Shown here: positions 1 through 64,000 of the stretch, piece by piece | Numbering within the stretch: position 1 is the first letter of the stretch | Layout: each line of letters begins with the position of its first letter | Virus record (IMG/VR): IMGVR_UViG_3300009182_000002 | Span: 33,730-97,729 of that record | Length of the DNA stretch: 64,000 bases | Direction: 5' to 3' (one strand) | Origin: a virus | Position numbers and translations under genes: made by a program | The notes under the pieces: generated by a model | Told to the model about the DNA's origin: nothing | Databases searched by the model: none | What the model saw: only the letters and a program-made list of their open reading frames with translations

Positions 1-15
1 TACTGCGTCATCAAC

Positions 16-81
16 TAGGCGAAACAGGGCCATCGCGGCCCTGTCCACGGGGTTGGCATCCCCGTGCTGACGAGCCTGCCA
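16..81 (+). ncRNA. Hammerhead ribozyme, type II topology
   Basis: AGGC(17-20)-GAAA-stem III CAGGGCC/GGCCCTG-TC (GUC triplet 43-45)-stem I CACGGGG/CCCCGTG-CTGACGA(67-73)-GCCT. Loop I TGGCA is complementary to the 3' tail TGCCA (pseudoknot). Confidence 0.93.
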
Positions 82-102
82 CCAACCTAGGAGAGTGAAG
101 CC

Positions 103-1551
103 TTGACAACTGGACTGCCCACATTCGCCGCGCTGATTCGCAGCGCGCCGGGTCCTGACAACCGCTGGTGCGAGGTCCTCATCGTGAGGTCCTTCGACAC
201 CTTCTCACCGCTGCACGTTCCCGGCGTTGGACCAGCGCCGCTGTTCTACATCCGGAACACCGGGGGCGGTCGGGGACCGTCCAACGCATGGGTCGCCGTC
301 ACCGACGTTCCTGCTCAGGAGCGCGCTGCATGGTGCGGCAATGACCCTCTCGTCGTGCCGCTCACCACGCACGACGTGACCGCAGTTGCTAGCGCTCGCA
401 ACTTGCCGCCCAAGTCGCTGCTCACGCGGCTCCAGTCGCGCATCGACCGCGTGCCGCTCAATCAAGCCGTTGGGCTAACCATTGGCAACGTCGTTGACGC
501 TCTGGTGCAGGCCACCGACGTGTTCGCCACGGTCGTGCCTGCTGCTCCCAAGGTCGCCCCGGCTCAGGTCGTGGTGGCCGCGCCGGTCATTCCTCAGGTG
601 TCGGCCATCCCGGCTCCCGTGCTGACAGTGCCGGTTGCCAGCACGGCACCGGTTGCCAGCGCTGGTCCCGTGGTCGTGCTTGACGACGACCAGCCCGACT
701 CCGACGACGGCTCCGTCACGGTCGTCGTGCAGGACGGCGCGTGCCGCAAGGCCATCGTCCTGCCGCCGTCGTTCGCTGACTCGTACATCCACCGTGCGGT
801 GTTCGGAGTCGATGACTTCACGGTGCTGGATGAGGCACGGGCCAAGGGCGACAGCGTCGGGCTGTACGGCCCCACGGGCTCTGCCAAGACCACCGTTGCC
901 AAGGCTTACGCGGCAGCGCGCGGTCTCCCGTATGTGCAGGTCTCAGGCACCGCGACGATGGAAGAGTCGCGGATGTTCGGTCGCTGGATCGACCTTGGCC
1001 AGTGGCAGGACGGCGTCGTCAGCGAGGTGGTCCGCTACGGCGGTCTACTCATCCTTGACGAGATCAACATGCTCCCGCCGAACATCAGCGCGAGCCTGTT
1101 CCCGCTGCTTCGCGAGCGGGTCCTCACCCTGCACGACAAGGACGGCGAGACCATCACCGCCCACCCGTCGCTGATCGTCATCGCGACGTGGAACCCGAAC
1201 TACTCCGGTACGCGCGAACTGAACGCCGCGCTCGCCAACCGGTTCGGGGTGCAGGTTGAGTGGGGCTACGACGACCGTGTTGAGAAGGCGCTTGGCATCT
1301 GCAACAGCCTTCGCGCTGCTGCTGGTCGCCTTCGTGCCAGCGAGGTCAAGGGCGAGGTCAGCGCCCCCTGCCCGACCAACGCGCTGGTTGACTTCCAGCA
1401 CTACGCCGGTCGGCTGGGGCTGGACTTCGCGGTTGGCAACTTCGTCGCCCGGTACCACGACGATGTTGAGCGCAAGGCCGTGCAGGCCGTGTTCGACACC
1501 TTCCGTTCCAGCATCGAAAACGAGTTGGGGCTGGCTCAGGCAACCGTCTGA
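103..1551 (+). CDS. MoxR/CbbQ/CobS-like AAA+ ATPase
   Basis: Walker A GPTGSAKT, Walker B LILDEIN, ATWNP sensor, ALANRF Arg finger; SD AGGAGAG before TTG. Confidence 0.9.
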   Translation: MTTGLPTFAALIRSAPGPDNRWCEVLIVRSFDTFSPLHVPGVGPAPLFYIRNTGGGRGPSNAWVAVTDVPAQERAAWCGNDPLVVPLTTHDVTAVASARNLPPKSLLTRLQSRIDRVPLNQAVGLTIGNVVDALVQATDVFATVVPAAPKVAPAQVVVAAPVIPQVSAIPAPVLTVPVASTAPVASAGPVVVLDDDQPDSDDGSVTVVVQDGACRKAIVLPPSFADSYIHRAVFGVDDFTVLDEARAKGDSVGLYGPTGSAKTTVAKAYAAARGLPYVQVSGTATMEESRMFGRWIDLGQWQDGVVSEVVRYGGLLILDEINMLPPNISASLFPLLRERVLTLHDKDGETITAHPSLIVIATWNPNYSGTRELNAALANRFGVQVEWGYDDRVEKALGICNSLRAAAGRLRASEVKGEVSAPCPTNALVDFQHYAGRLGLDFAVGNFVARYHDDVERKAVQAVFDTFRSSIENELGLAQATV

Positions 1552-1615
1552 GCCAGCACCAGCACCACCTAGCAAGCCCTACCAACCACTACCAACCTCT
1601 AGGAGAGCGATCACC

Positions 1616-2542
1616 TTGGCAATCACTTCACCCCTCACCGCCGACCGCTTGCTTGGCCCCGGCGCTGAACGTGGCGAGCGGCTCGCACGCCTCGCCGCCA
1701 TCTTCACCAAGTCCAACAGCATCCTGTCCGGTCAGTCGGTCAAGGTGCGTATTGAGACCAACGACTGGGCTTGCCCACCGGCCCCGGCATGGTCCGATGG
1801 CCAGAACATCTGGTTCAAGGGCAGCGACATTCGTGACGCTGACTTCGACTCCATCGTCAACCTGTACGGTCTCAACTACCACGAACTGGGCCACATCCTG
1901 TGGACACCCCGTCAGTCGCACCCGCTGGCGACTTGGGCTTGGCGCAACCGTCACTGGTCCACGATGAACCTCTTGGAAGACCAGCGCATCGAAACGGCGA
2001 TGACCCGCCGCTGGCCTTCGACGGCACCGTGGCTCACCGCGTGCGTCCTGCGCTGGGTGCTGGCCGACCCCAAGACCCTCAGCACGTCCTACCTGCTGCT
2101 GCGTGGTCGTCGCTTCCTCCCGGCTGACGTGCGCGGACTGTCACGTCAGGCCTTCGAGCGTCAGGACCTGCTCCCTGAGGTTGACCGCATCGTTGACGCC
2201 TACCGGGAACTGCGCTTCCCAGAGAAGCCCAACCTGCGCCGCGTATCGGAGCGCAACCTGTACGACCGTGCTCAGGCGCTGATCACCGACTACAGCGCGC
2301 TGATTGCCAGCCTTAACAACCAGCCCACGTCGTCGCCTAACCACGGCAACGACGAGACATCACCGGTAACCAACGGCTACCCAGCGCCTCACGATCCCAA
2401 TGAGGCCAACACCGACGACCAGTACGACGACGAGCCCCAGCCCGGTCAGGGTAGCGACGGGGACCAGAACGACCAGCACGACGACACCAACGACAGCGGC
2501 GCGGGCACCCCGTGCTGCTCCTGCGACGGAGGCAGCCACTGA
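1616..2542 (+). CDS. HExxH metallopeptidase-like protein (N-terminal half of a CobT-like MoxR partner)
   Basis: HELGH plus NLLEDQRIE motif; acidic tail; TTG start after AGGAGAG (1601-1607). Confidence 0.8.
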   Translation: MAITSPLTADRLLGPGAERGERLARLAAIFTKSNSILSGQSVKVRIETNDWACPPAPAWSDGQNIWFKGSDIRDADFDSIVNLYGLNYHELGHILWTPRQSHPLATWAWRNRHWSTMNLLEDQRIETAMTRRWPSTAPWLTACVLRWVLADPKTLSTSYLLLRGRRFLPADVRGLSRQAFERQDLLPEVDRIVDAYRELRFPEKPNLRRVSERNLYDRAQALITDYSALIASLNNQPTSSPNHGNDETSPVTNGYPAPHDPNEANTDDQYDDEPQPGQGSDGDQNDQHDDTNDSGAGTPCCSCDGGSH

Positions 2543-3735
2543 TGAACGACGACACCATGCCCAACACAAGCGCCTGCTCCTGCGGTTGCCACGGTCCTGC
2601 CGCTGGCAACGAGCCTGCCAACGACCAGCCGGGTGGCTCTGGCAACGAGCCGGGTCAGCCCCAGCCCGGCAACGAGCCGGGTCGGCCCGGCAACGGCGAC
2701 CAGCCCGGCGACCAGCCCGGCGAGGGCGAGGGTCAGGGCGAGGGCGACCAGCCCGGTGAGTCCGACGGCGGCGGCGCGAACGGCGGCGCTGGCTCCGACG
2801 GCGAGACCGGGCTGGACGGCGGCGAGGCCAACGGTGCTGGCACCGGGGTTACCAACGCCCCCGACATTGCCAAGGCCTTGCAAGACGCTGCTAGCAAGGC
2901 TCTCGACAACATCACCAACGACGTCGATATCGCTGGCGAGGCCAGCAGCGCTGTCAACGCTGTTGTCAAGGGCGGCGGTCACGTCCAGATCCTGCGCGAC
3001 TCCCGCTTCGACACCTTCGCCCCCAGCGACGAGGCTCGCCTCGCTGAGCGCCGCGCGGTGCGGGAGTTCAACACCCTCCGCGCAGACGCTGAGGAGGGCT
3101 GGGACCGCGCCCGTCCGCAGGGTCGGCTGAACGTCGGTCGCTACATCTCTAGCAACGGGGACCTTGACGTGGCCTTCGACCAGTGGCGTGACCGCAAGGG
3201 TGACGCCTCCGACCTTGAGGTTGTGCTACTGCTGGACGACTCAATGTCCATGGCTTCCTACCGCGTGGTCAGCGCGGAGGCCATGTGGGTACTCAAGCGT
3301 GGCCTTGACGCCATCGGTGCCAACACCACGGTGGTCATGTTCCACTCCGAGTCCCGCGTCCTGTACAAGCCGACCGACAAGGCTGAGGCGGGTCGCCTCC
3401 GCTGCTCAACTGAGAGCGGCGGCACTGACCCCAGCGAGGGCATCGCTCAGGCGGCGCGCATCTTCGCCGGGAGCCGCAAGGGTCAGAAGGTGCTGATCAC
3501 CATCACCGATGGCGACTACTGGGGTGAGTCTGTCCCTGCCAACTGCGACTACAACATTGACGACATTGTCAAGGCCATGACCAACAGCGGCGTCGTCACT
3601 GCTCAGGTCCTGTTCAACCACGCGAGCGAGCAGACTCACGGGCACGCGATCAGCACTCAGGTCTCGCAGGTTGAGGAGATCGCGTCCTTTGCCAAGGAAC
3701 TTGTCAAGGCTGCTATCAAGTCTCGCCAGCGCTAG
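2542..3735 (+). CDS. von Willebrand factor A (vWA) domain protein
   Basis: MIDAS DDSMS, GGT, ITITDG; Gly/Asp/Gln-rich N-terminal linker; TGATG overlap with the upstream gene and GGAGG at 2528-2532. Confidence 0.85.
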   Translation: MNDDTMPNTSACSCGCHGPAAGNEPANDQPGGSGNEPGQPQPGNEPGRPGNGDQPGDQPGEGEGQGEGDQPGESDGGGANGGAGSDGETGLDGGEANGAGTGVTNAPDIAKALQDAASKALDNITNDVDIAGEASSAVNAVVKGGGHVQILRDSRFDTFAPSDEARLAERRAVREFNTLRADAEEGWDRARPQGRLNVGRYISSNGDLDVAFDQWRDRKGDASDLEVVLLLDDSMSMASYRVVSAEAMWVLKRGLDAIGANTTVVMFHSESRVLYKPTDKAEAGRLRCSTESGGTDPSEGIAQAARIFAGSRKGQKVLITITDGDYWGESVPANCDYNIDDIVKAMTNSGVVTAQVLFNHASEQTHGHAISTQVSQVEEIASFAKELVKAAIKSRQR

Positions 3736-3744
3736 CAACGGGCT

Positions 3745-3777
3745 AACCCAGCAGGCCCCAAAGGGGCCTGCTGGGTT
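3745..3777 (+). terminator. Strong hairpin after the vWA gene (probable terminator)
   Basis: 15-bp perfect stem AACCCAGCAGGCCCC-AAA-GGGGCCTGCTGGGTT; only a weak U-tract follows. Confidence 0.65.
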
Positions 3778-3805
3778 GCTTCCCAACACAAGCAATTACC
3801 AACCC

Positions 3806-3849
3806 CAGCGCGACTAGCAGCCACCCCGGTGCAAGGCCGGGGCGCGCAC
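3806..3849 (+). repeat. 44-nt structured repeat, copy 1 (T-loop hairpin, tRNA-like)
   Basis: Identical to 4866-4909; GCGCG/CGCGC stem enclosing CCCCGG-TGCAAGG-CCGGGG. Confidence 0.85.
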
Positions 3850-3887
3850 TGGTGCGACGAGCGCACCTAGCAACGAGAGGAATGCCA

Positions 3888-4079
3888 ATGCCCGAGATCA
3901 ACGCCACCTACACCGTCGATGTTGACGGCACCCTTCACATCACACACCGCGAGTGCGGCGTCGTTCAAGAAGTCAAGCCGGTGCGCGAGTTCGCTGACGG
4001 CACCTGCTCGTTCGGTTCCGATGCCGACGTGTGCCTCGCCTGCGAGAACGAGGGTCGCCCGGCGACCCTCAACTACTAG
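3888..4079 (+). CDS. Small Cys/His-containing hypothetical protein
   Basis: SD GAGAGG; HRECG...CLAC. Confidence 0.7.
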   Translation: MPEINATYTVDVDGTLHITHRECGVVQEVKPVREFADGTCSFGSDADVCLACENEGRPATLNY

Positions 4080-4090
4080 GGGGCTGGCTC

Positions 4091-4228
4091 ATGCTGCACA
4101 GCGCACGATCCCGAGCCCACCACGGCCATCGCGGTTGCTACTGCTGCGACTGGCCCGTAAGCAACCGCACACTTCGCCAGCGCGAGAGGCGCGCTTGGCA
4201 ACGACAGATTGAGAGGGAGTACGCATGA
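4091..4228 (+). CDS. Small basic hypothetical protein (CYCC motif)
   Basis: Fills the gap between neighbours; ATGA overlap with the next gene. Confidence 0.6.
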   Translation: MLHSARSRAHHGHRGCYCCDWPVSNRTLRQRERRAWQRQIEREYA

Positions 4229-4470
4229 CCCACATCCCGGCGCAGGACGCCAACAACGCAACCGTCATCCGGTTGCTTGAGGAGATCGCCTCGCTTCAAG
4301 CAACCATCGACTCGCTCATCCCACGCGAGGACCCCGAGGTTCGGGCCGAGCGTTACCGCACCACGGCGAGCGACCGCTTCCAGTACAGCGACGGCGCTGA
4401 CGCTGTCGGCTTCCATCTTGAGCGCATGTCCGCGCCCGACTACGACCCCTACTACGACGAGAGGTACTGA
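4225..4470 (+). CDS. Hypothetical protein
   Basis: SD GAGGGAG, ATGA overlap, GC3-rich codons. Confidence 0.7.
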   Translation: MTHIPAQDANNATVIRLLEEIASLQATIDSLIPREDPEVRAERYRTTASDRFQYSDGADAVGFHLERMSAPDYDPYYDERY

Positions 4471-4472
4471 CC

Positions 4473-4784
4473 ATGACCACGATCACCATCACCATCCCGA
4501 CCGACCTCGCAGACGCCATCGCAGATGCGCTGACCAAGTGCGTGCTGCGGGCCAGCGCTGACGCTGAACGGACTGTCGCAGGGCCAGCGTACGAGCGAGC
4601 AGAAGAGGCAACCCGGTACTTCGGGGACGCGCTCGTCGCCTTCAACTACGCCCGCGACATTGACCCTCTAGCGCGAGAGTGCGGGGCATGCGGTGCGGAG
4701 TCAGGCGAGGACTGCCGGTGGCACTGCACCGCGCGGCCCGACGATGACAACGTGCCCAACACAAGCAATCTCATCGACGCTTAG
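4473..4784 (+). CDS. Hypothetical protein with a C-terminal Zn-finger-like motif
   Basis: CGACG..EDC..HC; SD GAGAGG. Confidence 0.7.
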   Translation: MTTITITIPTDLADAIADALTKCVLRASADAERTVAGPAYERAEEATRYFGDALVAFNYARDIDPLARECGACGAESGEDCRWHCTARPDDDNVPNTSNLIDA

Positions 4785-4865
4785 GGCTTGGCTTACCCAC
4801 TGCGGTTGTCCAAGAATGTTGTCGGAGGCAGGAATACCAAGATCAACTAAGGGTGTTGCCACACT

Positions 4866-4909
4866 CAGCGCGACTAGCAGCCACCCCGGTGCAAGGCCGG
4901 GGCGCGCAC
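4866..4909 (+). repeat. 44-nt structured repeat, copy 2
   Basis: Identical to 3806-3849. Confidence 0.85.
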
Positions 4910-4954
4910 GCTCACGACGAACCGTTCGTCGTATGTAGCCAAAGGAGGGCCAAC

Positions 4955-5239
4955 ATGGCCGAGTACATCTTCATTGAGGAAGAACCGCAGGTTAGTTCAG
5001 GACCACGCCTCAACCACCAGCAGGTCACGCTCGCGCGTCGTGTGCGTGACGCAGGCGGCTGGGTTGCCGTCATTCGCTTCGACAAGAAGTCGGCGGCGAA
5101 CGTCGCGGCCTCCCGCATCCGTCGCGGCAACGCGGCGTCGTGGGCGTACGTCGGCACCTTCGACACCAAGGTCGGCCAGCGCCCCGGCGAGTCCGAGTGG
5201 ACCGTCTACGCGCTCTACACCGGAGAGGCAAGCAACTGA
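4955..5239 (+). CDS. Hypothetical protein, paralogue of 6555-6887
   Basis: SD AAGGAGG; shared GWVAV / RI..G..A.W..VGTFD / VYA pattern. Confidence 0.75.
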   Translation: MAEYIFIEEEPQVSSGPRLNHQQVTLARRVRDAGGWVAVIRFDKKSAANVAASRIRRGNAASWAYVGTFDTKVGQRPGESEWTVYALYTGEASN

Positions 5240-5760
5240 TGACTACCACCAACCAACCCACCGTTGACGAGCAGCGCGCACAGGTCTTGGCTGACAACCC
5301 CGGCCTTGACAAGGCGTTGACAACCAACCACCACATCGTTGAGGACATCTCCGCCCGCTTCGCTGCGACCGGTCGCCTTTCCGAGAAGCAGATCGCGCTC
5401 GTCTTCAAACTCGCCAAGCAAGACGCTGCCGCTAAGCAGCGTGAGGCTGAGCGCGAGGTAGCAGACATGCTGGTCCGCGAGTCTGGCATCACCATCACCC
5501 CCGGCAAGCAGGTCATCTTCGGAAGCGTCGTGTCTCTCAACCTGAAGGACAGCGGCTTCGGCCCGACGTGGAAGATGATCGTTGAGCACCCCAGCGGTCT
5601 GAAGTACTGGGGCACCGTCCCTAGCAACCTCGTCGGTGCTCTTGCCAAGGGTGATCAAGTTGAGTTCACCGCAACCGTGTCGGTCTCCGACAACGATCCA
5701 AAACCCATCTTCGGGTTCTACAAGCGCCCGACCAACGCCGCACTTATCAAGTCGGCCTGA
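5239..5760 (+). CDS. Hypothetical protein with a possible C-terminal OB-fold
   Basis: TGATG overlap; beta-rich C-terminus (GDQVEFTATV...GFYKRP). Confidence 0.7.
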   Translation: MTTTNQPTVDEQRAQVLADNPGLDKALTTNHHIVEDISARFAATGRLSEKQIALVFKLAKQDAAAKQREAEREVADMLVRESGITITPGKQVIFGSVVSLNLKDSGFGPTWKMIVEHPSGLKYWGTVPSNLVGALAKGDQVEFTATVSVSDNDPKPIFGFYKRPTNAALIKSA

Positions 5761-5776
5761 CAAGGAGGAACACAGA

Positions 5777-6130
5777 ATGATTGACAAGAAGCAGGTAGTG
5801 ATTCCAATTACCGTTGATGCCGCCGAGTTCTGGTCGGCCATCTTCGGAGCCGAGCCGTTCATCTGGCCATGGTGGGTCAAGGTGGACTACGCCGAGGGCT
5901 GCGACTGGGAGACCCCCGGCGAGGTCACCATCACCGTCGCTGACCCCGACGACGCTGAGGACAGCACGACCAAGACCCTCACGCTTGAGGATCTTGTCGC
6001 CGCGTACCTCATCGCGCTGGAGCAGTATCCGCGTTCTGTTGGCGTCGGCTGGGAGACCCCCGACTTCGACTCTGAGAGCAGCGACCTCATCCTCCAGATC
6101 GCAGTGCAGGGTGAGGTGGTGTTCGGATGA
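5777..6130 (+). CDS. Acidic phage early hypothetical protein
   Basis: SD AAGGAGG; C-terminal D..LQ.A..GEVVFG motif. Confidence 0.75.
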   Translation: MIDKKQVVIPITVDAAEFWSAIFGAEPFIWPWWVKVDYAEGCDWETPGEVTITVADPDDAEDSTTKTLTLEDLVAAYLIALEQYPRSVGVGWETPDFDSESSDLILQIAVQGEVVFG

Positions 6131-6249
6131 GCATCTGCCAATGGTTCGCCTTGTGCGACCGAGAGGCCACGCAGTCTGTCCCTCACCCCGTGCTGGGTGA
6201 TGTCCCGACGTGCGACCGCTGCGCGTCGTTCGCCAATGGGGGTGCCTGA
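6127..6249 (+). CDS. 40-aa Cys-rich microprotein (MSICQWFALCDREATQSVPHPVLGDVPTCDRC...)
   Basis: Translated by hand; ATGA overlap, SD GAGG; below the ORF-track cutoff. Confidence 0.7.
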   Translation: MSICQWFALCDREATQSVPHPVLGDVPTCDRCASFANGGA

Positions 6250-6250
6250 C

Positions 6251-6394
6251 ATGGAGCAGGTCATCAACATCGACTTCACAGACCTTGACGACGCTTACCA
6301 CAAGATCGTCAAGTTGCTAGTAGACAACGGAATGGTTGACCGGGAGGCGCGCGTTTCGGCGCGCTTCCTGCTCGCCGGAGTGGAGGACAAGTGA
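6251..6394 (+). CDS. Small hypothetical protein
   Basis: ATG right after the upstream stop; GTGA overlap downstream. Confidence 0.6.
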   Translation: MEQVINIDFTDLDDAYHKIVKLLVDNGMVDREARVSARFLLAGVEDK

Positions 6395-6552
6395 GACTCA
6401 CAACCCGAGGCTGGGTCTGCCTGTGGACGTTGGTATGCGTGCTTGCTATCGCTGTCAACGCTGCTTTCGCAGACAAGCAGGTCGAGTGCCGCGTCGAGAA
6501 CCTCTCGACATGCCACATAACAACAACCGCTAACAACATCGGAGGCAACTAA
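6391..6552 (+). CDS. 53-aa membrane protein (MRLTTRG + TM helix)
   Basis: Translated by hand; SD GGAGG; hydrophobic stretch WVCLWTLVCVLAIAVNAAFA. Confidence 0.7.
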   Translation: MRLTTRGWVCLWTLVCVLAIAVNAAFADKQVECRVENLSTCHITTTANNIGGN

Positions 6553-6554
6553 CA

Positions 6555-6887
6555 ATGACTGTCAAGCACATCTTTGAAGTCGGCGACCCGACGTCCAACA
6601 CAAGCGCATCAATCTTCGCTCTCAACCAAGAGACCATCCAAACAGCAGAGCGAGTGGCCGCAGCCGATGGCTGGGTGGCTGTGCTGGAGTACCCCGAGCC
6701 TGAGCGCAGTACGGCAGCAACCACAGCGCACCGGATCAAGCACGGCAAGAGCGCCGCGTGGAACAGCGTGGGCACCTTTGACGCCACAGTGCGGAAGACC
6801 AACTGGGGAACCGTGAAGGTCTACGCACGCTGCATCACTCGCTGGAGTGATCGTGATGACCCTTCAATCGCACCATGGGATAGGTGA
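6555..6887 (+). CDS. Hypothetical protein, paralogue of 4955-5239
   Basis: SD GGAGG; aligns by eye with the 4955-5239 product. Confidence 0.75.
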   Translation: MTVKHIFEVGDPTSNTSASIFALNQETIQTAERVAAADGWVAVLEYPEPERSTAATTAHRIKHGKSAAWNSVGTFDATVRKTNWGTVKVYARCITRWSDRDDPSIAPWDR

Positions 6888-6894
6888 TGTACCG

Positions 6895-7314
6895 ATGCAG
6901 ACATTCCTGCCGTACGCAGACTTCGTTGACAGCGCCAAGGTGCTAGACAGACAACGCCTTGGCAAGCAACGAGTTGAGGCCTACCAGATTCTTCGCACGC
7001 TTCGGGGTGAGTCCAACGGCTGGTCTCATCACCCGGCAACCCGCATGTGGAAGGAACACACTCAAGCGCTCGCCGCGTATGGGTTCGTAGTGTGCAGCGA
7101 GTGGATAGCCCGTGGTTATAAAGACAACCTGCGTCTCTACTTCGCGCAGCGTCTGGCGCAGCCCAAGGCTCTTGTCATGCCTGAGTGGTTAGGTGATGAG
7201 GCTTTCCACCTGTCACACCAGAGCAACCTCGTTCGTAAAGACCCGCAGCACTACGGCGCGTTCTTCCCTGACGTACCGTCTGACCTTCCCTATGTCTGGC
7301 CCATCTGGGCCTGA
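6895..7314 (+). CDS. Pyrimidine-dimer DNA glycosylase/endonuclease V-like (MSMEG_6728 family)
   Basis: MQTFLPY, LD..RLGKQRVEA.QI, HPA..MW, SH.SNL.RKDP..Y motifs. Confidence 0.88.
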   Translation: MQTFLPYADFVDSAKVLDRQRLGKQRVEAYQILRTLRGESNGWSHHPATRMWKEHTQALAAYGFVVCSEWIARGYKDNLRLYFAQRLAQPKALVMPEWLGDEAFHLSHQSNLVRKDPQHYGAFFPDVPSDLPYVWPIWA

Positions 7315-7409
7315 CGCGCACCACCAGCCGTGAAGTAGGGGCAACAAGGCCCTGACGCCACACCGCTCGCAGGAGAGGGCACGGCAACGATCCCTTAGGA
7401 GGGGACAGC

Positions 7410-7850
7410 ATGGAGACAACCATCTACAACGGCCCTGCCCGATTCATTGGATACCGTGGTCGCGAGTGCAAGACCGACCGCATCCGCGAGGTCGTGATCC
7501 AACTGTCTGACGGCACGCTCCACACCGAGTACTTCTGTGAGCAGTGCGACTATCGCGCGGCTAAGTCCGCGTCGGTGCGCGGTCACTTGTCGCTGCACCC
7601 ACTGCCGGGTAAGCCCCGCAGTGGCCGTCCTGTCGGGTCGCGCAAGCGCTCGCGCCACAGCGACGAGGTCAACGAGGCGATTGAGCGCGAGATCGCTCGT
7701 CGTGTTGAGCGAGAGTTGCAGCGCGGTGCAAGCAAGCGCTCGCTGGAGCGAGAGGTTGCTAGGCAGAGGTTGGCGGAGGTTCGCCGCGAGAACCGCGAAC
7801 TTCGCAAGCGCCTCAAGAACATCCGGGCAGCCATCGTTGGCAACGTTTAG
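7410..7850 (+). CDS. C2H2 Zn-finger / coiled-coil protein, possibly DNA-binding
   Basis: CEQC-x12-H-x3-H; AT-hook-like GRPVGSRK; C-terminal coiled coil; SD AGGAGG. Confidence 0.75.
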   Translation: METTIYNGPARFIGYRGRECKTDRIREVVIQLSDGTLHTEYFCEQCDYRAAKSASVRGHLSLHPLPGKPRSGRPVGSRKRSRHSDEVNEAIEREIARRVERELQRGASKRSLEREVARQRLAEVRRENRELRKRLKNIRAAIVGNV

Positions 7851-7944
7851 CAATTCCTAACAACAGGCGTGGCCCCGGCCTGACACCTACGGGGCACTTC
7901 CGAATGTCAGACCCATCTGCAACACTTCGTTCACACCTAACACC

Positions 7945-8136
7945 TTGGAGGGGAATCCGGTGGATCACACCATCAACGTCGGAAAGACCAGCAAGTGGGA
8001 GACAACGCACGCCTACCGCATGCGTTGCTCATGCGGAGCAGCGTCCTACGTCCACACGCGCAAAGACGCTAACAAAAGCGCGCGCGAACATCTCGCTCAT
8101 GTTGAGAAGCGCGCTGCTGCCGAGGTGAAGCCATGA
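7945..8136 (+). CDS. Small hypothetical protein (CSCG...H); true start may be the internal GTG
   Basis: GGAGG upstream of the internal GTG; ATGA overlap with the next gene. Confidence 0.6.
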   Translation: MEGNPVDHTINVGKTSKWETTHAYRMRCSCGAASYVHTRKDANKSAREHLAHVEKRAAAEVKP

Positions 8137-8306
8137 AGGTTTGCCCAGAGTGCAGCGGGCGCGGCTATCACTACATGCCGGGCCCAACTCCTGACGACAT
8201 TGACGCCGAGGGTTGCCAAGACTGTCGTGGCACCGGCATCCAGTTTCTAACCACTAACCGTATTGCACCGCCCGTTGATTACGACCCCGATGAAAAGGAG
8301 GACTAG
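8133..8306 (+). CDS. 57-aa DnaJ-type Zn-finger microprotein
   Basis: Translated by hand: CPECSGRG ... CQDCRGTG (two CxxCxGxG motifs). Confidence 0.75.
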   Translation: MKVCPECSGRGYHYMPGPTPDDIDAEGCQDCRGTGIQFLTTNRIAPPVDYDPDEKED

Positions 8307-8310
8307 CACC

Positions 8311-8649
8311 ATGCACGATGAAGACACCGAGTTTGAACCGACTGCTTACGAGATTGTGCATTGCATGCACGAGGACAACGAGCCAGTTGTTCACCTGACG
8401 CTGTCTTACGCCGAGGTCAGTCTCATTGCCATGGCGTTGACAGAGTTCGTTCCCGGCGAGATTGAGCGCGCCCGCCTTCAATTCCTCAAGAGCGACGACC
8501 CATCGCTCAAGGCTTCGCTCTGCCGCATCGCGGGGTACGGAGAAGCCGCCCTCATTCAATGGCAGGAGATGGAGGAGGTCATGGCTGAGCCGATGGCCGA
8601 GTACATCGACTGGCATGAGTGGACGCATGAGATGGAGGCCGAGGCGTGA
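8311..8649 (+). CDS. Acidic hypothetical protein
   Basis: SD AAGGAGG; GTGA overlap with whiB. Confidence 0.7.
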   Translation: MHDEDTEFEPTAYEIVHCMHEDNEPVVHLTLSYAEVSLIAMALTEFVPGEIERARLQFLKSDDPSLKASLCRIAGYGEAALIQWQEMEEVMAEPMAEYIDWHEWTHEMEAEA

Positions 8650-8888
8650 ACGCCCCGTCCTTCGACGGCTCCCAGCCGTGCGCGCAGTCGGGTGGGGACT
8701 CATGGTTCCCCGATGACAACTCGTCTTTCACGACAGAGAACAGGATCGCCGCTGCTCTCTGCCAGACATGTCAGTTCAGAGTTCCTTGCTTGGAGTACGC
8801 CGTTGCTAACAACGTCGATGGCATCTGGGGAGGCACCACCCGCAATGACCGAAACGCTATTAAGCGGCAAAGGCGAGGTTCCGCATGA
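8646..8888 (+). CDS. whiB: WhiB-family transcription factor
   Basis: C-x(n)-CxxC-x5-C and GIWGG motif, basic tail. Confidence 0.92.
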   Translation: MNAPSFDGSQPCAQSGGDSWFPDDNSSFTTENRIAAALCQTCQFRVPCLEYAVANNVDGIWGGTTRNDRNAIKRQRRGSA

Positions 8889-9184
8889 CCGCCGCCCGCG
8901 CAAGGTTGCAGGACTACCTGAAGCCCGGTCGTTCCGCGTGGAGCGATGACTACCACAACTCGCCTCACGCGAACACAGATGAAGGGTGTGTGGTGTGTGG
9001 CAAGCGCACGACTCCTGAGAAGCGGATTGTGGTCTGCCTGACAGGTGGTGGCGACGTGCTGGTGCGTCCAGAGGATGAGGAGCGTGAGGAGCGTGAGGAC
9101 GCCGATGGTGGCTTCATGGGCCGCTGGTCGGTTGGGCCTGAATGTGGCCGAGCCATCCCGCAGGAATACAGGGTGTCAGCATGA
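8885..9184 (+). CDS. Zn-finger-like hypothetical protein
   Basis: CVVCG...VGPEC; ATGA overlaps on both sides. Confidence 0.7.
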   Translation: MTAARARLQDYLKPGRSAWSDDYHNSPHANTDEGCVVCGKRTTPEKRIVVCLTGGGDVLVRPEDEEREEREDADGGFMGRWSVGPECGRAIPQEYRVSA

Positions 9185-9360
9185 CCGATCCCTATCCGCC
9201 ACCGCCTCGCAAGAGAGGTGACCCGGTCACCCGTCTTGGTTGGTGCGTTGATAACCACCACGACGAATGCCCGGTGAAGGCGGGTAGGGATCAAGAGTGG
9301 GTGTGCGAGTGTCCTTGCCATCCCGTTGCCAAGAAGAAGAAGACCCGGAAGACCGGCTAG
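9181..9360 (+). CDS. Small Cys/His protein (C...H..C...CECPCH)
   Basis: ATGA overlap; basic tail. Confidence 0.65.
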   Translation: MTDPYPPPPRKRGDPVTRLGWCVDNHHDECPVKAGRDQEWVCECPCHPVAKKKKTRKTG

Positions 9361-9361
9361 A

Positions 9362-9480
9362 CTTCGTAGCCACACTGTGAAAGAGCGACTGGGGCACGCC
9401 AGTATCACGACAACAGAGCAGTACCTCCACCGGATGCGGATGGAGGATGACAACATCAGCAGTGTCATCGGGACCTGCTG
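9362..9480 (+). pseudogene. Tyrosine integrase/recombinase C-terminal remnant
   Basis: VKERLGHASITTTEQYLH (9377-9430) matches box II LGH...Y of tyrosine recombinases; the rest of the enzyme is absent. Confidence 0.75.
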
Positions 9481-9498
9481 TCAGACAAGGAGTAACGA

Positions 9499-9732
9499 AT
9501 GGCCACCAAGCCCGTCTGCCCACGCTGTGGGCACTTCATTCCCAACGACGAACAGCCGGGGGCCTACCCCGGCGCTCTGAGCCGAGCGGACAACGAGACT
9601 GAGGTCTGCTCCGACTGCGGCACCCATGAGGCGCTGGAGCAGTTCTTCAACGCCAACGGGGATCACCGCCCCACTCCTGTCAGCCAGTGGCCTGTCACGG
9701 AGTACCGTCCCCTGTTTACTGCTCTTCACTAG
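9499..9732 (+). CDS. Zn-finger hypothetical protein
   Basis: CPRCG...ALSR.DN...CSDCG; SD AAGGAG. Confidence 0.75.
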   Translation: MATKPVCPRCGHFIPNDEQPGAYPGALSRADNETEVCSDCGTHEALEQFFNANGDHRPTPVSQWPVTEYRPLFTALH

Positions 9733-9836
9733 ACCAGAACGACCGTAAGCCGTGAGTGCGTGGGAAACCGACTCTCAACCCTAACCACGGCAGCGTGAGG
9801 CGAGGCACCCCCTTTCTACCTCGTTGATCACGCAGA

Positions 9837-9871
9837 GAAGCCCCCGGCCTGAACACTAGGCCGGGGGCTTC
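9837..9871. terminator. Hairpin between convergent transcription units (probably bidirectional terminator)
   Basis: 14-bp stem GAAGCCCCCGGCCT/AGGCCGGGGGCTTC at the +/- strand switch. Confidence 0.75.
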
Positions 9872-9929
9872 CCTCATCGACTGTACTGCTGGAGCCTCAG
9901 TGCTACATCGTCCACCGTCATGTAGGGCG

Positions 9930-11948
9930 TCAATTCAACGGCACCTCACAAGCATCGGTCGTGCAGTAGGCCTCTCCAACTGCGTCTAGGGCGTTGCCCT
10001 TGTAGACGCTGTTTAGATTGATCTTCTTCAACTTCCGCTTCCAAGCGTCGTACTCGTCTTTGCTGATCTGGGTGTAGGGCTGCTGCGGATAGACCTTGTT
10101 ACCCATTGGCAAGAACGAGACGGTCTTAAGCCGACCCTCGTACATGTGGAGCACAGTGCCGACATGCTTTGCCTCTGTCTCAGAGTCGAACGACAGGGTG
10201 ACGCTGACGCTGTTGTCAGACCAGTATTGCTGGGCCAACGCGGCGAGGTTCGCTTTCTCAAACAGCGACACGTCCTTCTCCGCGCGCACGGGAACGCTCT
10301 TCACTGGGAAGTAGACCACCGACGTGTTGGAGTCAGTCACAGCGTCTTCCACCGCGTAACCGGCGTCGATGAACTTGGCGACCATGGGGTCGCTTTTGGC
10401 AAACCGGATGGCCCGCAGAACATGCTCGCCACCGGGGGGCCAGTGGACGCCCGGTGTCTCACCCGCGAGGATGCTCACCGTTCCCGAGGGTTTGACTGTC
10501 GTGGTCTTGATCGACTCACGGACGCAGAGCCACTCCGAGTAGATGGAGTCCCAGCGCTGGACCTCGCCGTAGCCGGTGTCGAGCCACTCCCTAAGCAACG
10601 GGAGTGAGCGGGAGTCCGCGAAGCCTGCGAGTCCCGAGACGCTCGTGCCGATGCGGCGGTTGCGCTGCATGATCGCGTTGGTAGTGGGCCAGTGCGTTGG
10701 AATGAGAGTCACGGTCTTGGCGTAGAGGTAAGCAAACTTGAGAGTCCTCAAGAAATCCTTGAGGTCGTCATGCCTATTGATATACGTCTCTACCAACGTG
10801 CAGCACTCGTATGACTCCAACGACTGCTCAGCGCAAGGGTTGTAACCGGCTACGCGATAGTCCTTGTTGTTAACGGGATCGTTCAAGCGACCGTACTTGC
10901 GAGATACATCCAGCCAGATGAAACCCGGCTCACCATTCAAAGCAATGTTCTCAACGAACGGCGAGTAGTCCATACCAACGGTTGCTTCCAATGAGTTGTT
11001 AGACATCCAACCCCATCCCGGATTGTCTGGGGAGTAGGAGTTTCGTTCGGGGAAGGTTTCCGGATTCTTTAAATTCACGAAGTCGTTGTCAACGGGCTTG
11101 CCAAGAGCGAGTTCGGCAGAGCGACGCACGTTGCCGGAGACCACGCAGACGCCGATCAGGTTGGCGATGTCAACGATGGTCTTGCTATCAAGAGTCTTGC
11201 CAACCATCGGATCGAGAACCGCGCGCAACTTGGTGTGCAGTCGGATCAACGGCTCGGGACCTGCCGCCGTACCTCCGAAGGTCTTGATCGGTTCACCCGC
11301 AGGACGAATCAATCCGTAGTCGAAGACGTACGTTGGCTGGTTGTTCTTGAGGTATGAGTCCAGCAGCATGCCGACGCTCTCCACCCAGCCCTCACGGGTG
11401 TCGGGGATGACGAAGTCCACCTTGTTGTCAGTGGGGTGGCTGACCTCAATGGCACGGCTCACACCATTTGTGTCGAAGCCGACCCCGATCCCCAGCATGC
11501 TCGCCTCCATGAGGAACAGGAACGGGGCGCTTGGGTTGTTCTTGGTCATGTCAGCGGTAGAGACGAAAGCGCAGTTCTGGAGCGCGGCGCTGTTGCGTCC
11601 CTCCATCACCAACGGAGTGCCCATCATCCACAGACCACGACCGGGAGGCGTCCACTTCAGATTGAAGAGGCGGTCGAATGCTTCCTGAGCACTGGCCTGC
11701 GCTTGGTGCCCGTTCCATGGGAGACGGTTCTCCTTGCAGTGGTCTTTCTGGATGCTGTACATGCCGTTGATAACACGTTCGCACACATCGACCCACGTCT
11801 CCTTGGAGCCGTCCTCCTTCAGGCGCGAGTACGTTCGCATGAAGGTGATCTCACCAACGCTGTTGCCAGCCACGTCGGTGTACCCCCACGGCACAGGCTG
11901 GGTTCGGTAGTACGAGACGAAGTCATCCGTCAGTCGAAACGAAAACAA
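9930..11948 (-). CDS. nrdJ: Class II (adenosylcobalamin) ribonucleoside-triphosphate reductase
   Basis: PPGRGLW, ALQNC, GNVRRSA, NPCAEQ.L, TTVKPSGT, C-terminal CTTDAC. Confidence 0.95.
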   Translation of the reverse strand: MFSFRLTDDFVSYYRTQPVPWGYTDVAGNSVGEITFMRTYSRLKEDGSKETWVDVCERVINGMYSIQKDHCKENRLPWNGHQAQASAQEAFDRLFNLKWTPPGRGLWMMGTPLVMEGRNSAALQNCAFVSTADMTKNNPSAPFLFLMEASMLGIGVGFDTNGVSRAIEVSHPTDNKVDFVIPDTREGWVESVGMLLDSYLKNNQPTYVFDYGLIRPAGEPIKTFGGTAAGPEPLIRLHTKLRAVLDPMVGKTLDSKTIVDIANLIGVCVVSGNVRRSAELALGKPVDNDFVNLKNPETFPERNSYSPDNPGWGWMSNNSLEATVGMDYSPFVENIALNGEPGFIWLDVSRKYGRLNDPVNNKDYRVAGYNPCAEQSLESYECCTLVETYINRHDDLKDFLRTLKFAYLYAKTVTLIPTHWPTTNAIMQRNRRIGTSVSGLAGFADSRSLPLLREWLDTGYGEVQRWDSIYSEWLCVRESIKTTTVKPSGTVSILAGETPGVHWPPGGEHVLRAIRFAKSDPMVAKFIDAGYAVEDAVTDSNTSVVYFPVKSVPVRAEKDVSLFEKANLAALAQQYWSDNSVSVTLSFDSETEAKHVGTVLHMYEGRLKTVSFLPMGNKVYPQQPYTQISKDEYDAWKRKLKKINLNSVYKGNALDAVGEAYCTTDACEVPLN

Positions 11949-11984
11949 AGGTAGTCCTCCTCATTGACATCAGTGGGTAGGTCG

Positions 11985-12014
11985 AAGGTACCAGTTGGTA
12001 AGCCGCGCGGACAA
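11985..12014 (-). promoter_or_regulatory. Putative SigA-type promoter for nrdJ
   Basis: TTGTCC-18 nt-TACCTT upstream of SD GAGGAGG. Confidence 0.4.
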
Positions 12015-12119
12015 CCGCCTGACTCAAGTTCAAGTACCGTTTTAATCGAGATCACCAAGTACGCAGGGCCCAAATCGAAGGAGATCCTGTTCCACGCCCT
12101 TGGCAAGCCTTGTTAGCAA

Positions 12120-13682
12120 CTAACTGCCGATAGATCCATCGATGATTCGGTTGGTCTGCTCGGCGTCCAAACCACCGTTGGGAAGATCCCGAAGCGAGGC
12201 GGCTCGGTCTCCAAACAACGCACTCAACACCCCACCTGCGGTCTGCCTCTCGACCGTCATACGAACGAACTCGTTGTTGCTTTCGAGGTCTTTGAGGATC
12301 TTTACCAACTTGAAAAGCCGGTCTATTTCTAGACCGGTGTTCGGATCTGGGTATCCGCCGTTCAATTCCTCGCTGAACCGGGCGAAAGCAACCCTTTGCC
12401 CTTGCATTTCAACGATTGCATTGAGGAGAGACCGCAACTGCTCCTTGGTCTTGACCTCCACCGGGAGACCGAACGCGCACATCGATTCAGGCTTGTAGGC
12501 AGGGCAGTTGCTAGCCACGAAACAGGTGTCGCACTGGCGCAGCGACTGCGAGTTCGACTGCATGACCGGCACATCGCGGAGGACTTGATTGCCGTTCTCA
12601 TCGGTGTCAACAATCGTCTTGTACTGAACCCCCAGCACCGGCAAAGTAGCGGTCTCCTCGGGAGTTCGGGGCTCCGGAAGTTTCCGCATCGAAGCATCCC
12701 TGTTGGCAACTACGGGAGGGGGGTTTTCCTGACTTTGGCTTGGTACCCCATTTCCGCTCTTAGCAACTAAGAAGTCATTGCTAGAGGCGTTGCTAACGAG
12801 GTCCGGGTCTGACTTATAAAACAATTGCTCATCAGATTCGGGGACAGACTCCGATCCGAAGTTCTTCTTTCGCGGGTCTTCCATCTGCATCTCCATCTGT
12901 TGGTATGACCAGATCGCCAGTTTGGTGACCTCGTTGGGGTCGTCGTTCACGACCTTTCCGAAGTCAATCCCGGCCTTCTCGCAGACCGACCGATACCTCA
13001 TTCGCGCTTGGTCCTTCATCCGCTGTGGGTAGCGAACGAGGCGAGTGCCGTCCCAGACGATGGTCTCGCCACGACGCATCGGAGAGAGCCATGACAGCGT
13101 GCTGACGGTCTCCCACCGGATGGCTCTCAAGTTGTCTGGCTTGGCGATGGAAAGCCCGTGAAAAGACGTCTTGTGCTGTATCGCGAGGGCGTTGGTCCTG
13201 CTTGCAAGCGTGCTGTCAGACTCCACAGTCTCGTACGGGATGGCGATGTGTGAATACCGATCCGCGAGCGCGAAGAGAGCCGGGTAGCCCAGCGAGGATT
13301 CCCAAATGGGCCAGAACAATTCCTCACCCAACTCGGCCCAGAACAACTCGCGCTGCTCCTTGAGCCACGCAACTCCAAGCGGCGGGCAGACCAGTTCGGT
13401 CGCTCCGGAGATGCGATCCCCGTTCTGAACTACGAAGTCCTGATACTCGGCGGCGTAGTCTTCCAACTCAGCAACAGACAAGCCAGCCTTGGCAACCTGC
13501 TGCGAACCGGCATCGAGGTAGACGCGCACGTCGTCGGGGAACCGTCCGGCAAACAAGTAAGGCTTGTTCTTGGGCAGTCCGCGCTTCCACAGTCGAAAGA
13601 ACGACACTCCGACATCTTTTACGCCCATGTCGGTTAGCAAGATGCGATTGCTCGGGACCTCGGCACCGTCAAAGACCAGCAT
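12120..13682 (-). CDS. Degenerate TGT/DpdA-like barrel fused to a Cys4 (CxxC-x5-C...C) and helical C-terminal domain
   Basis: YLDAGS, PIW, HIAI, FHGL, TVSTLSW..MRRG resemble LDSG/PVWH/HGLG/SVDSTSW of TGT-like proteins; CDTCFVASNC. Confidence 0.5.
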   Translation of the reverse strand: MLVFDGAEVPSNRILLTDMGVKDVGVSFFRLWKRGLPKNKPYLFAGRFPDDVRVYLDAGSQQVAKAGLSVAELEDYAAEYQDFVVQNGDRISGATELVCPPLGVAWLKEQRELFWAELGEELFWPIWESSLGYPALFALADRYSHIAIPYETVESDSTLASRTNALAIQHKTSFHGLSIAKPDNLRAIRWETVSTLSWLSPMRRGETIVWDGTRLVRYPQRMKDQARMRYRSVCEKAGIDFGKVVNDDPNEVTKLAIWSYQQMEMQMEDPRKKNFGSESVPESDEQLFYKSDPDLVSNASSNDFLVAKSGNGVPSQSQENPPPVVANRDASMRKLPEPRTPEETATLPVLGVQYKTIVDTDENGNQVLRDVPVMQSNSQSLRQCDTCFVASNCPAYKPESMCAFGLPVEVKTKEQLRSLLNAIVEMQGQRVAFARFSEELNGGYPDPNTGLEIDRLFKLVKILKDLESNNEFVRMTVERQTAGGVLSALFGDRAASLRDLPNGGLDAEQTNRIIDGSIGS

Positions 13683-14151
13683 CTACGTCCTCCTGCGTGG
13701 TTACTTCCAAAGCAACTTTCTGCCTGCGGTCAATCTCGGCTTGGATGTCGTCCCAAGAACGGCGACCCTTGTTGCTATCGCGTCTCGATACTGGCGCGGC
13801 GAACTGCGGGTGCGCGAACAGCAGCGAGCAGATCCCCTCGGAGACAGCCCAAGCAACGTTGCTTGGATCGCCATCAACAAAGAAATCGATGCGACCTCGG
13901 GATCGTTCAAGCGCGACTTGCCGACGGCGAAGTTCGTTCGAGGTCTCGTCCTCGGCAACTTCCTTGCCAAGGAGATTGTCATAGATGATGTTGTTGGTAC
14001 GGAGCCAGTGCTCCGCCTCGGCGATGCTCTTGTTGGCAAGAAGCACGACCGGCCCGATCCGCTTGAGTCCCTCCAAGAGGGTCTTGCCCTCTCGGATTGG
14101 ATTTCCGGTCGCTGCCCGAAGTACTCCGTCTATTGCTACGAGTGTGGTCAC
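13669..14151 (-). CDS. HAD-fold protein (first catalytic Asp missing)
   Basis: VAIDGVL (DxDG-like) and FFVDGD motif IV. Confidence 0.55.
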   Translation of the reverse strand: MTTLVAIDGVLRAATGNPIREGKTLLEGLKRIGPVVLLANKSIAEAEHWLRTNNIIYDNLLGKEVAEDETSNELRRRQVALERSRGRIDFFVDGDPSNVAWAVSEGICSLLFAHPQFAAPVSRRDSNKGRRSWDDIQAEIDRRQKVALEVTTQEDVDAGL

Positions 14152-14153
14152 GT

Positions 14154-15089
14154 TTACTGCCTGTAGATCGCTGCCCTGCGGGTGAGGACATCTGCGGATG
14201 GGAGGTCTACGCCGTAGGTCTCTGCCTCGTGTGACTCACGAGCGGACTCGGCGTACTGCTTGATTTGCTTGAGAGCGCCAACTGCGCCGGACTGCTTTCC
14301 TGCTTGCCAACGGTAGTTGTTGAAGTCGGAGTAGCCGCTACCAGTCATGGAAAACGCGATCTTCCTACCGTGATGAATCTCGTCGTAGAGAGACTCTGCC
14401 GCTGAGATGGCGTGCTGGAGTCGAGACTCCGCGTTCACCCGGTACGCAGGGTTGCTAGTTGCTCGTACATCCGTGAGCGCCTGCGAGTACCGCTTTACCA
14501 ACTCCGTGGTCGTGTCGTAGTCACGCTGTGACTTCTGCTCCCATGCACGGCTGAACGGGGCGTGGGCAGATTGGTCGGGCTCTACGGTCCACTCATCGGC
14601 GGTCAGGTTGTACGCGGCGTACGGGTTGATGGCCCGAATGTCGGTAGCGCCGGGGTTTACGTAGAAGGTGACCTCGTACCCGTTCCAGTCAGCGGTGTTG
14701 GGCATCAAGTTCTCGTTGAAGTCCTCGTTCATCAACTGAGAGATGTCAGTGTCCGAGAACCCCATGAACTCCATGTTGCACTGACGGAAGATCGGGTAGT
14801 CGATGCCAACAAGCACGTCGAGATCCCCGGGAACCCTCGTTGCTGACCATTGGTAAGAGACCCCGGAGCCTGCGATCCAAGCAACGGTCCACCTCTCCGG
14901 GGCAACGTAACTGTGGGCAAGGCTGTTGATAAGCATGTGCAGAAGAGTGTTGCGGACCCATGGGCGAAGATGGCTACCCACGAAAAGCCGGGGGTCCAGT
15001 TCGCCAGAGGGGTCCGAGAAATACGAGGTTGACGACGGACTAACACTGACCGGCCTACTGGCCTTGGAAAGTTCATCCGCGTAACTCAT
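14154..15089 (-). CDS. Pol-beta superfamily nucleotidyltransferase
   Basis: AGS-x(n)-GDLDVLV plus a third acidic residue in YEVTFYV. Confidence 0.75.
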   Translation of the reverse strand: MSYADELSKASRPVSVSPSSTSYFSDPSGELDPRLFVGSHLRPWVRNTLLHMLINSLAHSYVAPERWTVAWIAGSGVSYQWSATRVPGDLDVLVGIDYPIFRQCNMEFMGFSDTDISQLMNEDFNENLMPNTADWNGYEVTFYVNPGATDIRAINPYAAYNLTADEWTVEPDQSAHAPFSRAWEQKSQRDYDTTTELVKRYSQALTDVRATSNPAYRVNAESRLQHAISAAESLYDEIHHGRKIAFSMTGSGYSDFNNYRWQAGKQSGAVGALKQIKQYAESARESHEAETYGVDLPSADVLTRRAAIYRQ

Positions 15090-15130
15090 ACCCCCATTCT
15101 TTCTGCTGAATGGGTGTACGTCTTGCCCTA

Positions 15131-15364
15131 CTACTCGTCCTCGTCAACCATTCGGGACTTCTTGATAACCCGACGACGAGGAGAACTCACGCTGGTTGTC
15201 TTGGTTGTCTCGTTCTCGGTGATTGGAGCCGGGGGCGATACGAATCCGCATGCCGAGTGAGCGTTTGAGAACCGGTGGACCAGCATCCAGACGCCTGAGT
15301 TGTTGTCATCGGAGTCCATCATCATCTGGCTCTCGCACATCCCGCAGTGAAGATCTACGTACAT
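15131..15364 (-). CDS. Small Zn-binding hypothetical protein
   Basis: CGMC...H..C. Confidence 0.65.
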   Translation of the reverse strand: MYVDLHCGMCESQMMMDSDDNNSGVWMLVHRFSNAHSACGFVSPPAPITENETTKTTSVSSPRRRVIKKSRMVDEDE

Positions 15365-15367
15365 CTG

Positions 15368-15646
15368 CTACTCCTCGTCCTTCTTGGTCGAGCGGCGCTT
15401 GGCAACAGCCTTGGCAACCTTTTCAGCAGGCTTCTCCTCCTGCTGATCTCGCAAATAAGCGCTGGCGTACTGAGCCGATGCCTGTGCGGCTAGGTCTGCC
15501 GATAGGTCAAGCAACGAGCGGCGAACATCGCGCAGAGTGGGCTGCCGCTCGATATCGAGGACGTCGTTGGGGATATCCATGATCAAAGACGGCGATCCCT
15601 CGCTGTCCACAACGACTACGAAAGCGGTCATGGGTCGGTCGCTCAC
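15368..15646 (-). CDS. Hypothetical protein
   Basis: GTGA overlap with the upstream gene. Confidence 0.65.
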   Translation of the reverse strand: MSDRPMTAFVVVVDSEGSPSLIMDIPNDVLDIERQPTLRDVRRSLLDLSADLAAQASAQYASAYLRDQQEEKPAEKVAKAVAKRRSTKKDEE

Positions 15647-16179
15647 TTGTACAGTCCCTTCTCCTCGCGAGTCTTGCGCTCGTTGAACACCCGAACAGGG
15701 CAGAAGTCGCACAAGTAGACTCGGGTGGCGTTCGACTGGGTCGGGCTATCCAGCCCCGCGTCCTTACGCTCAACCGCAGTCTGGGGCAGTAGGCGCTTCT
15801 TCTCTGCACGGAAGTCTGGGCATTGGCCTTTGGGCCGGTTGTACGCAGCCCAGCAGGCCATCGCGTCCTCAGCGAACTGCATTTTGGTCTCGTAGAAAGC
15901 AGTACCAAACACATCAAGTCCAGAAGACCCCTGATGGATCTGTTCGATGATTGCTTCGCGCATTGTTTTCGATTGCCAGTGGATAGCGCCCACGTTGATA
16001 AGGAGCCCAACGTGCTCTGAGCCGTGGCGCTCAATTGTCATCTGGAGTAGGACATCTCCCTCGGGTGGACCCGAATAGGGAGGCAACTCATCAATGGTCT
16101 TGCAAGTACGGCAAACCATGAGCCGCACGTACGGCTCTTGCTCCGTGGACTCAGCGAAATTGCCAAGATCAATGGTCAT
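15643..16179 (-). CDS. Cys-rich conserved phage protein
   Basis: CRTC, C...C, LCDFCP; SD AGGAG. Confidence 0.75.
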   Translation of the reverse strand: MTIDLGNFAESTEQEPYVRLMVCRTCKTIDELPPYSGPPEGDVLLQMTIERHGSEHVGLLINVGAIHWQSKTMREAIIEQIHQGSSGLDVFGTAFYETKMQFAEDAMACWAAYNRPKGQCPDFRAEKKRLLPQTAVERKDAGLDSPTQSNATRVYLCDFCPVRVFNERKTREEKGLYK

Positions 16180-16242
16180 CGTCAGTGCTCCTAGTGGTGT
16201 CAGTACGACGCTAACAAGGAGCCGCTGGCCTGTCTCGGTGTA

Positions 16243-16611
16243 CTAACCGCCGGGACGGTAAGAGTTGAACATCCCGGTTTGGTTAGGCGATCCGCTACCC
16301 ATGGCGAAGTTTGAAGATCGGCTTTCGTTGCCTCCGGGCTGCTGCGGAGTCTTCTTCATCATGTCCTTGCCAGCGTTGCCAAGGCCTTGCTCTCCTGCGC
16401 CAGACTCTCCGGCGGAGGCAGCCCTCGAAGCCGCGCTCGTGGCAGCGTTCTTAGCAGCGAACGACTCGGCCAAACCACCCGCTCCAGCCTCTACTGCCCC
16501 AGCAGCACCAGCGGCTTCGGCTGCGCCAGCCGCACCAGCCACTGCACCCGCGCCTTCAACAGCAGCGCCCGCAGCAAGAACCTCGGGGATTAATGCAAGT
16601 GGAGCCATCAC
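16243..16611 (-). CDS. Ala/Gly-rich low-complexity protein
   Basis: GTGA overlap; within an operon. Confidence 0.6.
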   Translation of the reverse strand: MMAPLALIPEVLAAGAAVEGAGAVAGAAGAAEAAGAAGAVEAGAGGLAESFAAKNAATSAASRAASAGESGAGEQGLGNAGKDMMKKTPQQPGGNESRSSNFAMGSGSPNQTGMFNSYRPGG

Positions 16612-16964
16612 TGTTCTCCGGGATCGTTAGCGGCACTGGGGCGTCGGGTATAGCCGGGAAGATGAGCAAATTGATTCTTGCCAAAGTTGTCAGCGCCAGC
16701 ACTCTCCCAGCGCCCAGACTTCTCCAAAGCGCCCGCTAGGAAATCGTGAGCGGCATGCGTCCGCAACGTCTTTCCGTTGATGTCGGCATCTCGGCCTGCC
16801 ATGGATGCCACGGAGAGCATGTGCCCTTCTCCACGGAACTCAGGCTTCACGAAAACCGTGTGCATGTACCCCGTGGGGTCAACTCGGACAGAACCAAAGT
16901 CGTTGAAGTACATGGCACCGCCGTCGAACTGACGGCTGTGCGTGCGGTGGATGCGCTCGGCCAT
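16608..16964 (-). CDS. GNAT-like acetyltransferase
   Basis: VFVKPEFRGEGH matches acetyl-CoA motif A (V.P..RGxG). Confidence 0.6.
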   Translation of the reverse strand: MAERIHRTHSRQFDGGAMYFNDFGSVRVDPTGYMHTVFVKPEFRGEGHMLSVASMAGRDADINGKTLRTHAAHDFLAGALEKSGRWESAGADNFGKNQFAHLPGYTRRPSAANDPGEQ

Positions 16965-16966
16965 GA

Positions 16967-17179
16967 CTACCGACCGGGGTTGACCCGCTGAGTTGCCGGG
17001 TACTCGCTGTTGACGTAACCCCAGTTGTAGTCAGGGTGCAACGAGGCGCGGTTGGCGTAGACCTCGGAGTCGCCGCTGGCAGGCTGGACCTCAGTGTCCG
17101 GCCTGCGCTTGCGGTACTTACCGTCCGTGGAACCCTCATTGAGGGACTCGTTCTGGCTGCGGCTGATGTTAACGGTCAC
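16967..17179 (-). CDS. Small hypothetical protein
   Basis: GTGA overlap, SD GAGG. Confidence 0.65.
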   Translation of the reverse strand: MTVNISRSQNESLNEGSTDGKYRKRRPDTEVQPASGDSEVYANRASLHPDYNWGYVNSEYPATQRVNPGR

Positions 17180-17526
17180 TGCTTCTTCCTCTCCTGCTGC
17201 TTGACGTATTCGCGGGTACGGATCTGGTCCATGTCGCTCGACATCAAAGGGGTGTACTTGGTGCCCGGAAGACGACCCTCCTCATGCGGCATGGTGAACT
17301 CCATGCGATGCGGTAGGTACCCGTCACCGGCTGAAGAAAGCCCCGCAGCCAACTCATGGGCTGGGTCATGCTCCCCGTGCCAGTTTCCAGCCATGGAACC
17401 CGCGAATACGACCTTCTGGTGGCCTGTATCGGGATGCCGATAGGTCACGGCGGCTCCGGTGTAGGCGTCCCCGGGCATGATGGAGCCTCGGTTAGCGGAT
17501 CGATCCTCAGGCGGGTTACCAGCCAT
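17176..17526 (-). CDS. Hypothetical protein
   Basis: TAATG overlap. Confidence 0.65.
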   Translation of the reverse strand: MAGNPPEDRSANRGSIMPGDAYTGAAVTYRHPDTGHQKVVFAGSMAGNWHGEHDPAHELAAGLSSAGDGYLPHRMEFTMPHEEGRLPGTKYTPLMSSDMDQIRTREYVKQQERKKQ

Positions 17527-17786
17527 TATGAGTTGTCCTCTTTCGGTTTAGTCGGTTCTACAAAACGAACAGTGACCGCGCCACCATCTGGCGGCGTAGC
17601 CTTCAAGCGCGGCTGACGACGACCGCCCTTCTTGACGTTGGGGCCACGGTTCGCGGTGCGCTTCTGCATCCCCTTGGCGTTAGTACCAGAGATGTCGCCC
17701 TTGTTTCCGTCCTTCTGAGCGGCTTCCTTGCCGCCGGGATGAGCGCCGCCACGGCCACCCTTGTTCCCGTTAGGTGTTAGGTCCAT
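17526..17786 (-). CDS. Basic Gly/Lys-rich hypothetical protein
   Basis: Operon context. Confidence 0.6.
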   Translation of the reverse strand: MDLTPNGNKGGRGGAHPGGKEAAQKDGNKGDISGTNAKGMQKRTANRGPNVKKGGRRQPRLKATPPDGGAVTVRFVEPTKPKEDNS

Positions 17787-17789
17787 GGC

Positions 17790-18014
17790 CTACCTTCCGC
17801 TCATACGCGACTTGATGTGCTTGTGGTGCTTCTTCTTCCGACAGTTATGGCAATGCCGGTCGTTCGAGTAGATGGCTGCAACAGGGCTAAGCAACGTCCC
17901 GCACCCACCCGCGCAAGGCTCTGACCCGTTGTAAACCGTTGTTATGCTGTCTTGGGGCTGATTGGCACTATCACCAGCAGTGCCGGTGTCACTACCTGCG
18001 TCACTACCTTCCAT
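17790..18014 (-). CDS. Small Cys-containing hypothetical protein
   Basis: C...C...CHNC; TGATG overlap. Confidence 0.6.
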   Translation of the reverse strand: MEGSDAGSDTGTAGDSANQPQDSITTVYNGSEPCAGGCGTLLSPVAAIYSNDRHCHNCRKKKHHKHIKSRMSGR

Positions 18015-18352
18015 CACCAAGTCCCCGTTCCTTGCGAATTTCGTGAGGTACCGGAGTAGCCGCCGGGTCCACCCGAGTAGTTCTGAGACGGGAAAGACAC
18101 TGCGTCTATATCTGTAATGATGTCTGTAATGCTTAATTCTCGGGTCCTATACCCGAACCGAGGAGGGAACGGATTGACCTGCGGGAGAGGCGGTCGAACC
18201 ATCTCTTGCAACTCAGCACCCGGAACTAGGGCGGCCTCTAAAGCCAGCGTTGTTAGGCGCTCTTCGTTGCTAGCAAACGGGCGGTTCTGAGACCACGGCG
18301 GCAACTGATTCCACGGCTTGGTGTGGTCGTACCTACCATCGGGCTGGCTCAT
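18014..18352 (-). CDS. Pro-rich hypothetical protein
   Basis: ATGA overlap. Confidence 0.65.
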   Translation of the reverse strand: MSQPDGRYDHTKPWNQLPPWSQNRPFASNEERLTTLALEAALVPGAELQEMVRPPLPQVNPFPPRFGYRTRELSITDIITDIDAVSFPSQNYSGGPGGYSGTSRNSQGTGTW

Positions 18353-19641
18353 TTGCCTTTACCGCCCTTGGCTTTCTTTGGAGTGAAAAGCGCCAATTGA
18401 CCCGTAACCTCAGAAGGCTTCTCCTCTGGTGGCTGCGTCGGTCGCACATAGGCGTCATGCTCGTTAGTCTCACCCGCGTGCAAACGCTGTTGGCCCCACT
18501 GAGCGGCCTGAGTCCAGTGAACGTTCTTGAGTCCGTGCTCCTGCATAACGTTCCGACCAACATGGTCAAAGAAGGAGTGAACACCCGAAATGCTCATCAT
18601 CTTGTCCTTGTCTTCCTTGGACAGATGAGGAGCAAATCCCATGGCCGTATGAGTGTCTACAACCATGTGACCGTTGCTTGCGTTGGGGTCTAGCCACGCA
18701 TGCAGATATGGACCAGTCTTGGGGCCGAACGGGTCCTTGCCCTTACGAGTGCGGACTTCGCTTAGGTCTGATCCGTTCATCAACTGGCGTGAGACATGGA
18801 CTGTCTCCTTCATCTTTTCAACGCTTCTAGCGCTGGGATGAAAAGATCCCAAGTCGTCTTCAGTGATGGCATCAATGTCTCGGTCGCTCTTTGCGTAGTT
18901 CAACGCCCACTGAGCGGCTTCGTCGTTGTGATGCACCGTTCGGTTCTTGTTTCGCTCTTCAAAAGGCAACTGAGGACTGAGCATTGCGTGCGCTGCGGCG
19001 GCAACATGGAAGCCAACCCCAAACCGGCTCGCAGTGTCCATCACCTGCTGTCGCGGCTTCGGGCTGCCGTCCCTGTGGTACCCAGTATCAAAGTAGAAGG
19101 GGGCGGCGTAAGGCTGGTTGGTTCCAGTCTTCTCCGACATGTCCTTGCCCTTGGCAACAGCCTGAACCACCTGTGAAGAGAACGATTTGTGCGCCGAGTC
19201 GGAAGACACTCCGTACTTCTTCAATGCGCCTAGAACCCGCTGCTGTTGCTGCGGCGAGAAGTCTTCCCACTTCGCTCCGGGGCTACCAAGAGACTCGGCT
19301 GCTCCTCTGGTTTCGGCGATACGTCGGCGCGACTCGTGCTCGATAGAAGAGCCAAACGCATCCTTACCCTCAGGAGTTGCTAGGAACGACATCTGATCAC
19401 CATCGTGCTCAGACCGCATCGTCTTACCCGACAGGTAATCCTCGAAGTGAGTGGCAGCCTGATTCTCGGCAGCCCTAGCAACGCTCATATCAACGTCTGG
19501 GGTTTCAAAGCGACCAGTGTCGGCACCCTTGCCAGTTTCAAAGGCGTTTCTACGTCGAGTACCTGCTGAAGCCTGTTGAGGTGAGACGCCGGACTTGCGC
19601 TTTGTCGTATCGGAAGCCTGACGCTTGGTGTATCTGGGCAT
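18349..19641 (-). CDS. Protein with HhH/DNA-glycosylase-like fold motifs
   Basis: A.LSPQ...N, GPKT..Y, VVDTH, QAAQW pattern; long low-complexity N-terminus. Confidence 0.5.
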   Translation of the reverse strand: MPRYTKRQASDTTKRKSGVSPQQASAGTRRRNAFETGKGADTGRFETPDVDMSVARAAENQAATHFEDYLSGKTMRSEHDGDQMSFLATPEGKDAFGSSIEHESRRRIAETRGAAESLGSPGAKWEDFSPQQQQRVLGALKKYGVSSDSAHKSFSSQVVQAVAKGKDMSEKTGTNQPYAAPFYFDTGYHRDGSPKPRQQVMDTASRFGVGFHVAAAAHAMLSPQLPFEERNKNRTVHHNDEAAQWALNYAKSDRDIDAITEDDLGSFHPSARSVEKMKETVHVSRQLMNGSDLSEVRTRKGKDPFGPKTGPYLHAWLDPNASNGHMVVDTHTAMGFAPHLSKEDKDKMMSISGVHSFFDHVGRNVMQEHGLKNVHWTQAAQWGQQRLHAGETNEHDAYVRPTQPPEEKPSEVTGQLALFTPKKAKGGKGK

Positions 19642-19647
19642 GGGCTG

Positions 19648-20163
19648 TTAACTCCAAGCGGGACGAAGGTGAGAGAATTGGGCAGACCGCTTGGGGTCGA
19701 TTGCTATGGGGCTGTTGCTACGAAGATCGGCTTTGCCGTCGTTGACCAGATGAGGTGCCGGTGCAAGTTCCATCAGAGGTGCGGTCTTAACACCCTTGGA
19801 TTGGTTGATAAGCCCGCGCTGCGGGCTGAACATCGGACTCCAGAAATAATCCGACTTGTCGATGCGCTCGCCTTTGTGGACTCCCCGGTCATAACCGCGC
19901 TGGTTCTGGCGGTTCTTGAGAGAATCAAGGACGGTGTCGGAAACCGCGTAGGGCTTGCCCTTGTCGTCTCTGCGGCTACGTATGGGGCCTAGATAGCCAT
20001 CGGGGTACTCAGCCTCAGGGGTACGGCCCATGGCCATACGAGAGGCATCCAGCACAGAACGAGGCACTGGGGCCATACCGGCGGAACCGCCACCACCAAC
20101 AGCGGTATCAGTGCCGTACATGCCTCCAGCGCCCAGAGACATCATGTTCTGGGTGTTGGCCAC
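19648..20163 (-). CDS. Conserved phage hypothetical protein
   Basis: Open frame in the operon; AEYPDGYLG...RGVHKGERID motif. Confidence 0.7.
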   Translation of the reverse strand: MANTQNMMSLGAGGMYGTDTAVGGGGSAGMAPVPRSVLDASRMAMGRTPEAEYPDGYLGPIRSRRDDKGKPYAVSDTVLDSLKNRQNQRGYDRGVHKGERIDKSDYFWSPMFSPQRGLINQSKGVKTAPLMELAPAPHLVNDGKADLRSNSPIAIDPKRSAQFSHLRPAWS

Positions 20164-20210
20164 TTACCAATTGTCGGGGCCTCTAGGCACCCTGTACTGC
20201 TGTAGTGGTG

Positions 20211-20486
20211 CTAGTCGATGTCCGTGATGCAGGTATGCCAACCGTTGATCTCGCGGGTATGGCGCGGATAATCCGGATTGCGCTGCCACTCGTCCTTGTT
20301 GTCCCAGAACCCGATTCGCACCGGTACTCCACAGCCCTTGGGGCAGTACTCCGTCTCTGCCGACCACATCTCCTCAAGAGGGTCTGACTCGGAGTCGGGA
20401 CAGGGCCACGGCTTCTGGCACTTGAGGCACCACCACATGTTGTTGGGCAGTTCCAAGACCGCGCTCGGTCGGTGTCCGTTGTTCAC
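20211..20486 (-). CDS. Cys-rich hypothetical protein
   Basis: C..C...WPC; CPKGC; GTGA overlap. Confidence 0.6.
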   Translation of the reverse strand: MNNGHRPSAVLELPNNMWWCLKCQKPWPCPDSESDPLEEMWSAETEYCPKGCGVPVRIGFWDNKDEWQRNPDYPRHTREINGWHTCITDID

Positions 20487-20704
20487 GTCGTCTCTTTACG
20501 CCAGTACGTCTTCTCAAGCCACTGAACGTAGTCGTCCTCGTCACCCAAGGTGACGGACATAGCAGCAACCAAGCGCGGGTTGCTAAGAGTCGCCTCTCGA
20601 CGTCGCTCAAGGAACTCGCTCAAAATCAGGAACACGAGCAGAGCAACCGTCGTGCCGACGCACAGTGCCCCGACGATTGCCAAAGCCCAAAAGAGGATGT
20701 TCAT
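20483..20704 (-). CDS. Single-TM membrane protein
   Basis: MNILFWALAIVGALCVGTTVALLVFLIL. Confidence 0.65.
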   Translation of the reverse strand: MNILFWALAIVGALCVGTTVALLVFLILSEFLERRREATLSNPRLVAAMSVTLGDEDDYVQWLEKTYWRKETT

Positions 20705-20781
20705 CCTGAAAGCACCACCGATACGACGAAGAGGAAGAAGATGACCACGAAGACCCAGAGAAACCGTTCGATGGTGGTCAA
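20701..20781 (-). CDS. 26-aa hydrophobic microprotein MTTIERFLWVFVVIFFLFVVSVVLSG
   Basis: Translated by hand; 4-nt overlaps on both sides, GGAG upstream. Confidence 0.55.
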   Translation of the reverse strand: MTTIERFLWVFVVIFFLFVVSVVLSG

Positions 20782-21959
20782 AGTTGTACTCCCGTGAACT
20801 CATGGCCGTCGAAGACAGTCCAGCCGTCCATGATGTGAACCGGGATGATGTGGAACCTGCCATCGGGGTGGTACCAGACCACGCCCATGCCCTGCTGCCA
20901 GTTCTCCCAATGGATCGCTGGACGGCCATCAAGGTGCGTGGCGCTGTGGAAAGACGGCACGGCTCCGTCCACACGGCTAAGGCAGCCGGGGCTGAAGCCG
21001 ACAGAGCGGACGGGTCCGCTGCGGTCGTGGATGGTTCGGTACTGCATCTCAATCCTGTGAATATGGCCGAAGATCGTGGAGATGTTCGGGCTGTCTTTGA
21101 CGGTGAGATTCGCCGTAGAGCCGCCGCTGGTGATCTTGTGACCGTGGATCGCTCTGAGGCGGTCGTTAATCCAATACTCACCGGCTGGCCAAGCGTCGAT
21201 GTACTCAATGTCTAGTTCGTCAAGCCTTAACAGGTAAGGAACCGAGAGCACGGGCCAAGATTCCGGAGTGTCTGCTCGCTTGAGACCGAAAGAGGCCATG
21301 GCGTTTCGCTTGCTGTAGTCGCCCATCCTCTTGTCGTGGTTGCCCTCGACCAGAACATGCTTGGCATCAGGTGCCAGCGCCCGGGTCTCGGCTAGCAACT
21401 GATAGCCATATTCCAAGGACATCTGCGTGGTCCTTGCAAAGGAAGGTTCCTGAGCCCATCGAGACTGCTCCGGCAGATCGAGGTAGTCGCCGAGCCAGAT
21501 GACCTGATCGATTCCGTGCTTGCGCTGGAGGTAGTTAACAACGGCCAAAGCACAAGCAATGGCCTCGTTGTCATGGAACGGGTCAGTAGTTCCATCGTCG
21601 TAGTGATAGAAGCCAATCTGGGTGTCGGGAAGAATTACCGCCAGTTCCCACCCGTCCAACTTCTTGGGCTTCGAGGGGTTCGACTTGATTGTGACAGGAG
21701 CAGGCTGCTGGATCACGGGCCACTCAGGGCCGGATTCCCACCTCGGGGAGATGACGATGCGAGCGGCCTCCAAGTCAATGACCTGAGGGTCTCCGTTGTC
21801 GTCTTTCATCATGCCTTGGTACTGGGACAGCGTGATCCTGCTGACGCTGCCAAGGTCTCCGTGCTCTAGCCCGTTCTGCTCCATGACCTCAGCCACCTTC
21901 TTGATGATGGCTTGGCTGGGCTGAGACTTGGCTTCTTCGATTCGTTTTTTTAAGGACAT
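20778..21959 (-). CDS. Calcineurin-like metallophosphoesterase
   Basis: PDTQ, GDYLD, GNHD, HGH, GHIHR motifs. Confidence 0.9.
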   Translation of the reverse strand: MSLKKRIEEAKSQPSQAIIKKVAEVMEQNGLEHGDLGSVSRITLSQYQGMMKDDNGDPQVIDLEAARIVISPRWESGPEWPVIQQPAPVTIKSNPSKPKKLDGWELAVILPDTQIGFYHYDDGTTDPFHDNEAIACALAVVNYLQRKHGIDQVIWLGDYLDLPEQSRWAQEPSFARTTQMSLEYGYQLLAETRALAPDAKHVLVEGNHDKRMGDYSKRNAMASFGLKRADTPESWPVLSVPYLLRLDELDIEYIDAWPAGEYWINDRLRAIHGHKITSGGSTANLTVKDSPNISTIFGHIHRIEMQYRTIHDRSGPVRSVGFSPGCLSRVDGAVPSFHSATHLDGRPAIHWENWQQGMGVVWYHPDGRFHIIPVHIMDGWTVFDGHEFTGVQL

Positions 21960-22183
21960 GAACAGCCTCCTCCGCGATGACGAGTGATCTGCGTAGGACT
22001 CAGCAGAACGTCGTACTCGTCCTTCACGGCAACGCGGATGGAAGGAGCCGAGAGATCTAGATCAGCGAGAATGTCCGCGAACTCCTTGCGCTCCTCAGGA
22101 GAGAGGAGGTCTCTAATGAACAGTCCGACCGAGCACTTCTTGCGGTCGTTGACGTCATGCGCCTTGCTTACAACGTTTGCCAT
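21950..22183 (-). CDS. Small HTH/Zn-binding protein
   Basis: C...ITRHRGGGCSC. Confidence 0.65.
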   Translation of the reverse strand: MANVVSKAHDVNDRKKCSVGLFIRDLLSPEERKEFADILADLDLSAPSIRVAVKDEYDVLLSPTQITRHRGGGCSCP

Positions 22184-22302
22184 CTTCCCCACGGGCAGCA
22201 CTCCGGAAGATTCACTTGATCAGGGACTTTCCCCACAATCAGGCTACCGGGTGTAAGCACGCCGTGTCTACTCTTGACACACCTAGAGATGCCAGTTCGT
22301 TT

Positions 22303-22566
22303 CTACTCAAAATTGAGATACGAGCCAGCAGTGTTCTTGGAATAGGGGGCAGGGGCCTTGCCGCCGGGGACACGCCACGCGGTGGTACGACCGTACGTCG
22401 TAGAGTTCTTGGACTGAAAGCCGACTACGCCGGGAGTATCGAAGTCCGCGTGCTCGTGCGGCTTCATCGCATGGGCTTCCGGAACGTTGCCAACGCCGTA
22501 GGTGCTTGGTTGACCGTTGTTAGGCCCGCCAAACTGAACCGACGACAGGCTCTGCACCGCTGCCAT
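22303..22566 (-). CDS. Hypothetical protein
   Basis: Open frame in the operon. Confidence 0.6.
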   Translation of the reverse strand: MAAVQSLSSVQFGGPNNGQPSTYGVGNVPEAHAMKPHEHADFDTPGVVGFQSKNSTTYGRTTAWRVPGGKAPAPYSKNTAGSYLNFE

Positions 22567-22571
22567 GTCGA

Positions 22572-23018
22572 TCAGCCCATCGAAGACTGCGAGCCATCCC
22601 AGAAATTGGGGGACGACTTGCCTGCAACCGAACGGATGATTCGTCCGTTGGCCTGAGTGGCACCGGCCTCGGGGGAGGTCTGGGCGATGTAGTTCACGAC
22701 TACACCGTAGTGAGCGCCGTTTCGGTCATAGGAAGCATACTGGTGCGTTCCCGGCTGGCCCGGCATCAAATTCGGGTTATTGTCCTTTGACTGATGCTTA
22801 GGCATGAACGTCGTGTTCTTCGACGGCGCGCTCGAAGCGTCGTTGAACGTGTAGCCGTCGTTGCCCATGGGCTGTCGCGGGTTTCCGACCTTGGCCATAC
22901 CGGCCAGAGCCTCAGCGGGGTCAGGAATGTTGCTCTTAGCCACGACACCTCCAAGGTGCGAGGACGGAGAACCCGTGCGACGACGCTGGCTTGCTCCCTG
23001 CATGCGCCAATCAGACAC
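22572..23018 (-). CDS. Low-complexity hypothetical protein
   Basis: SD GAGAGG before GTG. Confidence 0.65.
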   Translation of the reverse strand: MSDWRMQGASQRRRTGSPSSHLGGVVAKSNIPDPAEALAGMAKVGNPRQPMGNDGYTFNDASSAPSKNTTFMPKHQSKDNNPNLMPGQPGTHQYASYDRNGAHYGVVVNYIAQTSPEAGATQANGRIIRSVAGKSSPNFWDGSQSSMG

Positions 23019-23076
23019 GAGAACCTCTCAAAAGGGTTGAAATTGCGGGACCACTGAGTACAACGGTACGGTCTTG

Positions 23077-23358
23077 TTAAAGAACCGTCACCGTAAAAAC
23101 AATGGCGCTGATGCTTCCATCACGGCTCTCAATGGTGGCAAACCCGGGTTTGAAGATCAGGTCCAATCCGCGAGGAGCGGTGTACCCGCGAGCGATGGCC
23201 ATGGCCTTGACGGCCTGATTGACTGCGCCAGCCCCAACGGCCCGAAGGGTTACCTTTCGGGTGTCGTAGATGGCGTGGGCGATTGCGCTGGCAACCGATT
23301 GAGGGTTGCTACTGGCGCTGACCCGGAGGAAGTTTTCCTCCTCGTGAGGCTTATCCAC
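23077..23358 (-). CDS. spoVS: SpoVS-family (Alba-like) protein
   Basis: LRVS..SNP.SVA.AIA...A.GAGAVNQAVKA.AIARG....G.DL...P.F signature. Confidence 0.88.
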   Translation of the reverse strand: MDKPHEEENFLRVSASSNPQSVASAIAHAIYDTRKVTLRAVGAGAVNQAVKAMAIARGYTAPRGLDLIFKPGFATIESRDGSISAIVFTVTVL

Positions 23359-23464
23359 TTGGTGATCCTTGGCAAGATGTGATGCTCCGTTTGCCCTCGC
23401 CAAGGTCAACGGTAGATGTGACACCCCCGGGTGTACTGCTAAATCGACTCGTAGTAGTTCTGCA

Positions 23465-23788
23465 TTAGGGCTGGCCACGGTACTTCAAGATTTGCTTTCG
23501 GCTCATTGCGCTAATCGTCGCCGAGACCGTGTCCACCGCCATGCTCACAGAGACACCGATGTCTTCAGGATGTCCCGGGTTCTTATCCCAATGAGAAGTC
23601 CATGGAAGTGACATGACTACTTCTGTAACTAGGTCCATGAACTGACCCGTGGTCAAGTACCACTCAGGGACCCGAGGAGGCGTGTAGTTCGCGCGAAGTT
23701 GATCAATTATTTCTTGGGTCAACGGTGAACCCGTTTCCTCCGTCTCGGTACTTGTCGTCTTGAAGTTTTCTGATGACTTCTTGCTCAT
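23465..23788 (-). CDS. Hypothetical protein (start may be the TTG at 23722)
   Basis: Open frame filling the gap downstream of ruvC. Confidence 0.55.
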   Translation of the reverse strand: MSKKSSENFKTTSTETEETGSPLTQEIIDQLRANYTPPRVPEWYLTTGQFMDLVTEVVMSLPWTSHWDKNPGHPEDIGVSVSMAVDTVSATISAMSRKQILKYRGQP

Positions 23789-24335
23789 ACGCTGTGTCTC
23801 CTAATCCGGCGGCAATACGGGCTAGCCCGTAACTGTCTGCCGCGTTGTCGTCTGTGAATTCGACCCCCCACTTCTTGTAGGTGTGGAGGAGGATCATGTT
23901 CTTCTGAATTCCGGTGCCCTTGCCCGTCACGTATTTCTTGAGCGAGGCCGGGGCGACTTGCAGTGGGTACTGTCCTGCGCTGTCTAGCAACTCGCACAAG
24001 CAAGCAAGCCGAACGACGCCCCACAACTCCCCGGAGATCAGCGCGCTGTGGCTCATACGCACTGGGGACTCTGCGGCTACGTCGAACACGACGTTGCCTT
24101 CACGTTGTAGGTCGCTGAACTCGTTCATGGTCCATACCCAGATGTTGCACAGACGGTCGATACCGCTACCCGGCGCGCGATACACGCGGGTACGGTGCTG
24201 GAGACCGTCGATGCTGAGCACGGTCATGGCGAATCCAGTGTATGACTGGTCGATTCCGATGGCTACGATTCCCGGGCTGTCGAGAGCCCCCCACTCTCGT
24301 ACCTCAGACCGCACAGCCATCGCAGAGATACTCAC
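23703..24335 (-). CDS. ruvC: RuvC-like Holliday junction resolvase
   Basis: IGIDQS, E, P..LKK..TG.G...K, DN.ADS motifs. Confidence 0.85.
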   Translation of the reverse strand: MSISAMAVRSEVREWGALDSPGIVAIGIDQSYTGFAMTVLSIDGLQHRTRVYRAPGSGIDRLCNIWVWTMNEFSDLQREGNVVFDVAAESPVRMSHSALISGELWGVVRLACLCELLDSAGQYPLQVAPASLKKYVTGKGTGIQKNMILLHTYKKWGVEFTDDNAADSYGLARIAAGLGDTAYEQEVIRKLQDDKYRDGGNGFTVDPRNN

Positions 24336-24441
24336 TGCCTCGCCACAGGACCCCTGCCTTCAGGGTCTTGCAAGAAGAGCACAGTCGGTACTCCTCTTCC
24401 TCTGTCTCACCGTTGTCGTAAACATCGAACTTGTCTGTCAT
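24304..24441 (-). CDS. 45-aa Zn-finger microprotein
   Basis: Translated by hand: MTDKFDV...CSSC...LCDGCAV; SD AAGGAG. Confidence 0.6.
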   Translation of the reverse strand: MTDKFDVYDNGETEEEEYRLCSSCKTLKAGVLWRGSEYLCDGCAV

Positions 24442-24442
24442 C

Positions 24443-24898
24443 TCAGTTCTCCTTCCGAGTGCGCTTGGCACGTTCTGCCTTGATCATCGGGATGGTCAAC
24501 CAATAACCAATCCCGTCTAGCGGATTGTCTTCGGTAGGTCGGTTGAGTTCGCGGGCGATCTTCACGCAGACCATGGCCATGGCAACCTGCTCTGGGGTCA
24601 CCGGAACTCCAAAGATGACGCTCCACATCGTGGCCTGCTTGGTGAAGTCGTCCAGTGGGTGACCGTAGTCGGTGTTTCTGTCGCCTGCGACTAGGTCAGC
24701 GGCCTTGTTAGCCACGATGTGCGCGATTTCTTTGGTGTCATCGGGGTAGATAATCCCACCGGTAGGAGTCACATCGAACAAAGTTCCCTGCACCCACTTC
24801 GGTTTCTCTTCGGCACGCTTCTTCTCGTATGCGTGCGGAGGGTCGTTGTAGTTGGTCCCTGTGAACGAGTAATTCTGCTGGGGGTTCAGGGGCTCCAT
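24443..24898 (-). CDS. DUF6378-like alpha-helical protein (possible nucleotide hydrolase)
   Basis: DR..DYG.P...F...A.MWS...QVA..M..VK.AR...D..GY. Confidence 0.7.
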
Positions 24899-25383
24899 CG
24901 GCTGCTCCTCCTAGTGATGGGTGTCGATCCGGACGTGCGTCGAGTGAGTTCTCGGGAGATCAGCGCGGCGTCGCGCTCAACGTTCGTAGCAATGGCCTCT
25001 ACCAAAGTCCGGTAGGCGTGCTTCTCATCAAGTTCTTCCCGCGCTTTCTCAACTACGGGATCGGAAGCAACCTTCGCCTTGGTGATAGCAACCCGGTCGT
25101 CTCGCCCTCCCGACCAGTTGACCGCGACGGCCTTGGCCTCTGCCATGTCGAGAGTGCGCTGGGCCGACCTCTCGTCCACCCGCGCGAAAGCAACCTGCAC
25201 AGCGGTGTAGTCGTTCCACGACGTGTACGCGACGAAGAGGTTCATCAAGTCGTCATCACCCACGTCGGTGATATCCGGGGGGAGAGTCGGGATGTCCTCA
25301 TTCGGCTTGTTCGGGAGAGCGATGCCCTGAGTCGTCGTTCTGGCGACAGCGTCTCGGCTGGTCTGCCCCATGAAGTAGTTCAC
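24886..25383 (-). CDS. Coiled-coil protein, UvsY-like recombination mediator candidate
   Basis: Helical; ends SRELTRR; lies among recombination genes. Confidence 0.5.
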
Positions 25384-25604
25384 AGCGGATCACTTCCAAT
25401 GTGGGCACGATCCCCGTCGATAGATACGACTCCACGTCCTGCCACCACGATGTGTGGCTGAGCGCTTCTTTCACGGGTATACGTGGGTACATCAATGGAC
25501 AGACTTCGCACGTAGTGGCATTTGCCTTCGTAGTGAAGCGTCAGAACCGGGTGCCCGATGCGCTTGCTCTCAGGCTTGTTGTAATGAAACCAAAACGACT
25601 TCAC
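25380..25604 (-). CDS. Hypothetical protein
   Basis: GTGA overlaps on both sides. Confidence 0.65.
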   Translation of the reverse strand: MKSFWFHYNKPESKRIGHPVLTLHYEGKCHYVRSLSIDVPTYTRERSAQPHIVVAGRGVVSIDGDRAHIGSDPL

Positions 25605-26437
25605 GACTCCTCCTCAAACGCGAGGCACTTCTTGCAACCACCCTTGTCGGGGCTGACGTTGCACTCCGGAGCGTCTGTCATCGCGAGGATGCGAGCGCAC
25701 GTCTGGAGGATGTCTTCCAAGTAGTCCGGCGAATACTTGACACTGAACTCCTTCGCGTCTTGGTTTGCCTTCCACTCGTAGAGGAAGACGCACTCGTTAG
25801 GAGCCGGTCGGGAAAGCAGACCGTCAGCATCCATAACGTGCAGGAGGTGGAGGTACATCTGACCTTGAAGGAAGTGGGTCCTGAACGGATTGCGGATCTG
25901 GTCCCACGCTTTGTCAGCGTCGTTGTTCGTCTTGGCAAGGAGATGCGGAGCCTCGTGGCGCAACGTCCCCGAACCGACGCTCTTGATCTCGATGATGAAA
26001 TCGTCACCAATTCCGACAACCCATCCATCGCAATGGCCACGAATGCGGAGGCTGTTGTCCCGCAGCGGTACCTCTAGATACTTGCCCCCGAGGGATAACC
26101 CCCAGTAGTCGGTCTTCTCTTCGCCCTTCCACAGCCCATACAAGACGCCCATCTCCTCAAGACGGGACTGCCACTTGGCGTGGATGTAGTGGCCCTCATC
26201 GAAGATGTTGTTGGTGCGGAGGTTGTGGCGCTCAGGGAGAGGCTTCTCCCCCGCCACGACCGCGAGCCACGATGCGCGGTGGCACCAGTCGTCGCGCACC
26301 ATCTCGCTGGGGTGGAAGACGTCCGTGCGTCTGGACGTGTCCGGTGGCCGCGTCAACATGTGCTTCTCGATTGGACCTAGGAGACGGGTCTCCCGCTTGC
26401 TCGCCTCAAGGTAGGCCTTGAGTGCAGATTTTGCCAT
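25601..26437 (-). CDS. Cas4/RecB-like PD-(D/E)XK exonuclease
   Basis: C.R, G..IH, GHCDG, EIKS, Q..MY, three C-terminal Cys. Confidence 0.85.
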   Translation of the reverse strand: MAKSALKAYLEASKRETRLLGPIEKHMLTRPPDTSRRTDVFHPSEMVRDDWCHRASWLAVVAGEKPLPERHNLRTNNIFDEGHYIHAKWQSRLEEMGVLYGLWKGEEKTDYWGLSLGGKYLEVPLRDNSLRIRGHCDGWVVGIGDDFIIEIKSVGSGTLRHEAPHLLAKTNNDADKAWDQIRNPFRTHFLQGQMYLHLLHVMDADGLLSRPAPNECVFLYEWKANQDAKEFSVKYSPDYLEDILQTCARILAMTDAPECNVSPDKGGCKKCLAFEEES

Positions 26438-26467
26438 GTGCCCTCCACATGCTCTCAGGGTGCCAGT

Positions 26468-26674
26468 CTAGCCGTCATAGTCCGGATGATCAACAGGACA
26501 CGGGACTGTGACGGGAGACCCGCACGAATAACACTCTCCATTCAACGCCCACCACGAGACGTCGTATTCCTCAAATGCGACCGCTATGAGGAAGACGTTG
26601 TAGCCGCAGTTGAGGCACTCATGGGTGGGGATGCCAGTGGCGTCGATCCCGAGTCCTGCTTCTAGAGGTTCCAC
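26468..26674 (-). CDS. Zn-ribbon protein
   Basis: CLNCG...CYSCG. Confidence 0.7.
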   Translation of the reverse strand: MEPLEAGLGIDATGIPTHECLNCGYNVFLIAVAFEEYDVSWWALNGECYSCGSPVTVPCPVDHPDYDG

Positions 26675-26973
26675 ACGTACTCCTCAAGATCAGAGTCATC
26701 ATCGAGGCGTTGCCAACGGCGAACCAAGGCATTCCGCTCACGATGAGACATTCCGCCTCGGATACCGTGCAACTCGTCGGTCTCAATGGCGTCTAGCAAG
26801 CACTCGCGCCTAACAACGCACTCGTCCTCACCATCCCGACCCCAGCAGACCGCTTTCGCTGAATCAGCAATCGGTTTGTACAAAGACTTGTCACGAGGTG
26901 GAAAGAAGATCTCGGTGTCCATGCCACGACACTTCGCCTCGTAACGCCATGAATAATCAGGTTTCTGGCTCAC
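26662..26973 (-). CDS. whiB: WhiB-family transcription factor (second copy)
   Basis: W...A.C.G.D..IFFP, AK.VC, C...C, GIRGG. Confidence 0.9.
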   Translation of the reverse strand: MSQKPDYSWRYEAKCRGMDTEIFFPPRDKSLYKPIADSAKAVCWGRDGEDECVVRRECLLDAIETDELHGIRGGMSHRERNALVRRWQRLDDDSDLEEYVWNL

Positions 26974-27292
26974 TGTTCTCCTGCACCAATCGGCGGCGCA
27001 GGTCTAAGAAGTCCTCCTCGTCAAGCACAACATAGTTATGCCCGTTGAGATGGATACCGAGAACAGGAATACGACCATCGAGGAGAGCCTCGGTCATAAT
27101 CTTCTCCAGTACCTGAGCCGAAAGGGAAAATGACTTCTTGCCCGTCCACTTATGCTCAATGAGCAAGTCCGTGGTACGGACATCTCCCTTACGGCTCCAG
27201 AAGGCACCGGAGGCGGCGGTTCTTGAACCACCTAGGACCTTCGCGAGTCTCTTTTCATGTCGCCCAGACTCACGCTGGCCTTCACTCTTCAT
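26957..27292 (-). CDS. Hjc-like Holliday junction resolvase/endonuclease
   Basis: E, SGA, GD, IEHK (PD-(D/E)XK). Confidence 0.8.
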   Translation of the reverse strand: MKSEGQRESGRHEKRLAKVLGGSRTAASGAFWSRKGDVRTTDLLIEHKWTGKKSFSLSAQVLEKIMTEALLDGRIPVLGIHLNGHNYVVLDEEDFLDLRRRLVQENSEPET

Positions 27293-28334
27293 TGCTGTCG
27301 GGTGAAACCAGAGCGACCTTGTGCTTCAGAGTGCCAAGGACGCCGGACTCCAGATCTTCGCGAAGATCGAGTTCTTCTCGAATAGAGTTTAGCAGATTCT
27401 CTGCACCTTGCCACTTACGGTCCCCGTAAAAGAACCAGCCACCACGACGTTCAACAATTCCGTTAAGAATGCTGATAGCAACAATCTCTTTGCCGAAATC
27501 GTAATCTCCGGGAGGAACCGCTCCGCCGTTCTCGAAGTAGAAATCGAAGTAGGCGGTCTGCTGTGGAGGAGCGGTCTTGTTCTTGATGGTGCGTACCCGG
27601 ATCGTCTGCCCGATTCGTTGCTTGTTGCCAGACGAGCCGATCTCAATCCACTCGTCTCGCTTGACCTCACAGCGAACTGCCATTGCGTAGTCCTTGCCAA
27701 GACCACCGGGGGTGGTGCGAGGGTCTCCGTGCATAACGCCAATCTTCATGCGGAACTGGTTGATGACAATTCCGGTGACGCCGCGCTCTTCTTCAGTAAG
27801 AGAACGCTTGGTCGCCTTGCCGACTTTCCTGAAGAACTTGTTAGTGAGAAGGGCTCCACGACCAACTGTCGATTCCTCCATCAATTTTTGGTCCTCTGTG
27901 CTTGGGACAAGGGCCGGTAGGGAATCAAGGATGACGAGGTCCACGGCCTTGCTCTCACAGAACTGGATGACGGCTTCGTAGGCGTCCTCCATAATGTTGG
28001 TCTCCACGACCAACACGCGAGACGTGTCTACCCCACACAGTTCGGCGTACTGAGGGCTCCATGGCTCGGCAGCAACCCAGACAGTAATGAACTCTGGATT
28101 GGCCTGCTGGTTGGCCGCAATGGTCTTCAGCGCAATAGCGGTCTTTCCATGCGAAGCCTCACCAACGACCTCGGTCCACTGGCCGACAGGCCAACCTCCT
28201 CCAAGGACGACGTCCAACGACAGCGACCCGGTGGTAATGCGCTTCGGTAGCAACACATCACTACCAAGCACCACAGTCCCGTCACCCATCTTCTTGTTAA
28301 GAAGAGCGGCAACCTTCATCACGTCCGTGTTCAT
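27282..28334 (-). CDS. recA: RecA/UvsX recombinase
   Basis: TG...LD..LGGG.P, GEASHGKT, VILDS, INQ.R.KIG...GDP.TTPGG, KNK..PP. Confidence 0.95.
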   Translation of the reverse strand: MNTDVMKVAALLNKKMGDGTVVLGSDVLLPKRITTGSLSLDVVLGGGWPVGQWTEVVGEASHGKTAIALKTIAANQQANPEFITVWVAAEPWSPQYAELCGVDTSRVLVVETNIMEDAYEAVIQFCESKAVDLVILDSLPALVPSTEDQKLMEESTVGRGALLTNKFFRKVGKATKRSLTEEERGVTGIVINQFRMKIGVMHGDPRTTPGGLGKDYAMAVRCEVKRDEWIEIGSSGNKQRIGQTIRVRTIKNKTAPPQQTAYFDFYFENGGAVPPGDYDFGKEIVAISILNGIVERRGGWFFYGDRKWQGAENLLNSIREELDLREDLESGVLGTLKHKVALVSPDSNEE

Positions 28335-28726
28335 TCGATTCTCCCGACGATGTTGCTTGGGTTGTAGCCTGCTCCCTGAATCTGCTTAGCGGGAGTGACT
28401 GCACCACCTGAGTTGCTAGATGGCATGGTTGGACCGGAACCGGACTGCATGACTGGATACCCGCAGTCATAGCATCGCTGGTATGAGGACCCGGGGGCTG
28501 AGAAGTAGTTGCCGCTCATGCACTCGGGGCACTGCGACGTCTGGCGTACGCTCTGTGCCTTCGTTGTAGTGAGAGTGTCCTGCTCAGCGTCGTACTCAAC
28601 AGGCATGCCGTGCGCCTGCTGGGGCGTTACCTGTAACGGCTGACGAGGAGGACTGGACACCGGAGGTGTCGAGGGGCGAGGGCCGGGGTTGCCCAACTTA
28701 TTGGCCCACCAGTTGCTGTTGCTCAT
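28331..28726 (-). CDS. Zn-ribbon hypothetical protein
   Basis: CPEC...CYDCG. Confidence 0.7.
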   Translation of the reverse strand: MSNSNWWANKLGNPGPRPSTPPVSSPPRQPLQVTPQQAHGMPVEYDAEQDTLTTTKAQSVRQTSQCPECMSGNYFSAPGSSYQRCYDCGYPVMQSGSGPTMPSSNSGGAVTPAKQIQGAGYNPSNIVGRIE

Positions 28727-29139
28727 TAGTCACCTGCCATGTGGATGATGTCTAGATCAAGAAGGTTGCTAAGGACCGCGAGAGCAGCGCTGAAGGCGAC
28801 CGCTGAATACGCATCTTGCATTGCACTCATCACGCTTTCGGGGTATTCGGTTTCGGAGTAGGCATTCTGGAACTCGACCGATGCCCTAGCAATAACCTGA
28901 CTCTGAACCGAAACGATGGGCACGAAGATGGAGACTCGGTCCAAGCGAGCGATGCTTGCCTCCCGCTCCATCTGGGCGACTTCGTCGCTGATAGGCGGGA
29001 ATTCCAGCAACTCCGCGACTTCCTCGGGGTCTCCGATCATGGAGTCGTAGAGGGTCTTCCTCGCCAAGGTCCCGATGGGAACCTCAAAGACAACGAGGCT
29101 CGGGTCCTCGTCCTGTCTCTTCTTCCACGGCCATTTCAT
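28726..29139 (-). CDS. Hypothetical protein
   Basis: ATGA overlap with the polA stop. Confidence 0.65.
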   Translation of the reverse strand: MKWPWKKRQDEDPSLVVFEVPIGTLARKTLYDSMIGDPEEVAELLEFPPISDEVAQMEREASIARLDRVSIFVPIVSVQSQVIARASVEFQNAYSETEYPESVMSAMQDAYSAVAFSAALAVLSNLLDLDIIHMAGD

Positions 29140-31073
29140 TTGGCCTCTCCCCACTTGTTCACGACCTTCACGTCGGCAAGCAGGGGGACGTCTAGCAGAT
29201 TGATCCCCTCCATAGCCTCTCGGATGATCTCGGCGGTTTCTTGCGCGATGCTGGTTGGAGTAACCGTCACCAACTCGTCGTGGACGGTGAGGATCAGGCT
29301 GCTGTCGTCTGAGATCATCCTGTGGGCGCGAACCATTGCGACCTTGATGATGTCTGCGGCAGAACCTTGGATCTTCGTGTTAAACGCCTGCCTCTCAGCC
29401 TGCGCTCGGAAACCGACCTCCTCGCTCCGCAGATTCGGAAGGTACCTGCGACGACCGAACATGGTCGTGACATACGGAACCGGACTTCGACGGCGGGACT
29501 CGTTGACAACCTCCGCCTTGTACTTCGCCACTGATCGAAACTTCGCGCTGAAGTCTCCAAGCAACTTCTTGGCCTCAGCGGCAGAGCAACCAATCTGGCT
29601 AGCGATCTTCTCCGGACCAACCCCGTAGGCCATGGACAGGACGAGCACCTTTCCGGCTTTGCGGTCCACACCCATGACGTCGCCCACCGTCGTGTAGATG
29701 TCGTCGCCGTCAAGGTAGTTGCGGACCATCGTCTTGTCGCCCGACAGGCTGGCAATCACTCGCGGCTCGATCTGGCTGTAGTCGGCCACGACGAGTTGGT
29801 AGCCCTCTGGTGCTGCGAACAGATTTCGGATGGCGCGACCACGGTCGGTGCTGGGTGACGGAACGTTCTGCATGTTGGGTCGCCGAGATGAGAACCTTCC
29901 GGTCTCTGCACCGCACTGGTCAAAATCGGTGTGGATCTTGCCGTCGGTGAGCAAGGCCTCCTTGGCAACGACCTTCGACTTGCCGTTGACCGTCCTAGTA
30001 ACGTTCCCGCCTTGGTAAGGAATCACGTAGGTCGAGAGCAACTTGTTGAGATCCGCATACTCCAAGAGACCATCGACCACGGCGTGCCTGCCGCGCAGTG
30101 CCTCCAGCGCGTCAGCAGCCACAGAAGGCTGGCCTCCCGGCGTCGTCTTACGCGCCTTCAGACCCAGCCCACCATCTTTCTTGGAGGAGAACAGCAGGGC
30201 CTGCTTCTCACCGTTGGAGTTGATGTTGAAAGCGCGCCCTGCGGCCTTGTAGATCTTGGCCTTGGTGCTCTCCAAATCAACCTCAAGAACGTCTTTGAGC
30301 GCCTGAAGCGCGTCCGTGTCGATGACCGCACCCGTCAACTCCATGGCGCAGAGGACCTCCATGACGTCCATCTCAAGCCGGAAGACCCGCGTGAGTTGAG
30401 CGGCGTGGATGTTGACTTCCAACCTCTTCCACAACTTGTAGGTCCAGTGAACGTCCAGCCATGCGTACGATGCCACGGTGTTGAAGTCATAGGCCTCTAC
30501 TTCCTTGCCAACGCCCTTCTCCATCTCGTAGCCGAACTCGCGCTTCAAGCAAGCAGCGAGGCCAAGAGCGTGACGGTTCCTGTTGTCAGTTAGAAAGGAC
30601 GCGACGTACGTGCATGCGTACGACGGGTGCGGAGTCTCGCCGTAGTACTTGGACACGCTCTCCAAGTCGAACTTCAGGTTGTGCCCGATCTTCGTCTTGT
30701 CCGAAAAGAACAACGGCCTGAGCGTGCTGAACACCTCTGCGGGGGTCAACTGCTCAGGCGGATCGGTGAACACTGACGTCCACGTCTTCTTGTCTCGGCT
30801 GTAGTCGGCCTCGCGGAGGGTTAGCCCCTTCTCCTTGCGCTTCTCTCCGCTGCCGGTCAAGGGCTTGATGTGCTCCACGAAATCACCGTTGGGGTGACCC
30901 ATCGGTATGACGTCAGTGCGCCCATCAGTTGCTAGGGCGATCCATACGACGTCGTTCCTCCATGGGTCTCCGCGATGCGCTCCCCATGTTTCAACGTCGA
31001 AAGCAAACTGTGGCTTCTTCATGTAGGCGTGGAGAAGTTCATCCAACGCCGCTTGAGTCGTGATGATGTTCAT
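29136..31073 (-). CDS. polA: Family A DNA polymerase (3'-5' exonuclease + polymerase, no 5' nuclease)
   Basis: FDVET, HNLKFD, TGRFSS..PN.QN, ADYSQIE, K...L..AYG, QGSAAD, VHDE. Confidence 0.95.
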   Translation of the reverse strand: MNIITTQAALDELLHAYMKKPQFAFDVETWGAHRGDPWRNDVVWIALATDGRTDVIPMGHPNGDFVEHIKPLTGSGEKRKEKGLTLREADYSRDKKTWTSVFTDPPEQLTPAEVFSTLRPLFFSDKTKIGHNLKFDLESVSKYYGETPHPSYACTYVASFLTDNRNRHALGLAACLKREFGYEMEKGVGKEVEAYDFNTVASYAWLDVHWTYKLWKRLEVNIHAAQLTRVFRLEMDVMEVLCAMELTGAVIDTDALQALKDVLEVDLESTKAKIYKAAGRAFNINSNGEKQALLFSSKKDGGLGLKARKTTPGGQPSVAADALEALRGRHAVVDGLLEYADLNKLLSTYVIPYQGGNVTRTVNGKSKVVAKEALLTDGKIHTDFDQCGAETGRFSSRRPNMQNVPSPSTDRGRAIRNLFAAPEGYQLVVADYSQIEPRVIASLSGDKTMVRNYLDGDDIYTTVGDVMGVDRKAGKVLVLSMAYGVGPEKIASQIGCSAAEAKKLLGDFSAKFRSVAKYKAEVVNESRRRSPVPYVTTMFGRRRYLPNLRSEEVGFRAQAERQAFNTKIQGSAADIIKVAMVRAHRMISDDSSLILTVHDELVTVTPTSIAQETAEIIREAMEGINLLDVPLLADVKVVNKWGEAK

Positions 31074-31076
31074 GGT

Positions 31077-31141
31077 CCTCCAAAGAAAGAGCGGGGGGGC
31101 CGGAGCCAAGGAGGGGGGTCAGGGCTCGACAGCCCCCCCGC
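31077..31141 (-). promoter_or_regulatory. Long hairpin with a C-rich anti-SD loop and U-tract directly upstream of the polA SD
   Basis: GCGGGGGGGC..GAGCC-CTGACCCCCCTCCTT-GGCTC..GCCCCCCCGC-TCTTTCTTT-GGAGG-ACC-ATG. Confidence 0.7.
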
Positions 31142-31153
31142 GTCAGTGGGCGA

Positions 31154-31870
31154 TCAGCAGTAGTTCGCTGCTTCTCGCAGTTCCTCGGAGGTGGAGTACC
31201 GAAGGATGTCCATTCCCGGGTCCTTGATGGACTTCAACTCGCTGACGACTGACTCAGGATCGAGATCCCAGTCCTCAGCAATATCGCGCTCCTTCACCGG
31301 GCGGACGACGGTGCGGGACTGCTTGCCCTCACCGGTCTTGCTCAACTCCCAGTAACCGGAGTCGATGGGGCCGCTACGACCCTCGTGCTGCTCCTTGATG
31401 GCCGCAGCAGCGGTGGGCGTAGCGATGTAGACCTGAGCCATCAGGTCGTCAGGGTCGGTCAGGTCAACGATCCGGAATCCGTACTTGGAACTCGGCACGT
31501 TGCCACGAGCGCAGAGCGGGCAGCCCTTCTCCTCGCCAATGCAGATGAACGACCGGCGACCCTTCGCCGCGTCCACCCAGTGCTGGTCGAATACCAGCGG
31601 GTTTGAAGACAGGAACTTGACGAGGTGGGCAGACTGCATGAACCGAAACTCGCTGTGCTTCTTGGTGGACTGCTGGTTCTGGCTGGACTTCATCGCCTTT
31701 GATGCAGCGGCCCAACCCTCCTGCACGAACGACGATGCGTCCGCGAACTCGTTCTCGTTCTCGTTCTCGTACTGGTCACGCTCGGGTCGCGGTGCGCGAC
31801 TGGCGGGCTTCTCGTCGTCCGAGAGGTACTCGTCAACGGTTGGGGCAGATGAACTTCTCTTGATGGCCAT
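31154..31870 (-). CDS. ssDNA-binding protein, T4 gp32-like
   Basis: FL...P..F.QHWV...C...CPLC; K.G.G..T; position upstream of polA. Confidence 0.7.
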   Translation of the reverse strand: MAIKRSSSAPTVDEYLSDDEKPASRAPRPERDQYENENENEFADASSFVQEGWAAASKAMKSSQNQQSTKKHSEFRFMQSAHLVKFLSSNPLVFDQHWVDAAKGRRSFICIGEEKGCPLCARGNVPSSKYGFRIVDLTDPDDLMAQVYIATPTAAAAIKEQHEGRSGPIDSGYWELSKTGEGKQSRTVVRPVKERDIAEDWDLDPESVVSELKSIKDPGMDILRYSTSEELREAANYC

Positions 31871-31889
31871 GGTGTTTTGTCCTAAGTGG

Positions 31890-32372
31890 CTAGATGGTTT
31901 GATTGGCAATGGCTTGCTGGATTTGGTTCCAAGACTCGGATAGTTCAACTCCGATGTCCGTGTGCCGGGACCACTCAACGCGCGGGGCGTCAAGAAGGCC
32001 ACGACGAGCGAATGAATCGACGGCTGCCTCGATCATTTCCTTTGTGTACAGCCGACGACCCCTGCGCTCTACGCCGTCCCGCCCAGTGACCGACTTCATT
32101 CGGTACGGAGCGTTCGGGATGTAGCCGCGAGTAGTCCAGAGACGAACGGACTTCTCGCTTTTGTTCAACGCTCTTGCGAGCGCCCCGATGGTGTACATCG
32201 GTCGGTCCTGACCGTGGATGTGCTTGATCACGGACAGGTCCTCCCAAGACCCAACGGGAGTCTGATTGGTAGTGACAGCGATGATGGCCTCGCGGCGCTT
32301 GCGCTTGCTCCCCGGGTAGAACTGCTCAAGCCCGGAGAACATGTCGTCAATGGCATCGGTCATGCTGGTCAC
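31890..32372 (-). CDS. MerR-like HTH DNA-binding protein
   Basis: YTIGALA.AL.KS..SVR.W...G.IP...RRLYT. Confidence 0.75.
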   Translation of the reverse strand: MTSMTDAIDDMFSGLEQFYPGSKRKRREAIIAVTTNQTPVGSWEDLSVIKHIHGQDRPMYTIGALARALNKSEKSVRLWTTRGYIPNAPYRMKSVTGRDGVERRGRRLYTKEMIEAAVDSFARRGLLDAPRVEWSRHTDIGVELSESWNQIQQAIANQTI

Positions 32373-32776
32373 TTCTTGCTAGGCACGAATGCCCATGTCA
32401 CCTTGCTAGGGAACATCACGTCGATGTCCTCGTCAGTTAGCCGACCCTCGTAGAGCATCGCCATGATGGCGTCCTCGTCTAGGACCTGAATGGTCTTGTA
32501 GCAGAGGTCGGTCAACTGCCTCTCGGCGAGGATCTTCTCTGCGACCTGCTCGTCCAGTGACTTGCTGATGCGCTTCTGACGCTGGAGCGAGTAGTACCCG
32601 CCGATCTCCTCGCTCAGTTCAAGCCAGACGTGGCCGCGATCATCTACCTGACCCAACGCCTCAACGGCTTGATTCAGTTCGGCCTTGATCTGGTTGGCCC
32701 GAGCGGTGGTGTCATCCGCGAGAGTCTTGATGTTCAGGTACTCCCGGAACATCTTGTCAATCTGCTGGTCTGTCAT
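32369..32776 (-). CDS. Hypothetical protein (N-terminal coiled coil)
   Basis: SD AAGGAGG; GTGA overlap. Confidence 0.7.
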   Translation of the reverse strand: MTDQQIDKMFREYLNIKTLADDTTARANQIKAELNQAVEALGQVDDRGHVWLELSEEIGGYYSLQRQKRISKSLDEQVAEKILAERQLTDLCYKTIQVLDEDAIMAMLYEGRLTDEDIDVMFPSKVTWAFVPSKK

Positions 32777-32828
32777 CTTCCCTCCTTAGTACTCGCGAGC
32801 GTACTGGAGGTGTCAGACAAACCGCAAG

Positions 32829-32975
32829 TCAACTCGCCGAGATGTATTTCTTCAAAGCCTCGATCACTACGTCTGTGAGCGTGCGACCCTCTACAGCCGC
32901 CTTCTCCTTGGCAGCGCCCCAGATCTCGTCGCTGACGCGCACCGTACGGGTGGGGGTTTTGGGAGCGTTGGGCAC
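32829..32975 (-). CDS. 48-aa ribbon-helix-helix DNA-binding protein
   Basis: Translated by hand: MPNAPKTPTRTVRVSDEIWGAAKEKAAVEGRTLTDVVIEALKKYISAS. Confidence 0.8.
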   Translation of the reverse strand: MPNAPKTPTRTVRVSDEIWGAAKEKAAVEGRTLTDVVIEALKKYISAS

Positions 32976-33016
32976 GGGAGTCCGATCTCGTGTAGTGCCC
33001 TCGCCTTAATAGAAGT

Positions 33017-34597
33017 CTAGACAACGTTGCCTGCCAAGAATGTCCGAAGCGATCCGACGTTCATCTCGATCCCGCCCCGGTCGTTGATGCCGGAACCATC
33101 GATAACCGCGTTGGCCACGCTGTTCTTCTGTTGGAGCATCTCGAATTGACGTTCCTCAATCGAGCCTCTGATCAACAGGTCCTGAATCACGACGTGGTCC
33201 CACTCGCTACTTGCTCTCTGGATGCGGCCATTTCGCTGAACAGCGGTTCCTGAAGACCAAGGCAAATCGTAATTAATTAGCAAGTTTGCTTGGGGGAGAT
33301 CCACCCCGTAGCCGCCAGCATCGCTACTCACGAGTAACTTGTTGCTAGGCGTTGTTTGGAACTGGACCTTGCTGGCCTCCTTTTGCTTCGCGGTCATCTG
33401 CCCCGAGTATTTGATCGGCCCGTATTTGGCCAACCGTTCCGAGATGTAGCCGAGGTTCGGGACGAATACCGAGAAGATCACGGCCTTGGCGTTGGGATCG
33501 GAATCGAGGAAGTCTCCAACGTAGGACACCAAAGCGTCCAGTTTCGGAGTCTTGACTACGCCGTCCAGAAACCCATCCTCCCTGAGGCCGAAGATGTACT
33601 GGCTACCGTTGCCTGACAGCGTGGCGAACTCGCTCGCGCTCTTGTGCAGCAGCCCGGGGTGGTCGCACAGCATCCTCAGCGCGGTCAATTTGGACATAAG
33701 CCTGCCGCGAAGTTCATCGGCTGGGCCTCCCTGATCCGATTGAAACCCGTAGTGACTGAGCAGGCTGAAGCCGCCACCGAACATGGATTGAACCTCGTCC
33801 AAGTCCTGAAGTAGTTCAGAGGTGATGTGTTCATAGAGACGAGCGCCAGCGCCGTCCATACGGACTCTGAGAGGGGCGAGGTGCCGTGTCTCTGGGAGGT
33901 GCGGCCTGACGTCGGGATCGTTCTGGCTTTTACGCACGCTGGCGGTCTGCATCACTTTGTGCAGCACATCAAGGTTCCGGTAGCGCTCTGGAGACCCCCA
34001 GTCGTTCCTGACAATGAAGGTCTTGTCGAATAGATCGAACCTGCCGAGCACCGTGTCGTCAACGAATTGCATGATTGAGAAGAGTTCCTCGGGCTTGCCG
34101 TTCTCAATCGGTGTACCCGTGAGTGCGAACTTGACCGGAGAGTCCAATTTCTTCACGAACTTGGATCGCTTGGAGGAGAAACTCTTTATCGCGGTTGCCT
34201 CATCGAGGACGAGGAAGCCCCTTGGCAACTTGCTAACGAACTTCCAGTCGTTAACAACTTGCTCATAGTTGAGGATCACGTAGTCAATCCCCTCGTTGTC
34301 CCAGTCGTACGCGCGTAGGTACTGCGCCTCGCGCTGGGCCTTAGTGCCATCGATGACCAAGGGGGTGGAATCGCTGAACCGCTCGATGCTCTCGGCCCAC
34401 TGATACTTCAGCGACGACAGAGCGATGACCATGCCGGGCTCCTTGATCGCACCTTCGTCCATCAATCGCTCAATGGCGGCAATGGTGAGCACCGTCTTAC
34501 CGAGCCCAAGGTCGTAGGCCACCAGCATCGATCCTCGTTCGCACATGGCGTCAACTGCCTCTGGTTGGTACGGCAGCAACGTTCCAGTAAAAGTCAC
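33017..34597 (-). CDS. SNF2/SF2 helicase
   Basis: L.PYQ, GLGKT, LDEA, LTGTP, G.G.DL, Q..GR..R. Confidence 0.92.
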   Translation of the reverse strand: MTFTGTLLPYQPEAVDAMCERGSMLVAYDLGLGKTVLTIAAIERLMDEGAIKEPGMVIALSSLKYQWAESIERFSDSTPLVIDGTKAQREAQYLRAYDWDNEGIDYVILNYEQVVNDWKFVSKLPRGFLVLDEATAIKSFSSKRSKFVKKLDSPVKFALTGTPIENGKPEELFSIMQFVDDTVLGRFDLFDKTFIVRNDWGSPERYRNLDVLHKVMQTASVRKSQNDPDVRPHLPETRHLAPLRVRMDGAGARLYEHITSELLQDLDEVQSMFGGGFSLLSHYGFQSDQGGPADELRGRLMSKLTALRMLCDHPGLLHKSASEFATLSGNGSQYIFGLREDGFLDGVVKTPKLDALVSYVGDFLDSDPNAKAVIFSVFVPNLGYISERLAKYGPIKYSGQMTAKQKEASKVQFQTTPSNKLLVSSDAGGYGVDLPQANLLINYDLPWSSGTAVQRNGRIQRASSEWDHVVIQDLLIRGSIEERQFEMLQQKNSVANAVIDGSGINDRGGIEMNVGSLRTFLAGNVV

Positions 34598-34833
34598 GGG
34601 CTGTCCCCGTGGATCTCGCGTACGATCACGTCGTGCCAGCAGGGCTCAACCCCGAGGTACTTGGTGTGGGCACAGTCTTTGTACACCGCACGTACTACAC
34701 GTTCCCGCTCGTCGGCGCGGACCTTGGCGATGAGGGTGCTGCACTGGCAGAGGCAGATACCAAAGTCGATGAAGCAGGAGCAGTGTTCGCTATGGTCGCA
34801 ATCCTGCGCTGGGCACAGCGGGTCGTGAGTCAT
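34594..34833 (-). CDS. HDPLC-motif Cys-rich protein
   Basis: MTHDPLC...C.C..IAKVRADER. Confidence 0.7.
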   Translation of the reverse strand: MTHDPLCPAQDCDHSEHCSCFIDFGICLCQCSTLIAKVRADERERVVRAVYKDCAHTKYLGVEPCWHDVIVREIHGDSP

Positions 34834-35141
34834 TTTTTTTCCTCTTGATTAGGGTTGGCTCCCCAGCCGCCTCCCGCCGCAAGCAGCGCAGGCCATGACA
34901 GTCGCAGTACGTTCAACTGAGCCTCAACGTGGTTCGAGCCTACCATTAGCCACAGAAACGGTTCAGAGTTACAGATCGCACGCGGAATAGCGTTGAGTGG
35001 TTTCTCCCTCTCATCAGCGCGAACATGGGCGATCATGGTGCATTCGGCGCAGTCCTGTATGGCGAGCCATTCGTCTTCGCGGTAATAGCACAGGGGGTCG
35101 TGGGCTGGATCGTGGGTTGCAAAACTACTCACCCACACCAC
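34830..35141 (-). CDS. HDPLC-motif protein (tandem paralogue)
   Basis: HDPLC...C..C..IAHVRADER; SD GAGGAGG. Confidence 0.6.
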   Translation of the reverse strand: MVWVSSFATHDPAHDPLCYYREDEWLAIQDCAECTMIAHVRADEREKPLNAIPRAICNSEPFLWLMVGSNHVEAQLNVLRLSWPALLAAGGGWGANPNQEEKK

Positions 35142-35331
35142 CTCCTCTGGTGGGAATAATGACGCATGGGTTCTATGCGGGATAATGCCGACATATGAAT
35201 ACCGGCATGTTGGTGCCGGTTAAGGCGCTTTGCCTGCATTCTGATACAGGAAACTGCACAAACCGGCACGGTTGTGCCGGGCGGAACCGTACCGTTTTTG
35301 GTACGGTTCTGCCACAGATAACGGGCCTGAT

Positions 35332-35508
35332 TCACGGCTGGCTCCTCCTGAAGGTGATGAGCGTCTGTCGCACCCAGATGTCCAAGGTCTTGCGCCTTCT
35401 GTCTCCCCAAAGCAGGAACCCGAACTGGCCACCCCCGCGATAGCCGCGCACGATAACGTGCAGCGGTCCGAAGACGTAGTCCTCGCGCTTCATCTTCTCC
35501 TTCTTCAT
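35332..35508 (-). CDS. Small hypothetical protein
   Basis: ATGA overlap with the primase stop. Confidence 0.55.
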   Translation of the reverse strand: MKKEKMKREDYVFGPLHVIVRGYRGGGQFGFLLWGDRRRKTLDIWVRQTLITFRRSQP

Positions 35509-36464
35509 GCCAGCGCCATCTTTCCGAGTACGCAGTGGCGGGCCTCGCGCACGCCACGGCTGATGTGCATGTCGTCCATGTCCCCGACGTCCTTGGCTTT
35601 GATCCCGCTGTAGTTGAGAAAGCGGCACTCAAACCCAATCTTTCGAGACTGGGCCAAGAGGAACTCGCTCGCTTTTCTCCCAGCGAGGTCGTTATCAAAT
35701 GCGATAACAAGATCGTCCGCTGACAGCATCAGGGCGATCTGCTCGCGACTGATCGATGCGCCGAACGTCGCCACTCCCCCGGCTACACCGGCTGTGGTCA
35801 GACGCACAACGTCCAGCGGTGATTCGACAACGATCATCGTTCCTCCCGTCCACACATCAAGACCAAACATCGTGCGGCTCTTCGCAATTCCAGCGGGACG
35901 GTTGCGGAAGTGCCGGGTGCGGTGGCCCTTCTCCTGCCAGCCCATCAGAGCCCCTGATACCGCATCGCGTATCGGCGTGATCCACGCCTCCTTGGAACGG
36001 TCCCAGAGGACCCCGTGATGAGCGCAGGCCTCCTCGTCAAGGTTGCGGTCGTCAAGGGCTGTCAAGGGTGGTGGGTCGAACAGTGACAGTCGGGCCTCCG
36101 ACATCTCCACCGGCTTGAACGGCATCGCGTGCTTGGTAGCGGAGTTGAGTCGATCCACCATCGCCGCGAGGTCAACCTCGTGAGAGGAAGACAGCCAACC
36201 CTTGGCCGCTGACCAGTCAGGTGCTCCTGAGTCTGTGAAGAGGTCACGCTGAAAAGCGACAAGGTAGAGCAGCCCACCTTTGAATCCGCAAGAGAAGCAG
36301 TGATGCATGCCGCTCTCCGCGTTGAACGACCACGACGGGTTGCCGTCTTCTCTTCCGGTTCGGTCAAGGTGCCCGGGGCACCTCGCGGACAGTTCGTCGC
36401 CGCGAGCGCTCTCAACCTCAACCCCCAGTTGGCGCAGCAGCGCCTCGCCCTCCTCCGGGGTCAT
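35505..36464 (-). CDS. dnaG: DnaG-type DNA primase (Zn finger + TOPRIM)
   Basis: CP.H...S.S...CFSC, VVES..D, FDND.AG, KD.GD. Confidence 0.9.
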   Translation of the reverse strand: MTPEEGEALLRQLGVEVESARGDELSARCPGHLDRTGREDGNPSWSFNAESGMHHCFSCGFKGGLLYLVAFQRDLFTDSGAPDWSAAKGWLSSSHEVDLAAMVDRLNSATKHAMPFKPVEMSEARLSLFDPPPLTALDDRNLDEEACAHHGVLWDRSKEAWITPIRDAVSGALMGWQEKGHRTRHFRNRPAGIAKSRTMFGLDVWTGGTMIVVESPLDVVRLTTAGVAGGVATFGASISREQIALMLSADDLVIAFDNDLAGRKASEFLLAQSRKIGFECRFLNYSGIKAKDVGDMDDMHISRGVREARHCVLGKMALA

Positions 36465-36637
36465 GTGAACCACAGCCTCATAGCAATTAGGCACGGGTCC
36501 CACCCAGTGTCTACTTCGTTCTCTTCGTCCGGTGTCATCGGCAGGCCGTTGTGCATCGCGCACACGGGAGTTGACACCCATTTGCGCTCTAGCCCCTCGT
36601 TCAGCCAAGCAATGAACGCCTCGTACTCACTACCCAT
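36461..36637 (-). CDS. 58-aa conserved small protein
   Basis: Translated by hand: MGSEYEAFIAWLNEGLERKWVSTPVCAMHNGLP...DPCLIAMRLWFT; overlaps on both sides. Confidence 0.7.
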   Translation of the reverse strand: MGSEYEAFIAWLNEGLERKWVSTPVCAMHNGLPMTPDEENEVDTGWDPCLIAMRLWFT

Positions 36638-37860
36638 CACGGCTCCTCCTCAAAGACGCCTGCTTCCCAATCCCAGATGAGATCGGTCTCCGCGTAGCCG
36701 CAATTACGGCTCGCAACAACTTTTAGAATCCTTCGGGGGTCGTCTTCAAGGTCAGTGCTTTGAAGACCAAAGATCACGTCAGAATCCTGTAGGAACGAAC
36801 TTGAATAGCCAATAGAATCGGCGCTGACAGCACCCTTCTTCATTTTCCAGAGAAGTACTTGAGTGCTAATGACAATCGGAATGTTTGCTCTCTGCGCGAG
36901 ACGTTTGAGAGACCGAGTGATATTGGTTAATGCAATTGGTGTGTTTTGTTCACCGGTTTGGCTATCAATCATCAAATAAACACCATCAAGGAAGAGCACC
37001 GCTGGGTTCACCGAGTTGACCTTGGCAGCGATGGCATCCACTGTCAGCCCGGTCACTGAGTCGGTGAGCAGGAAGCCGTTCTCCATCTTCCCTGTGCGCT
37101 TGAGCATCTTCTTGTAACGCTCGGTCTCATCAACGGCGAGTTGACCTCGCGTGAGCCGAGTGTGGGAGACATTCGCACGCATTGCGTCGTGCCGCTGCTG
37201 CTGCTCGTGGTTCGACATCTCGAACGACTGCATCATTAGCGGGTGCCCTTGCTCATGGATCGCGATGGCGATCTGCATCAAAAGCGTGCTCTTGCCCATT
37301 TTTGGAGGAGCCACCACTGTCACCAACTGCCCGGGCTGTAGGCCAGCAGTTGCCTTGTCAATCGTTGGAAAGCCCGTTGGCAAGCCAAGCAACCCAGCCG
37401 GACGGTTCTTGATGTCGAGATAGTCCTCAAATCGAGACATCGGGTCTTCGATGAGATCAACGTCGGACCCGGATGCGATGCCCTCTTCCGCGAGAGTTCC
37501 GACACCAACGCCGAGGATGCGGATGGCAACCTCAGCGTCTCCACCAGTGGCTATGACCTCACTGGCGTCTTGAATGACGCGGATCGTCTCCTGACGACGG
37601 CGGTAAGCAACCAGTTGGTCGATCAGGTAGTCGATGTTGTCCTCGACGTTGAGCAGCCGGTAGTTGGGGTAGTTGTCCTTGACCGTGACAGCAGTCGCGA
37701 CCTCGTTGTACTTGTCCCAGTGGGACTTCAGGAACTTCCAAACCGATCTGTTCTCGTCGCTCGCGAACCAATCCTCTTGGACCCCACGCTCAAGCATTGG
37801 CTTGATGTCCCGGTCTCGAATCGCGCGAGACAGCAGCCTCGTCTCGTTATCCGCCGCCAT
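36637..37860 (-). CDS. dnaB: DnaB-like replicative helicase
   Basis: G..TGF..ID....G.QPG, APPKMGKS, SFEM, LFLDG, LK.LA, QDSD. Confidence 0.92.
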   Translation of the reverse strand: MAADNETRLLSRAIRDRDIKPMLERGVQEDWFASDENRSVWKFLKSHWDKYNEVATAVTVKDNYPNYRLLNVEDNIDYLIDQLVAYRRRQETIRVIQDASEVIATGGDAEVAIRILGVGVGTLAEEGIASGSDVDLIEDPMSRFEDYLDIKNRPAGLLGLPTGFPTIDKATAGLQPGQLVTVVAPPKMGKSTLLMQIAIAIHEQGHPLMMQSFEMSNHEQQQRHDAMRANVSHTRLTRGQLAVDETERYKKMLKRTGKMENGFLLTDSVTGLTVDAIAAKVNSVNPAVLFLDGVYLMIDSQTGEQNTPIALTNITRSLKRLAQRANIPIVISTQVLLWKMKKGAVSADSIGYSSSFLQDSDVIFGLQSTDLEDDPRRILKVVASRNCGYAETDLIWDWEAGVFEEEP

Positions 37861-38267
37861 CAAACCCTCCCAAGGTCGTAGTACTTGCTGCCGTAGCGGA
37901 AAGCCCGCTCTGGCAGATCGATGACTCCCAACAACTCCGGGCGGTACGGCATTTCATCCACCAATTGCTGCACTGAGTCGTAGGCGCTCGCCCATCTGAA
38001 CGGGTTGAGGCCGATGCGCTCAAGGTCCTCCATCACGCTGTCCATGTCGTCCTGCGAACAGTCGGTGTCGAACAGTTCAAGGTTCACGCCGTTTCGAGAC
38101 GTGAAGAGCCAAAAATGATTGAGAACGAGCCGGTCGTAATACGCCCGCTGACGAGTGACCGGAATCATCCCAAGGATCTTCGTCACCTCCGGGCGTCGTT
38201 GAACCACGACGTCCAGATGGACGAGAACCCGGGGTGGTGTGCCGTTGTCGATATCGCCCCCCTGCAT
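37860..38267 (-). CDS. Hypothetical protein (degenerate HAD-like)
   Basis: MQGGDI start; VLVHLDVV; TGATG overlap with dnaB. Confidence 0.6.
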   Translation of the reverse strand: MQGGDIDNGTPPRVLVHLDVVVQRRPEVTKILGMIPVTRQRAYYDRLVLNHFWLFTSRNGVNLELFDTDCSQDDMDSVMEDLERIGLNPFRWASAYDSVQQLVDEMPYRPELLGVIDLPERAFRYGSKYYDLGRV

Positions 38268-38269
38268 GT

Positions 38270-38539
38270 CTATATAACCTCGACTCTGGCGTACTTCACG
38301 ACGAGATCGCGGAACTTGCGAGGGTTCTTCTGTGCGCGCTGAATCTCTCGGTCGCTTGCCCGTGTGGACACCCGCACCGGGTAGTTCCCGCCGTTGTCCT
38401 GAGCCTTCTTCTGGACGAAGCGGCAGTGCGAGCACATCTCCTTGCCACAGGAGCAGCGGTACTTGCCAGCGGAGTCTGTCTCCACCTCGAAAACGCCGTT
38501 CTGTGTCAGAAAGAACTGAACCGTCCGCCACTCGTTCAC
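38270..38539 (-). CDS. SWIM-type Zn-finger protein
   Basis: CSC....C.H. Confidence 0.65.
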   Translation of the reverse strand: MNEWRTVQFFLTQNGVFEVETDSAGKYRCSCGKEMCSHCRFVQKKAQDNGGNYPVRVSTRASDREIQRAQKNPRKFRDLVVKYARVEVI

Positions 38540-38542
38540 TAC

Positions 38543-39244
38543 TCACCTCTGCTTCGTCCGACGCCGGTCACCCTCTACAGACATGATCCCTAAAGGTACG
38601 AAGGCTTCGTGAGCGAAACTGCCCATGGCTTCGCCGTAGACGTCGTCCCAGTCACGAAGAGGGACGTTGGTAGTGACGATTGTTGGCCATCCTTCATCAA
38701 ATCGGGCTCGAAGAAGGTGGTCGAACATCGTTTCAGCCCACCGATTGGCGTGCCGGTACTCCTTGCCAAGGTCGTCAACAACAAGCAATCGAACGGCGTT
38801 CTCGGCGGTGTGACCGAAAAGTGACCTGAGAGTCCTGTCCGCTCCCTCGTCGTTATCCATCCGGTCTTTCATCAACTGGAGGATCTCGGGGTACGAGAGG
38901 TAGTAGGCCGGGCGGGTCAGGCGGCGATCCTTGGCACCCCACTGCTCTGGGGTGAGGGTCCGGATCACATCCTGCAAGATCGCGCAGGAGAGAGTCGTCT
39001 TACCGGTACCGGGCTTGCCGACCAGCAGAAGCCCCTTGCCGCAGGTAGCAAGACCCTCAGCGCGGAGAATCTTGCCCTCGCGGAGAGAAATCAGCCACTG
39101 CTCAATGGCGGGCAGTGTCGCTGGGGCCGCATAGCCAGCGGGGTCCAAGTCGGCCATTTCGAGGCCCCAGAACCGCCGTGGGACGTTTGAAGCGACAATC
39201 TGGGACCTGAGGCTGGGTTGGAGGTCTTCTCGTCTGTACGTCAT
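38543..39244 (-). CDS. DnaC/IstB-like helicase loader ATPase
   Basis: GKPGTGKT, LLVVDDLG.E, R....PTI.TTN. Confidence 0.88.
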   Translation of the reverse strand: MTYRREDLQPSLRSQIVASNVPRRFWGLEMADLDPAGYAAPATLPAIEQWLISLREGKILRAEGLATCGKGLLLVGKPGTGKTTLSCAILQDVIRTLTPEQWGAKDRRLTRPAYYLSYPEILQLMKDRMDNDEGADRTLRSLFGHTAENAVRLLVVDDLGKEYRHANRWAETMFDHLLRARFDEGWPTIVTTNVPLRDWDDVYGEAMGSFAHEAFVPLGIMSVEGDRRRTKQR

Positions 39245-40185
39245 CCTGAGAGCCTCCTGAGGGCCTCCTGCGCCATGGTCTCGGCGTCATCGACAGTGAT
39301 TGCGGACATATCGGGCGTTACACCCGACCTGATGCGTGAGGTCTCCTTCACGGTCGGAATGAACGCGAGGAACCTCTTCCAGAGAGGAGCGCCGAACCCG
39401 ACCCGGTGAAGGTTGCGGGGATCTTTGAAGAACAGGTCGATGAGGATCGGGCCTTCGGCTGGGGTGATCTCATTCGCGCGCATCTTGCTCCCGAGGATCT
39501 TCCGCAGGTGTACGGCCCCCAGTTGCCCACTGTGGGCATTGGGGTCCGGTACGGCTTCGCGCACCCGGTCTCCGAACTCGCTCGCCATATCGCCAGCAGT
39601 CCACTTGTCGGGTTGCTTAGCAGCCCTCTTGAGCCGTATCGCCTCAAGTTTCGAGAGGCCGCTGACGTCCGGGCCATCTGGGATCTCTGCGCTCCCGAAG
39701 AGGTCCTTGAAACTCTCCACCTCACTCCCCTTTTCCACTTCGTGCGCGCTCGGCGCGCACAAGAGGAGATCTACTCCGTTAGGAGTAGATCTACTCTTCA
39801 ACAGTCCTTGGTCACTATTGGCTATATGACTATTGACGCCTGAAAACCCGCTTCTAGGTGCTGGAAACCCGCTTCTAGGTGCTGGAAACCCGTCGGCTGG
39901 AAACCCGCCGGAAAGCGCTGAAAACCCGCGCGCCTCGCTGGAAACCCGAATTGTCCGCCAGCGTTCGTCCGTGTTCGGAACGCGGTCACGCCGTGACAGG
40001 ATGTAGCCAGCATCGATCAACTCTCGGAGCGCGGCACGCATGGCGTCACGTCCCTCTTTGCCGATTGAGGACAACTCCTCGGCGTTCATCACCCGACCCT
40101 CGGAGACCACCCGAAGGAGGACTCCGAGGGCACGGTGAGACAGCGACTGGTCACGTAGTGCCAGCCCGATGAGTTCATCGTTCAC
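39241..40185 (-). CDS. Replication initiator (N-terminal wHTH)
   Basis: LS..ALG.L...EGRDA.R.AL.EL...GY; directly upstream of the DnaC-like gene; internal iterons. Confidence 0.75.
   Translation of the reverse strand: MNDELIGLALRDQSLSHRALGVLLRVVSEGRVMNAEELSSIGKEGRDAMRAALRELIDAGYILSRRDRVPNTDERWRTIRVSSEARGFSALSGGFPADGFPAPRSGFPAPRSGFSGVNSHIANSDQGLLKSRSTPNGVDLLLCAPSAHEVEKGSEVESFKDLFGSAEIPDGPDVSGLSKLEAIRLKRAAKQPDKWTAGDMASEFGDRVREAVPDPNAHSGQLGAVHLRKILGSKMRANEITPAEGPILIDLFFKDPRNLHRVGFGAPLWKRFLAFIPTVKETSRIRSGVTPDMSAITVDDAETMAQEALRRLSG
39742..39948. repeat. Putative replication origin: six CTGRAAACCCG iterons plus two palindromes
   Basis: Copies at 39840, 39861, 39882, 39897, 39918, 39938; palindromes at 39742-39760 and 39767-39792. 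Confidence 0.7.
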
Positions 40186-40829
40186 TGCTGAACGGTCTCC
40201 CCGATCACACCCGCGATGAGGGACTCCCCGAACTCCGTCATGTGCTGACGGACGATCCCGGCGATCTCGGCGCTTGCTGCTTCGATCACGCGGTTGATGG
40301 CCTTCTGAAGCCGCTCGGTCTCGTAGAAGACGTTCTCCACCGGATCGGCTTCGACGTAGACGGTGGGGAACTCGTCGCCTGAAGGCATCTCGTCCTCGTC
40401 GTCTTCCTCGTCGCTCATCAACTCCGACATGTCCAGCAGGTCGTACACCTTCGCGTTGCGTATAAGCGCACGCTCTGCGAGCACCTCGCTGGAGTTGTCC
40501 TCGTCGTCCCACGCGATTAGGAGGACCGATGAGGAGTCAAGGGAGTTGATGGTCGCCATGTAAGCGTCGTCAACGACCTCTTCCCGAACTGCCGACTGAA
40601 CGACGGAGTCCTGACGCTCGTCCAACTCCTCAGTGTCGAGGAACACGTTGAACGGGTGGTTGTGGGCCTGCGCCCACTCGGCCACCCAGAGGGCGACCTT
40701 GGACTGCTTCTCTGAAATCGGGATGACGAAACGGAACCCACCCTCGATGTCTCCAGTGAATTTCTCGATGTTGCTGATCGCAGCGGAACGGGCCATTCGC
40801 CCGTGCCCAAGAATCGCGATGTTCTGCAT
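40182..40829 (-). CDS. Acidic Rossmann-like hypothetical protein
   Basis: SD GGAGG; IAILGHG, LLIAWD. Confidence 0.7.
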   Translation of the reverse strand: MQNIAILGHGRMARSAAISNIEKFTGDIEGGFRFVIPISEKQSKVALWVAEWAQAHNHPFNVFLDTEELDERQDSVVQSAVREEVVDDAYMATINSLDSSSVLLIAWDDEDNSSEVLAERALIRNAKVYDLLDMSELMSDEEDDEDEMPSGDEFPTVYVEADPVENVFYETERLQKAINRVIEAASAEIAGIVRQHMTEFGESLIAGVIGETVQQ

Positions 40830-40862
40830 TGTCCACCTCCAATAGGTCTGGGGGTGTCATTC

Positions 40863-41114
40863 TTACAGGCGCGTCCCGCCTCGGCGCAACTCTGTCGGCG
40901 TGTCGCGGTTGGTCAGGCTCATCGCGAACGCTCCCAAGAAGGCTGCGGCCAGAGTCTCGGGGATGGCGATGACGTTCCACCCGGTGACGATCAGGACGCT
41001 TATCAACGCAGTGACGCTGCCAGCGACTGCTCTGACCAACGGGTTTTGAACCCAGTAGTCCAACACCGACAGGACGAATGCTGCTGCCAGCCCGGCGATG
41101 AGCACGCTCTCCAT
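40863..41114 (-). CDS. Multi-TM membrane protein (holin candidate)
   Basis: About three hydrophobic helices; at the end of the tail operon. Confidence 0.55.
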   Translation of the reverse strand: MESVLIAGLAAAFVLSVLDYWVQNPLVRAVAGSVTALISVLIVTGWNVIAIPETLAAAFLGAFAMSLTNRDTPTELRRGGTRL

Positions 41115-41124
41115 GGCAACGAAC

Positions 41125-44100
41125 CTAGTAGACGGTGGACACGTAGGTCTGGGTGAATGTCGGGTCAATTGACGAAACCGGGGTCGAGTTGTCGATCAGG
41201 CCGTTGAACGTGATCCGGTATGGGATTCCGATAGCAACGTTGTTAGGGATCTCGGACCTCAGGTAGTTGATCGCTGTGTTGATATGGGCGCTCGTGTTGT
41301 CCGATACCGCCGACGTCGGAAGGGTTCGCCCGGTCATCGTGGTGGAAAGGTTCGTCGTCCCGGTCCATCCGGCGAAGTAGGGCGCGATGTTGAAATTGGA
41401 ACCCGAGTAGGAGTTTCCATCGAAGTACGACATGAGAACGTCACCGCTCTCCACCAACCAAGAGTCGGTGTAGTACGCCGACCCATAGACAGGCTGCGTA
41501 CCCATCGTCCGAGCGGTGATCCTAGGAACGAGGTCAGTAGCAAGAGGCATGTTGAAGGTAACCGAAGTTCGCTGCCAAATCGAGTCCGAGCCGATAGATG
41601 CGGATTCAAATGCGGTCACCTCGGGTGCGGACGCGAGCGTAAACGTCGGGCACGTCACGTACACGGTCTTACCGCACATGTCCTCGGTCATGTTGTTGGC
41701 ATAGATGGTCAGGACCGCAGCAGCGACCGCACGGGTCACCGAGACCGTTGGGTTGGTAGAGCGCAGCGCTGCCGAACTCGTTGACGTTCCGGCGGTGTAG
41801 GTGAACGTGGTCGGAGAGGTAACGCTGACCACCGCGTAGGAACCGTCGTAGTTGGAGTCGCCGACTGCCACTGTCACAGTCTCTCCAACGAGCAGACCGT
41901 GGTTTCCAGATGTAGTGATGGTTCGGGTCGTGGTGCTGGATGTGCCTGCCGTGATGGTCGTTGTCTTGGAGTTGGTCCTACCGCTAGCCGCAGCCGTGGT
42001 TGAGACCCATGAGTAGTCACGGCTATTGGTACTGGGAAACACGATTGTTAGGGCATCATCCAAAGTTTCCTCAAGGAAATCACCTGCTGAGTCGTACCAC
42101 CTGACCGAAGCGCCAACTGCTGCCGCTACAGATGGGAGGCGAACCCAAGCACCAGCCCGATAAGTAGACCCGGCGGATACGGAGACCCGACCAAGGTTTC
42201 CACTGTCGGCAGTTCTTGGAAAATAGACGCCTGAGCGGTAGCCGCGAACGTTGTTAAGGATGTCGGCGTTGTTTGCAAGCGTCACCGCAACAGCGGGCTG
42301 CTGGTCGTACCATTCGGTTTTAGAAGTTAGCCATGATGCAGAGGTCGTAGTGCCGGTGTTGCTAGGGCCATCGCAGTACGCAACCGGACTGGCGGGAGGA
42401 TTGGAAACGGAGGCGTTCGTGGTGCTGGGCGTGAACTCGTAGTTCGAGTAGCCGTTGGCATAACCGTCCAGAAGCAGTCTTACTGAGGTGTTGTAGGCGC
42501 TGGAATTGCTAGCGAGAAAGTAGGCGCTGGCAGTGTAGGTGCCTGTACTTGGAACCTGTACAAACGCCGTACCGATCTTGTTGTTCAAAGCAACGCCCAC
42601 AGTTCCAGCAGCGCTCGCCTGCGTCGCCCCACTCGAATTCGTTACCGTGAATGTGGTGCTTGATGGAACTGTCGCAACGGTGAAGGTCCCGTTGTTACCG
42701 CTGGTTGTTGCGCTAGCAATCACCACCGTCTGACCAGCAATGAGCCCGTGGGCAGCGCTGGTCGTCACAGTGACGGTTGGCGTCGAGAAGGCAATAGACG
42801 AGATGTTGAACGAGGTGCTGCCGACCGTCAGGGCGTAAGCCTTGGTGCCAAGGCGGAAGGACGAGGAACTGACCGCCGCCGTGTTCGGGGATGTCGCTGT
42901 GAGAGACCTGCCAGTGACAGTGCTGGTAGTCAGGGTTGCGTTGCTAGACGACGACGTTCCGGCAGTGTAGGTGAGCGTCGTGCTGGTTGGAACGCTGACC
43001 ACTGCGAACGTTCCGTCGTAGTTGGCATCTCCGAAAGCAACCGTGACGTTCTGCCCGGAAAGGAACCCGTGTGCGCTGGAGGTCGTGATCGTGCGAGTCG
43101 TTCCAGAAGACGTGCCGGATGACGCGGTGGCTACGCGCTCAGCCTCGAACGAGGGAGTGGTCATCAGGTTAATTCGCGGGGGTCCCCACGTAGCGGACGA
43201 TGGTGGCGAGAAGAGGTCGATGCTGACGAGGTTTGGAGACTGGTAGTTGTACGCGGTCTCTCCAGCGGTGACCATGAACCGGCGGAAGTAATGCGTCAGG
43301 GTGGTGTCGCTTGCAACTGGTAGTGACCGCACAGACAGGTACTTGGTTCGCGCTGGAGTGGTGAACGTTGCGTAGTTCTTGGTCCAAGTGAGGGCCGTGT
43401 ACGTCGTAGTAGCCGCAGAGTTGTAAATCGTTGTGGCGTCTTCATAAGCCACTGCGGCAGCCTCATACTGCGCCGCAGTGGAGTTACCCAGCGTGTACTT
43501 GCTGATGTAGGTACCGCTGGCGTCGAAGAACGCGATCTCGGTGGTCGGAGAGACCTGACCACTAGATGGGGTGGCGGACATCGTGCCCTCGTACGAAAAC
43601 GTGTACTTACTGTACTCAGACACGGGCACGCCGTTACCAACGGCGAATGGGTTCCTTCGCCCGGGGATCGCCGCAAGGAGGTTGTAGGGCGAGCCAGTTC
43701 CGAAGAACGTGCTGTAGGCGCTAGGCGTGATGTCTGACTCAAGAGTCACAGTCACGGCGGTTGGTCCGGGGATGGCAGTGACGACCATCGAGGGGTTAGT
43801 GCTCGTATTGTCGTACGGGAAGCCCGAAGTCATCGTCACGATGTCACCGCGCTCCAGCCCATGAGGCACTGCCGTTGTCAGCGTGTATACCCTGTTGCTG
43901 ACGTAGGCGCTTGGACTTACTCTCGAAACGGCGACGCCGTAGCCAAGATGCACGCAGGGGTTGCTAGCGGACCCCGGGGTCATCGAGAGTGCCTTCGCAC
44001 CTGACGTTGCTAGGTCTCCGTTGGCTGGTGTTTCGGGTGCGACGTACGCGACGGCGCTGACGCTGTCTCCACCGGTAAACGATCCGGAGGGAGTGATGCT

Positions 44101-45321
44101 CGTCAAAGACCTGCTTGTGGCGGTGGAGTTATCAACGGAAGCAGGGCTCGCGACCCAGTGACCGATACCGCCGTAGAACTCGGCGTCGTCAACCGTGGGC
44201 ATCCGGTTGTATCCAATGGTGACACCAGTGTTGAACCCAGTGACGCACTCAGAAAAAGTGATGAGACCTCGCGGTGCTCCTCTGAACTCGTTGATCTGGT
44301 CAGCGTTAGCAAGCGCCATCCGCAGCGAGCGCTTGCTAAGCGAGGAGTTGCTAGCGATACCAACTGTGTCGAGAGCCGCTGTTAGCGCAGCATCCGGAAT
44401 GAGTCGGGGCTCCCAGAGCCGAGAGACTCCTTCAAGATCTGAGCGGATGTCGTCCCAGACCCAACCCATGCCCGCGAGGACCTTAGTTAGCGAGGGGTCG
44501 CCTACCGTGAGGTCCAAGTCGGTATCTACGAGGGTATCCACTGTCGGGATACCGCCAAGATCGAATCGCTTGTTGGTCAGGTACGGGGGAAGAATCGACA
44601 CCAGCCGCTGGAACGACGAGAAGTCCTTGGGCACGCGAATCGTGGCGCTACCGGCGTAGTGCCACTCAGAGATGCTGGGAGTGGGGTCTTCGATGAACAA
44701 CGAGTAGTGGTACTCGTTTCCGGGAACCACGCTTAAATCGGTGAAAGACTTCTCTCCCGGCGCGAGAGAGGGAAGCGTGCTTCTTCCAACGCTGATTGTG
44801 ACTGTTCCTCCGGTCGATGTTGAGGAGGACTTGGTCGTGTGGCTGAAGGCGAACTGAGCAGGGTTGAGGACCGTGGAAATCTTCCACGTTCCGTCTGCGT
44901 TTCCGTTGCTAGTGCCCGAGATAACTACCGTGTCTCCAACATTAAGCAAGTGCGGGACATCGGTGTTGATGACGGTATAGCCATCGCTGTACCTGACTGT
45001 CGTGGCAGCGATGTTGAAGGTCTGTCGGGTGGCAGCGATGACGGAGCAGAACGGGTCGTTGTGAACTACTGCCGGGCCGTGAGTGCTGCGAAGAATCTTG
45101 ATGTCGCTGCTGAATTCTGCGTAGGTGTCCCAGAACAGCGTCGCCCGCCCGTAGACGGCGTTGCCATCCCCGTCCAGATGGCTGCCGGTTGCATCGGTTG
45201 GAAGGATCGTCAGGTACCTGAGCCGAAGATCGGGAATGTCACCGGTTCCGTACTGCGAGTACTTGAGGGACGAGTTCCCGTAGAAACTGTACGGCAGCAG
45301 GACTGTGGAGTACTTGGCCAT
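41125..45321 (-). CDS. Large baseplate/tail protein (P2 gpI/gp7-like core with repeated beta domains)
   Basis: 1398 aa; LP.YL...L..VL, RG...GL core; about five T.TT...HG...G..V.V repeats. Confidence 0.75.
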   Translation of the reverse strand: MAKYSTVLLPYSFYGNSSLKYSQYGTGDIPDLRLRYLTILPTDATGSHLDGDGNAVYGRATLFWDTYAEFSSDIKILRSTHGPAVVHNDPFCSVIAATRQTFNIAATTVRYSDGYTVINTDVPHLLNVGDTVVISGTSNGNADGTWKISTVLNPAQFAFSHTTKSSSTSTGGTVTISVGRSTLPSLAPGEKSFTDLSVVPGNEYHYSLFIEDPTPSISEWHYAGSATIRVPKDFSSFQRLVSILPPYLTNKRFDLGGIPTVDTLVDTDLDLTVGDPSLTKVLAGMGWVWDDIRSDLEGVSRLWEPRLIPDAALTAALDTVGIASNSSLSKRSLRMALANADQINEFRGAPRGLITFSECVTGFNTGVTIGYNRMPTVDDAEFYGGIGHWVASPASVDNSTATSRSLTSITPSGSFTGGDSVSAVAYVAPETPANGDLATSGAKALSMTPGSASNPCVHLGYGVAVSRVSPSAYVSNRVYTLTTAVPHGLERGDIVTMTSGFPYDNTSTNPSMVVTAIPGPTAVTVTLESDITPSAYSTFFGTGSPYNLLAAIPGRRNPFAVGNGVPVSEYSKYTFSYEGTMSATPSSGQVSPTTEIAFFDASGTYISKYTLGNSTAAQYEAAAVAYEDATTIYNSAATTTYTALTWTKNYATFTTPARTKYLSVRSLPVASDTTLTHYFRRFMVTAGETAYNYQSPNLVSIDLFSPPSSATWGPPRINLMTTPSFEAERVATASSGTSSGTTRTITTSSAHGFLSGQNVTVAFGDANYDGTFAVVSVPTSTTLTYTAGTSSSSNATLTTSTVTGRSLTATSPNTAAVSSSSFRLGTKAYALTVGSTSFNISSIAFSTPTVTVTTSAAHGLIAGQTVVIASATTSGNNGTFTVATVPSSTTFTVTNSSGATQASAAGTVGVALNNKIGTAFVQVPSTGTYTASAYFLASNSSAYNTSVRLLLDGYANGYSNYEFTPSTTNASVSNPPASPVAYCDGPSNTGTTTSASWLTSKTEWYDQQPAVAVTLANNADILNNVRGYRSGVYFPRTADSGNLGRVSVSAGSTYRAGAWVRLPSVAAAVGASVRWYDSAGDFLEETLDDALTIVFPSTNSRDYSWVSTTAAASGRTNSKTTTITAGTSSTTTRTITTSGNHGLLVGETVTVAVGDSNYDGSYAVVSVTSPTTFTYTAGTSTSSAALRSTNPTVSVTRAVAAAVLTIYANNMTEDMCGKTVYVTCPTFTLASAPEVTAFESASIGSDSIWQRTSVTFNMPLATDLVPRITARTMGTQPVYGSAYYTDSWLVESGDVLMSYFDGNSYSGSNFNIAPYFAGWTGTTNLSTTMTGRTLPTSAVSDNTSAHINTAINYLRSEIPNNVAIGIPYRITFNGLIDNSTPVSSIDPTFTQTYVSTVY

Positions 45322-45324
45322 GTC

Positions 45325-45660
45325 CTACACCTTCTTGTTAAGACTCGCTCCAAGCGTGACCATGACCTCGTGATGATTCCTGTCAATGATCCGAAGGAGT
45401 GCGTCGAACTGGGTCTCTCCGTTGACGAGGCCTCTTAGAACCTCGTTCTCCTGCTCCAACTTGTCCACCTTGGCAATCAACACTTCGCGCTCGTCTTCAA
45501 GAGCGCCTACGCGCTTGTCGAGTGCCTCTGATAGATCCTGCAACTGGCGGATGGTTGTTTTGGTGTAGGTGCTGCGGAAGTAGGCAACGATGAATGCAGC
45601 CGCTCCAACAAGCGCCAACAAAATGCCAATGAAGTCCACAACACCGGGTAGATCCAGCAT
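45325..45660 (-). CDS. N-terminal TM + coiled-coil protein (lysis-associated candidate)
   Basis: Hydrophobic N-terminus; heptad repeats. Confidence 0.6.
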   Translation of the reverse strand: MLDLPGVVDFIGILLALVGAAAFIVAYFRSTYTKTTIRQLQDLSEALDKRVGALEDEREVLIAKVDKLEQENEVLRGLVNGETQFDALLRIIDRNHHEVMVTLGASLNKKV

Positions 45661-45662
45661 CG

Positions 45663-47123
45663 CTACGTCTTGATGAGGAATCGCAGGGACACATAGGGGG
45701 GAAGAACGTTGGTGATCGGACTTCCGGCTAGGCCGTCCGCGCTACCGTTTCCTGACGACCCGGCGCTCTGTCCCACGATGTTCACGACGTGAGAGTGCGC
45801 GCTGGTTCCGTAGATGATGTCGGGGTGATCCGCCTTGCTTCCCTCGGTGGCATAGCCACCCGTGGTCTGCGGTCGGAGCGCGTCCCAGTTGCCTGCACCG
45901 CCACCCGCAAAGTCGCTCCGGTAGAACCCGGTGTGGGTGTGACCGGCGCTTCCTGACGGAATGGTGTCTCCCGTGGTGTAGCCATTGACGTTGTAATCTC
46001 GGCTCACCTGAACGGTGTGATCGTGAGAAATGGTGTGGGCGTGCGTCGGGAGATTGGCCTTGGTAAGCGTGACGCTTGACGACCCACCTGTGGTGAACCC
46101 GCTGCTGTAGGGCGTTGTTGATGTGGTGCCACGAGCAAATGCGTTGTTCAGGTTTGGAACGGTGAAGTTGCCGCTAGAAACGCCAAGAGCCGTCCCGAGT
46201 GCCGTGTACGACGAGTAGGCGTAGGTCGATCCGTCGCACTCCAACCAACCGGTCGGGACCGTGCCATTGCCCGCGTACATAACAACCGTTCCGGGAGGGA
46301 CAAGGCCCGAAGCAGTAGGAGCGCTGGCGAAGGTGACCGAACCGGAGAAGTTGATATTGCCAGCAACAGTTCCTGTGATCGTGGGACTGGTAAGAGTCTT
46401 GTTGCTAAGCGTCTCGGTACCAGTAAGCGTCGCGGCGTCGAGCCCACTCTTGCGAAGAGTGGCCACGTCGATAGAGCCGCTGGTGATCGAGACTGACGTG
46501 AGCGTCGCGCTGGAAATGGTGCTTCCGTCGATGCCACCAGTAGTTAGTACCGTCTTGCCGTTGACAGTGAGGTTGGTCGTTGCAGCGATGGTGGTTGCGG
46601 TGACCGTGGTAGCCGCGATGGTGCCGGTGCCGGTGATCGACGGGCTTGTCAGTGTCTTGTTGGTAAGGGTCTGGGTGGACGAGACATCCACGACAGCGAT
46701 GTTGAGGACGCTGATCGAGTCAGCGTTGATGGTTCCACCGTTGATGACCGGTGTCGTCAGGGTCTTTGACGTCAGGGTCTGGACCTTGTTAGTGCCAACG
46801 ACGTCTCCGTTACCAACGCCGTGAACGTTCGAGGTGGACCCGTTGTGGCCAGTGGTGCTGGAGCCGATGGCGCTGTACATGCCCGACAACTTGCTGGCAA
46901 GATCCGAGTACGCAGAACCACCTGCGGGGTTCGCCAGAAGGCTCGTGTTGCTGCCCAGCGCCTGCTCGATCTCGATGACCTCAGCCTGAACGAGGTTCAT
47001 ATGAGCGGCTTCGATGGTCTGGCTGGTAGCACGAGCCGGAAGGTTTGCGATAAGGCTTGTGACGTTGCCGTAGGACGCCGTGTTCGTCGCTGACGGATAC
47101 GTCCCGCCATTCGGGTACGTCAT
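45663..47123 (-). CDS. Tail fibre protein with tail-collar domain
   Basis: QTLTNKTLTSP repeats; P.G.VVMYAG...P.GWL.CDG...F.VP.L; PPY..L.FLIK. Confidence 0.88.
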   Translation of the reverse strand: MTYPNGGTYPSATNTASYGNVTSLIANLPARATSQTIEAAHMNLVQAEVIEIEQALGSNTSLLANPAGGSAYSDLASKLSGMYSAIGSSTTGHNGSTSNVHGVGNGDVVGTNKVQTLTSKTLTTPVINGGTINADSISVLNIAVVDVSSTQTLTNKTLTSPSITGTGTIAATTVTATTIAATTNLTVNGKTVLTTGGIDGSTISSATLTSVSITSGSIDVATLRKSGLDAATLTGTETLSNKTLTSPTITGTVAGNINFSGSVTFASAPTASGLVPPGTVVMYAGNGTVPTGWLECDGSTYAYSSYTALGTALGVSSGNFTVPNLNNAFARGTTSTTPYSSGFTTGGSSSVTLTKANLPTHAHTISHDHTVQVSRDYNVNGYTTGDTIPSGSAGHTHTGFYRSDFAGGGAGNWDALRPQTTGGYATEGSKADHPDIIYGTSAHSHVVNIVGQSAGSSGNGSADGLAGSPITNVLPPYVSLRFLIKT

Positions 47124-47182
47124 GCTTGTCCTTCCTCTAGGCCCTCCTTAGATGGTCTTACACCGCTGTCTGTACGTCAGGG

Positions 47183-49585
47183 TCAAGCGGTACCGAGGTC
47201 AGCGATTCCGGTTGAACCACCGATCTTGATGACCATGTTTCCTTCGGTGTATGTGTCCTTGGCGTACCCAGAACCTTGTGAGGCAGTGAACGCCGAGGTG
47301 CCGCTTCGGAGGCCAGACAACAGCCTTAGAACTCCTCCAGTTCCGCTGGAGATCATGTCCGTGTCGTTTCCTCCGGACAGGCTCAACAGATCAACGGTTG
47401 CGTATCCGATTTCGGCCAGTTTGGACAGTTCTCCAGCGATGGACTGCTTTCGGACCACCGCTCCCATCTCGATGTTCTCGTAATCGAAGATGGACAGGAT
47501 GGTGTCCTTAGCAGCCTTGATCGCGGCGGACTGAGCAACAGTCGATTCGACGTAGATCGTTGCGGTGATCATTACGTCTTCGTACAAGGGGCCAGAGACG
47601 GTGACGTTGGTTCCAGCCGAGGAACGTTCCTCAAGGAACGCCTCCACCTTCCCGCGAAGCGCTTCGAAGTCGGTGTCTTCTCCGCTGATAACAACGCCAG
47701 CGCTAGCAACTGCGTTGGTACCTGAGTTTCCATCAGCCGCGCTTGCCACTGTGCTGCTGGTGCTAGCAGTCAGCGAACTGCTGGTGTAGGAGAAGGTGAA
47801 GGAGTTGGTGGAGATGCTGGTGACGGTCGCCGCCACCGATCCACCAATGGTCACCTTCTCACCGACCTGAGGAAAGTTGAGCGGAGTTGTGGCTACCACG
47901 GGGCTCGTTCCCGTTTGGAACGTGGCGGTACCGGTAGCAGGAGTTGCAGTGCTTCCGGTACCGAGCGTCCCGCTCGTAGTGATGCCGGTAGTTGTAGTGC
48001 TGATTCCAGCGGAGTAACGAACTGTCGGCCTTCCAACCCCGGTGCTGGGGTCTGGGTTGGCGCTGTCCGAGGTTATTAGTGTGAAGGGGGTGTTCGACTT
48101 GTCGTACCCGTCTCCCAATCCCGATACCGACATTGTGCCCTGAGTGAGGTACTTGGTCGTGAGCGTTGCCGCCGAAGAAGTACTGGTGCTCGCTGAGTAG
48201 GTGAATGTCGTCGTGCTGGGAACGGACGCGATGGTGAATGAGCCGTCGTAGTTGGAGTCCCCAAAGTAGACAGTTACGGTCTGACCGGCGGTAAACCCGT
48301 GGGCAGCAGTCGTGGTGACCGTGCGCGTAGTGGTAGACGAAGTTCCGGAAGCCGCTGTTGCCGTGATGATTCCGGCTGGGATAGAGGAAAGCACCAACGT
48401 GTTAATGGTGCTGGTGCGGTATCGAGCGAGAACCGAAGCGACGTAGTAGCCGGGCGCTGCGTAGCCGGAGGACGACTGCGGAGAAACGTAGAGCGTCACC
48501 GAGGTTGCGTTGTTAGCCCTTGCTTGGGCTTTGGCAACGCCGGGGTAGGTGAGTGCAATATCCGAGAAGTCCCGCTTCGTTACCGCGCGGTTGCGGCTTC
48601 GGAATGTGGCCGGGGCGTTCTTTCGGATGCTCGCGTTGCTTTCGGGCTCGGTACCACCAAATGCATCCGAGTTAGAGATGCCGTAGAGGTTCGCCGGTCC
48701 AGTTAGCCGAGTACCCGCAGGGACGTTTCCGAATCGCCCACCACCGGTTCGGTACGTGGCGTAGATGGTGTGGTCCTTCGGAGGAATGCGACCGTTCACG
48801 CCGTCACCGAAACGCAGGCGAACAGAGTCCGCGTCCACGATGAGGCTGTAGGCGTTCTGGGAGGGAAGGAGAGCGGCAAGCCCGGTCGTGCGGGCGTAGA
48901 TGATGGGGCCGTTGTCCCACGCGGTGTTACCATAGCGGGCGTAGCCGTACAGAGGATCAGCGTTTGCGTTGGCACCGTCGTAGCCGCCGATGGTTCCGCT
49001 GGCTACGTACAGCGAGCCCTCGATCAGGCTTCCGGTCGGGATCACAAATTCCTGATCCGACGACCCATCACTGACGCCCAAAGTCTGCTGGAACGCTGTT
49101 GAGCCCTGAACAGCCCTGACGGTAATGCTTCCATTGGAAGGGACATCGACACTCTTGATGCTGCTCCACGAAATAGCCGCACTGTCCAACTGAACCTCAA
49201 AGACAACCTGTTTCTGAACTCCACCATCTACGACGTTGCCGGTGAACTGCGTCCCCGTGTAGACAGTGGTGGGGGTGCTGCCCGGGTTGTAGATTGTCAA
49301 CGAGCCGATGATTGCGGGCATGGACGTTGCCGGGGTGTATCCGAGCATGCGCGCGATATCGATGACGGACTGACGCTGCGTTGCGGTTGAGAGGTAGGCC
49401 TCGTTAACAACGCGGTCGGTGTAGTAGGAGGTTACGTCCCCCAAATACGCGAACGCTTCCACAAGGGCCAGCCCGACGTCCGAGGGATCACCGGAGTTCC
49501 AGTCAGGAATCCGCTCTTTGATAACGGAGATAAGTTCCTCGCGCAGAGACGCATAGTCGCGAGAGGTGTAGTCGATTGCTGGCAT
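47183..49585 (-). CDS. Baseplate J / gp6-like wedge protein
   Basis: IDYTSRDY, D.G..L.E.FAY.GD, FGDG..G..P, RAVT..DF. Confidence 0.92.
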   Translation of the reverse strand: MPAIDYTSRDYASLREELISVIKERIPDWNSGDPSDVGLALVEAFAYLGDVTSYYTDRVVNEAYLSTATQRQSVIDIARMLGYTPATSMPAIIGSLTIYNPGSTPTTVYTGTQFTGNVVDGGVQKQVVFEVQLDSAAISWSSIKSVDVPSNGSITVRAVQGSTAFQQTLGVSDGSSDQEFVIPTGSLIEGSLYVASGTIGGYDGANANADPLYGYARYGNTAWDNGPIIYARTTGLAALLPSQNAYSLIVDADSVRLRFGDGVNGRIPPKDHTIYATYRTGGGRFGNVPAGTRLTGPANLYGISNSDAFGGTEPESNASIRKNAPATFRSRNRAVTKRDFSDIALTYPGVAKAQARANNATSVTLYVSPQSSSGYAAPGYYVASVLARYRTSTINTLVLSSIPAGIITATAASGTSSTTTRTVTTTAAHGFTAGQTVTVYFGDSNYDGSFTIASVPSTTTFTYSASTSTSSAATLTTKYLTQGTMSVSGLGDGYDKSNTPFTLITSDSANPDPSTGVGRPTVRYSAGISTTTTGITTSGTLGTGSTATPATGTATFQTGTSPVVATTPLNFPQVGEKVTIGGSVAATVTSISTNSFTFSYTSSSLTASTSSTVASAADGNSGTNAVASAGVVISGEDTDFEALRGKVEAFLEERSSAGTNVTVSGPLYEDVMITATIYVESTVAQSAAIKAAKDTILSIFDYENIEMGAVVRKQSIAGELSKLAEIGYATVDLLSLSGGNDTDMISSGTGGVLRLLSGLRSGTSAFTASQGSGYAKDTYTEGNMVIKIGGSTGIADLGTA

Positions 49586-49587
49586 GC

Positions 49588-49968
49588 TTAGGCTCCGAGT
49601 CCGTAGGTGCTAGGGCTAGCCGACATAGTGGTCGTGTCCACAACCCCATTAGGAAGTTGGTACCAAACGTCCACTACGAGAGCGCCGTCGTCACCCTCAT
49701 TGACGTCAATCTTGTGCAAGATGACGTCCGGCAAGTGATTCGAGAATGCACTACCAACGATACCGGCGATGTGGCGCTTAGCATCGGTGTAATTGTCAAA
49801 CAAGGAAGCCTGTGCAGCGGTCCCGAATGAGGGGCGCATGACTCTCACACCCTTGGGTGTACACAGGACTGAAAGAACTCGTTGACGCCACAAGTCTTCA
49901 TAGGTCTTAGTAGTGCCAAATGCTGAACGGTTGTTCAGGTACATCGGAATTGCTAGATCGCCGTTCAT
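49588..49968 (-). CDS. gp25/GPW-like baseplate wedge protein
   Basis: L.T..G.R.MRP.FG motif. Confidence 0.85.
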   Translation of the reverse strand: MNGDLAIPMYLNNRSAFGTTKTYEDLWRQRVLSVLCTPKGVRVMRPSFGTAAQASLFDNYTDAKRHIAGIVGSAFSNHLPDVILHKIDVNEGDDGALVVDVWYQLPNGVVDTTTMSASPSTYGLGA

Positions 49969-49969
49969 G

Positions 49970-51202
49970 TCACACCTCCACCAGAGTCGTGTTTTGCCAG
50001 ACCGCCCCTGTAAAGGCGCGTCCGATGAATCCCTCGTAGTCTCGGGGGATTGTGTTCAACGTGCTGTCGTCAGTGAGAGACCGGAGAGTTTGGTACTGCC
50101 CGACGTCTCTAGCAACGATGTTGTCTCTGACGGCTTCGGACAGGCCTGACGCTGGCTGCGGCTCAGCACCCCGTAGAAGGTCTGACCCAACTTGAAAGTC
50201 CATGAGGTAGCGCGACGTGTCGGTGATCCGATGAACCACCGATAGGACGGTCCAGTAGCCTTCGTAGGGGTTGGGAAGTCCCTTGAGATAGACCATTTTA
50301 TCGGGCGAAGTCACCGGGCTTCCAACGGAGGAGACGCGAGCACGATAGGTAAAGCGGCTCGCCTCCACAGTCGCGTCAAGACTGGCCTGTGCATCCTGAA
50401 TTGAGTTGGTAACCGTGTCCACTGGCTTGGTGAAGATCCCGGATACGTCGTTGAGTCCTAGGCCACGCTCAAGGCTGACAGTCTGCCCGGTGGCGGGGTC
50501 AACGGCCCGCACACTCTTCCGAGTGTTGGACACGCCAATCTCCGGTAGGTAGTCGCCGATGATCGGGTCGAAGTCGAACATCGTTGACAACGTGGACGTG
50601 CTGTTAGAAACCCCGGATGTCATGGTGAGGATCTGAGCCATGGGCTTGTTCTGCGCCTCGAATGTCGCTCGTGAGAGAAACTCGATTCGAGTCTGGTTTG
50701 CCCGGAGCACATACCCGGTTTCCTTGGCAAGGCGGCATAGCAACGCCCAGTCGCTGATGGTCGGTTGTAAAACCGTCTCGTAGATTCGCGGATGAGGTTC
50801 GGTCACTGCGCGGAGTCCGTGTTCCATAGCAATCTTACGAACTACGAGATCCGCCGTGACGTTGGTAAAGGAACGTTGCTTAACGGAGATGAGTGGGAAT
50901 GACGCTCCCACGCACACCACGTCACTGGTGTAGTTGTCCGACCCGAAGTGCGCCCGGACGTGGTGGACGTACCCAACGAACTGGTTACTTCCCCACCGGT
51001 TGCTCCACCGAATCTTCACGGGCGCTCCGGTGGTGAAACTCTTGTGCATGTTGTCTAACTTGCCGCCGTAGGAGACCACCGCAACGTCGTGGCTCCCCTG
51101 CGACTGCCGAATCTCGACCATAGGCATGAGCACGCCGGTAGACCCGCTGAGGGGAAACTCGACGGAGTACTGAGTTAGAGACTTGCGATCCGCGTTAGCC
51201 AT
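49970..51202 (-). CDS. Baseplate hub (gp27/GpD-like)
   Basis: F.GY.H.V, Q...SDW..L.RLA...GY, G.W.V.SV.H. Confidence 0.85.
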   Translation of the reverse strand: MANADRKSLTQYSVEFPLSGSTGVLMPMVEIRQSQGSHDVAVVSYGGKLDNMHKSFTTGAPVKIRWSNRWGSNQFVGYVHHVRAHFGSDNYTSDVVCVGASFPLISVKQRSFTNVTADLVVRKIAMEHGLRAVTEPHPRIYETVLQPTISDWALLCRLAKETGYVLRANQTRIEFLSRATFEAQNKPMAQILTMTSGVSNSTSTLSTMFDFDPIIGDYLPEIGVSNTRKSVRAVDPATGQTVSLERGLGLNDVSGIFTKPVDTVTNSIQDAQASLDATVEASRFTYRARVSSVGSPVTSPDKMVYLKGLPNPYEGYWTVLSVVHRITDTSRYLMDFQVGSDLLRGAEPQPASGLSEAVRDNIVARDVGQYQTLRSLTDDSTLNTIPRDYEGFIGRAFTGAVWQNTTLVEV

Positions 51203-51476
51203 TCCTAGGCACCTTCAGGATCGTTCCCGGCTCAATGTTGAATGCGTCCAGAATGGTCGGGTTGGCGTCCATGATCCACCACCAGAGTCCCGGGTCTCCC
51301 AGAAGATCGGCAGCGACCATGTCCATTCGGTCGCCCTCAGTCCACTGGTACTCGATCCATCGAAACTCTCCCATTTGTAGTGGAGGTCTCCGCACTACCG
51401 TCCTTCGGACTTGGCCGTATAGATCTGCAACGGGCGTGACAACAGAGTTTGCGTATCGACTGTTTAGAAAGATCAC
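51195..51476 (-). CDS. LysM/tail-X-like baseplate protein
   Basis: GDR.D.VA...LGDP.LWW.I.DANP...PG..L.VP. Confidence 0.85.
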   Translation of the reverse strand: MIFLNSRYANSVVTPVADLYGQVRRTVVRRPPLQMGEFRWIEYQWTEGDRMDMVAADLLGDPGLWWWIMDANPTILDAFNIEPGTILKVPRNG

Positions 51477-53128
51477 GGCGTCGTCCCTGTTCCAGTGCCT
51501 GTGCCTGTGCCTGTTCCAGTACCTGTTCCGGTGTTTGATCCGGCGGGTGTACCGGGAACAAGAATTCCCGACTTAAGGTCTCCGTTCCCTGTTCCGGCAT
51601 CGCTGAAGAACTTGTTCGAGTCCTCCACACCGCTTCCCCATGTAAGGGGGCGCTGGATGGAAAGGTTGACCTGCGAGTACTTCGGCACCATGTTTTCAGT
51701 GAAGAGCAAGTGCTGAATCTCAACGCTGGTGATTCGACCAACGAACGTGATGTTGGGGCCCAACCAAACACGTACTGGGATGGCGTTCAAGAAACCGTAG
51801 TCAGCAGTGCGAGTGCTCTTATCGCGACCGTCCATTGCCAGAGGATCTTCCGAAGCACCTCCGAGGTACTTGCGGTGGTATGAGGGCTGACCATCTCCGT
51901 TGACTGATTTGTATAGGTACTCGATGTCTGCCAGCGTTCCGTAGGCCTGAAGAGCGTCTACTTTCTGCGCGATGGTTGCGTTCTCGGCGGAAGGTACGAA
52001 CTTTGGAGGCTGTTTTCCTCGACCTCCAAAGACCGAACCACTCACGTACGTAGGGTCTGAATCCGGAACGCCCTTCTCACCGGCTAGCGTCTTGTCTGAT
52101 TGCCAATTGGTGACTTCGATCAACTGGTCTCGTGTCATGGTCAGTTCGATGATCCGGTTTACGAACACCGTTAGACCGACACCAGCCCACCCGCCCATCA
52201 GCGGCAAATTCAGCGGCCTTGACCCCATGACGTTCTGTGGGTCGATGGACTCGGTCATCTGAGTGTTCATGGTCCACGACGACGGGTTGTAGTGGAACCT
52301 GAACCCGTACATGTGCGAGAAGGTCGGGTACGCCGGGTTGCCCTCGAACGTGTGAAGCATGCCATTGCGCCAAGTCGCACCGATGGTCTGCTGGATAGTA
52401 CGGAGTTCACGACCGTCGTACTGTGTGACTGTTCGAGTTCGTGGGCTTCCAAAAGCAATCTTGTTAAGACGAAGATTGGTCTCGATACCTGCCTTGGTAT
52501 CGATGAAAGTTTTGGTGACGCTGGTGGTGCTTCCTGCCCCCGGAGGATTCTGGAGGTTGCCCCCACCACCGGTAGCCGTGGCATCTTCCACGTAGTACTC
52601 GTCGTCCTCGTACTTCTCCATAACGTTTACGATGCTCTCTTGCGTCAGATCGCCCTTGCTAAGAATGGTGTAGACCGCCTTGTTGGTTCGGTAGTGCTGG
52701 TACACGGTGCCAACTAGACCACCGGGTGGCATCCTCGCTGGGTCACCGTTCTTGGCGGCAGGAACCGGAGTGCTACCTGCTCGACCTCCGCTGTTACCTA
52801 TGGGAGGCGCAGAGCCCGTGATCGAGTCCAGTTTGGACGCCATGTCGATAACTTGATCAAGGGTGAACGTCTTCTTTACCGTGTAAGCGCCAGACCACTG
52901 CACCTGAGTGGCGTCCAGCCCGATGTACTTCTTGGATGTCGTATCGGAAGATTTGTAGTCGGGGTTCTTGATGACCAACTGCAAGTAGCAGTTGCCATCA
53001 AGAGCGCTTGATTTGGGGAAGGTGTAGGTGACCTCGTACTGAACCTCGGAGAGGTTCTTGATCGTGACCTTGACATCTTTCTTAGTCAACGTGGGGGCAG
53101 TGATCGGGGGTAGAGAATTGTTAGCCAT
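51473..53128 (-). CDS. Tail-tube initiator / baseplate protein
   Basis: GF.FHYNP, G.I.S..I.H..F..NMVP; position after the TMPs; C-terminal (GT)n. Confidence 0.65.
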   Translation of the reverse strand: MANNSLPPITAPTLTKKDVKVTIKNLSEVQYEVTYTFPKSSALDGNCYLQLVIKNPDYKSSDTTSKKYIGLDATQVQWSGAYTVKKTFTLDQVIDMASKLDSITGSAPPIGNSGGRAGSTPVPAAKNGDPARMPPGGLVGTVYQHYRTNKAVYTILSKGDLTQESIVNVMEKYEDDEYYVEDATATGGGGNLQNPPGAGSTTSVTKTFIDTKAGIETNLRLNKIAFGSPRTRTVTQYDGRELRTIQQTIGATWRNGMLHTFEGNPAYPTFSHMYGFRFHYNPSSWTMNTQMTESIDPQNVMGSRPLNLPLMGGWAGVGLTVFVNRIIELTMTRDQLIEVTNWQSDKTLAGEKGVPDSDPTYVSGSVFGGRGKQPPKFVPSAENATIAQKVDALQAYGTLADIEYLYKSVNGDGQPSYHRKYLGGASEDPLAMDGRDKSTRTADYGFLNAIPVRVWLGPNITFVGRITSVEIQHLLFTENMVPKYSQVNLSIQRPLTWGSGVEDSNKFFSDAGTGNGDLKSGILVPGTPAGSNTGTGTGTGTGTGTGTGTTP

Positions 53129-55772
53129 AAGCCACCGTCAACTCCTTAGATTCAAGTTCCGTCTTGAGCACCTGCGCGAACCTCACTGCCTGCTTGCTGC
53201 TTGCTTCGCCGATTGCGACGTGGACTGTCATGTCCGTTTGGTGGTGGCCCCATTCATGGCGAACTTCCTCAGCCACCTCCGCCGGTAGCACCATCTCATT
53301 CTCGTGGATCTTGGCGATCTGGTCGTCCTCAATCCGCCACGCACCCTTGGAATACTGGTTGTACTTCGAGAACCACTCAGCGTCGTTGTTAACTGTGGTG
53401 TTGTAATTCTTGGTTCCGGACTGCCAACTGTCGCCCCAACCAGAGAAGTCGTGCGTAAATCCTGTCGGGGTAATTCCGCTGATACCCCAGTCAGTCCACT
53501 TGGTGAAGTTGTTAGACAACTTCTTCATAAACTGCCAGTTCTTCTCTGGGTCTTTCATCGTGTACATGTCCGCAGACGCGCCAAACATTGCACGAATACC
53601 ATCAAGGTGAACATTGTTTACTTGGTAAAGCCCAACGTCATAATGGGGTGCTCCGGAATCTTTCGGGTCAAGCACACGACCACTGGGGTTGTAAACTTCG
53701 CTCGGATCTCCCCCGGTCTCTCTCATGCCGATTGTCCAGAGGATTTTGGCAACGTCCTCAGAGACGTTGTGGGCCTTGATGAAGTCTTTGAGCCATTTGG
53801 GACCCTTGCCCGATGGACCGGAGTACGTTCCACTCCCATCTCCGGTGGCGGTGGTTCCCGAAGACGTTGAGTTGACTCCTGCGGGCGAGGGCGCGGGGGG
53901 CTTGTCGTCGTTCCTTACGTGGCCAAGGCTGGCCCATGGCGCGCTGTTCGTAATAACCTGAAGTATCGATTGCGCCTTAGCGGAAATGCCACTGAGGCCA
54001 ACGCTTACGCTGACCCCAAGGAACGCTGGAGAAGATGTGCCGAGGGTTGAGGTGCCGGTGCTGCCAGCGTTGTTGTTGGCTGGTTTTGTTCCCGGAGTTT
54101 GGCTAGTCGTCCCCGTACTTCCCGTGGTTCCTCCTGTGGTTGCCGCTCCAGTGCTGTCTCCGGGAACAGGAGTGTTAGGCACGCCCTGAGACCCACCATC
54201 CCAGTACCGGATGCTCTTCGTGTAGTGAGGCCCGTACCAGCCTGTGAACGCGGTGTTCTGCTCAACGGTGTCCTCGCGCGAGTTTGCCGCGTGGATAATG
54301 GTGTTGCCCCCAGCAAAGATGGCAATGTGGTGGGCACCGTTTCGGTACAGGATGAAGTCTCCCGGCTGCTCCTGTCCGTGCGGGATCTGCTTCGGCTTGG
54401 TGTCCGCTTCGTAGTCTCCCGTGTAGTCCGGTGCGTTAATGCCAAATTGCTTGAGCACCCACCAAGTGAAGGTCGCGCAATCCCAGCCGTTTTGGGGACT
54501 GGCGGACTGCTGTCCACCGGGAAGTGTGGATGAATCAATGTAGGGAACCTTGCCGACGTACTTCCTCGCAAGGCTGACGATCTCTCCACCAGTGACGTAC
54601 TTCTGCGCCCCGATAGCATCGAAGACATCGACAGCGTCGATGTAGCCACCGTTGGCCTTGAGCAAAGCGCCTACAGATCCTACGACCGCGCTTCCCGGTC
54701 CCGTGGACGTGAACCCTTCGTACGCGCTGAGCACGGTTGCGAGACCCTGAAGGGCGTCGCTGAGTATTCCCGCATTCTCGGCCAGCGATGTGAATGCGTC
54801 GTTCATCCCAGCCCCGAGATTCAACCCGGCGGAGTAACCATTCACCAATGAGTTCCGGAAAGCGTTTCCTTTGCGGCTCTCGCTGCTGGAGTAGCGCAGA
54901 CCTGCCGCACGAACGTTCAGGTTGCCGTTGTCGAACCCGAGCGACTTCATGGTCTTGGCGTCGTTCGCTGCGTAGCGTCCCTTGTTAGCGGTTCGCTTGA
55001 AGATTGCGTCCTTGATAAGCATCTGCATTCCGGGGTCTGGGATGTACGACTGGAGCATCAGGTCCATCGCCCCGCCCGGACGAAGTCCCATCTGGATCTG
55101 ATCAGCCGACGGGTTCGCCCCATACACGGTCTTAACAAGGTGGTCTGCGATAGACGCGACGTCCTTCGGGTTGCCCTTCGAGTCAAAGGACTCGAAGCCA
55201 AGCATCCGGAGTCGGTTAGTCATCACTGGGTTAGTGCTCTGCGAGCCGAGGATTCCGGAAACCTGCTCATTGTCAAGACCCGTTGTTAGGGACATCGCCC
55301 CAACTTGACCAAGCATGTTCTGGCCCGCTGCCCCGTATGGGTTGAAGCCCATGTTCGACAGGATGGCTGCGGATCGCTGTGCCGAGCCGACACTGGACTG
55401 GTAGTCGCCGAGGATGTTCTGCGACATTCGGGACAGCCGGTCAAAGTCGCCTGCACCCATGTGACGCCCGGTTGCCAGCGATGCTTGGAACAGAGCCTGC
55501 TGCATATCAACGGCATCAGCCGCCGCTGGCATCATGCCGAGGATTCCACCAGCAGCCGCAGTGCCGATACGGGCAGCCACAGAGCCCGCCGTCATTCCTG
55601 ATCCGCCGCTAGCGAGGATTGGCGGAGGGAACATCGGCATCGGAGCGGGTAGGCCGCCTCCGTCGCTCTTACTCACCTTGCTTTGAAGGTTGGACTTGAT
55701 CTGCGTCAGATCATTGATGATCTCCGCAAAAGCACCGTTGAACACGGTGTCCTTGGGGTGCTGCTCCGTCAT
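53121..55772 (-). CDS. Tape-measure protein paralogue B with NlpC/P60 and lytic transglycosylase-like domains
   Basis: TMP-like helical core; WDCATFT...HHIAI...IIHA; RETGG...GLYQVN. Confidence 0.8.
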   Translation of the reverse strand: MTEQHPKDTVFNGAFAEIINDLTQIKSNLQSKVSKSDGGGLPAPMPMFPPPILASGGSGMTAGSVAARIGTAAAGGILGMMPAAADAVDMQQALFQASLATGRHMGAGDFDRLSRMSQNILGDYQSSVGSAQRSAAILSNMGFNPYGAAGQNMLGQVGAMSLTTGLDNEQVSGILGSQSTNPVMTNRLRMLGFESFDSKGNPKDVASIADHLVKTVYGANPSADQIQMGLRPGGAMDLMLQSYIPDPGMQMLIKDAIFKRTANKGRYAANDAKTMKSLGFDNGNLNVRAAGLRYSSSESRKGNAFRNSLVNGYSAGLNLGAGMNDAFTSLAENAGILSDALQGLATVLSAYEGFTSTGPGSAVVGSVGALLKANGGYIDAVDVFDAIGAQKYVTGGEIVSLARKYVGKVPYIDSSTLPGGQQSASPQNGWDCATFTWWVLKQFGINAPDYTGDYEADTKPKQIPHGQEQPGDFILYRNGAHHIAIFAGGNTIIHAANSREDTVEQNTAFTGWYGPHYTKSIRYWDGGSQGVPNTPVPGDSTGAATTGGTTGSTGTTSQTPGTKPANNNAGSTGTSTLGTSSPAFLGVSVSVGLSGISAKAQSILQVITNSAPWASLGHVRNDDKPPAPSPAGVNSTSSGTTATGDGSGTYSGPSGKGPKWLKDFIKAHNVSEDVAKILWTIGMRETGGDPSEVYNPSGRVLDPKDSGAPHYDVGLYQVNNVHLDGIRAMFGASADMYTMKDPEKNWQFMKKLSNNFTKWTDWGISGITPTGFTHDFSGWGDSWQSGTKNYNTTVNNDAEWFSKYNQYSKGAWRIEDDQIAKIHENEMVLPAEVAEEVRHEWGHHQTDMTVHVAIGEASSKQAVRFAQVLKTELESKELTVAYG

Positions 55773-58651
55773 CAGAGATGCCCGCCTCCGATGCGGTCGA
55801 GCATGCTGTCCTCATCAAGCATCTGCTTGACCTTGCGGGCCACTCGCCGAGCATCGTCGTCCGTAGCCTTAGCAACAGACAGGTTGATAACAACGTTGTT
55901 CCCGATCTTGCTAGGCGACGAAGTCTGGCCGGCTCGAGACTCGCGCATCACGGTTCGCACTGCCTCGGCGGCAGGTGCCGGAAGGATCATCTCGTTCTGG
56001 TGGATGTTCGCGATCTGATCCTTGTCGATGCGCCACGCACCCTTTGAGAAACCTTGGTGCCAGTCGGGGTGCGCGTCGTAGTCTGCCAGTCCTTTTGAGT
56101 ACTCGGAAGAGGTGCCTGAGTAGGCGTTCCAATCATTCCAACCGTTGTATTTGGGGTCACTTTTGGTCAAGAAGCCGATGTGCGCGTTGTACGCGGGATC
56201 AAAGATCTTGGCCGGGGTGTAGTCAACGGTTTCACCGCCTGCGGTCTTGTTGGTCACATCATTCATTTGGAACAGGCCAAAATCCGTAGAACCGGCCCAT
56301 TCTCCGCTGGTGTTCTTGTGGGTGATGTTTGGATTTCCTCCCGACTCTCCAAGCACCACTCCGTAGGCGGTTCTCAGGTCTCCTCCTGAGAACCCGGTGT
56401 CGTGAAGAAGTTTCACCAAGTTGGCTCCGGACAATGTCCCAGAACCGTAGTTTCCTGATGCAACTCCGGGAGTGGCAGTCGAGTTGGCAGCACCAACACT
56501 TTGCGACGACGTTCCTTGATTTACTCCAAGCGATGCATAGCCCGGGTCTACTCCGATGGCGCTGAGGATGCTTTGGGCTTTGCCGCTTGTTCCACTCAAC
56601 CCGCTTCCGACGTTCACGCCAGTGAACTGCGGTGCAATCCCAGTGATGATGGGAGTTGACGAGGTGTTGGCGCTAGCAACAGTGGTGTTGGATGTCGATG
56701 CGCTGGACGCACTGCCCGTGTCGTTGGGTCCATTGATTCCGGGGGCGATGAAGACGTGCATCTCGTCCACGGCCTTGCCGTAGTCGCCGCCCCAACCCAA
56801 CTTGCCGCTGAACCCAGCCAAGATCTTGTGAGCCTCTGCCTGTTGCTCAGAAGACATGTAGTGCTTGCCAATGCCAGTGCTCTCGTCAGGGGCCTGCAAG
56901 ACGTCGTAACGGATATCGACAGCGTAACCAGCGTGGTCTGAAATCTTGTCCTTGGTCATGCGACCCGGACGGTACTCCCACGAGTCGAGAGGTCCCTTGG
57001 TCAAGGTGAGCGGACCAGCGCCGTTGTTACCAAGGAGTGGGTCTTCCTGCCATTGCTTAAGGAAGTCTTGGAAGATCGGACCAGCCCAGTCGGCAACCGT
57101 GATGCTGCGACCACCGGCAACGCTGAACGTTTTGAGGTGCGGATCGCCGTCTTGCAAGGCGGGGTGACCAGAGATCGTTAGACCTCCGTCAGCGAACCGC
57201 TTTGCGTTCAGGCTCTTGAAGAGATCCACGCCGTACTTCTGCACAGCGTCCGCCTGCACGACGAACTCTCCGTCGCTGAGTAGCGCGGGAATCTTGTCGC
57301 CCTTAGGACCACCGGGACCCCGAATCGTGCCGCCGCCAGCGTGACCAACCATCTTGAGCAGGCTGGTGATCGCGCTCCCGCCGGGAACCATGCTGAGCAT
57401 CCCGGCAATAGCCTGACCGGGACCAGTGCCCAAGAAGCCAGAGCCGAACCCGCTGACCGTTGCCAAGCCCTGAAGCAAATCGCTGATGATGCCGACGTTC
57501 GTAGCAAGTTCTGTGAACGCATCGTTCAGGCTCGATGCCGCGTCAAGACCGGCGCTGAATCCATTGACAGAAGAGTTACGGAAGGCATTGCTCTTACGAC
57601 TCTCACTGCTGGCGTAATTCATACCAGCGCCTCGCGGGTTGAGGCGGTCGTTGGTAAGCCCGAGTTTCCCGGCAGTCGTAGCATCGTTAGCCGTGTACTG
57701 GCCGTTGTTCAAGGCTTGCTTGAACATGTTGTCCTTGACCAACTGCTGCATCCCGGGATCGGGGATGTAGGACTGGAGCATCAGGTCAAGAGCGCCGCCG
57801 GGCCGAAGACCCATTTGGATCTGCTCTGGTTTGGGACTGTTTCCGTATACGACCTTGACAATGTGCTTAGCAATGGACGCAACGTCCTTTGGGTTGCCAG
57901 CAGAGTCAAACGTCTCGAAACCGATCATCCGCATGCGGTTGGTCATCACGGAGTTCGTGCTCTGGGTCGCGAGCGTTCCGGAGACCTGCTCGTTGGACAT
58001 GCCGGTCGTCAGCGAGATCGCGCCGACCTGACCGAGCATCTTCTGACCGGCAGCGCCGTAGGGATTGAACCCGAACTGCGAGACGATAGCGGCGGAACGC
58101 TGAGCGGAACCAATAGACGTCTGCATGTTGCCGAAGTTCGACTGGGTCATCCTCGACAACCTGTCGAAGTCACCGGCACCCATGTGGCGACCAGTGGCCA
58201 TAGACGCTTGGAAGAGCGCCTGCTGCATGTCAACGCCGTTGGCGGTGTCCGGCATCATGCCGAGAATGCCACCGCCGACAGCCGTGATACCACGAAGCGC
58301 GGCGGATGCGGGGGTGATGCTGCCGAGGCCGAGGCCTCCACCACCACCACCCTGCACGGGAGACGGGGGCAAGCCCATGGGCGGAGGAAGACCGCCGACA
58401 GGAGACCCGTTCGGAGGAGGCGGACCACCGCCCGTACCACCCGGGTTGTTGAAGGGGCTTGGTGCGATGGGCGTGCTGATTGCCCCAGTGCCCACAGGCT
58501 GACCGTTAGCCTGACCGGTACCGCCAGATCCGGTGGCGTTCTTGATGTTGGAAGACCACGTCTTAGCAGCGGTTCCGCTGTTGTTGAGCAGGTCGTTGAT
58601 GTCGTGAAGCAGTTGTTTGATCTGCTTCAGATCATCAATGTGAGTGCTCAT
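55772..58651 (-). CDS. Tape-measure protein paralogue A with M15 peptidase and lytic transglycosylase-like domains
   Basis: Follows the chaperone; HAGGG..GPG...D.IPA.LSDGEFV; SDH.G.AVD, WGG...DEMH; ESGG...GLFQMN. Confidence 0.85.
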   Translation of the reverse strand: MSTHIDDLKQIKQLLHDINDLLNNSGTAAKTWSSNIKNATGSGGTGQANGQPVGTGAISTPIAPSPFNNPGGTGGGPPPPNGSPVGGLPPPMGLPPSPVQGGGGGGLGLGSITPASAALRGITAVGGGILGMMPDTANGVDMQQALFQASMATGRHMGAGDFDRLSRMTQSNFGNMQTSIGSAQRSAAIVSQFGFNPYGAAGQKMLGQVGAISLTTGMSNEQVSGTLATQSTNSVMTNRMRMIGFETFDSAGNPKDVASIAKHIVKVVYGNSPKPEQIQMGLRPGGALDLMLQSYIPDPGMQQLVKDNMFKQALNNGQYTANDATTAGKLGLTNDRLNPRGAGMNYASSESRKSNAFRNSSVNGFSAGLDAASSLNDAFTELATNVGIISDLLQGLATVSGFGSGFLGTGPGQAIAGMLSMVPGGSAITSLLKMVGHAGGGTIRGPGGPKGDKIPALLSDGEFVVQADAVQKYGVDLFKSLNAKRFADGGLTISGHPALQDGDPHLKTFSVAGGRSITVADWAGPIFQDFLKQWQEDPLLGNNGAGPLTLTKGPLDSWEYRPGRMTKDKISDHAGYAVDIRYDVLQAPDESTGIGKHYMSSEQQAEAHKILAGFSGKLGWGGDYGKAVDEMHVFIAPGINGPNDTGSASSASTSNTTVASANTSSTPIITGIAPQFTGVNVGSGLSGTSGKAQSILSAIGVDPGYASLGVNQGTSSQSVGAANSTATPGVASGNYGSGTLSGANLVKLLHDTGFSGGDLRTAYGVVLGESGGNPNITHKNTSGEWAGSTDFGLFQMNDVTNKTAGGETVDYTPAKIFDPAYNAHIGFLTKSDPKYNGWNDWNAYSGTSSEYSKGLADYDAHPDWHQGFSKGAWRIDKDQIANIHQNEMILPAPAAEAVRTVMRESRAGQTSSPSKIGNNVVINLSVAKATDDDARRVARKVKQMLDEDSMLDRIGGGHL

Positions 58652-58818
58652 GCGGACCTTCCTCTACGACTACGTCTAGCAACGGCTCTTTGCAGCCACT
58701 CGTACCTCTCCCTAGGGGAGAGGGCCCTGATATCGCTCAGGGTCCATCCGGGGTATGCGACAGAGATTGCTTCGTAGGAATCGAGTAGGTTCGCGTATTC
58801 GGTTAAATCAGAGGCGAA
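58648..58818 (-). CDS. Frameshift extension of the tail assembly chaperone (gpGT-like)
   Basis: 57-codon +1 frame (..YPGWTLSDIRALSPRER.EW..) with no ATG/GTG/TTG; stop overlaps the TMP ATG. Confidence 0.7.
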   Translation of the reverse strand, partial: FASDLTEYANLLDSYEAISVAYPGWTLSDIRALSPRERYEWLQRAVARRSRRGRSA

Positions 58819-59617
58819 ACAAGGCTGCCATCGCGAACGGCAGGCTCATCTCCTCTTCGCAGTGCTGACACTTCTTGGTGATCTCGCCGAGGCGGGGTCC
58901 AGTAACCCGCTTGGCAATCTCTTCTACGATTTTCTCTCGGTCTCGGATGCTCAACTTCCGAACCTGTCCTGCGCCCATAACGGGAAGCCCATTGATCTCC
59001 GTCACGCACGACTCAAGCAACGCCGTGTTGAGTTCCGAGTTGGTCTTATCAACGGCATCGAGGATCTTCCGCTGGGTAGCGCCGGTAGGAAGAGTGACCT
59101 CGACCGGGCCGATCTTGCAGTTGACCTCGAAGTTCCTATCGCCCGGGTTCTCCATCACACGAACCGGAACGTCCTCAACGAGGTCGATGGTCAGGTCCTG
59201 AGACTCGTTGCAGGAAGGGCAGGTGACCGAGACGTCCACCGTGGGGCCGAAGGTTGCGCGACGGATTCCGAGCAAGAGGTCGTCTCGGTCTCCAGACAGG
59301 AGCATGTCCAGCATCTGACCGTTCGGCTTGTTATCTCCGAGGCGGACTACTCCGCGCTGAAGAATTGCCGACAGGAACTTTCCGGTTCCCTGAGTCTTGG
59401 AGATGTACTCCTCGTCCTCACCGTTGAGTTCCCGGACCTCGCACTCCCTAACAACCTCGCCCTTGTCGTTGACGAAACCGCCGGACAGTGTGACGAAGGT
59501 GTCGGGGAGTTCAGTAGCGACGATGCTGGGGATTTCGGTGTCGTCCTCAGCAAGGGCCTTAGCAACCATCTCGTTGATAAGGTCCGGGCTGTCCACTGCG
59601 TTCACGGTGTTATTCAC
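58808..59617 (-). CDS. Tail assembly chaperone / T4 gp26-like
   Basis: RELNGEDEE, GDR..LL..IR..TFG, CPSC, C..C; lies between tube and TMP. Confidence 0.8.
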   Translation of the reverse strand: MNNTVNAVDSPDLINEMVAKALAEDDTEIPSIVATELPDTFVTLSGGFVNDKGEVVRECEVRELNGEDEEYISKTQGTGKFLSAILQRGVVRLGDNKPNGQMLDMLLSGDRDDLLLGIRRATFGPTVDVSVTCPSCNESQDLTIDLVEDVPVRVMENPGDRNFEVNCKIGPVEVTLPTGATQRKILDAVDKTNSELNTALLESCVTEINGLPVMGAGQVRKLSIRDREKIVEEIAKRVTGPRLGEITKKCQHCEEEMSLPFAMAALFRL

Positions 59618-59658
59618 TGTTGTTAGTCCTTTTGAAGATCTTGACGGGTGTTATGAAA

Positions 59659-60246
59659 TTAAGAGGGGAAAGTAGTGGAGGCGTTACCGGTTGCGTAGTT
59701 ATCAGCCCACGTCATCTCGAATCCCTCGTGGACAACAGACATCTGCTCCACCATGAGGGCGTTGTCGCCAGCGTTCAGGTCTGAGTAGGCCACCGAGGTG
59801 ATCCATGCGTTGTAAACCTTGAACCGCAGCGCCACGTTGTTGGTGTCGTTGTGACCCGGGTGCTTCAACACCGAGATGTCGATGGTGGTCCGGAACTGAC
59901 CCTTGGACGTGTTGGTACCGGCGGAGATGTCGAACAGACGCTTCATCCATAGCCAGTTCTGGTTAGTACCAAGAACGACACCGCGAGTGAAAGTCAAAGG
60001 TGAGAAACTTGTCTGACCCGGAATCTGATGTACATTAGTGTTATAGCCTCCCTCGCGGTAAGGGATAGACTCCGTTGTAACAGTCAAACCACTGATCTGA
60101 GTGAAACCAATGCTGGTATCCAACTTGACCGCTGCGGCGTTGCTGCCCGGGTCAGAGATGTTGGTGAACTTGGCGAGGAACCGGAAATTCCGTACGGGGT
60201 CAGTCTCCAGACTTGACCGAAGATTGACGTAATTAGGCGTGGCCAC
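59659..60246 (-). CDS. Tail tube protein (T4 gp19-like)
   Basis: DP.RNFRF, GF..ISGL, YREGG, PG, LTFTRG, NAW, HEG. Confidence 0.93.
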   Translation of the reverse strand: MATPNYVNLRSSLETDPVRNFRFLAKFTNISDPGSNAAAVKLDTSIGFTQISGLTVTTESIPYREGGYNTNVHQIPGQTSFSPLTFTRGVVLGTNQNWLWMKRLFDISAGTNTSKGQFRTTIDISVLKHPGHNDTNNVALRFKVYNAWITSVAYSDLNAGDNALMVEQMSVVHEGFEMTWADNYATGNASTTFPS

Positions 60247-60267
60247 GGTTGCTATCTCCTTGCTTGA

Positions 60268-63075
60268 TTACTGGACGTTGATAGAGGTAGCACCGTCGAA
60301 CTGACCGATGCGGATGATGACAAACTCTGCGGGAGTCTGAAGAGCAACGCCGACCTCGATATTCAACTCACCGTCAGCGAGCGACGTGACGGTGTTGTTG
60401 GCTGCGTCGCACTTGACGAAGTAGGCCTCGTCCTGCGTCGCTCCCTTCAAACCACCCTGCTGCCACAACTCACGGAGATAGGTGCCGCAGATATTGCGGA
60501 CCTGCTCCCACAGACGGTCATCGTTGGGCTCGAAGACTGCGAAGGCCGTGAGATCAGCCAGACGCTTCTTTGCCTGAAGCATCGTGCGCCGGGTCGAGAC
60601 GTACTTCATGCGACGGTCGGCACCGACGTTGCGGGCACCCATGACGCAGAAGCCAGCGCCGGGAACCTGACGGATCACGTTCACCGGAGTGAGCGCGGTG
60701 TTCAGCGCGTCGAGATCCGACGAGGAGAACTGGCGCTCCATGGAGATCACGTTGTTAAGGCTCGCGCCGAGACCGGCGGGGGCCTTGAACACTCCACGAG
60801 ATGCATCCGTCTGGAGGATCAGGCCAACAACCGATCCGCCCGGCGGAACCTTGCGCGTGGCGGGGGTACCGGATGAGACCGGGTCAGCGATGTTGACCCA
60901 CGGGTAGTAGATCGCCGCGTTGTTCGACTTCGGCGTGATATCAGCCGCGAATGACTGAGCCGAGGTGGAGTCAAGCAACGCCGGGGTGTCAACCACGACG
61001 AACGAGTCGCCACGGCTGTCAGCGACTGCGATGACGGCGGCGTAGACCGCGCGGCAGTCCGCAGACGAAAGAGCGGCAGCGTCAGGGAAGTTGTAGATCA
61101 GGTTGTTGCCGATGGTGTCAAAGTCATCGGCAGCGTTGATCAGGTCGGTCTTGGTGATGCCACTTCCCTCAAGGGTTCCCGAGGTGTTCACCGTGGTGCG
61201 GACACCAGTGACAGAACCGCTCAGCCCGTTCTGCAAAGCGAGGGTGTAGGTGGCGGTAGCAGCCGAGAGTGCAGCGAAGGAACTCGGGCTCGTCAGCGTC
61301 GTGCCGAACTGCATGGCAGGTGCGAGGGTGACGGTGGCCACCGAACCGACCGTGGCATCGATGATCGCGCTGGCGTTAAGCGTGACCGCGTACGACGAGA
61401 CGGTACCGGCAGCGCTAGCCTGAGCAACACCGCTGGTGTTGCTGATCGTGAAAGTCGTGCTGGTCGGAACCGTGAGAACCGTGAACGAACCGCTGTTGGC
61501 GGCGTTCGTGGTGCTCGCGACAACGACCTGAGCACCGACGAACAGGTTGTGCGCGGCAGCGGTGGTGTAGGTAACTGTCGGAGTGGAGAAGGCGATGGAC
61601 GAAACGTTCACCGTCGTGGTGGTCGCAGTAGAGACGAACGAGTTCGAGTTCAGGGCCGAGGTACCAGCCGAGCGAACAGCGGTCACAGGCTGGCCAACCC
61701 AGAACTTGCCGATGTCGCCGCTAGCAACCGTGATCGCGTTGCTAGCGCCACCAACCGAACTACCGGTAACCGCAACCGAAGTAGCCGACTGAGTCACAGC
61801 GGTCAGGGTGCGGGCGGTGGTGTCGAAGTTGGCGTCGCTGGTGCCAGCAATCGTGATCTGGTCGCTGACTCGGAAAGCGTGGTTGCTGCTCGTTCCGACC
61901 ACACCACCAGTGGTCAGCGAGATTTTGCAGTTGAGCGAAGACTGGATCACCTTGCTGAACGAGAACGAGGTGCTACCCGAAACACCGGTTACGGTGTAGG
62001 TGCCGTTCAGCGAGGCGCTACCGGGGAGACCGGTGTTTGGAGACGTGATATTGACGCCGGTAACAGTGACCACATCGTTGGCCTGAAGAGCGTGCCCGGA
62101 AGCAGTCAGCGTGGCCACACCAGCGCCAGAGACGATGGCGGAGGTCACGGACACCGAGGACAGGTTCGTCACCGAGTAGGGCTTGGAAAGGCCCAGCGGG
62201 ATCGAGGAGGTGGCGGGAGAGCGGTAGACGCTCTTGCTGCCGGTGGTCGGGGCGACGAAGCCGGATGGGCGGCTGAGCACTACGTACTTGGAAGCAGGGT
62301 TCACTACCGAGATTGCGTAGCGGTCGGATGCCGGGTTCAACGAGATGTCGTTGAACTTCTCCACGAGGTAGCCGTTGGTAACGCCGTTGAAGAAGACCGA
62401 CAGTGAGAAGACCTCGCTGGAAGCCGCGACGTAGGCACCGGTCGGAGTCGTGTCGCCAACGTTGCTAGCGGCAGTCGCGAAGGTGAAAGTGGTCGAGGTG
62501 ACTCCGGTGACCGCAACCTCTCCGTACAGACCGGTGGTGCTGATGCCGCCGACGTTGACAACGTCGCCAGCGCTGAGTCCGTGAGGGATCGTCGTGGTCA
62601 TGGTGGCAACGCCGTTGTCCACGCGGTAGGTGGAGATGTTGGTGCGGGGCGTGGTGTCCTGAACCTGAACGGCGATACCGGAGCCGTTAGGAGAGGCGAT
62701 GGCCCAGTCGCCGGGGCTCGACGCGGTCACCATCAGGATGTCCTGCGGAGTCGCGGTGCCATCGTTGAGGGTGATCATCGCGGACGTGGAGTCCGAGGCG
62801 GCGACGCGGTCTACGTAGCAACCGCGACCACCGTTGCCAAAGAACTGGTAAACGGCGTAAGCAAGCCAGTAGGGGTTGCCGGACGAGTCCTTGAAACCTC
62901 CGAAGAGGCGCGAGAACTCGGTCCACGAGGACACGAAGGTCGGGGTGCTGACCGGGCCGCGCTCCGCGCGCCCGGCGAATGCGCCCACGGAAACGTCAAG
63001 GCCGAGAGCCTGAATCTGCTGCGGGAGCAGGACCTCCTCGACAAAGGTGCCGGGGCGGCGGTAGTTGCTAGCCAT
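60268..63075 (-). CDS. Contractile tail sheath protein with inserted beta-domain repeats
   Basis: Y.RPG.FVEE, G.A.RGP...P, FF.NGG, YYPW, RGV.KAPAG, VFEPND..LW, PAEFV. Confidence 0.95.
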   Translation of the reverse strand: MASNYRRPGTFVEEVLLPQQIQALGLDVSVGAFAGRAERGPVSTPTFVSSWTEFSRLFGGFKDSSGNPYWLAYAVYQFFGNGGRGCYVDRVAASDSTSAMITLNDGTATPQDILMVTASSPGDWAIASPNGSGIAVQVQDTTPRTNISTYRVDNGVATMTTTIPHGLSAGDVVNVGGISTTGLYGEVAVTGVTSTTFTFATAASNVGDTTPTGAYVAASSEVFSLSVFFNGVTNGYLVEKFNDISLNPASDRYAISVVNPASKYVVLSRPSGFVAPTTGSKSVYRSPATSSIPLGLSKPYSVTNLSSVSVTSAIVSGAGVATLTASGHALQANDVVTVTGVNITSPNTGLPGSASLNGTYTVTGVSGSTSFSFSKVIQSSLNCKISLTTGGVVGTSSNHAFRVSDQITIAGTSDANFDTTARTLTAVTQSATSVAVTGSSVGGASNAITVASGDIGKFWVGQPVTAVRSAGTSALNSNSFVSTATTTTVNVSSIAFSTPTVTYTTAAAHNLFVGAQVVVASTTNAANSGSFTVLTVPTSTTFTISNTSGVAQASAAGTVSSYAVTLNASAIIDATVGSVATVTLAPAMQFGTTLTSPSSFAALSAATATYTLALQNGLSGSVTGVRTTVNTSGTLEGSGITKTDLINAADDFDTIGNNLIYNFPDAAALSSADCRAVYAAVIAVADSRGDSFVVVDTPALLDSTSAQSFAADITPKSNNAAIYYPWVNIADPVSSGTPATRKVPPGGSVVGLILQTDASRGVFKAPAGLGASLNNVISMERQFSSSDLDALNTALTPVNVIRQVPGAGFCVMGARNVGADRRMKYVSTRRTMLQAKKRLADLTAFAVFEPNDDRLWEQVRNICGTYLRELWQQGGLKGATQDEAYFVKCDAANNTVTSLADGELNIEVGVALQTPAEFVIIRIGQFDGATSINVQ

Positions 63076-63140
63076 CTGGATGGTCTCCTAAATCAGTCTG
63101 GTATTTGGGGGGTGCCGTGGAGGTGTCAGTTGGTTGCGAC

Positions 63141-63731
63141 TTAGGTGTCGATATCGTGAGCGGTGAGGTTGACGGTCTTGACGTTCAAAGCGTGGGCAGC
63201 GTCACTCAAAAGCATCTCAGAGTGGACGCGAACCGTCAGCACATTGCTAAACACTCTGCGCTGTTGATCAGTGAAATCTCTCTTGGTGAAATTCAGGATG
63301 AAAAGGGATCGAACGCTGTCATCCTCTGGGACGTACAACGACTGGTATTTCGGGGTTAGTACTGAGCGGTAGAGGGCATCGAGGATTGCGCGGTCGTGAC
63401 GGGGGTGGCGGGCCCACGTAGTGACTTGGTAATCAAGGTTGTAAGGGACCGGATAATCCCAGAAGACGGTCTCTCCCTGAGTAGGAGGCGTAACTCCCTC
63501 GGGAAGGTGGGGCCACCATTTGGTGCTCACGGTGCCGCGCATCGCACGGTCGGTGGCTTCGGAGACGTCGATCAGATCGACGGTGATGTAGGGGTAGGCC
63601 TGAGCCTGAATCTCAATATCGGGCTGGCCAAACCACACGCCTACGGGCCGAGACGGGTTCTTGTCGTCGGACACCGTGATACCCGAGAGCAGCGTCTTGA
63701 GGGCCTTGTCCTCGTTCAGGATGAAGGTCAT
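63141..63731 (-). CDS. Tail terminator / neck protein
   Basis: YPYIT, P.P..L.YQV; directly upstream of the sheath. Confidence 0.65.
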   Translation of the reverse strand: MTFILNEDKALKTLLSGITVSDDKNPSRPVGVWFGQPDIEIQAQAYPYITVDLIDVSEATDRAMRGTVSTKWWPHLPEGVTPPTQGETVFWDYPVPYNLDYQVTTWARHPRHDRAILDALYRSVLTPKYQSLYVPEDDSVRSLFILNFTKRDFTDQQRRVFSNVLTVRVHSEMLLSDAAHALNVKTVNLTAHDIDT

Positions 63732-64000
63732 CGCACACTCTCCCCAGAGTGCAAGCCGATGCGATTGCGGAATTGCTGCATTACTGCATTCGGAGGCGCG
63801 CTCTGGGTGCCGTACTCCAGATCCTCGACCTTCCTAGCAACGGACTCCGGGTAGTGGATATCGAAGTCGCCGTCGTTGTGCCGCACCGTTAGGTGCCTAG
63901 CAATAGACGTGGGCCAGCCACTCCGGTACGCGGAGCGGCGGAGGCGGGAGGTCAGCCTGCGGGCGGTCTGCTCGCTGGCCTGCACCAGTGCCTGCTCGTA
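63728..64000 (-). CDS. Neck/head-tail protein (partial; frame open to the window edge)
   Basis: LEYGT...PP motif (HK97 gp10-like). Confidence 0.55.
   Translation of the reverse strand, partial: YEQALVQASEQTARRLTSRLRRSAYRSGWPTSIARHLTVRHNDGDFDIHYPESVARKVEDLEYGTQSAPPNAVMQQFRNRIGLHSGESVR

Follow-up and report, generated by a model that had tools for sequence, protein, structure and literature searches.

The window, that is, the whole 64 kb stretch of DNA analysed here, covers bases 33730-97729 of a 97,729-base viral record that has direct terminal repeats and is estimated to be complete. The bacterial phage, ~98 kb in size and high in GC, resembles actinobacterial phages. In the locus of interest (L001), leftward genes end ~1.3 kb before a ribozyme described below and give way to a long non-coding stretch, after which a block of + strand features follows: a long leader, a tRNA-like element, an 80-aa ORF, the hammerhead ribozyme, a MoxR ATPase gene and a gene for a vWA protein. 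The 80-aa ORF, as read from the sequence, has a strong Shine-Dalgarno (SD) motif, begins before the window (+ strand, L001 1260-1502) and terminates at a TAG stop codon at positions 16-18 of the window. The gene for the MoxR-type AAA+ ATPase (482 aa; Pfam AAA_5, 6.4e-22; PHROG 249, 9.6e-38) runs from a TTG start codon at 103 to 1551 on the + strand, with an SD motif AGGAGAG at 89-95, likewise identified by reading the sequence. A vWA-domain ORF at 2512-3735 (+ strand; Pfam VWA_2, 1.1e-6), the partner of the ATPase, aligns to the vWA proteins of phages GMA6, Gray and Cantare. The small ORF and MoxR, both on the + strand, are separated from stop to start by an 85-nt spacer that holds the ribozyme. 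Neither a promoter nor an intrinsic terminator was found between these flanking ORFs in the 3 kb scanned with a sigma-70-type consensus only, which is compatible, if weakly, with co-transcription of the small ORF and MoxR.

When the sequence was compared with all of Rfam using Infernal, the element at 17-84 (+ strand) was matched over its full length (model positions 1-66 of 66) by Hammerhead_II (RF02276), at 42.1 bits (gathering score 37) and an E-value of 1.5e-6 for the first 3 kb and of 3.2e-5 for the 64 kb window (4227 families). This is the sole Rfam match at gathering score within the window, and the single hammerhead of the complete 97.7 kb viral genome. Apart from it, window 1-3000 gave only chance-level matches (E > 3), and window 3000-12000 gave no family at E ≤ 1. 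A preliminary description of this DNA had placed a type II hammerhead with a loop I-tail pseudoknot immediately upstream of the MoxR ribosome-binding site and had proposed an Infernal search with the Rfam Hammerhead_II model as a check; the above-threshold score, together with the conservation in an orthologue discussed below, bears this identification out.

The order of parts along the RNA is that of type II: the 5' strand of stem II, GAA, the stem III hairpin, C17, the stem I hairpin, CUGACGA and the 3' strand of stem II, all read on the + strand. Stem II is an open stem of 4 bp, in which the 5' strand AGGC at 17-20 pairs with the 3' strand GCCU at 74-77 (A17-C20 with G74-U77). It is followed by the core nucleotides G12, A13 and A14 at 21-23 (G21, A22 and A23, as read from the sequence) and by A24, which is core position 15.1. 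The stem III hairpin spans 24-44, with 24-31 pairing to 37-44 over 8 bp around the loop AUCGC and including the A15.1-U16.1 pair (A24-U44). Cleavage is predicted from the family consensus to fall between C45 (position 17) and C46. The stem I hairpin, at 46-66, consists of 7 bp (46-52 with 60-66) and the loop UUGGCAU, and leads into the core CUGACGA (C3 to A9) at 67-73, in which the variable position N7 is a C. The last part, 74-81, combines the stem II 3' strand with a tail UGCCA at 77-81; U77-A81 is complementary to U54-A58 of loop I, giving a 5-bp pseudoknot directly 3' of stem II. As U77 is common to stem II and the pseudoknot, the fold would comprise either 4 bp of stem II and 4 of the pseudoknot, or 3 and 5.

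The pairs that adjoin the core are all canonical (G74-C20, positions 10.1-11.1; C46-G66, positions 1.1-2.1; A24-U44, positions 15.1-16.1), canonical pairs at these places being what Perreault et al. 2011 (PMC3088659) require for acceptance. The catalytic core that RF02276 calls for is present as CUGACGA at 67-73, GAA at 21-23, U44 and C45, and so is a pseudoknot of at least four pairs, typical of most members of the family. By all of the sequence-level criteria of the family, window 17-84 is a type II hammerhead, and it is predicted to cleave itself. Reading the sequence places the core nucleotides, the stems and the pseudoknot exactly where the preliminary description had put them. Its interpretation held as far as the identification goes, and fell short in missing the TAG inside stem II, the hairpin left on the upstream RNA and the absence of the ribozyme from other phages with the MoxR-vWA genes. 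In particular, A17 and G18 of the TAG stop codon of the small ORF are the outer two bases of the stem II 5' strand. On the other side, 26 nt separate stem II from the MoxR start codon, which is 57 nt from the predicted cleavage site.

A ribozyme at the same place was found in a 2.6 kb metagenome contig (L127), the MoxR protein of which is 62% identical to that of the phage under study. Its hammerhead scores 41.9 bits with RF02276, and its layout repeats the one described above, with a tRNA-like element, a small ORF, a TAG overlapping stem II, the hammerhead, an SD motif and a MoxR gene with a TTG start; the GGAG of the SD motif and its spacing to the TTG are kept. A further locus, from an Actinomycetota MAG (L209), is 100% identical to L127, and the conservation analysis is one of two distinct sequences, with L127 as the sole independent orthologue. 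The two ribozymes differ at 9 of 65 positions, eight of which make up four double compensatory pairs (26/42 in stem III; 47/65, 49/63 and 52/60 in stem I), the ninth being in loop III. All 23 model pairs are kept in both sequences (100% of cells paired), compared with 35-44% of cells paired, and no double-changed pair, in a control in which the 3' partners were slid by 1-3 columns. The core (GAA and CUGACGA), the stem II pairs, loop I and the pseudoknot tail are unchanged in L127, and the four non-overlapping pseudoknot pairs are kept in both sequences and never vary. A shuffle control, weak with just two distinct sequences, gave 30/500. Complementarity aside, the chance that eight random changes among the 30 positions of stems I and III would form exactly four pairs is ~2 in 10,000. 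Nucleotide identity between L127 and the window is 86% in the ribozyme, as against 76% in the MoxR gene, 66% in the small ORF and 67% in the spacer before the start codon, and the proteins encoded by the small ORF are only ~36% identical between the two phages. Four double compensatory changes, no broken pair, and conservation above that of the flanking coding sequence thus indicate, at the level of sequence comparison, that the ribozyme fold is maintained by selection.

The orthologue also bears on an alternative pairing. In the minimum-energy fold of window 10-105, AGGC at 17-20 pairs with GCCU at 100-103 rather than with the stem II 3' strand, but this pairing is absent from L127 and was dismissed. 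GCCU at 100-103 extends by one base into the TTG start codon, and its pairing with 17-20 is probably incidental.

On the other side of the small ORF, ~30 nt 5' of it and 257-333 bases before the start of the window, ARAGORN detects a tRNA-like cloverleaf (L001 1152-1228, equivalent to G000 33397-33473). The program calls it tRNA-Ala(GGC), with an anticodon loop CAGGCCA that is without U33, and with the Rfam tRNA model the cloverleaf remains below threshold. The element recurs in L127 (34-110), where the anticodon and T arms are identical and the acceptor stem covaries. In each of the two phages, the small ORF thus lies between the tRNA-like element and the hammerhead. We also note that the 33 bases adjoining the tRNA-like element on its 5' side, which form the 3' end of the ~1.3 kb non-coding leader, are identical at 32 of 33 positions between L001 (1120-1152) and L127 (1-33), above any coding part.

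Among more distant phages the genes are found and the ribozyme is not. A megablast search of window 1-4000 against a collection of isolated phages gave no match, and a locus search of viral contigs with a single protein gave no relative. In its ATPase half, the MoxR protein has ~40% identity with AAA-ATPases from Brevibacterium phage Cantare and from Bendigovirus, a genus of Gordonia phages, and the layout of a divergent non-coding gap, small ORFs, an AAA-ATPase and a vWA protein is common to Cantare, GMA6 and Gray. No hammerhead was found in these three phages, either at the locus (E ≤ 1) or anywhere in the genome. A profile built from eight MoxR relatives led to ten further viral loci, none of which has an Rfam match at E ≤ 0.1; in the closest of them (L216), the corresponding boundary is an 84-nt spacer without a ribozyme. 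Since distant phages carry the same MoxR-vWA genes and no hammerhead, the ribozyme is tied to a lineage and not to the gene; its absence from Cantare, GMA6, Gray and the ten loci further means that the MoxR-vWA genes do not need it.

The position of the ribozyme was compared with that of other type II hammerheads. Searches of viral contigs with a degenerate ribozyme pattern returned at least 120 stretches. When the pattern was narrowed, with its tail unchanged, there were 70 matches in viral sequences and 25 in prokaryote genomes, the latter mostly Actinomycetota (Lentzea, Saccharothrix, Actinosynnema, Streptomyces, Nocardioides and Cellulomonas). The strand of the longest flanking ORF proved too noisy as a measure of context in high-GC DNA, and was therefore replaced by distance distributions with controls. 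Among 154 viral pattern matches, and with crude ORF calls in high-GC DNA, an ORF of at least 60 aa ends between -5 and +12 nt from the ribozyme start in 56% of cases (5% at random positions and 8% on the opposite strand), and an ORF starts 15-45 nt after the ribozyme in 47% (9% at random positions and 8% on the opposite strand). In an enlarged set of 376 type II hammerheads, the offset of the upstream stop peaks at -1 to +5 nt, a range that contains the end of an upstream ORF (60 aa or longer) in 189 cases, and the downstream start peaks at 21-28 nt. With offsets of -1 and 26 nt, the locus studied here falls on both peaks and is a standard case of a stereotyped module consisting of a stop codon, a ribozyme, an SD motif and a start codon. 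We found no description of the stop-codon adjacency of type II hammerheads in the literature examined; its quantification, along with the conserved pairing of a tRNA-like element and a ribozyme around a small ORF, goes slightly beyond that literature. Several viral contigs and actinobacterial genomes (in the latter case presumed prophages) carry dense arrays of approximately one hammerhead per small gene, with seven copies in 3.2 kb in L177, seven in 3.7 kb in L208 (Lentzea sp.) and six each in L170 and L020.

We suggest that a functional hammerhead most likely cuts an early polycistronic transcript between the small ORF and MoxR, leaving a hairpin at each of the new ends. The RNA would fold when transcription has passed the 3' strand of stem II and the pseudoknot tail, and would then cleave itself between C45 and C46. 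The upstream product would retain its stop codon and end in the 8-bp stem III hairpin with a 2',3'-cyclic phosphate, and the MoxR-vWA product would begin with a 5'-OH at C46, inside the stem I/pseudoknot structure and 43 nt before the SD motif. Because stem II is the open stem, each cleavage product would keep a closed hairpin at its new end, and because the products are joined only by the 4 bp of stem II, they should separate. The small-ORF and MoxR-vWA messages, once apart, could then have their own fates in stability and translation. From the arrangement and predicted fold of the locus we infer that the RNA is cleaved in vivo, that the genes are co-transcribed and that stability may be affected, and with these an uncoupling of the small-ORF message from the MoxR-vWA message by the ribozyme. 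A search of the phage genome for an RtcB or RNA ligase able to rejoin or repair the ribozyme ends found none, the nearest candidate for an end-acting enzyme being a sub-threshold P-loop kinase match at G000 72401-72760.

The predicted geometry of the products agrees with this proposal. In the predicted fold of both phages, the stem III hairpin ends the upstream product and a helix lies within 2 nt of the downstream 5' end, and the earlier expectation of a 3' product starting at C46, 43-44 nt ahead of the SD motif and with its 5' end within a helix, is upheld by folding. When the isolated 3' product of the window sequence was folded without the pseudoknot, a heterogeneous ensemble with no dominant stem I hairpin was obtained. 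For the isolated 3' product of L127, an alternative 9-bp helix (L127 482-514) is predicted to be preferred over stem I, formed by the 5' strand and loop of stem I with CGAGCCUGC (the end of the core, the 3' strand of stem II and the tail). The alternative helix may represent a structure in competition with the active fold, or one that is adopted after cleavage.

Perreault et al. 2011 (PMC3088659) reported type II hammerheads flanking prophage genes and proposed that they process long phage transcripts, the role suggested here, and a 2019 review still classes the transcript-processing role as unproven (PMC6765202). The same review describes the 5'-OH product of the glmS ribozyme as degraded by cellular RNases (PMC6765202). 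A 5'-OH end does not always protect an RNA, and the statement in the preliminary description that cleavage would set the stability of the MoxR/vWA mRNA independently of host nucleases is the standard hypothesis, worded too confidently.

The glmS case leads directly to an opposite expectation, in which the ribozyme would be a down-regulator, the MoxR-vWA message being degraded from its 5'-OH end by an RNase J-type host exonuclease. Among bacterial self-cleaving ribozymes, a function is well understood only for glmS, where cleavage is followed by degradation (PMC6765202), and the hammerhead does sit in the future 5' UTR of MoxR. However, the new 5' end is predicted to lie in a helix, with at most two unpaired nucleotides, in both phages. 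A helical 5' end usually hinders 5'-end-dependent nucleases in bacterial mRNA decay. Moreover, a constitutive fast ribozyme of this kind would shut off two large genes that the phage retains, and there is no hint of a ligand-sensing domain by which it could be controlled; we consider down-regulation unlikely. Even harder to credit is that the element is a decaying or chance hammerhead-like sequence with neither activity nor role. It could be argued that only two known related phages carry the ribozyme and that distant relatives with the same genes are without it, but a score above the curated threshold, an E-value of 3.2e-5 and an intact core speak against decay or chance, as do the compensatory changes without a broken pair and the conservation exceeding that of the flanking coding sequence, and we regard such an origin as highly improbable. 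Excision of circular or unit-length RNA by paired ribozymes was rejected, there being no second hammerhead in the genome and no further RNA family above chance level in window 1-12000.

Cleavage could also be gated by translation, with the ribozyme folding only when the small ORF is untranslated, so that the cut reports or enforces the translational state upstream. As the stop codon is inside stem II, a ribosome terminating there would cover this stem together with the 5' half of stem III. The overlap of the TAG at 16-18 with stem II has been kept in both phages despite the low identity of the ORF proteins, and the frequency of upstream stops at -1 to +5 among type II hammerheads is far above controls. 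Against this, the tight packing of phage genes would on its own push a boundary element up to a stop codon, and cleavage could finish before the first ribosome arrives. An influence of ribosome occupancy on ribozyme folding is offered here as a proposal from the arrangement of the sequence, and gating by translation seems to us unlikely. Taking this idea further, the tRNA-like element, the small ORF and the stop-overlapping hammerhead might together form an RNA punctuation module with ribosome-controlled folding of the ribozyme. Two cuts would be involved, one made at the tRNA-like element by tRNA-processing enzymes of the host and the other made by the ribozyme after the stop codon, and together they would give a monocistronic small-ORF message of ~300 nt. 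We put this forward as a speculative extension that is unlikely; if it were true, the stop adjacency in approximately half of the type II hammerheads of phages would suggest that translation and cleavage are generally coupled.

Processing of the early transcript, the reading we prefer, can be set beside several known systems. The hammerhead shares with the RF02276 class (PMC3088659) its core, permuted topology, open stem II, loop I-tail pseudoknot and location between co-oriented phage genes. It differs from many phages and prophages of the class in being present in one copy per complete 97.7 kb genome and not in arrays of 2-7 copies, and in that the small ORF has a tRNA-like element on its far side. 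HHphage of haloviruses HF1 and HF2 precedes the gene that opens an early polycistronic transcript, the 5' end of which was mapped at most 3 nt from the hammerhead cleavage site (PMC3088659). Like HHphage, the hammerhead described here is a few tens of nucleotides before the start codon of an early gene; unlike it, the present one has a consensus core, lies 57 nt from the start codon and belongs to a high-GC bacterial phage, whereas HHphage comes from an archaeal virus, has a variant core and is 13 nt from the start codon. For three type II hammerheads near phage-like genes of Desulfovibrio vulgaris, cleavage in vivo has been shown by cyPhyRNA-seq (PMC8782182). These are of the same family, share the phage-like gene context and are active in cells, but come from a different host phylum, and for the present ribozyme activity is predicted from the sequence. 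The resemblance to glmS is that of a self-cleaving RNA in a 5' UTR, the cut of which decides the fate of the downstream message; glmS, however, is unrelated in fold, requires a metabolite and makes its mRNA less stable, and the hammerhead is without a recognisable sensor.

The ribozyme is an ordinary representative of a class whose frequent occurrence at the boundaries of phage genes is already established, and as one more example in a class of thousands it alone changes little. At the same time, as a single copy in a complete genome, placed at the boundary between a small ORF and a large two-gene unit, it makes a clean test case for the role of hammerheads in phages. Natural comparisons are at hand in the orthologue with compensatory changes and in the ribozyme-free related phages that have the same genes. 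The spacing measured across hundreds of loci, in which the stop codon is a few nucleotides at most from the ribozyme and the start codon follows ~25 nt after it, provides a concrete hypothesis of operon processing with a possible link to translation.

Two features of the downstream genes deserve mention. The N-terminal ~220 residues of the MoxR protein (103-760) have no Pfam or PHROG match and are common only to closer metagenomic relatives (P0002-P0005, P0009, P0016 and P0017), the Bendigovirus and Cantare proteins aligning with MoxR only from about residue 213. The ATPase partner, which in Gray and GMA6 is one gene of 608-638 aa, is here represented by two overlapping ORFs in different frames, 1551-2542 and 2512-3735. 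The former was listed as 1256-2542, overlapping the end of MoxR, and its true start is thus probably near 1551. The region in which the two ORFs join accounts for roughly 100 extra residues, and the split could reflect two genes, a frameshift or a sequencing error.

Follow-up and report, generated by a model that had tools for sequence, protein, structure and literature searches.

Lineage-specific enrichment of the octamer GTTGCTAG in a freshwater actinobacterial phage, a putative dispersed protein-recognition site

Background

The genome of a 98-kb freshwater actinobacterial phage (complete virus record of 97,729 bp, with a terminal repeat of 123 bp) raises the question of why one octamer, GTTGCTAG/CTAGCAAC, recurs throughout it, both inside and outside genes. 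The window considered here is a stretch of 64,000 nucleotides (bases 33730-97729 of the record), in which a sequence-only reading had listed 32 exact copies. Exactly 32 were retrieved, each at its listed coordinate (Table 1), compared with 1.13 ± 0.99 copies in dinucleotide-preserving shuffles of the window (maximum 3; 0 of 100 shuffles reached 32). That reading had proposed a dispersed self-recognition signal, namely a binding site for a phage DNA-coating protein, a Chi-like or packaging signal, or a modification target.

Table 1. Exact copies of GTTGCTAG/CTAGCAAC in the window, with their coding context
Position	Strand	Feature	Gene (strand)
385..392	+	GTTGCTAG, coding GTT-GCT-AGC (V-A-S)	103-1551 (+)
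3149..3156	-	coding, sense strand TCT-AGC-AAC (S-S-N)	2542-3735 (+)
3732..3739	-	overlaps TAG stop codon	2542-3735 (+)
3867..3874	-	non-coding, directly 5' of ribosome-binding site	3888-4079 (+)
5621..5628	-	coding CCT-AGC-AAC (P-S-N)	5239-5760 (+)
6313..6320	+	coding AAG-TTG-CTA-GTA (K-L-L-V)	6251-6394 (+)
7755..7762	+	coding GTT-GCT-AGG (V-A-R, rare Arg codon)	7410-7850 (+)
12507..12514	+	coding GCT-AGC-AAC (A-S-N)	TGT/DpdA-like, 12120-13682 (-)
14451..14458	+	coding ACT-AGC-AAC (T-S-N)	14154-15089 (-)
18266..18273	+	non-coding, within 10-bp palindrome TTGCTAGCAA	
19376..19383	+	coding CTA-GCA-ACT (L-A-T)	18349-19641 (-)
19475..19482	-	coding GTT-GCT-AGG (V-A-R)	18349-19641 (-)
21392..21399	-	coding CAG-TTG-CTA-GCC (Q-L-L-A)	metallophosphoesterase, 20778-21959 (-)
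23984..23991	-	coding GAG-TTG-CTA-GAC (E-L-L-D)	RuvC-like, 23703-24320 (-)
28412..28419	+	coding TCT-AGC-AAC (S-S-N)	28331-28606 (-)
30928..30935	+	coding CTA-GCA-ACT (L-A-T)	DNA polymerase, 29136-31073 (-)
33341..33348	+	coding CCT-AGC-AAC (P-S-N)	helicase, 33017-34528 (-)
42358..42365	+	coding CCT-AGC-AAC	1398-aa structural, 41125-45321 (-)
42940..42947	+	coding TCT-AGC-AAC	structural, 41125-45321 (-)
43960..43967	+	coding GCT-AGC-AAC	structural, 41125-45321 (-)
44006..44013	+	coding CTA-GCA-ACG	structural, 41125-45321 (-)
44347..44354	+	coding GCT-AGC-AAC	structural, 41125-45321 (-)
44905..44912	+	coding ACT-AGC-AAC	structural, 41125-45321 (-)
47703..47710	-	coding GTT-GCT-AGC (V-A-S)	baseplate, 47183-49585 (-)
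50109..50116	-	coding GTT-GCT-AGA (V-A-R, rare Arg codon)	49970-51202 (-)
56673..56680	-	coding GTT-GCT-AGC (V-A-S)	tape-measure-like, 55772-58651 (-)
58676..58683	-	non-coding, gene start 25 nt downstream	55772-58651 (-)
61721..61728	-	coding GTT-GCT-AGC	tail sheath, 60268-63075 (-)
61738..61745	+	coding GCT-AGC-AAC	tail sheath, 60268-63075 (-)
62461..62468	+	coding GCT-AGC-AAC	tail sheath, 60268-63075 (-)
63064..63071	+	coding GCT-AGC-AAC, codons 2-4	tail sheath, 60268-63075 (-)
63834..63841	-	outside called genes	within open-ended ORF 63728-64000 (-)

Results

Copy number, frames and orientation

In the complete genome, GTTGCTAG was the commonest 8-mer, with 38 copies (21 on the plus and 17 on the minus strand) or 1 per 2.6 kb. 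The GC content, first put at about 60%, was 58.5%, and CTAG occurred overall at 0.52 of its expectation, so that the usual depletion of this tetramer, remarked upon earlier for bacteria, applies to the phage too. As had been stated, the word is encoded in different frames and orientations: 33 of the 38 copies lay in coding DNA, divided over four classes (xCT-AGC-AAC, 16; GTT-GCT-AGx, 9; xxG-TTG-CTA-G, 5; CTA-GCA-ACx, 3), and five lay outside called genes. Relative to transcription, 14 coding copies were sense and 19 antisense. The enrichment ratio was even across core and lineage-specific genes (3.5x versus 3.8x) and across all genome regions. Two copies in the tail sheath gene (61721 and 61738) form an inverted pair with 9 bp in between. 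At the site in the metallophosphoesterase (21392), most relatives have E-Y-L-A versus Q-L-L-A here; similarly, at the site in the DNA polymerase (30928), 23 of 35 relatives have F-A-T versus L-A-T here.

Origin of the excess at the DNA level

Markov models of orders 0-4 or base composition predicted about 2.7-7.3 copies and synonymous shuffles 7.6-8.1, versus the 38 observed, the synonymous expectation of about 8 including the five non-coding copies, which were held fixed. When the shuffles also barred 21 avoided restriction words, 8.1 copies were expected, and 7.9 when new TANNNT hexamers were disallowed in addition. The sequence-only reading would have been abandoned had the enrichment vanished under a codon-pair-preserving shuffle. 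It does not vanish, as a calibrated model of this kind, which reproduces the counts of GTTG, TTGC, CTAG and GCTAG, gave 13.6 ± 2.9 copies (maximum 22 in 100). Hexamer frequencies already predicted 24.5 copies, indicating that the information content of the octamer is modest. Under every null, GTTGCTAG ranked first among the 8-mers; the synonymous, restriction-constrained, TANNNT-constrained and codon-pair nulls left an excess of 3-5x overall and about 4-10x in coding DNA.

The four coding classes were each enriched 6.5-11x (16 versus 2.5, 9 versus 0.8, 5 versus 0.4 and 3 versus 0.3 expected). Indeed, where the peptide context permits the word, it was present in 17-37% of cases versus 1-5% expected, namely [SPTA]-S-N in 16 of 43 (2.0 expected), V-A-[SR] in 9 of 36 (0.74 expected) and L-A-T in 3 of 18 (0.23 expected), and the rare codons CTA and AGA/AGG were employed to spell it. 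Non-coding DNA was enriched in the octamer too, and outside the control region described below it held 24 sites of the wider family versus 6.65 ± 2.66 expected. The similar enrichment across all four frames, both strands and non-coding DNA supports a DNA-level signal, not a protein or codon effect, in line with the earlier statement that protein sequence alone does not explain the word. A passive by-product of amino-acid sequence, codon or codon-pair bias, high GC, restriction avoidance or a purge of TANNNT is thereby largely refuted and highly improbable. Codon-pair structure does add to the expected count (13.6 instead of about 8), and some contexts require TTG and CAA codons if AGCT and CCWGG are to be avoided (three of the five L-L copies follow xAG), but every null containing these effects leaves the excess given above, non-coding DNA shares it, and relatives of equal GC (60%), which likewise lack AGCT altogether and purge TANNNT, had no copies in 34 kb.

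A degenerate family of related words

The octamer ranks highest within a degenerate, strand-symmetric word family, S-TTG-N-Y-A-R, with G or GG frequently next in the sequence. The variants GTTGCCAG, GTTGCCAA and GTTGCTAA, named before, are likewise in excess; the consensus proposed with them, TTGCYAR, is better given as S-TTG-N-Y-A-R. Family copies numbered 250 for NTTGCYWR and 197 for [GC]TTGCYWR, the latter split 92 to 105 between plus and minus strands without a switch along the genome. Coupling between bases was specific to TTG-N-(TAA, CAA or TAG), and positions outside TTGNYA (G1 and G8) contributed to the enrichment. Single-base variants of GTTGCTAG were enriched 1.3-2x or depleted, depending on the position, a graded pattern as expected of an additive recognition site. 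Depleted one-step neighbours, reachable by transitions, were GTTGCTGG (6 versus 14.9 expected), GTCGCTAG (1 versus 4.7) and GTTGCTCG (2 versus 7.5), whereas the majority of the others, including GTTGCTAA, GTTGCTTG, GTTGTTAG and ATTGCTAG, were enriched.

Relatives and genomes of the host phylum

The excess is specific to this phage lineage, and the relatives examined are without it. Four near-complete relatives contained 3-9 copies each, and in the same pipeline their top words reached z values of 5.6-7.3 only, the best of these being a single-frame codon effect; 80 further related loci (852 kb) held 20 copies versus 24.6 expected. Over-representation was also absent from all of 457 actinobacterial genomes (301 drawn evenly over Actinomycetota, 151 Microbacteriaceae and 5 others, from which the true host may differ), with a maximum of 68 copies in 1.4 Mb (about 1 per 20 kb) and a typical density of about 1 per 300 kb. 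The word is thus 10-100 times rarer there than in the phage, and usually fell below its reversed-word control.

These counts bear on a signal read by the host, in which the word would mimic a Chi-like sequence (attenuating RecBCD, AddAB or AdnAB) or an uptake-type sequence and so protect or favour phage DNA. Octamer length and density would suit such a role in DNA with free ends, but this is very unlikely, since neither the octamer nor its family shows strand polarity and no enriched host-type genome was found among those searched; moreover, a recombinase and an exonuclease are encoded by the phage itself. Nor do 38 evenly dispersed copies on two strands make a packaging signal likely.

Site clustering in the early control region

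A divergent control region of 1.3 kb, immediately to the left of the window, separates leftward genes from the early rightward operon. Ten family sites occurred here in 700 bp versus 1.35 expected (0 of 1000 dinucleotide shuffles reached 10), as CTTGCTAG and other variants and not as the exact octamer, and the 13-mer GCTTGCTAGGGCC was present twice. The region also contains the only TTGCTA-N(0-12)-TAGCAA palindrome of the genome, TTGCTA-N6-TAGCAA, which adjoins a -10-like TATTTT (putative promoter), and two of its family sites lie 5' of A+T-rich TANNNT hexamers.

Such arrangements might suggest landing pads for RNA polymerase, whereby TTG-N-Y-A (TTGCTA, TTGCCA, TTGACA) would be a -35-type box for region 4 of the principal host sigma factor, and -35-only boxes would be multiplied and -10 hexamers purged, capturing host polymerase without spurious initiation. 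Consistent with this, TTGNYA stood at 2.58x composition versus 1.17-1.33x in relatives, and TANNNT at 0.25x (TANNN[ACG] at 0.68-0.76x), with 434 TANNNT hexamers versus 1212 under the synonymous and 740 under the codon-pair null; none of the 38 octamers was followed by a T completing TAGNNT. In addition, an A+T-rich TANNNT follows TTGACA or TTGCTA at four intergenic candidates, one of them 7 nt 5' of an ATG and resembling a leaderless promoter, and two WhiB genes were confirmed in the phage, as the sequence-only reading had suggested. WhiB-like proteins bind sigma region 4. However, the candidate spacers measure 13-14 bp and not 16-18 bp, the range for a -35 element, no TTGNYA-TANNNT pair having a spacer of 17 or 18 bp, and the contribution of G1 and G8 lies outside the hexamer. 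A conserved -35 element is absent in many Actinobacteria. Furthermore, in the 60%-GC relatives TANNNT is purged to the same degree (0.29-0.33) and the family is not enriched, which indicates that purge and enrichment are separable, making landing pads improbable.

Candidate readers and enzymes

None of the candidate binders named earlier for the early region matched a DNA-binding family. Similarly, no DNA-binding Pfam or PHROG family was retrieved among the lineage-specific early and left-arm proteins scanned, nor a cognate repressor gene among the lineage-specific proteins, and a single Atlas look-up for a candidate reader returned no named family. The phage does encode a polymerase, a recombinase, a RecB-family exonuclease and a resolvase of its own.

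Alternatively, a phage enzyme might modify a base at the word, more targets then giving denser protection. The candidate is the TGT/DpdA-like protein (520 aa), which matches PHROG 887, annotated as queuine tRNA-ribosyltransferase (E 3.6e-47), and TTG-N-T-A-R may loosely resemble an anticodon-loop pattern. This protein has no Pfam TGT match and only unnamed homologues; DpdA enzymes are known to target GA and GGC, of 2-3 nt, not octamers (PMC7544227, PMC10484667). Relatives carry the gene at 54-72% identity, and every one with examinable DNA is without the excess. QueC was not found in the phage, and a search of the genome for C5, N4/N6 and Dam-type methyltransferases (PF00145, PF01555, PF02086) gave no match. 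Since a modified genome would, moreover, have less need of the extreme restriction-site avoidance seen in this phage, modification appears most doubtful.

Discussion

The self-recognition proposal thus stands as regards a DNA-level signal, with binding as its best-fitting form and the Chi-like and packaging variants disfavoured. We tentatively infer that GTTGCTAG is a full site or half-site recognised by a phage protein that is specific to this lineage and binds double-strand DNA in a sequence-specific manner. This fits best because the word is rare in actinobacteria and because family sites and a palindrome cluster in the early control region. Something acting on the DNA itself would have raised the S-TTG-N-Y-A-R family throughout the genome of this lineage. 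At the control region, whose site arrangement is the strongest, this protein would serve as a regulator. Elsewhere, some 40 exact copies and about 200 near-cognates would load it along the whole chromosome, so as to mark or coat phage DNA, which would be easily told from host DNA because of the rarity of the word in actinobacterial genomes. Against this, a dimeric regulator would not usually target lone intragenic sites of 8 bp, and a static pattern like this one would also be expected from a non-adaptive drive.

Such a drive would consist of a lineage-specific, context-dependent repair, gene-conversion or mutation process that turns near-cognates into GTTGCTAG-like words, with neither reader nor benefit. 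Parallels are very-short-patch repair, which shapes CTAG and CCWGG words in Escherichia coli, and the process maintaining HIP1 (GCGATCGC), the highly iterated palindrome of cyanobacteria. Uniform enrichment over gene classes, regions, strands, frames and non-coding DNA, the depleted transition-reachable neighbours and the phage's own replication and recombination enzymes agree with it, and HIP1 is a precedent of octamer saturation without a known reader (PMC4390886). It is nevertheless rather unlikely, as most other one-step neighbours are enriched, neither a Vsr-type nor a methyltransferase partner was found in the phage, relatives whose replication and recombination genes are orthologous are without the excess, and a blind process would not be expected to gather sites, along with a perfect palindrome, in the main control region.

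Returning to the putative binding sites, four known systems offer comparisons. Firstly, the family core TTG-N-Y-A matches the sigma-70-type -35 box (TTGACA), and TTGCCA has been reported as a -35 box for Corynebacterium; unlike such a box (spaced by about 17 bp), the phage word has spacings of 13-14 bp, lies mostly within genes on either strand without a -10 partner, and involves the flanking G1 and G8. Secondly, Chi sites and DNA uptake sequences (DUS/USS) are words of 7-12 nt, over-represented genome-wide, independent of frame and read by proteins (PMC1939737). These are a property of cellular genomes, mimicked by phages, and Chi is strand-skewed, whereas GTTGCTAG is without polarity and enriched in no actinobacterial genome searched. 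Thirdly, HIP1 is likewise an octamer far above expectation in all frames and non-coding DNA; its function is still debated, and it is a perfect palindrome of cellular genomes, tied to orphan methyltransferases recognising its core (PMC4390886). Unlike HIP1, GTTGCTAG is asymmetric, confined to one phage lineage and rare in the host-phylum genomes searched, and no methyltransferase was found. Lastly, the stoperators of cluster A mycobacteriophages (sites of the L5 repressor gp71) are short asymmetric sites in some 30 copies per genome, with related early-promoter sites, read by a phage protein; they measure 13 bp and lie mostly in short intergenic spaces, in a single orientation relative to transcription. 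The phage copies are instead predominantly intragenic and follow no orientation rule, so that a stoperator-like roadblock is not indicated, and no repressor gene was found among the lineage-specific proteins scanned, but here too a phage carries tens of copies (38 exact) of one asymmetric site.

Excess of GTTGCTAG under protein- and codon-preserving nulls

With 38 copies, or one per 2.6 kb, GTTGCTAG was the most frequent octamer of the genome and ranked first among all octamers under Markov models of orders 2 to 4. All 32 copies that the sequence-only reading had reported for the window were recovered at their positions, and dinucleotide shuffles gave 1.13 ± 0.99. From order 0 up to order 6, Markov models predicted 2.7, 1.9, 3.1, 3.9, 7.3, 24.5, and 34.6 copies, respectively, indicating that the signal resides in the hexamers GTTGCT, TTGCTA, and TGCTAG and grows stepwise. 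Five nulls were built, each preserving every protein sequence and each including five fixed non-coding copies in its expectation. Synonymous permutation predicted 7.6 copies when performed genome-wide and 8.1 copies within genes; permutation by MCMC that was barred from creating any of 21 avoided restriction words predicted 8.1 copies; and barring the creation of TANNNT too gave 7.9 copies, the expectation remaining at this value in a chain that ratcheted TANNNT to 72 and was thus over-constrained. A codon-pair random-field model, drawn with a forward-filtering, backward-sampling scheme and trained on codon pairs that the GTTGCTAG copies themselves contribute, predicted 13.6 ± 2.9 copies (maximum 22 among 100 draws). 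This model was calibrated (GTTG, 1460 versus 1465; TTGC, 941 versus 946; CTAG, 187 versus 186; GCTAG, 137 versus 138), and a forward dicodon sampler was discarded, as it did not reproduce the GTTG and TTGC counts. The sequence-only reading had staked the excess on its survival of a codon-pair-preserving shuffle, and the excess stayed when such a shuffle was run (38 versus 13.6 ± 2.9). Codon and protein explanations are rejected on the basis of the synonymous, restriction-constrained, TANNNT-constrained, and codon-pair nulls, and the excess of GTTGCTAG is real and robust. A generic S/W periodicity (SWWSSWWS) was merely 1.24-fold enriched and hence does not explain it. A literature search for the raw word returned primers only.

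A graded word family and pressure on the DNA itself

The single-base variants of GTTGCTAG were graded, with GTTGCTAG as the family apex. Compared with the codon-pair null, GTTGCTAA (18 versus 9.1), GTTGCTTG (22 versus 13.7), GTTGTTAG (20 versus 11.9), and ATTGCTAG (8 versus 4.7) were enriched, whereas GTTGCTGG (6 versus 14.9), GTTGCTCG (2 versus 7.5), and GTCGCTAG (1 versus 4.7) were depleted. Among the XXX-N-TA hexamers, TTG was the only prefix in excess (304 versus 191), and after TTG-N the suffixes TAA (99 versus 48), CAA (174 versus 110), and TAG (122 versus 75) were in excess, a coupling of prefix and suffix that defines the family as S-TTG-N-Y-A-R. It includes the second commonest octamer, TTGCCAAG (36 copies), as well as the palindromes CTTGSCAAG and CTTGCAAG. 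Other words in excess genome-wide were TGACGCTG (25 copies versus 9-12 expected), CGCTGACGCTG (5 copies), and the 11-bp palindrome CCTTGSCAAGG (5 copies versus, by our estimate, about 0.07 from composition).

As GTTGCTAG contains TAG, it can be read in just four classes of frame and orientation, and all four were enriched (16 versus 2.47, 9 versus 0.78, 5 versus 0.44, and 3 versus 0.28). Indeed, GTTGCTAG occupied 16 of 43 [SPTA]-S-N, 9 of 36 V-A-[SR], and 3 of 18 L-A-T positions, codon usage predicting 2.0, 0.74, and 0.23, respectively, and it was written with rare codons, such as CTA (7% of the Leu codons) and AGA/AGG (together 15% of the Arg codons). Furthermore, non-coding DNA outside the divergent early control region carried 24 family sites versus 6.65 ± 2.66 in dinucleotide shuffles. 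The copies were distributed over both strands (21 plus and 17 minus), with no polarity along the genome, and the bases flanking them held little information. This indicates that the excess reflects pressure at the level of DNA. Relative to the codon-pair null, the copies were in 3.5-fold excess in genes common to relatives and in 3.8-fold excess in lineage-specific genes; once opportunity was counted, this equality excluded the poverty of the left arm as a mark of recent gene transfer. Several copies lay at residues differing from those of relatives, no more often than divergence predicts, and none of the 40 listed positions among 758 variable ones in population reads fell in a copy, a sample uninformative on selection.

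Restriction-site avoidance and purge of TANNNT

The genome contained no AGCT (versus 360 from composition and about 290 from codon shuffles) and no CCWGG (versus about 240 from codon shuffles). In addition, some 16 six-base palindromes were lost or nearly so genome-wide, ten being absent (ACGCGT, CACGTG, CGGCCG, CTGCAG, GGATCC, GGCGCC, GTCGAC, GTGCAC, TCATGA, and TGCGCA) and others occurring once or twice each (CCGCGG, GCCGGC, CGATCG, ACTAGT, TTCGAA, and CTCGAG). Many relatives have zero AGCT too, but their CCWGG is not zero. The non-palindromic words TCGACGA (0 versus about 26) and AGGATA (0 versus about 23) were absent as well, and Type IIS, Type III, or Type I-like systems may target them.

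Every A-prefixed XXX-N-TA hexamer was depleted; the opposite strand of these words reads TANNNT, which is the -10 hexamer in promoters of actinobacteria. On both strands together, TANNNT occurred 434 times, versus 1748 from composition, 1212 under the synonymous null, and 740 under the codon-pair null, while TANNNA, TANNNC, and TANNNG were at null level. Relative to composition, the purge was mild in low-GC relatives (0.83-0.91) and as strong as here in the 60%-GC relatives L218, L219, and L253 (0.29-0.33). A T completing TAGNNT followed none of the 38 copies of GTTGCTAG. That the copies represent -35-type landing pads of a polymerase is rather improbable. Restriction loss and the TANNNT purge are not the source of GTTGCTAG, as the nulls including them give about 8 copies; given also that relatives with the same purge have no copies in 34 kb, it is most improbable that the excess is a passive by-product.

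The phage and its relatives

The 97,729-bp record, classified as complete in IMG/VR, has an exact 123-bp repeat common to both ends and 124 called genes covering 89% of the genome. These encode structural proteins (tail sheath, baseplate, and tape-measure-like proteins), an own replisome (family A polymerase, primase, DnaB-like helicase, and loader), a UvsX-like recombinase, a RecB/Cas4-family exonuclease, a RuvC-like resolvase, a ribonucleotide reductase, and a TGT/DpdA-like protein. The presence of two WhiB genes indicates a phage of actinobacteria, and it was found in freshwater and lake metagenomes of several studies. The early region also encodes a pyrimidine-dimer DNA glycosylase. A short tandem repeat in the window was met at thousands-fold depth and with many rearranged joints in lake metagenome contigs; it is probably of low complexity and common to other organisms.

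The relatives that could be accessed are phages of 80-100 kb, all uncultured and mostly of 40-50% GC, with 55-82% protein identity in conserved genes; about half of the phage genes are lineage-specific. Homologues of the TGT-like protein exist at 68-72% identity. Viral and metagenome scans gave no match above 69% with the TGT-like query, the sole locus at 69% being 1.7 kb, and none above 82% with any query; a contig search for relatives with the ribonucleotide reductase query gave no match. In the four near-complete relatives, analyzed by the same pipeline, the top octamers reached at most 15 copies (z of 5.6-7.3, versus 11.3 in this phage). The best of these, ACGGCTCT in the relative G002, is an ordinary codon effect, since it lies in one frame (N-G-S) in 10 of 14 cases. 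The three 60%-GC relatives, IMG/VR records that form a branch of the same phage group with zero AGCT and normal CCWGG, contained no GTTGCTAG in 34 kb, versus about 13 at the density of this genome, and no excess of TTGNTAR (12 versus 16). Their top words were few and unrelated to the family, whereas each 17-kb segment of the phage genome had family members as its top words. The excess is specific to this phage lineage. In the 60%-GC branch, GGGATACC occurred 5 times in 17 kb.

Host genomes, DNA modification, and candidate readers

Actinobacterial genomes were obtained via a 23S signature, and GTTGCTAG was counted in 5 named genomes, 301 genomes spread evenly over the phylum, and 151 Microbacteriaceae genomes. 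The densest one held 68 copies in 1.4 Mb (about one per 20 kb), and most held about 10 per 3 Mb; as a rule, the reversed word, counted as a control, was far more frequent. Of the 301 phylum-wide genomes, eleven are unpublished (G130, G011, G184, G236, G058, G249, G028, G158, G092, G278, and G098); they contained 4-38 copies each, and the negative result holds without them. At such low densities, none of the 457 genomes counted looks like a host with a Chi- or uptake-sequence-type signal, making it improbable that GTTGCTAG is a Chi-like signal of the host. Within the genomes searched, these counts weaken the host-mimicry reading.

A role of GTTGCTAG as modification target is just as improbable. 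Methyltransferases of the C5, N4/N6, and Dam types were not found in the phage genome, nor was QueC. The TGT/DpdA-like protein belongs to a family very common in 90-100-kb freshwater phages, of which every member is unnamed; it is common to relatives, and each relative with examinable DNA lacks the excess. Known DpdA targets are GA and GGC (PMC7544227, PMC10484667). Among the lineage-specific proteins scanned (Pfam, PHROG, and one Atlas look-up), none matched a DNA-binding family.

The divergent early control region

Family sites are most densely packed, over 400-bp segments, in the control region, a divergent non-coding stretch of 1.3 kb immediately to the left of the window, between the genes read leftward and the early operon read rightward. 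This stretch contains 10 family sites (TTGCYWR) versus 1.35 expected, a number reached by none of 1000 dinucleotide shuffles. Its palindrome is directly followed by TATTTT. Two more intergenic candidate promoters combine TTGACA with TANNNT at 14-bp spacing; one of them, upstream of a lone plus-strand gene, resembles a promoter for leaderless mRNA whose spacer is unusually short.

Coordinates of features of the phage genome (L196, another stretch of this genome)
Feature	Coordinates	Remarks
Window	genome 33730-97729	
Control region	genome 32169-33504 (L196:12169-13504)	
Three abutting family sites CAAGCAAC, CTTGCTAG, TTAGCAAT	genome 32350-32377	
Palindrome TTGCTA-N6-TAGCAA	genome 32360-32377	formed by the abutting sites; unique in the genome
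13-mer GCTTGCTAGGGCC	genome 32358 and 32788	two copies, 430 bp apart
Mirror candidate promoter TTGCTA-N13-TAAAGT		leftward-pointing
Candidate promoter TTGACA-N14-TAAAGT	L196:7235-7270 (genome 27235-27270)	7 nt before ATG of lone + gene, genome 27268-27519
Pyrimidine-dimer DNA glycosylase	window 6856-7314 (+)	PF03013, E 1.7e-25
TGT/DpdA-like protein	window 12120-13682 (-)	520 aa; PHROG 887, E 3.6e-47; no Pfam match
Short tandem repeat	window 51486-51533	within gene 51473-53128
Minor tail or lysin-like protein	window 53121-55772	PHROG match
Tape measure	window 55772-58651	PHROG match

Judged from its sequence, this layout is as would be expected for operators at a divergent early promoter, and mainly for this reason a protein reader is favoured. 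Tentatively, the family may thus consist of dispersed recognition sites of a putative DNA-binding protein of the phage, whose operators would lie in the early control region; candidate sites of such a reader would be GTTGCTAG, CTTGCTAGGG, and TTGCTA-N6-TAGCAA. A drive that produces the excess without any reader is less probable, though to be taken seriously. Of the dispersed signal proposed by the sequence-only reading, the pressure on DNA is borne out, a binding site fits best, and the Chi-like option is disfavoured, there being no polarity and no enriched genome among the 457 searched.

Possible meaning and comparison with known systems

A more speculative and rather doubtful extension of the protein-reader reading is a private 'self' word spread over the chromosome, by which a phage-encoded reader would tell phage DNA from host DNA, GTTGCTAG being 10-100 times rarer in actinobacteria. 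Such a word could serve to coat or protect the phage DNA, to direct transcription or replication selectively, or to shield the phage genome from a nuclease of the phage. On this view, the genome-wide set would have grown from an ancestral regulatory site, the operator-like palindrome at the early promoter. In a sharper variant, -35-only boxes would capture host RNA polymerase, and the genome-wide TANNNT purge would stop them from firing.

Where the proteins permit it, GTTGCTAG overrides codon preference at roughly one place in three, and its excess is missing in sister phages, even in some with the same AGCT avoidance and promoter-hexamer purge. The genome displays three separable layers of sculpting, namely loss of restriction sites, purge of the -10 hexamer, and gain of a word, and is a useful test bed for telling selection from mutation bias in the composition of phage genomes. 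A reader protein, if there is one, would represent a new mode by which a virus marks its own chromosome, and the word would be a handle for finding it. Words iterated throughout a genome, for instance Chi, uptake sequences, HIP1, and stoperators, have in each case led to a DNA-reading protein machine. These are the phenomena closest to GTTGCTAG, which lacks one or more defining features of each and, unlike all of them, is restricted to a single uncultured lineage of freshwater actinophages.

Follow-up and report, generated by a model that had tools for sequence, protein, structure and literature searches.

Tailed phages normally carry a single tape-measure gene. The tape measure of mycobacteriophage TM4 reportedly contains peptidoglycan-hydrolase motifs, thought to help the phage infect tougher-walled cells, and virions of phages Tuc2009 and TP901-1 are said to hold two alternate forms of the Tal protein, both derived from one gene product by proteolysis. 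According to earlier work (Boulanger et al. 2008; Linares et al. 2023, as cited in PMC11445458), the T5 tape measure pb2 has a muralytic Zn-peptidase close to its C-terminal end and is ejected so as to breach the wall. A further point of comparison is gp46 of phage JBD30 (PDB 8rk3; PMC11445458). In pSt2308 (XTS03733) and GiJojo (gp84), BRock-like Streptomyces myoviruses, the tape-measure slot is occupied by a single gene of 1056-1057 aa annotated as hypothetical.

Here we describe a phage with two old adjacent copies of what is usually a lone tape-measure gene, each equipped with a different set of predicted wall enzymes; no published description of such a tandem was found in the literature. 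The window analysed comprises 64,000 nucleotides (positions 33,730 to 97,729) of IMG/VR record IMGVR_UViG_3300009182_000002, a metagenomic assembly of an uncultured, contractile-tailed phage (myovirus).

Organization of the locus

Genes A and B (Table 1) lie in a tail module with the order sheath, tube, 269-aa gene, A, B, 551-aa gene, hub, gp25 and gpJ. Together they fill the tape-measure slot between the tube and chaperone-like genes on one side and the baseplate hub genes on the other. Stop and start codons of A and B overlap in the junction ctcTGATGacg, and a GGAGG sequence sits 12 nt 5' of the ATG of B. The 551-aa gene had neither a Pfam nor a PHROG match and is unrelated to A; it may belong to the A/B system.

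Table 1. Features of the tail module, in window coordinates.
Feature	Coordinates	Strand	Basis or remarks
Tail sheath gene, 935 aa	60268-63075	minus	phrog_23, E 3e-42; Pfam Phage_sheath_1C
Tail tube gene, 195 aa, T4 gp19-like	59659-60246	minus	PF06841, E 5e-28; phrog_4542
Probable tail assembly chaperone gene (0 frame), 269 aa, immediately upstream of A	58808-59617	minus	position; T4_baseplate PF12322, E 2.4e-10; phrog_150
Candidate product of programmed frameshifting, +1-frame continuation of the chaperone-like gene	58648-58845	minus	conserved open frame
Paralogue A, 959 aa, probable tape-measure protein	55772-58651	minus	M15-like peptidase and SLT lysozyme-like domain
A, shared N-terminal core, residues 120-420	57392-58294	minus	helical; Gly-rich hydrophobic stretches on both flanks
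A, tape-measure 'hook' motif GPGGPKGDKIPALLSDGEFV..., residues 440-478	57218-57334	minus	PHROG and JBD30 matches; absent from B
A, M15/LAS-like Zn-peptidase module, residues 500-640	56732-57154	minus	sub-threshold Pfam match; invariant motifs
A, SLT_3/SLT lysozyme-like domain, residues 750-841	56129-56404	minus	Pfam above cut-off; E769
A, shared C-terminal motif SKGAWRI..DQIA.IH.NEM.LPA..AE.VR, residues 869-899	55955-56047	minus	invariant positions; 66% identical to B
Paralogue B, 883 aa, putatively tape-measure-derived	53121-55772	minus	NlpC/P60 and SLT-type domain
B, shared N-terminal core, residues 75-375	54648-55550	minus	homology to A core
B, NlpC/P60 cysteine peptidase, residues 424-520	54213-54503	minus	Pfam, PDB and catalytic triad
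B, diverged SLT-type domain, residues 674-762	53487-53753	minus	sub-threshold in B; orthologues and E685
B, shared C-terminal motif followed by B-specific invariant HE[WY]GHH, residues 808-844	53241-53351	minus	ortholog comparison
551-aa gene, unknown function	51473-53128	minus	8-nt overlap of its start with the stop of B; in the same operon
Baseplate hub gene, gpD/gp27-like, 410 aa	49970-51202	minus	phrog_52, E 1.7e-13; PF05954, E 5e-5, under cut-off

In BLASTP comparisons, A and B were 57% identical over 430 aa (E 1e-139) and 31% identical over the C-terminal 315 aa (E 4e-27). Overall, the copies are only 49% identical. The N-terminal core of about 300 aa shows 70% identity at the protein and 67% at the DNA level. 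Both proteins also have a linker motif and the C-terminal motif, which are kept in relatives. Open reading frames, BLASTP results and relatives thus bear out the two genes, and the shared core, linker and C-terminus, of the initial annotation. An AF2 model of core residues 160-350 of A is helical (pLDDT 60-83). The core defines a family of 75 representative clusters, in which it is always located at about residues 100-400.

Age and distribution of the tandem

Within the core, comparison of A and B yielded a pS of 0.72 and a pN of 0.20, with saturated synonymous sites and a dN/dS of about 0.1; this calculation had been proposed with the initial annotation, and its outcome agrees with the claim made there that many differences are synonymous and both copies maintained. 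The longest exact DNA match between the genes is 17 nt. Across relatives, pN was far below pS in A versus A as well as in B versus B comparisons. The duplication is old, and purifying selection acts on both copies.

Two further viral contigs also have the A-B tandem: in L003, B comes after A and overlaps it by 1 nt, as here, and in L001, A leads into the start of B via ATGA. Three more pairings of A-type and B-type proteins were matched by shared contig size values (13282, 30156 and 6558). In every pair, the A protein exceeds its B partner by 70-131 aa in length. Given the metagenomic source, the assembler might in principle have joined two strain variants of one gene, but such a chimera is refuted by conservation of the tandem in L003 and L001; in contigs from other samples the tandem occurs at 57-73% identity. 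Its probability is further reduced to a negligible level by the low overall identity of A and B, the saturated synonymous sites and the lack of a long identical tract, by the different middle domains, and by the fact that proteins identical to A and to B are each recorded on three contigs.

When relatives were surveyed for single versus double genes, about 50 of the more distant ones, Streptomyces phages pSt2308 and GiJojo among them, had one copy at this position. Judged from these loci, the tandem is specific to a clade formed by this phage and its closest relatives. Synteny in the single-copy relatives pSt2308, GiJojo, L008 and L061 is the same as here, and their copy is the sole large gene between tube and hub. 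Outgroups carry an A-like C-terminal tail, which is the ancestral form, and the tail of B with its HE[WY]GHH motif is derived.

Evidence on a probable tape-measure function of A

The gene directly upstream of A has a syntenic counterpart of 268-292 aa in L001, L008, pSt2308, GiJojo and L061. It is followed by a +1-frame extension which has no start codon of its own, ends at the start of A and encodes ...YPGWTLSDIRALSPRERYEWL.... The +1 peptide and a YTR-TTT-CRN site are conserved in L001, L008, L007 and L061; the extension, a predicted frameshift product, is conserved in five lineages. Such a conserved extension typically marks a tail assembly chaperone adjoining a tape-measure gene. The hook region of A matches eight PHROG families, six of which are tape-measure families, and residues 360-478 match JBD30 gp46 (8rk3_A residues 945-1060, E 2.9e-4). 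A C-proximal hydrophobic, Gly-rich stretch combined with the hook motif, as in solved tape-measure proteins, is found in A only. A search of the 97.7-kb genome turned up no further candidate for the tape measure.

Matches of the core to known tape-measure families were also sought. No curated tape-measure family matches it: PF10145 (PhageMin_Tail) reached E 0.62 with a single core sequence out of five and had no match anywhere in the genome, and an hhalign comparison of the core with a PF10145-bearing protein was negative. By ESM Atlas features and structure neighbours, its nearest named clusters belong to the tape-measure families PF10145 and PF20155 (score 0.91), which serves as a lead only. 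The missing family match, together with the label 'hypothetical protein' that SEA-PHAGES annotators left on the GiJojo homologue, could mean that neither A nor B measures, both being ejected or tail-associated lysins, with tail length set by, for example, the 551-aa ORF. We regard this as very unlikely, as A and B lie directly 3' of the chaperone-like gene with its conserved frameshift extension, A has the hook motif in common with JBD30 gp46, and single-copy relatives have just one large gene from tube to hub and do not keep the 551-aa ORF at that position; the ESM Atlas look-alikes, again as a lead only, point in the same direction.

In the pairwise alignment, B has a gap at the hook motif of A, and PHROG labels it as 'minor tail protein' and 'tail protein with lysin activity'. 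Of the claim that both genes encode full-length tape measures, the duplication has proved real, but only A keeps the hook motif, and B is shorter with a derived tail. Being shorter than A and devoid of the hook motif, B may not lie along the tube lumen. It could instead be a tape-measure-derived tail-tip or hub lysin, comparable to T4 gp5 or Tal, that docks at the hub by its C-terminal motif outside the bundle while A alone measures; the consistent shortness of B, its PHROG labels and the invariant HE[WY]GHH of its tail would fit. We nevertheless judge this unlikely: B keeps the whole core at 70% identity, a strong constraint that is hard to explain by docking alone, and a separate gpD/gp27-like hub is already encoded.

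Enzyme domains of A and B

In A, the M15-like module scored 15.4 bits against Peptidase_M15_4 (PF13539; cut-off 25), and two orthologues also stayed under the cut-off (P0004, 21.2 bits; P0007, 18.6 bits). The motifs YR, SDHAGYAVD and DEMH, which we take to be M15B signatures, are invariant in the four orthologues that have the module, and A displays the Zn-ligand pattern H-x6-D ... H with YR upstream. The assignment to M15 is based on these invariant motifs and on the similar sub-threshold matches in the two orthologues. No PDB sequence match was obtained for the module, and Foldseek returned nothing for its AF2 model (pLDDT 61). VIA-align of this model aligned 109-113 residues to Hedgehog-N and MepA at Z 3.6-3.8, tied with unrelated folds. 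The SLT domain of A exceeded the cut-off for both PF18896 (40.8 bits) and PF01464 (26.4 bits), and the catalytic glutamate E769 is invariant in A-types.

The NlpC/P60 domain of B scored 49.6 bits against PF00877 (cut-off 23) and matched PDB NlpC/P60 chains down to E 9e-9 (8er5_A); its Cys-His-His triad (C432, H482, H494) is invariant in five B-types. The SLT_3 match of B (PF18896) remained under the cut-off with 21 bits versus 27. Orthologues of B reach the cut-off and carry PF01464/PF18896, and the catalytic glutamate E685 is invariant in B-types. The peptidase cassettes differ as originally proposed, that of A by sub-threshold match and motifs and that of B above cut-off. The 'different transglycosylase' ascribed to B did not hold up, as the domains in A and B are diverged copies of one SLT-type domain. 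Four putative catalytic domains are thus predicted across the two proteins: one M15-like, one NlpC/P60 and two SLT-type.

Different peptidase cassettes on proteins that both have core and C-terminal motif would also suit alternative tape measures, with homotrimer tails and two virion types, a bet-hedging strategy comparable to the two Tal forms of Tuc2009 and TP901-1; two tail-fibre forms have reportedly been seen in one lysate. This is distinctly improbable in our view. The TGATG/ATGA coupling conserved in relatives argues for co-production of A and B in every cell, and without the hook motif B is a doubtful stand-alone tape measure.

Proposed model

The explanation we prefer, to which we give about an even chance of being correct, is that A is the tape measure and B an ancient tandem duplicate that became a tape-measure-derived partner loaded together with A. 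B would have kept the two modules needed for tail entry, the N-terminal core and the C-terminal motif, while dropping the hook motif and carrying another peptidase. A, B and the next gene would be translated from one message with overlapping stops and starts. The upstream chaperone, in its short and frameshift-extended forms, would bind the shared core, and the shared C-terminal motif would fix both chains in the baseplate hub, the gpD/gp27-like protein being the presumed anchor for tape-measure C-termini. Sharing both core binding and hub anchoring, the two proteins would therefore both be tail components, arranged as mixed or parallel trimers and expelled on contraction. One tail could then act on the host wall with the M15-like peptidase, the NlpC/P60 peptidase and two SLT-type domains for glycan cleavage, and each tail probably delivers both enzyme sets. 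We infer the presence of B in the virion, its co-assembly with A and all enzyme activities from sequence comparison.

Several observations count against the model: the core matches no curated family; it is predicted to form many short helices, and its conservation is unusually high for a tape measure; B, short and devoid of the hook motif, may lie outside the tube lumen; and a tree built from the core fails to separate A from B.

A more specific version, which we put forward tentatively and consider less probable than the general model, is that the tape measure inside the tail lumen is an obligate hetero-oligomer. A and B would be recruited via the same core by one frameshifting chaperone, share the same C-terminal anchor and have their ratio fixed by translational coupling. 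If so, length measurement by A and extra wall digestion by B would be split within one bundle.

Comparison with known systems

Wall-hydrolase modules embedded in a tape measure reportedly also occur in TM4, which differs in being a siphovirus with a single gene and short motifs instead of two full cassettes in two paralogues. With Tal of Tuc2009 and TP901-1 the locus would share two versions of a lysin-bearing tail structural protein in one phage, here known from genes alone; there, however, the product of one gene is said to be cleaved, whereas A and B are two anciently diverged genes. T5, as far as its pb2 is described in the work cited above, is a siphovirus whose one tape-measure gene encodes one enzyme domain, in contrast to the two paralogues with four putative catalytic domains of this myovirus. 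JBD30 gp46 shares with A a Gly/Ala-rich hydrophobic stretch and the GPG..D.IP..S..EF hook region; unlike A, it is the product of a single gene without hydrolase domains or N-terminal core.

The pSt2308/GiJojo group has the same order of sheath, tube, gene of about 280 aa, large gene, baseplate, gp25 and gpJ, and the same +1-frame extension after the upstream gene. Sheath proteins are 40% identical between this group and the phage studied here, and the C-terminal 265 aa of A align to the pSt2308 gene with 25% identity (E 5e-6). These phages differ in having one copy and an N-terminal core too diverged for the core profile.

Organization of the tandem genes

With its 64 kb, the window makes up the right-hand part of an IMG/VR virus record of 97,729 bp, which is rated complete and carries direct terminal repeats of 123 bp. 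The initial annotation had described two open reading frames joined by TGATG, and both were recovered as genes A and B (see the table below) with the junction ctcTGATGacg and a GGAGG upstream of it. The stop of B and the start of the following 551-aa gene overlap by 8 nt, and given these overlapping junctions all three genes look translationally coupled. No family match was found for the product of the 551-aa gene, whose C-terminus is a Gly-Thr repeat encoded by (GT)n; the gene is missing at the corresponding position in Streptomyces phages pSt2308 and GiJojo and in the related locus L008. It is unrelated to A and does not represent a third paralogue.

Positions of the paralogues and associated features (window coordinates unless stated otherwise)
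Feature	Position	Strand	Remarks
Paralogue A (P0001)	55772-58651	-	959 aa
Paralogue B (P0002)	53121-55772	-	883 aa
551-aa gene	51473-53128	-	downstream of B
269-aa gene	58808-59617	-	upstream of A
Candidate +1-frame extension	58648-58845	-	overlaps end of the 269-aa gene
HE[WY]GHH motif	53241-53258	-	B residues 839-844
1638-aa Ser/Thr-rich ORF	genome G000:C1:4607-9523	-	outside the window, between head genes and neck/tail genes

The gene order is sheath, T4 gp19-like tube, 269-aa gene, A, B, 551-aa gene, gpD/gp27-like hub, gp25 and gpJ. The left arm of the genome encodes terminase, portal, capsid, fibre and a 1638-aa Ser/Thr-rich protein. The latter has no PHROG match, no tape-measure features and no relation to the GiJojo tailspike; it was rejected as a tape measure and is probably a fibre or spike. 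That neither A nor B is the length determinant is a less likely explanation. In its favor, the core shared by A and B (N-terminal, approximately 300 aa) matched no curated tape-measure family: nothing significant was found in Pfam, the core profile gave zero matches in the PDB, and hhalign against a protein bearing the tape-measure family PF10145 was negative. Against it, the rest of the genome holds no other tape-measure candidate, and PF10145 had no match anywhere in the 97,729 bp. The sole supporting lead on family membership of the core comes from the ESM Atlas, in which its closest named clusters belong to tape-measure families.

Age of the duplication

A and B share 57% identity over the N-terminal 430 residues (BLASTP, E 1e-139), dropping to 31% in the C-terminal 315. 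Protein identity reaches 70% in the core (A residues 120-420), where pS is saturated at 0.72 and pN is 0.20. The initial annotation had considered the two genes to be maintained paralogues, and the dN/dS ratio bears this out, being approximately 0.10 in the core and as low as 0.07 over residues 120-300. At the DNA level the genes share no exact match longer than 17 nt, so that neither gene conversion nor assembly duplication has occurred recently. An assembly chimera of two strains, one of the cases that had been named as refuting the pair, is excluded by this short match, by the saturated pS and by recurrence of the tandem in two related loci (L003 and L001). Proteins identical to A, and likewise to B, are on record from three contigs each. 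The paralogy is real and old. In a tree of the core, A-type and B-type proteins did not separate cleanly into clades.

Distribution among relatives

By sheath protein, the closest cultured relatives are the Streptomyces myoviruses BRock, GiJojo and pSt2308 (40% identity). They have the same gene order as found here, with one unannotated gene of approximately 1056 aa replacing A and B; the C-terminus of A aligns to the pSt2308 protein. This gene and the chaperone-like gene upstream of it are both annotated as "hypothetical protein" in GiJojo (L093 13572-17880) and pSt2308 (L007 8442-12720).

A search of 1.84 billion proteins with the core profile gave 75 representative clusters. The representatives are nearly all 800-1150 aa long, and their core spans about residues 100-400. 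Among 40 scanned, M23 was present in 23, NlpC/P60 in 10 and SLT_3 in 24. The survey of single versus double copies suggested in the initial annotation gave the following picture. Direct evidence of the tandem came from L003, whose A gene runs into B with a 1-nt overlap and whose B shares 59% identity with that of the window, and from L001, where the stop of A and the start of B overlap in ATGA and the contig ends within B. Three more A-type/B-type pairs (P0003+P0008, P0007+P0009, P0004+P0010) were recognized indirectly, from the equal lengths of the Logan contigs that hold their members; the shared lengths are 13282, 30156 and 6558 bases. Every other retrieved relative with enough flank has a single copy, namely five P0014-clade loci, approximately 43 loci from the P0087 clade and also pSt2308, so that the duplication is specific to this small clade. 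Scans of metagenome-contig and genome-contig collections with the family alignment found no relatives, and a search of a phage isolate collection with A gave no DNA match and a single weak protein match.

Domain architecture of A and B

Protein A consists of a Gly/Pro-rich N-terminus, the core, a hydrophobic Gly-rich stretch with the motif GPGGPKGDKIPALLSDGEFV, an M15-like module and an SLT_3/SLT domain. The region of the Gly-rich stretch and GPGGPKGDKIPALLSDGEFV matched eight PHROG families, and six of these carry a tape-measure annotation. In addition, this region of A, which includes the hook motif, matched residues 945-1060 of the solved JBD30 tape-measure protein (8rk3_A; E 2.9e-4), a region that sits before the baseplate-anchored C-terminal coiled coil (PMC11445458). 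A Zn peptidase of the M15 type and a transglycosylase had been proposed for A. For the latter, SLT_3/SLT scored above threshold, with Glu E769 invariant. The M15-like module scored under the Pfam cut-off, as it did in two orthologues with similar sub-threshold matches, and is backed by the elements YR, SDHAGYAVD and DEMH, invariant in four orthologues; H573, D579 and H632 are the candidate active-site residues. A model of this domain (pLDDT 61) gave no Foldseek match and weak VIA-align matches including the LAS-fold proteins Hedgehog-N and MepA (Z 3.6-3.8). The AF2 model of full-length A had a pLDDT of 46 and retrieved nothing significant by Foldseek.

Among A-type orthologues the middle peptidase is swapped (alignment A1; M15-like versus CHAP-like, P0001, P0004, P0005 and P0007 versus P0003, P0006 and P0013). 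The C-terminal glycosidase module (SLT_3 versus another lysozyme-like module) is swapped independently of the peptidase, and the rest of the scaffold is conserved.

Protein B has the core and lacks the hook motif. The NlpC/P60 domain previously assigned to it is a clear match with an invariant Cys-His-His triad that includes C432; its SLT-type domain is diverged, with Glu E685 invariant. A and B have the C-terminal motif SKGAWRI..DQIA.IH.NEM.LPA..AE.VR in common, which is followed by TVMRE..AGQ... in all A-types and by HE[WY]GHH in all B-types. As the outgroup proteins have an A-like tail, that of B is the derived one. HE[WY]GHH is invariant in the five B-types, absent from A-types and outgroups, and fits HExxH; an invariant Glu lies 13 residues beyond its second His. 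Judged by this pattern, the motif could form a minimal zincin or else bind a metal on the tail axis.

Candidate frameshift upstream of A

Downstream of the 269-aa gene, a probable tail assembly chaperone gene, 156 nt are open in the +1 frame without a start codon and encode ...YPGWTLSDIRALSPRERYEWL... The peptide W[TS]L[ST][DE][IV][RK].L[ST].RER..W[LV], together with a conserved YTR-TTT-CRN site that reads TTG-TTT-CGC in the window, was found in five lineages (the window, L001, L008, pSt2308 and L061), which makes this region a candidate for programmed +1 (or -2) frameshifting. Such an extension is the usual mark of a tail assembly chaperone that has a short and an extended product and adjoins the tape-measure gene, a rule reportedly described by Xu, Hendrix and Duda in 2004. 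A Pfam match of the 0-frame product of the 269-aa gene to T4_baseplate (PF12322) hints at a possible role of this T4 hub-assembly family as tape-measure chaperone. GiJojo gp83 (65 aa) looks like a frameshift extension called as a gene of its own. Thanks to the conserved extension, a chaperone/tape-measure pair can be recognized in this group of unannotated myoviruses, to which the Streptomyces BRock-like phages belong.

Discussion

The reading which fits best is that A is the tape measure proper and B a duplicated, specialized copy. B retains the modules by which it would be loaded into the tail, and A and B may occur together in one virion, perhaps as mixed trimers. The complex predicted from two A C-termini (865-959) and one B C-terminus (805-883) scored 0.30 (mark 0.32), which counts neither for nor against binding. 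Two rivals to a specialized tape-measure copy are that B, which lacks the hook motif, is a hub-bound lysin, and that alternative virion types are built, one with A and one with B.

In the literature library searched, no account of conserved tandem tape-measure paralogues, duplicated or paired, came to light. A tape measure is regarded as the product of a single gene, a homotrimer (or hexamer) that determines tail length and clears a passage for the DNA. If two diverged copies are conserved as a pair, this would imply that a heteromeric bundle is possible, or that tape measures can become a second ejected enzyme carrier, with a bearing on tail measurement, the number of enzymes per virion and phage adaptation to thick or heavily cross-linked walls. 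Peptidase and glycosidase cassettes (M15-like, CHAP-like, M23, NlpC/P60, SLT) are freely swapped in the family on a fixed scaffold, so that the family lends itself to the sourcing of virion-associated lysins. Tape measures with wall hydrolases are well known, T5 (pb2) and TM4 being examples.
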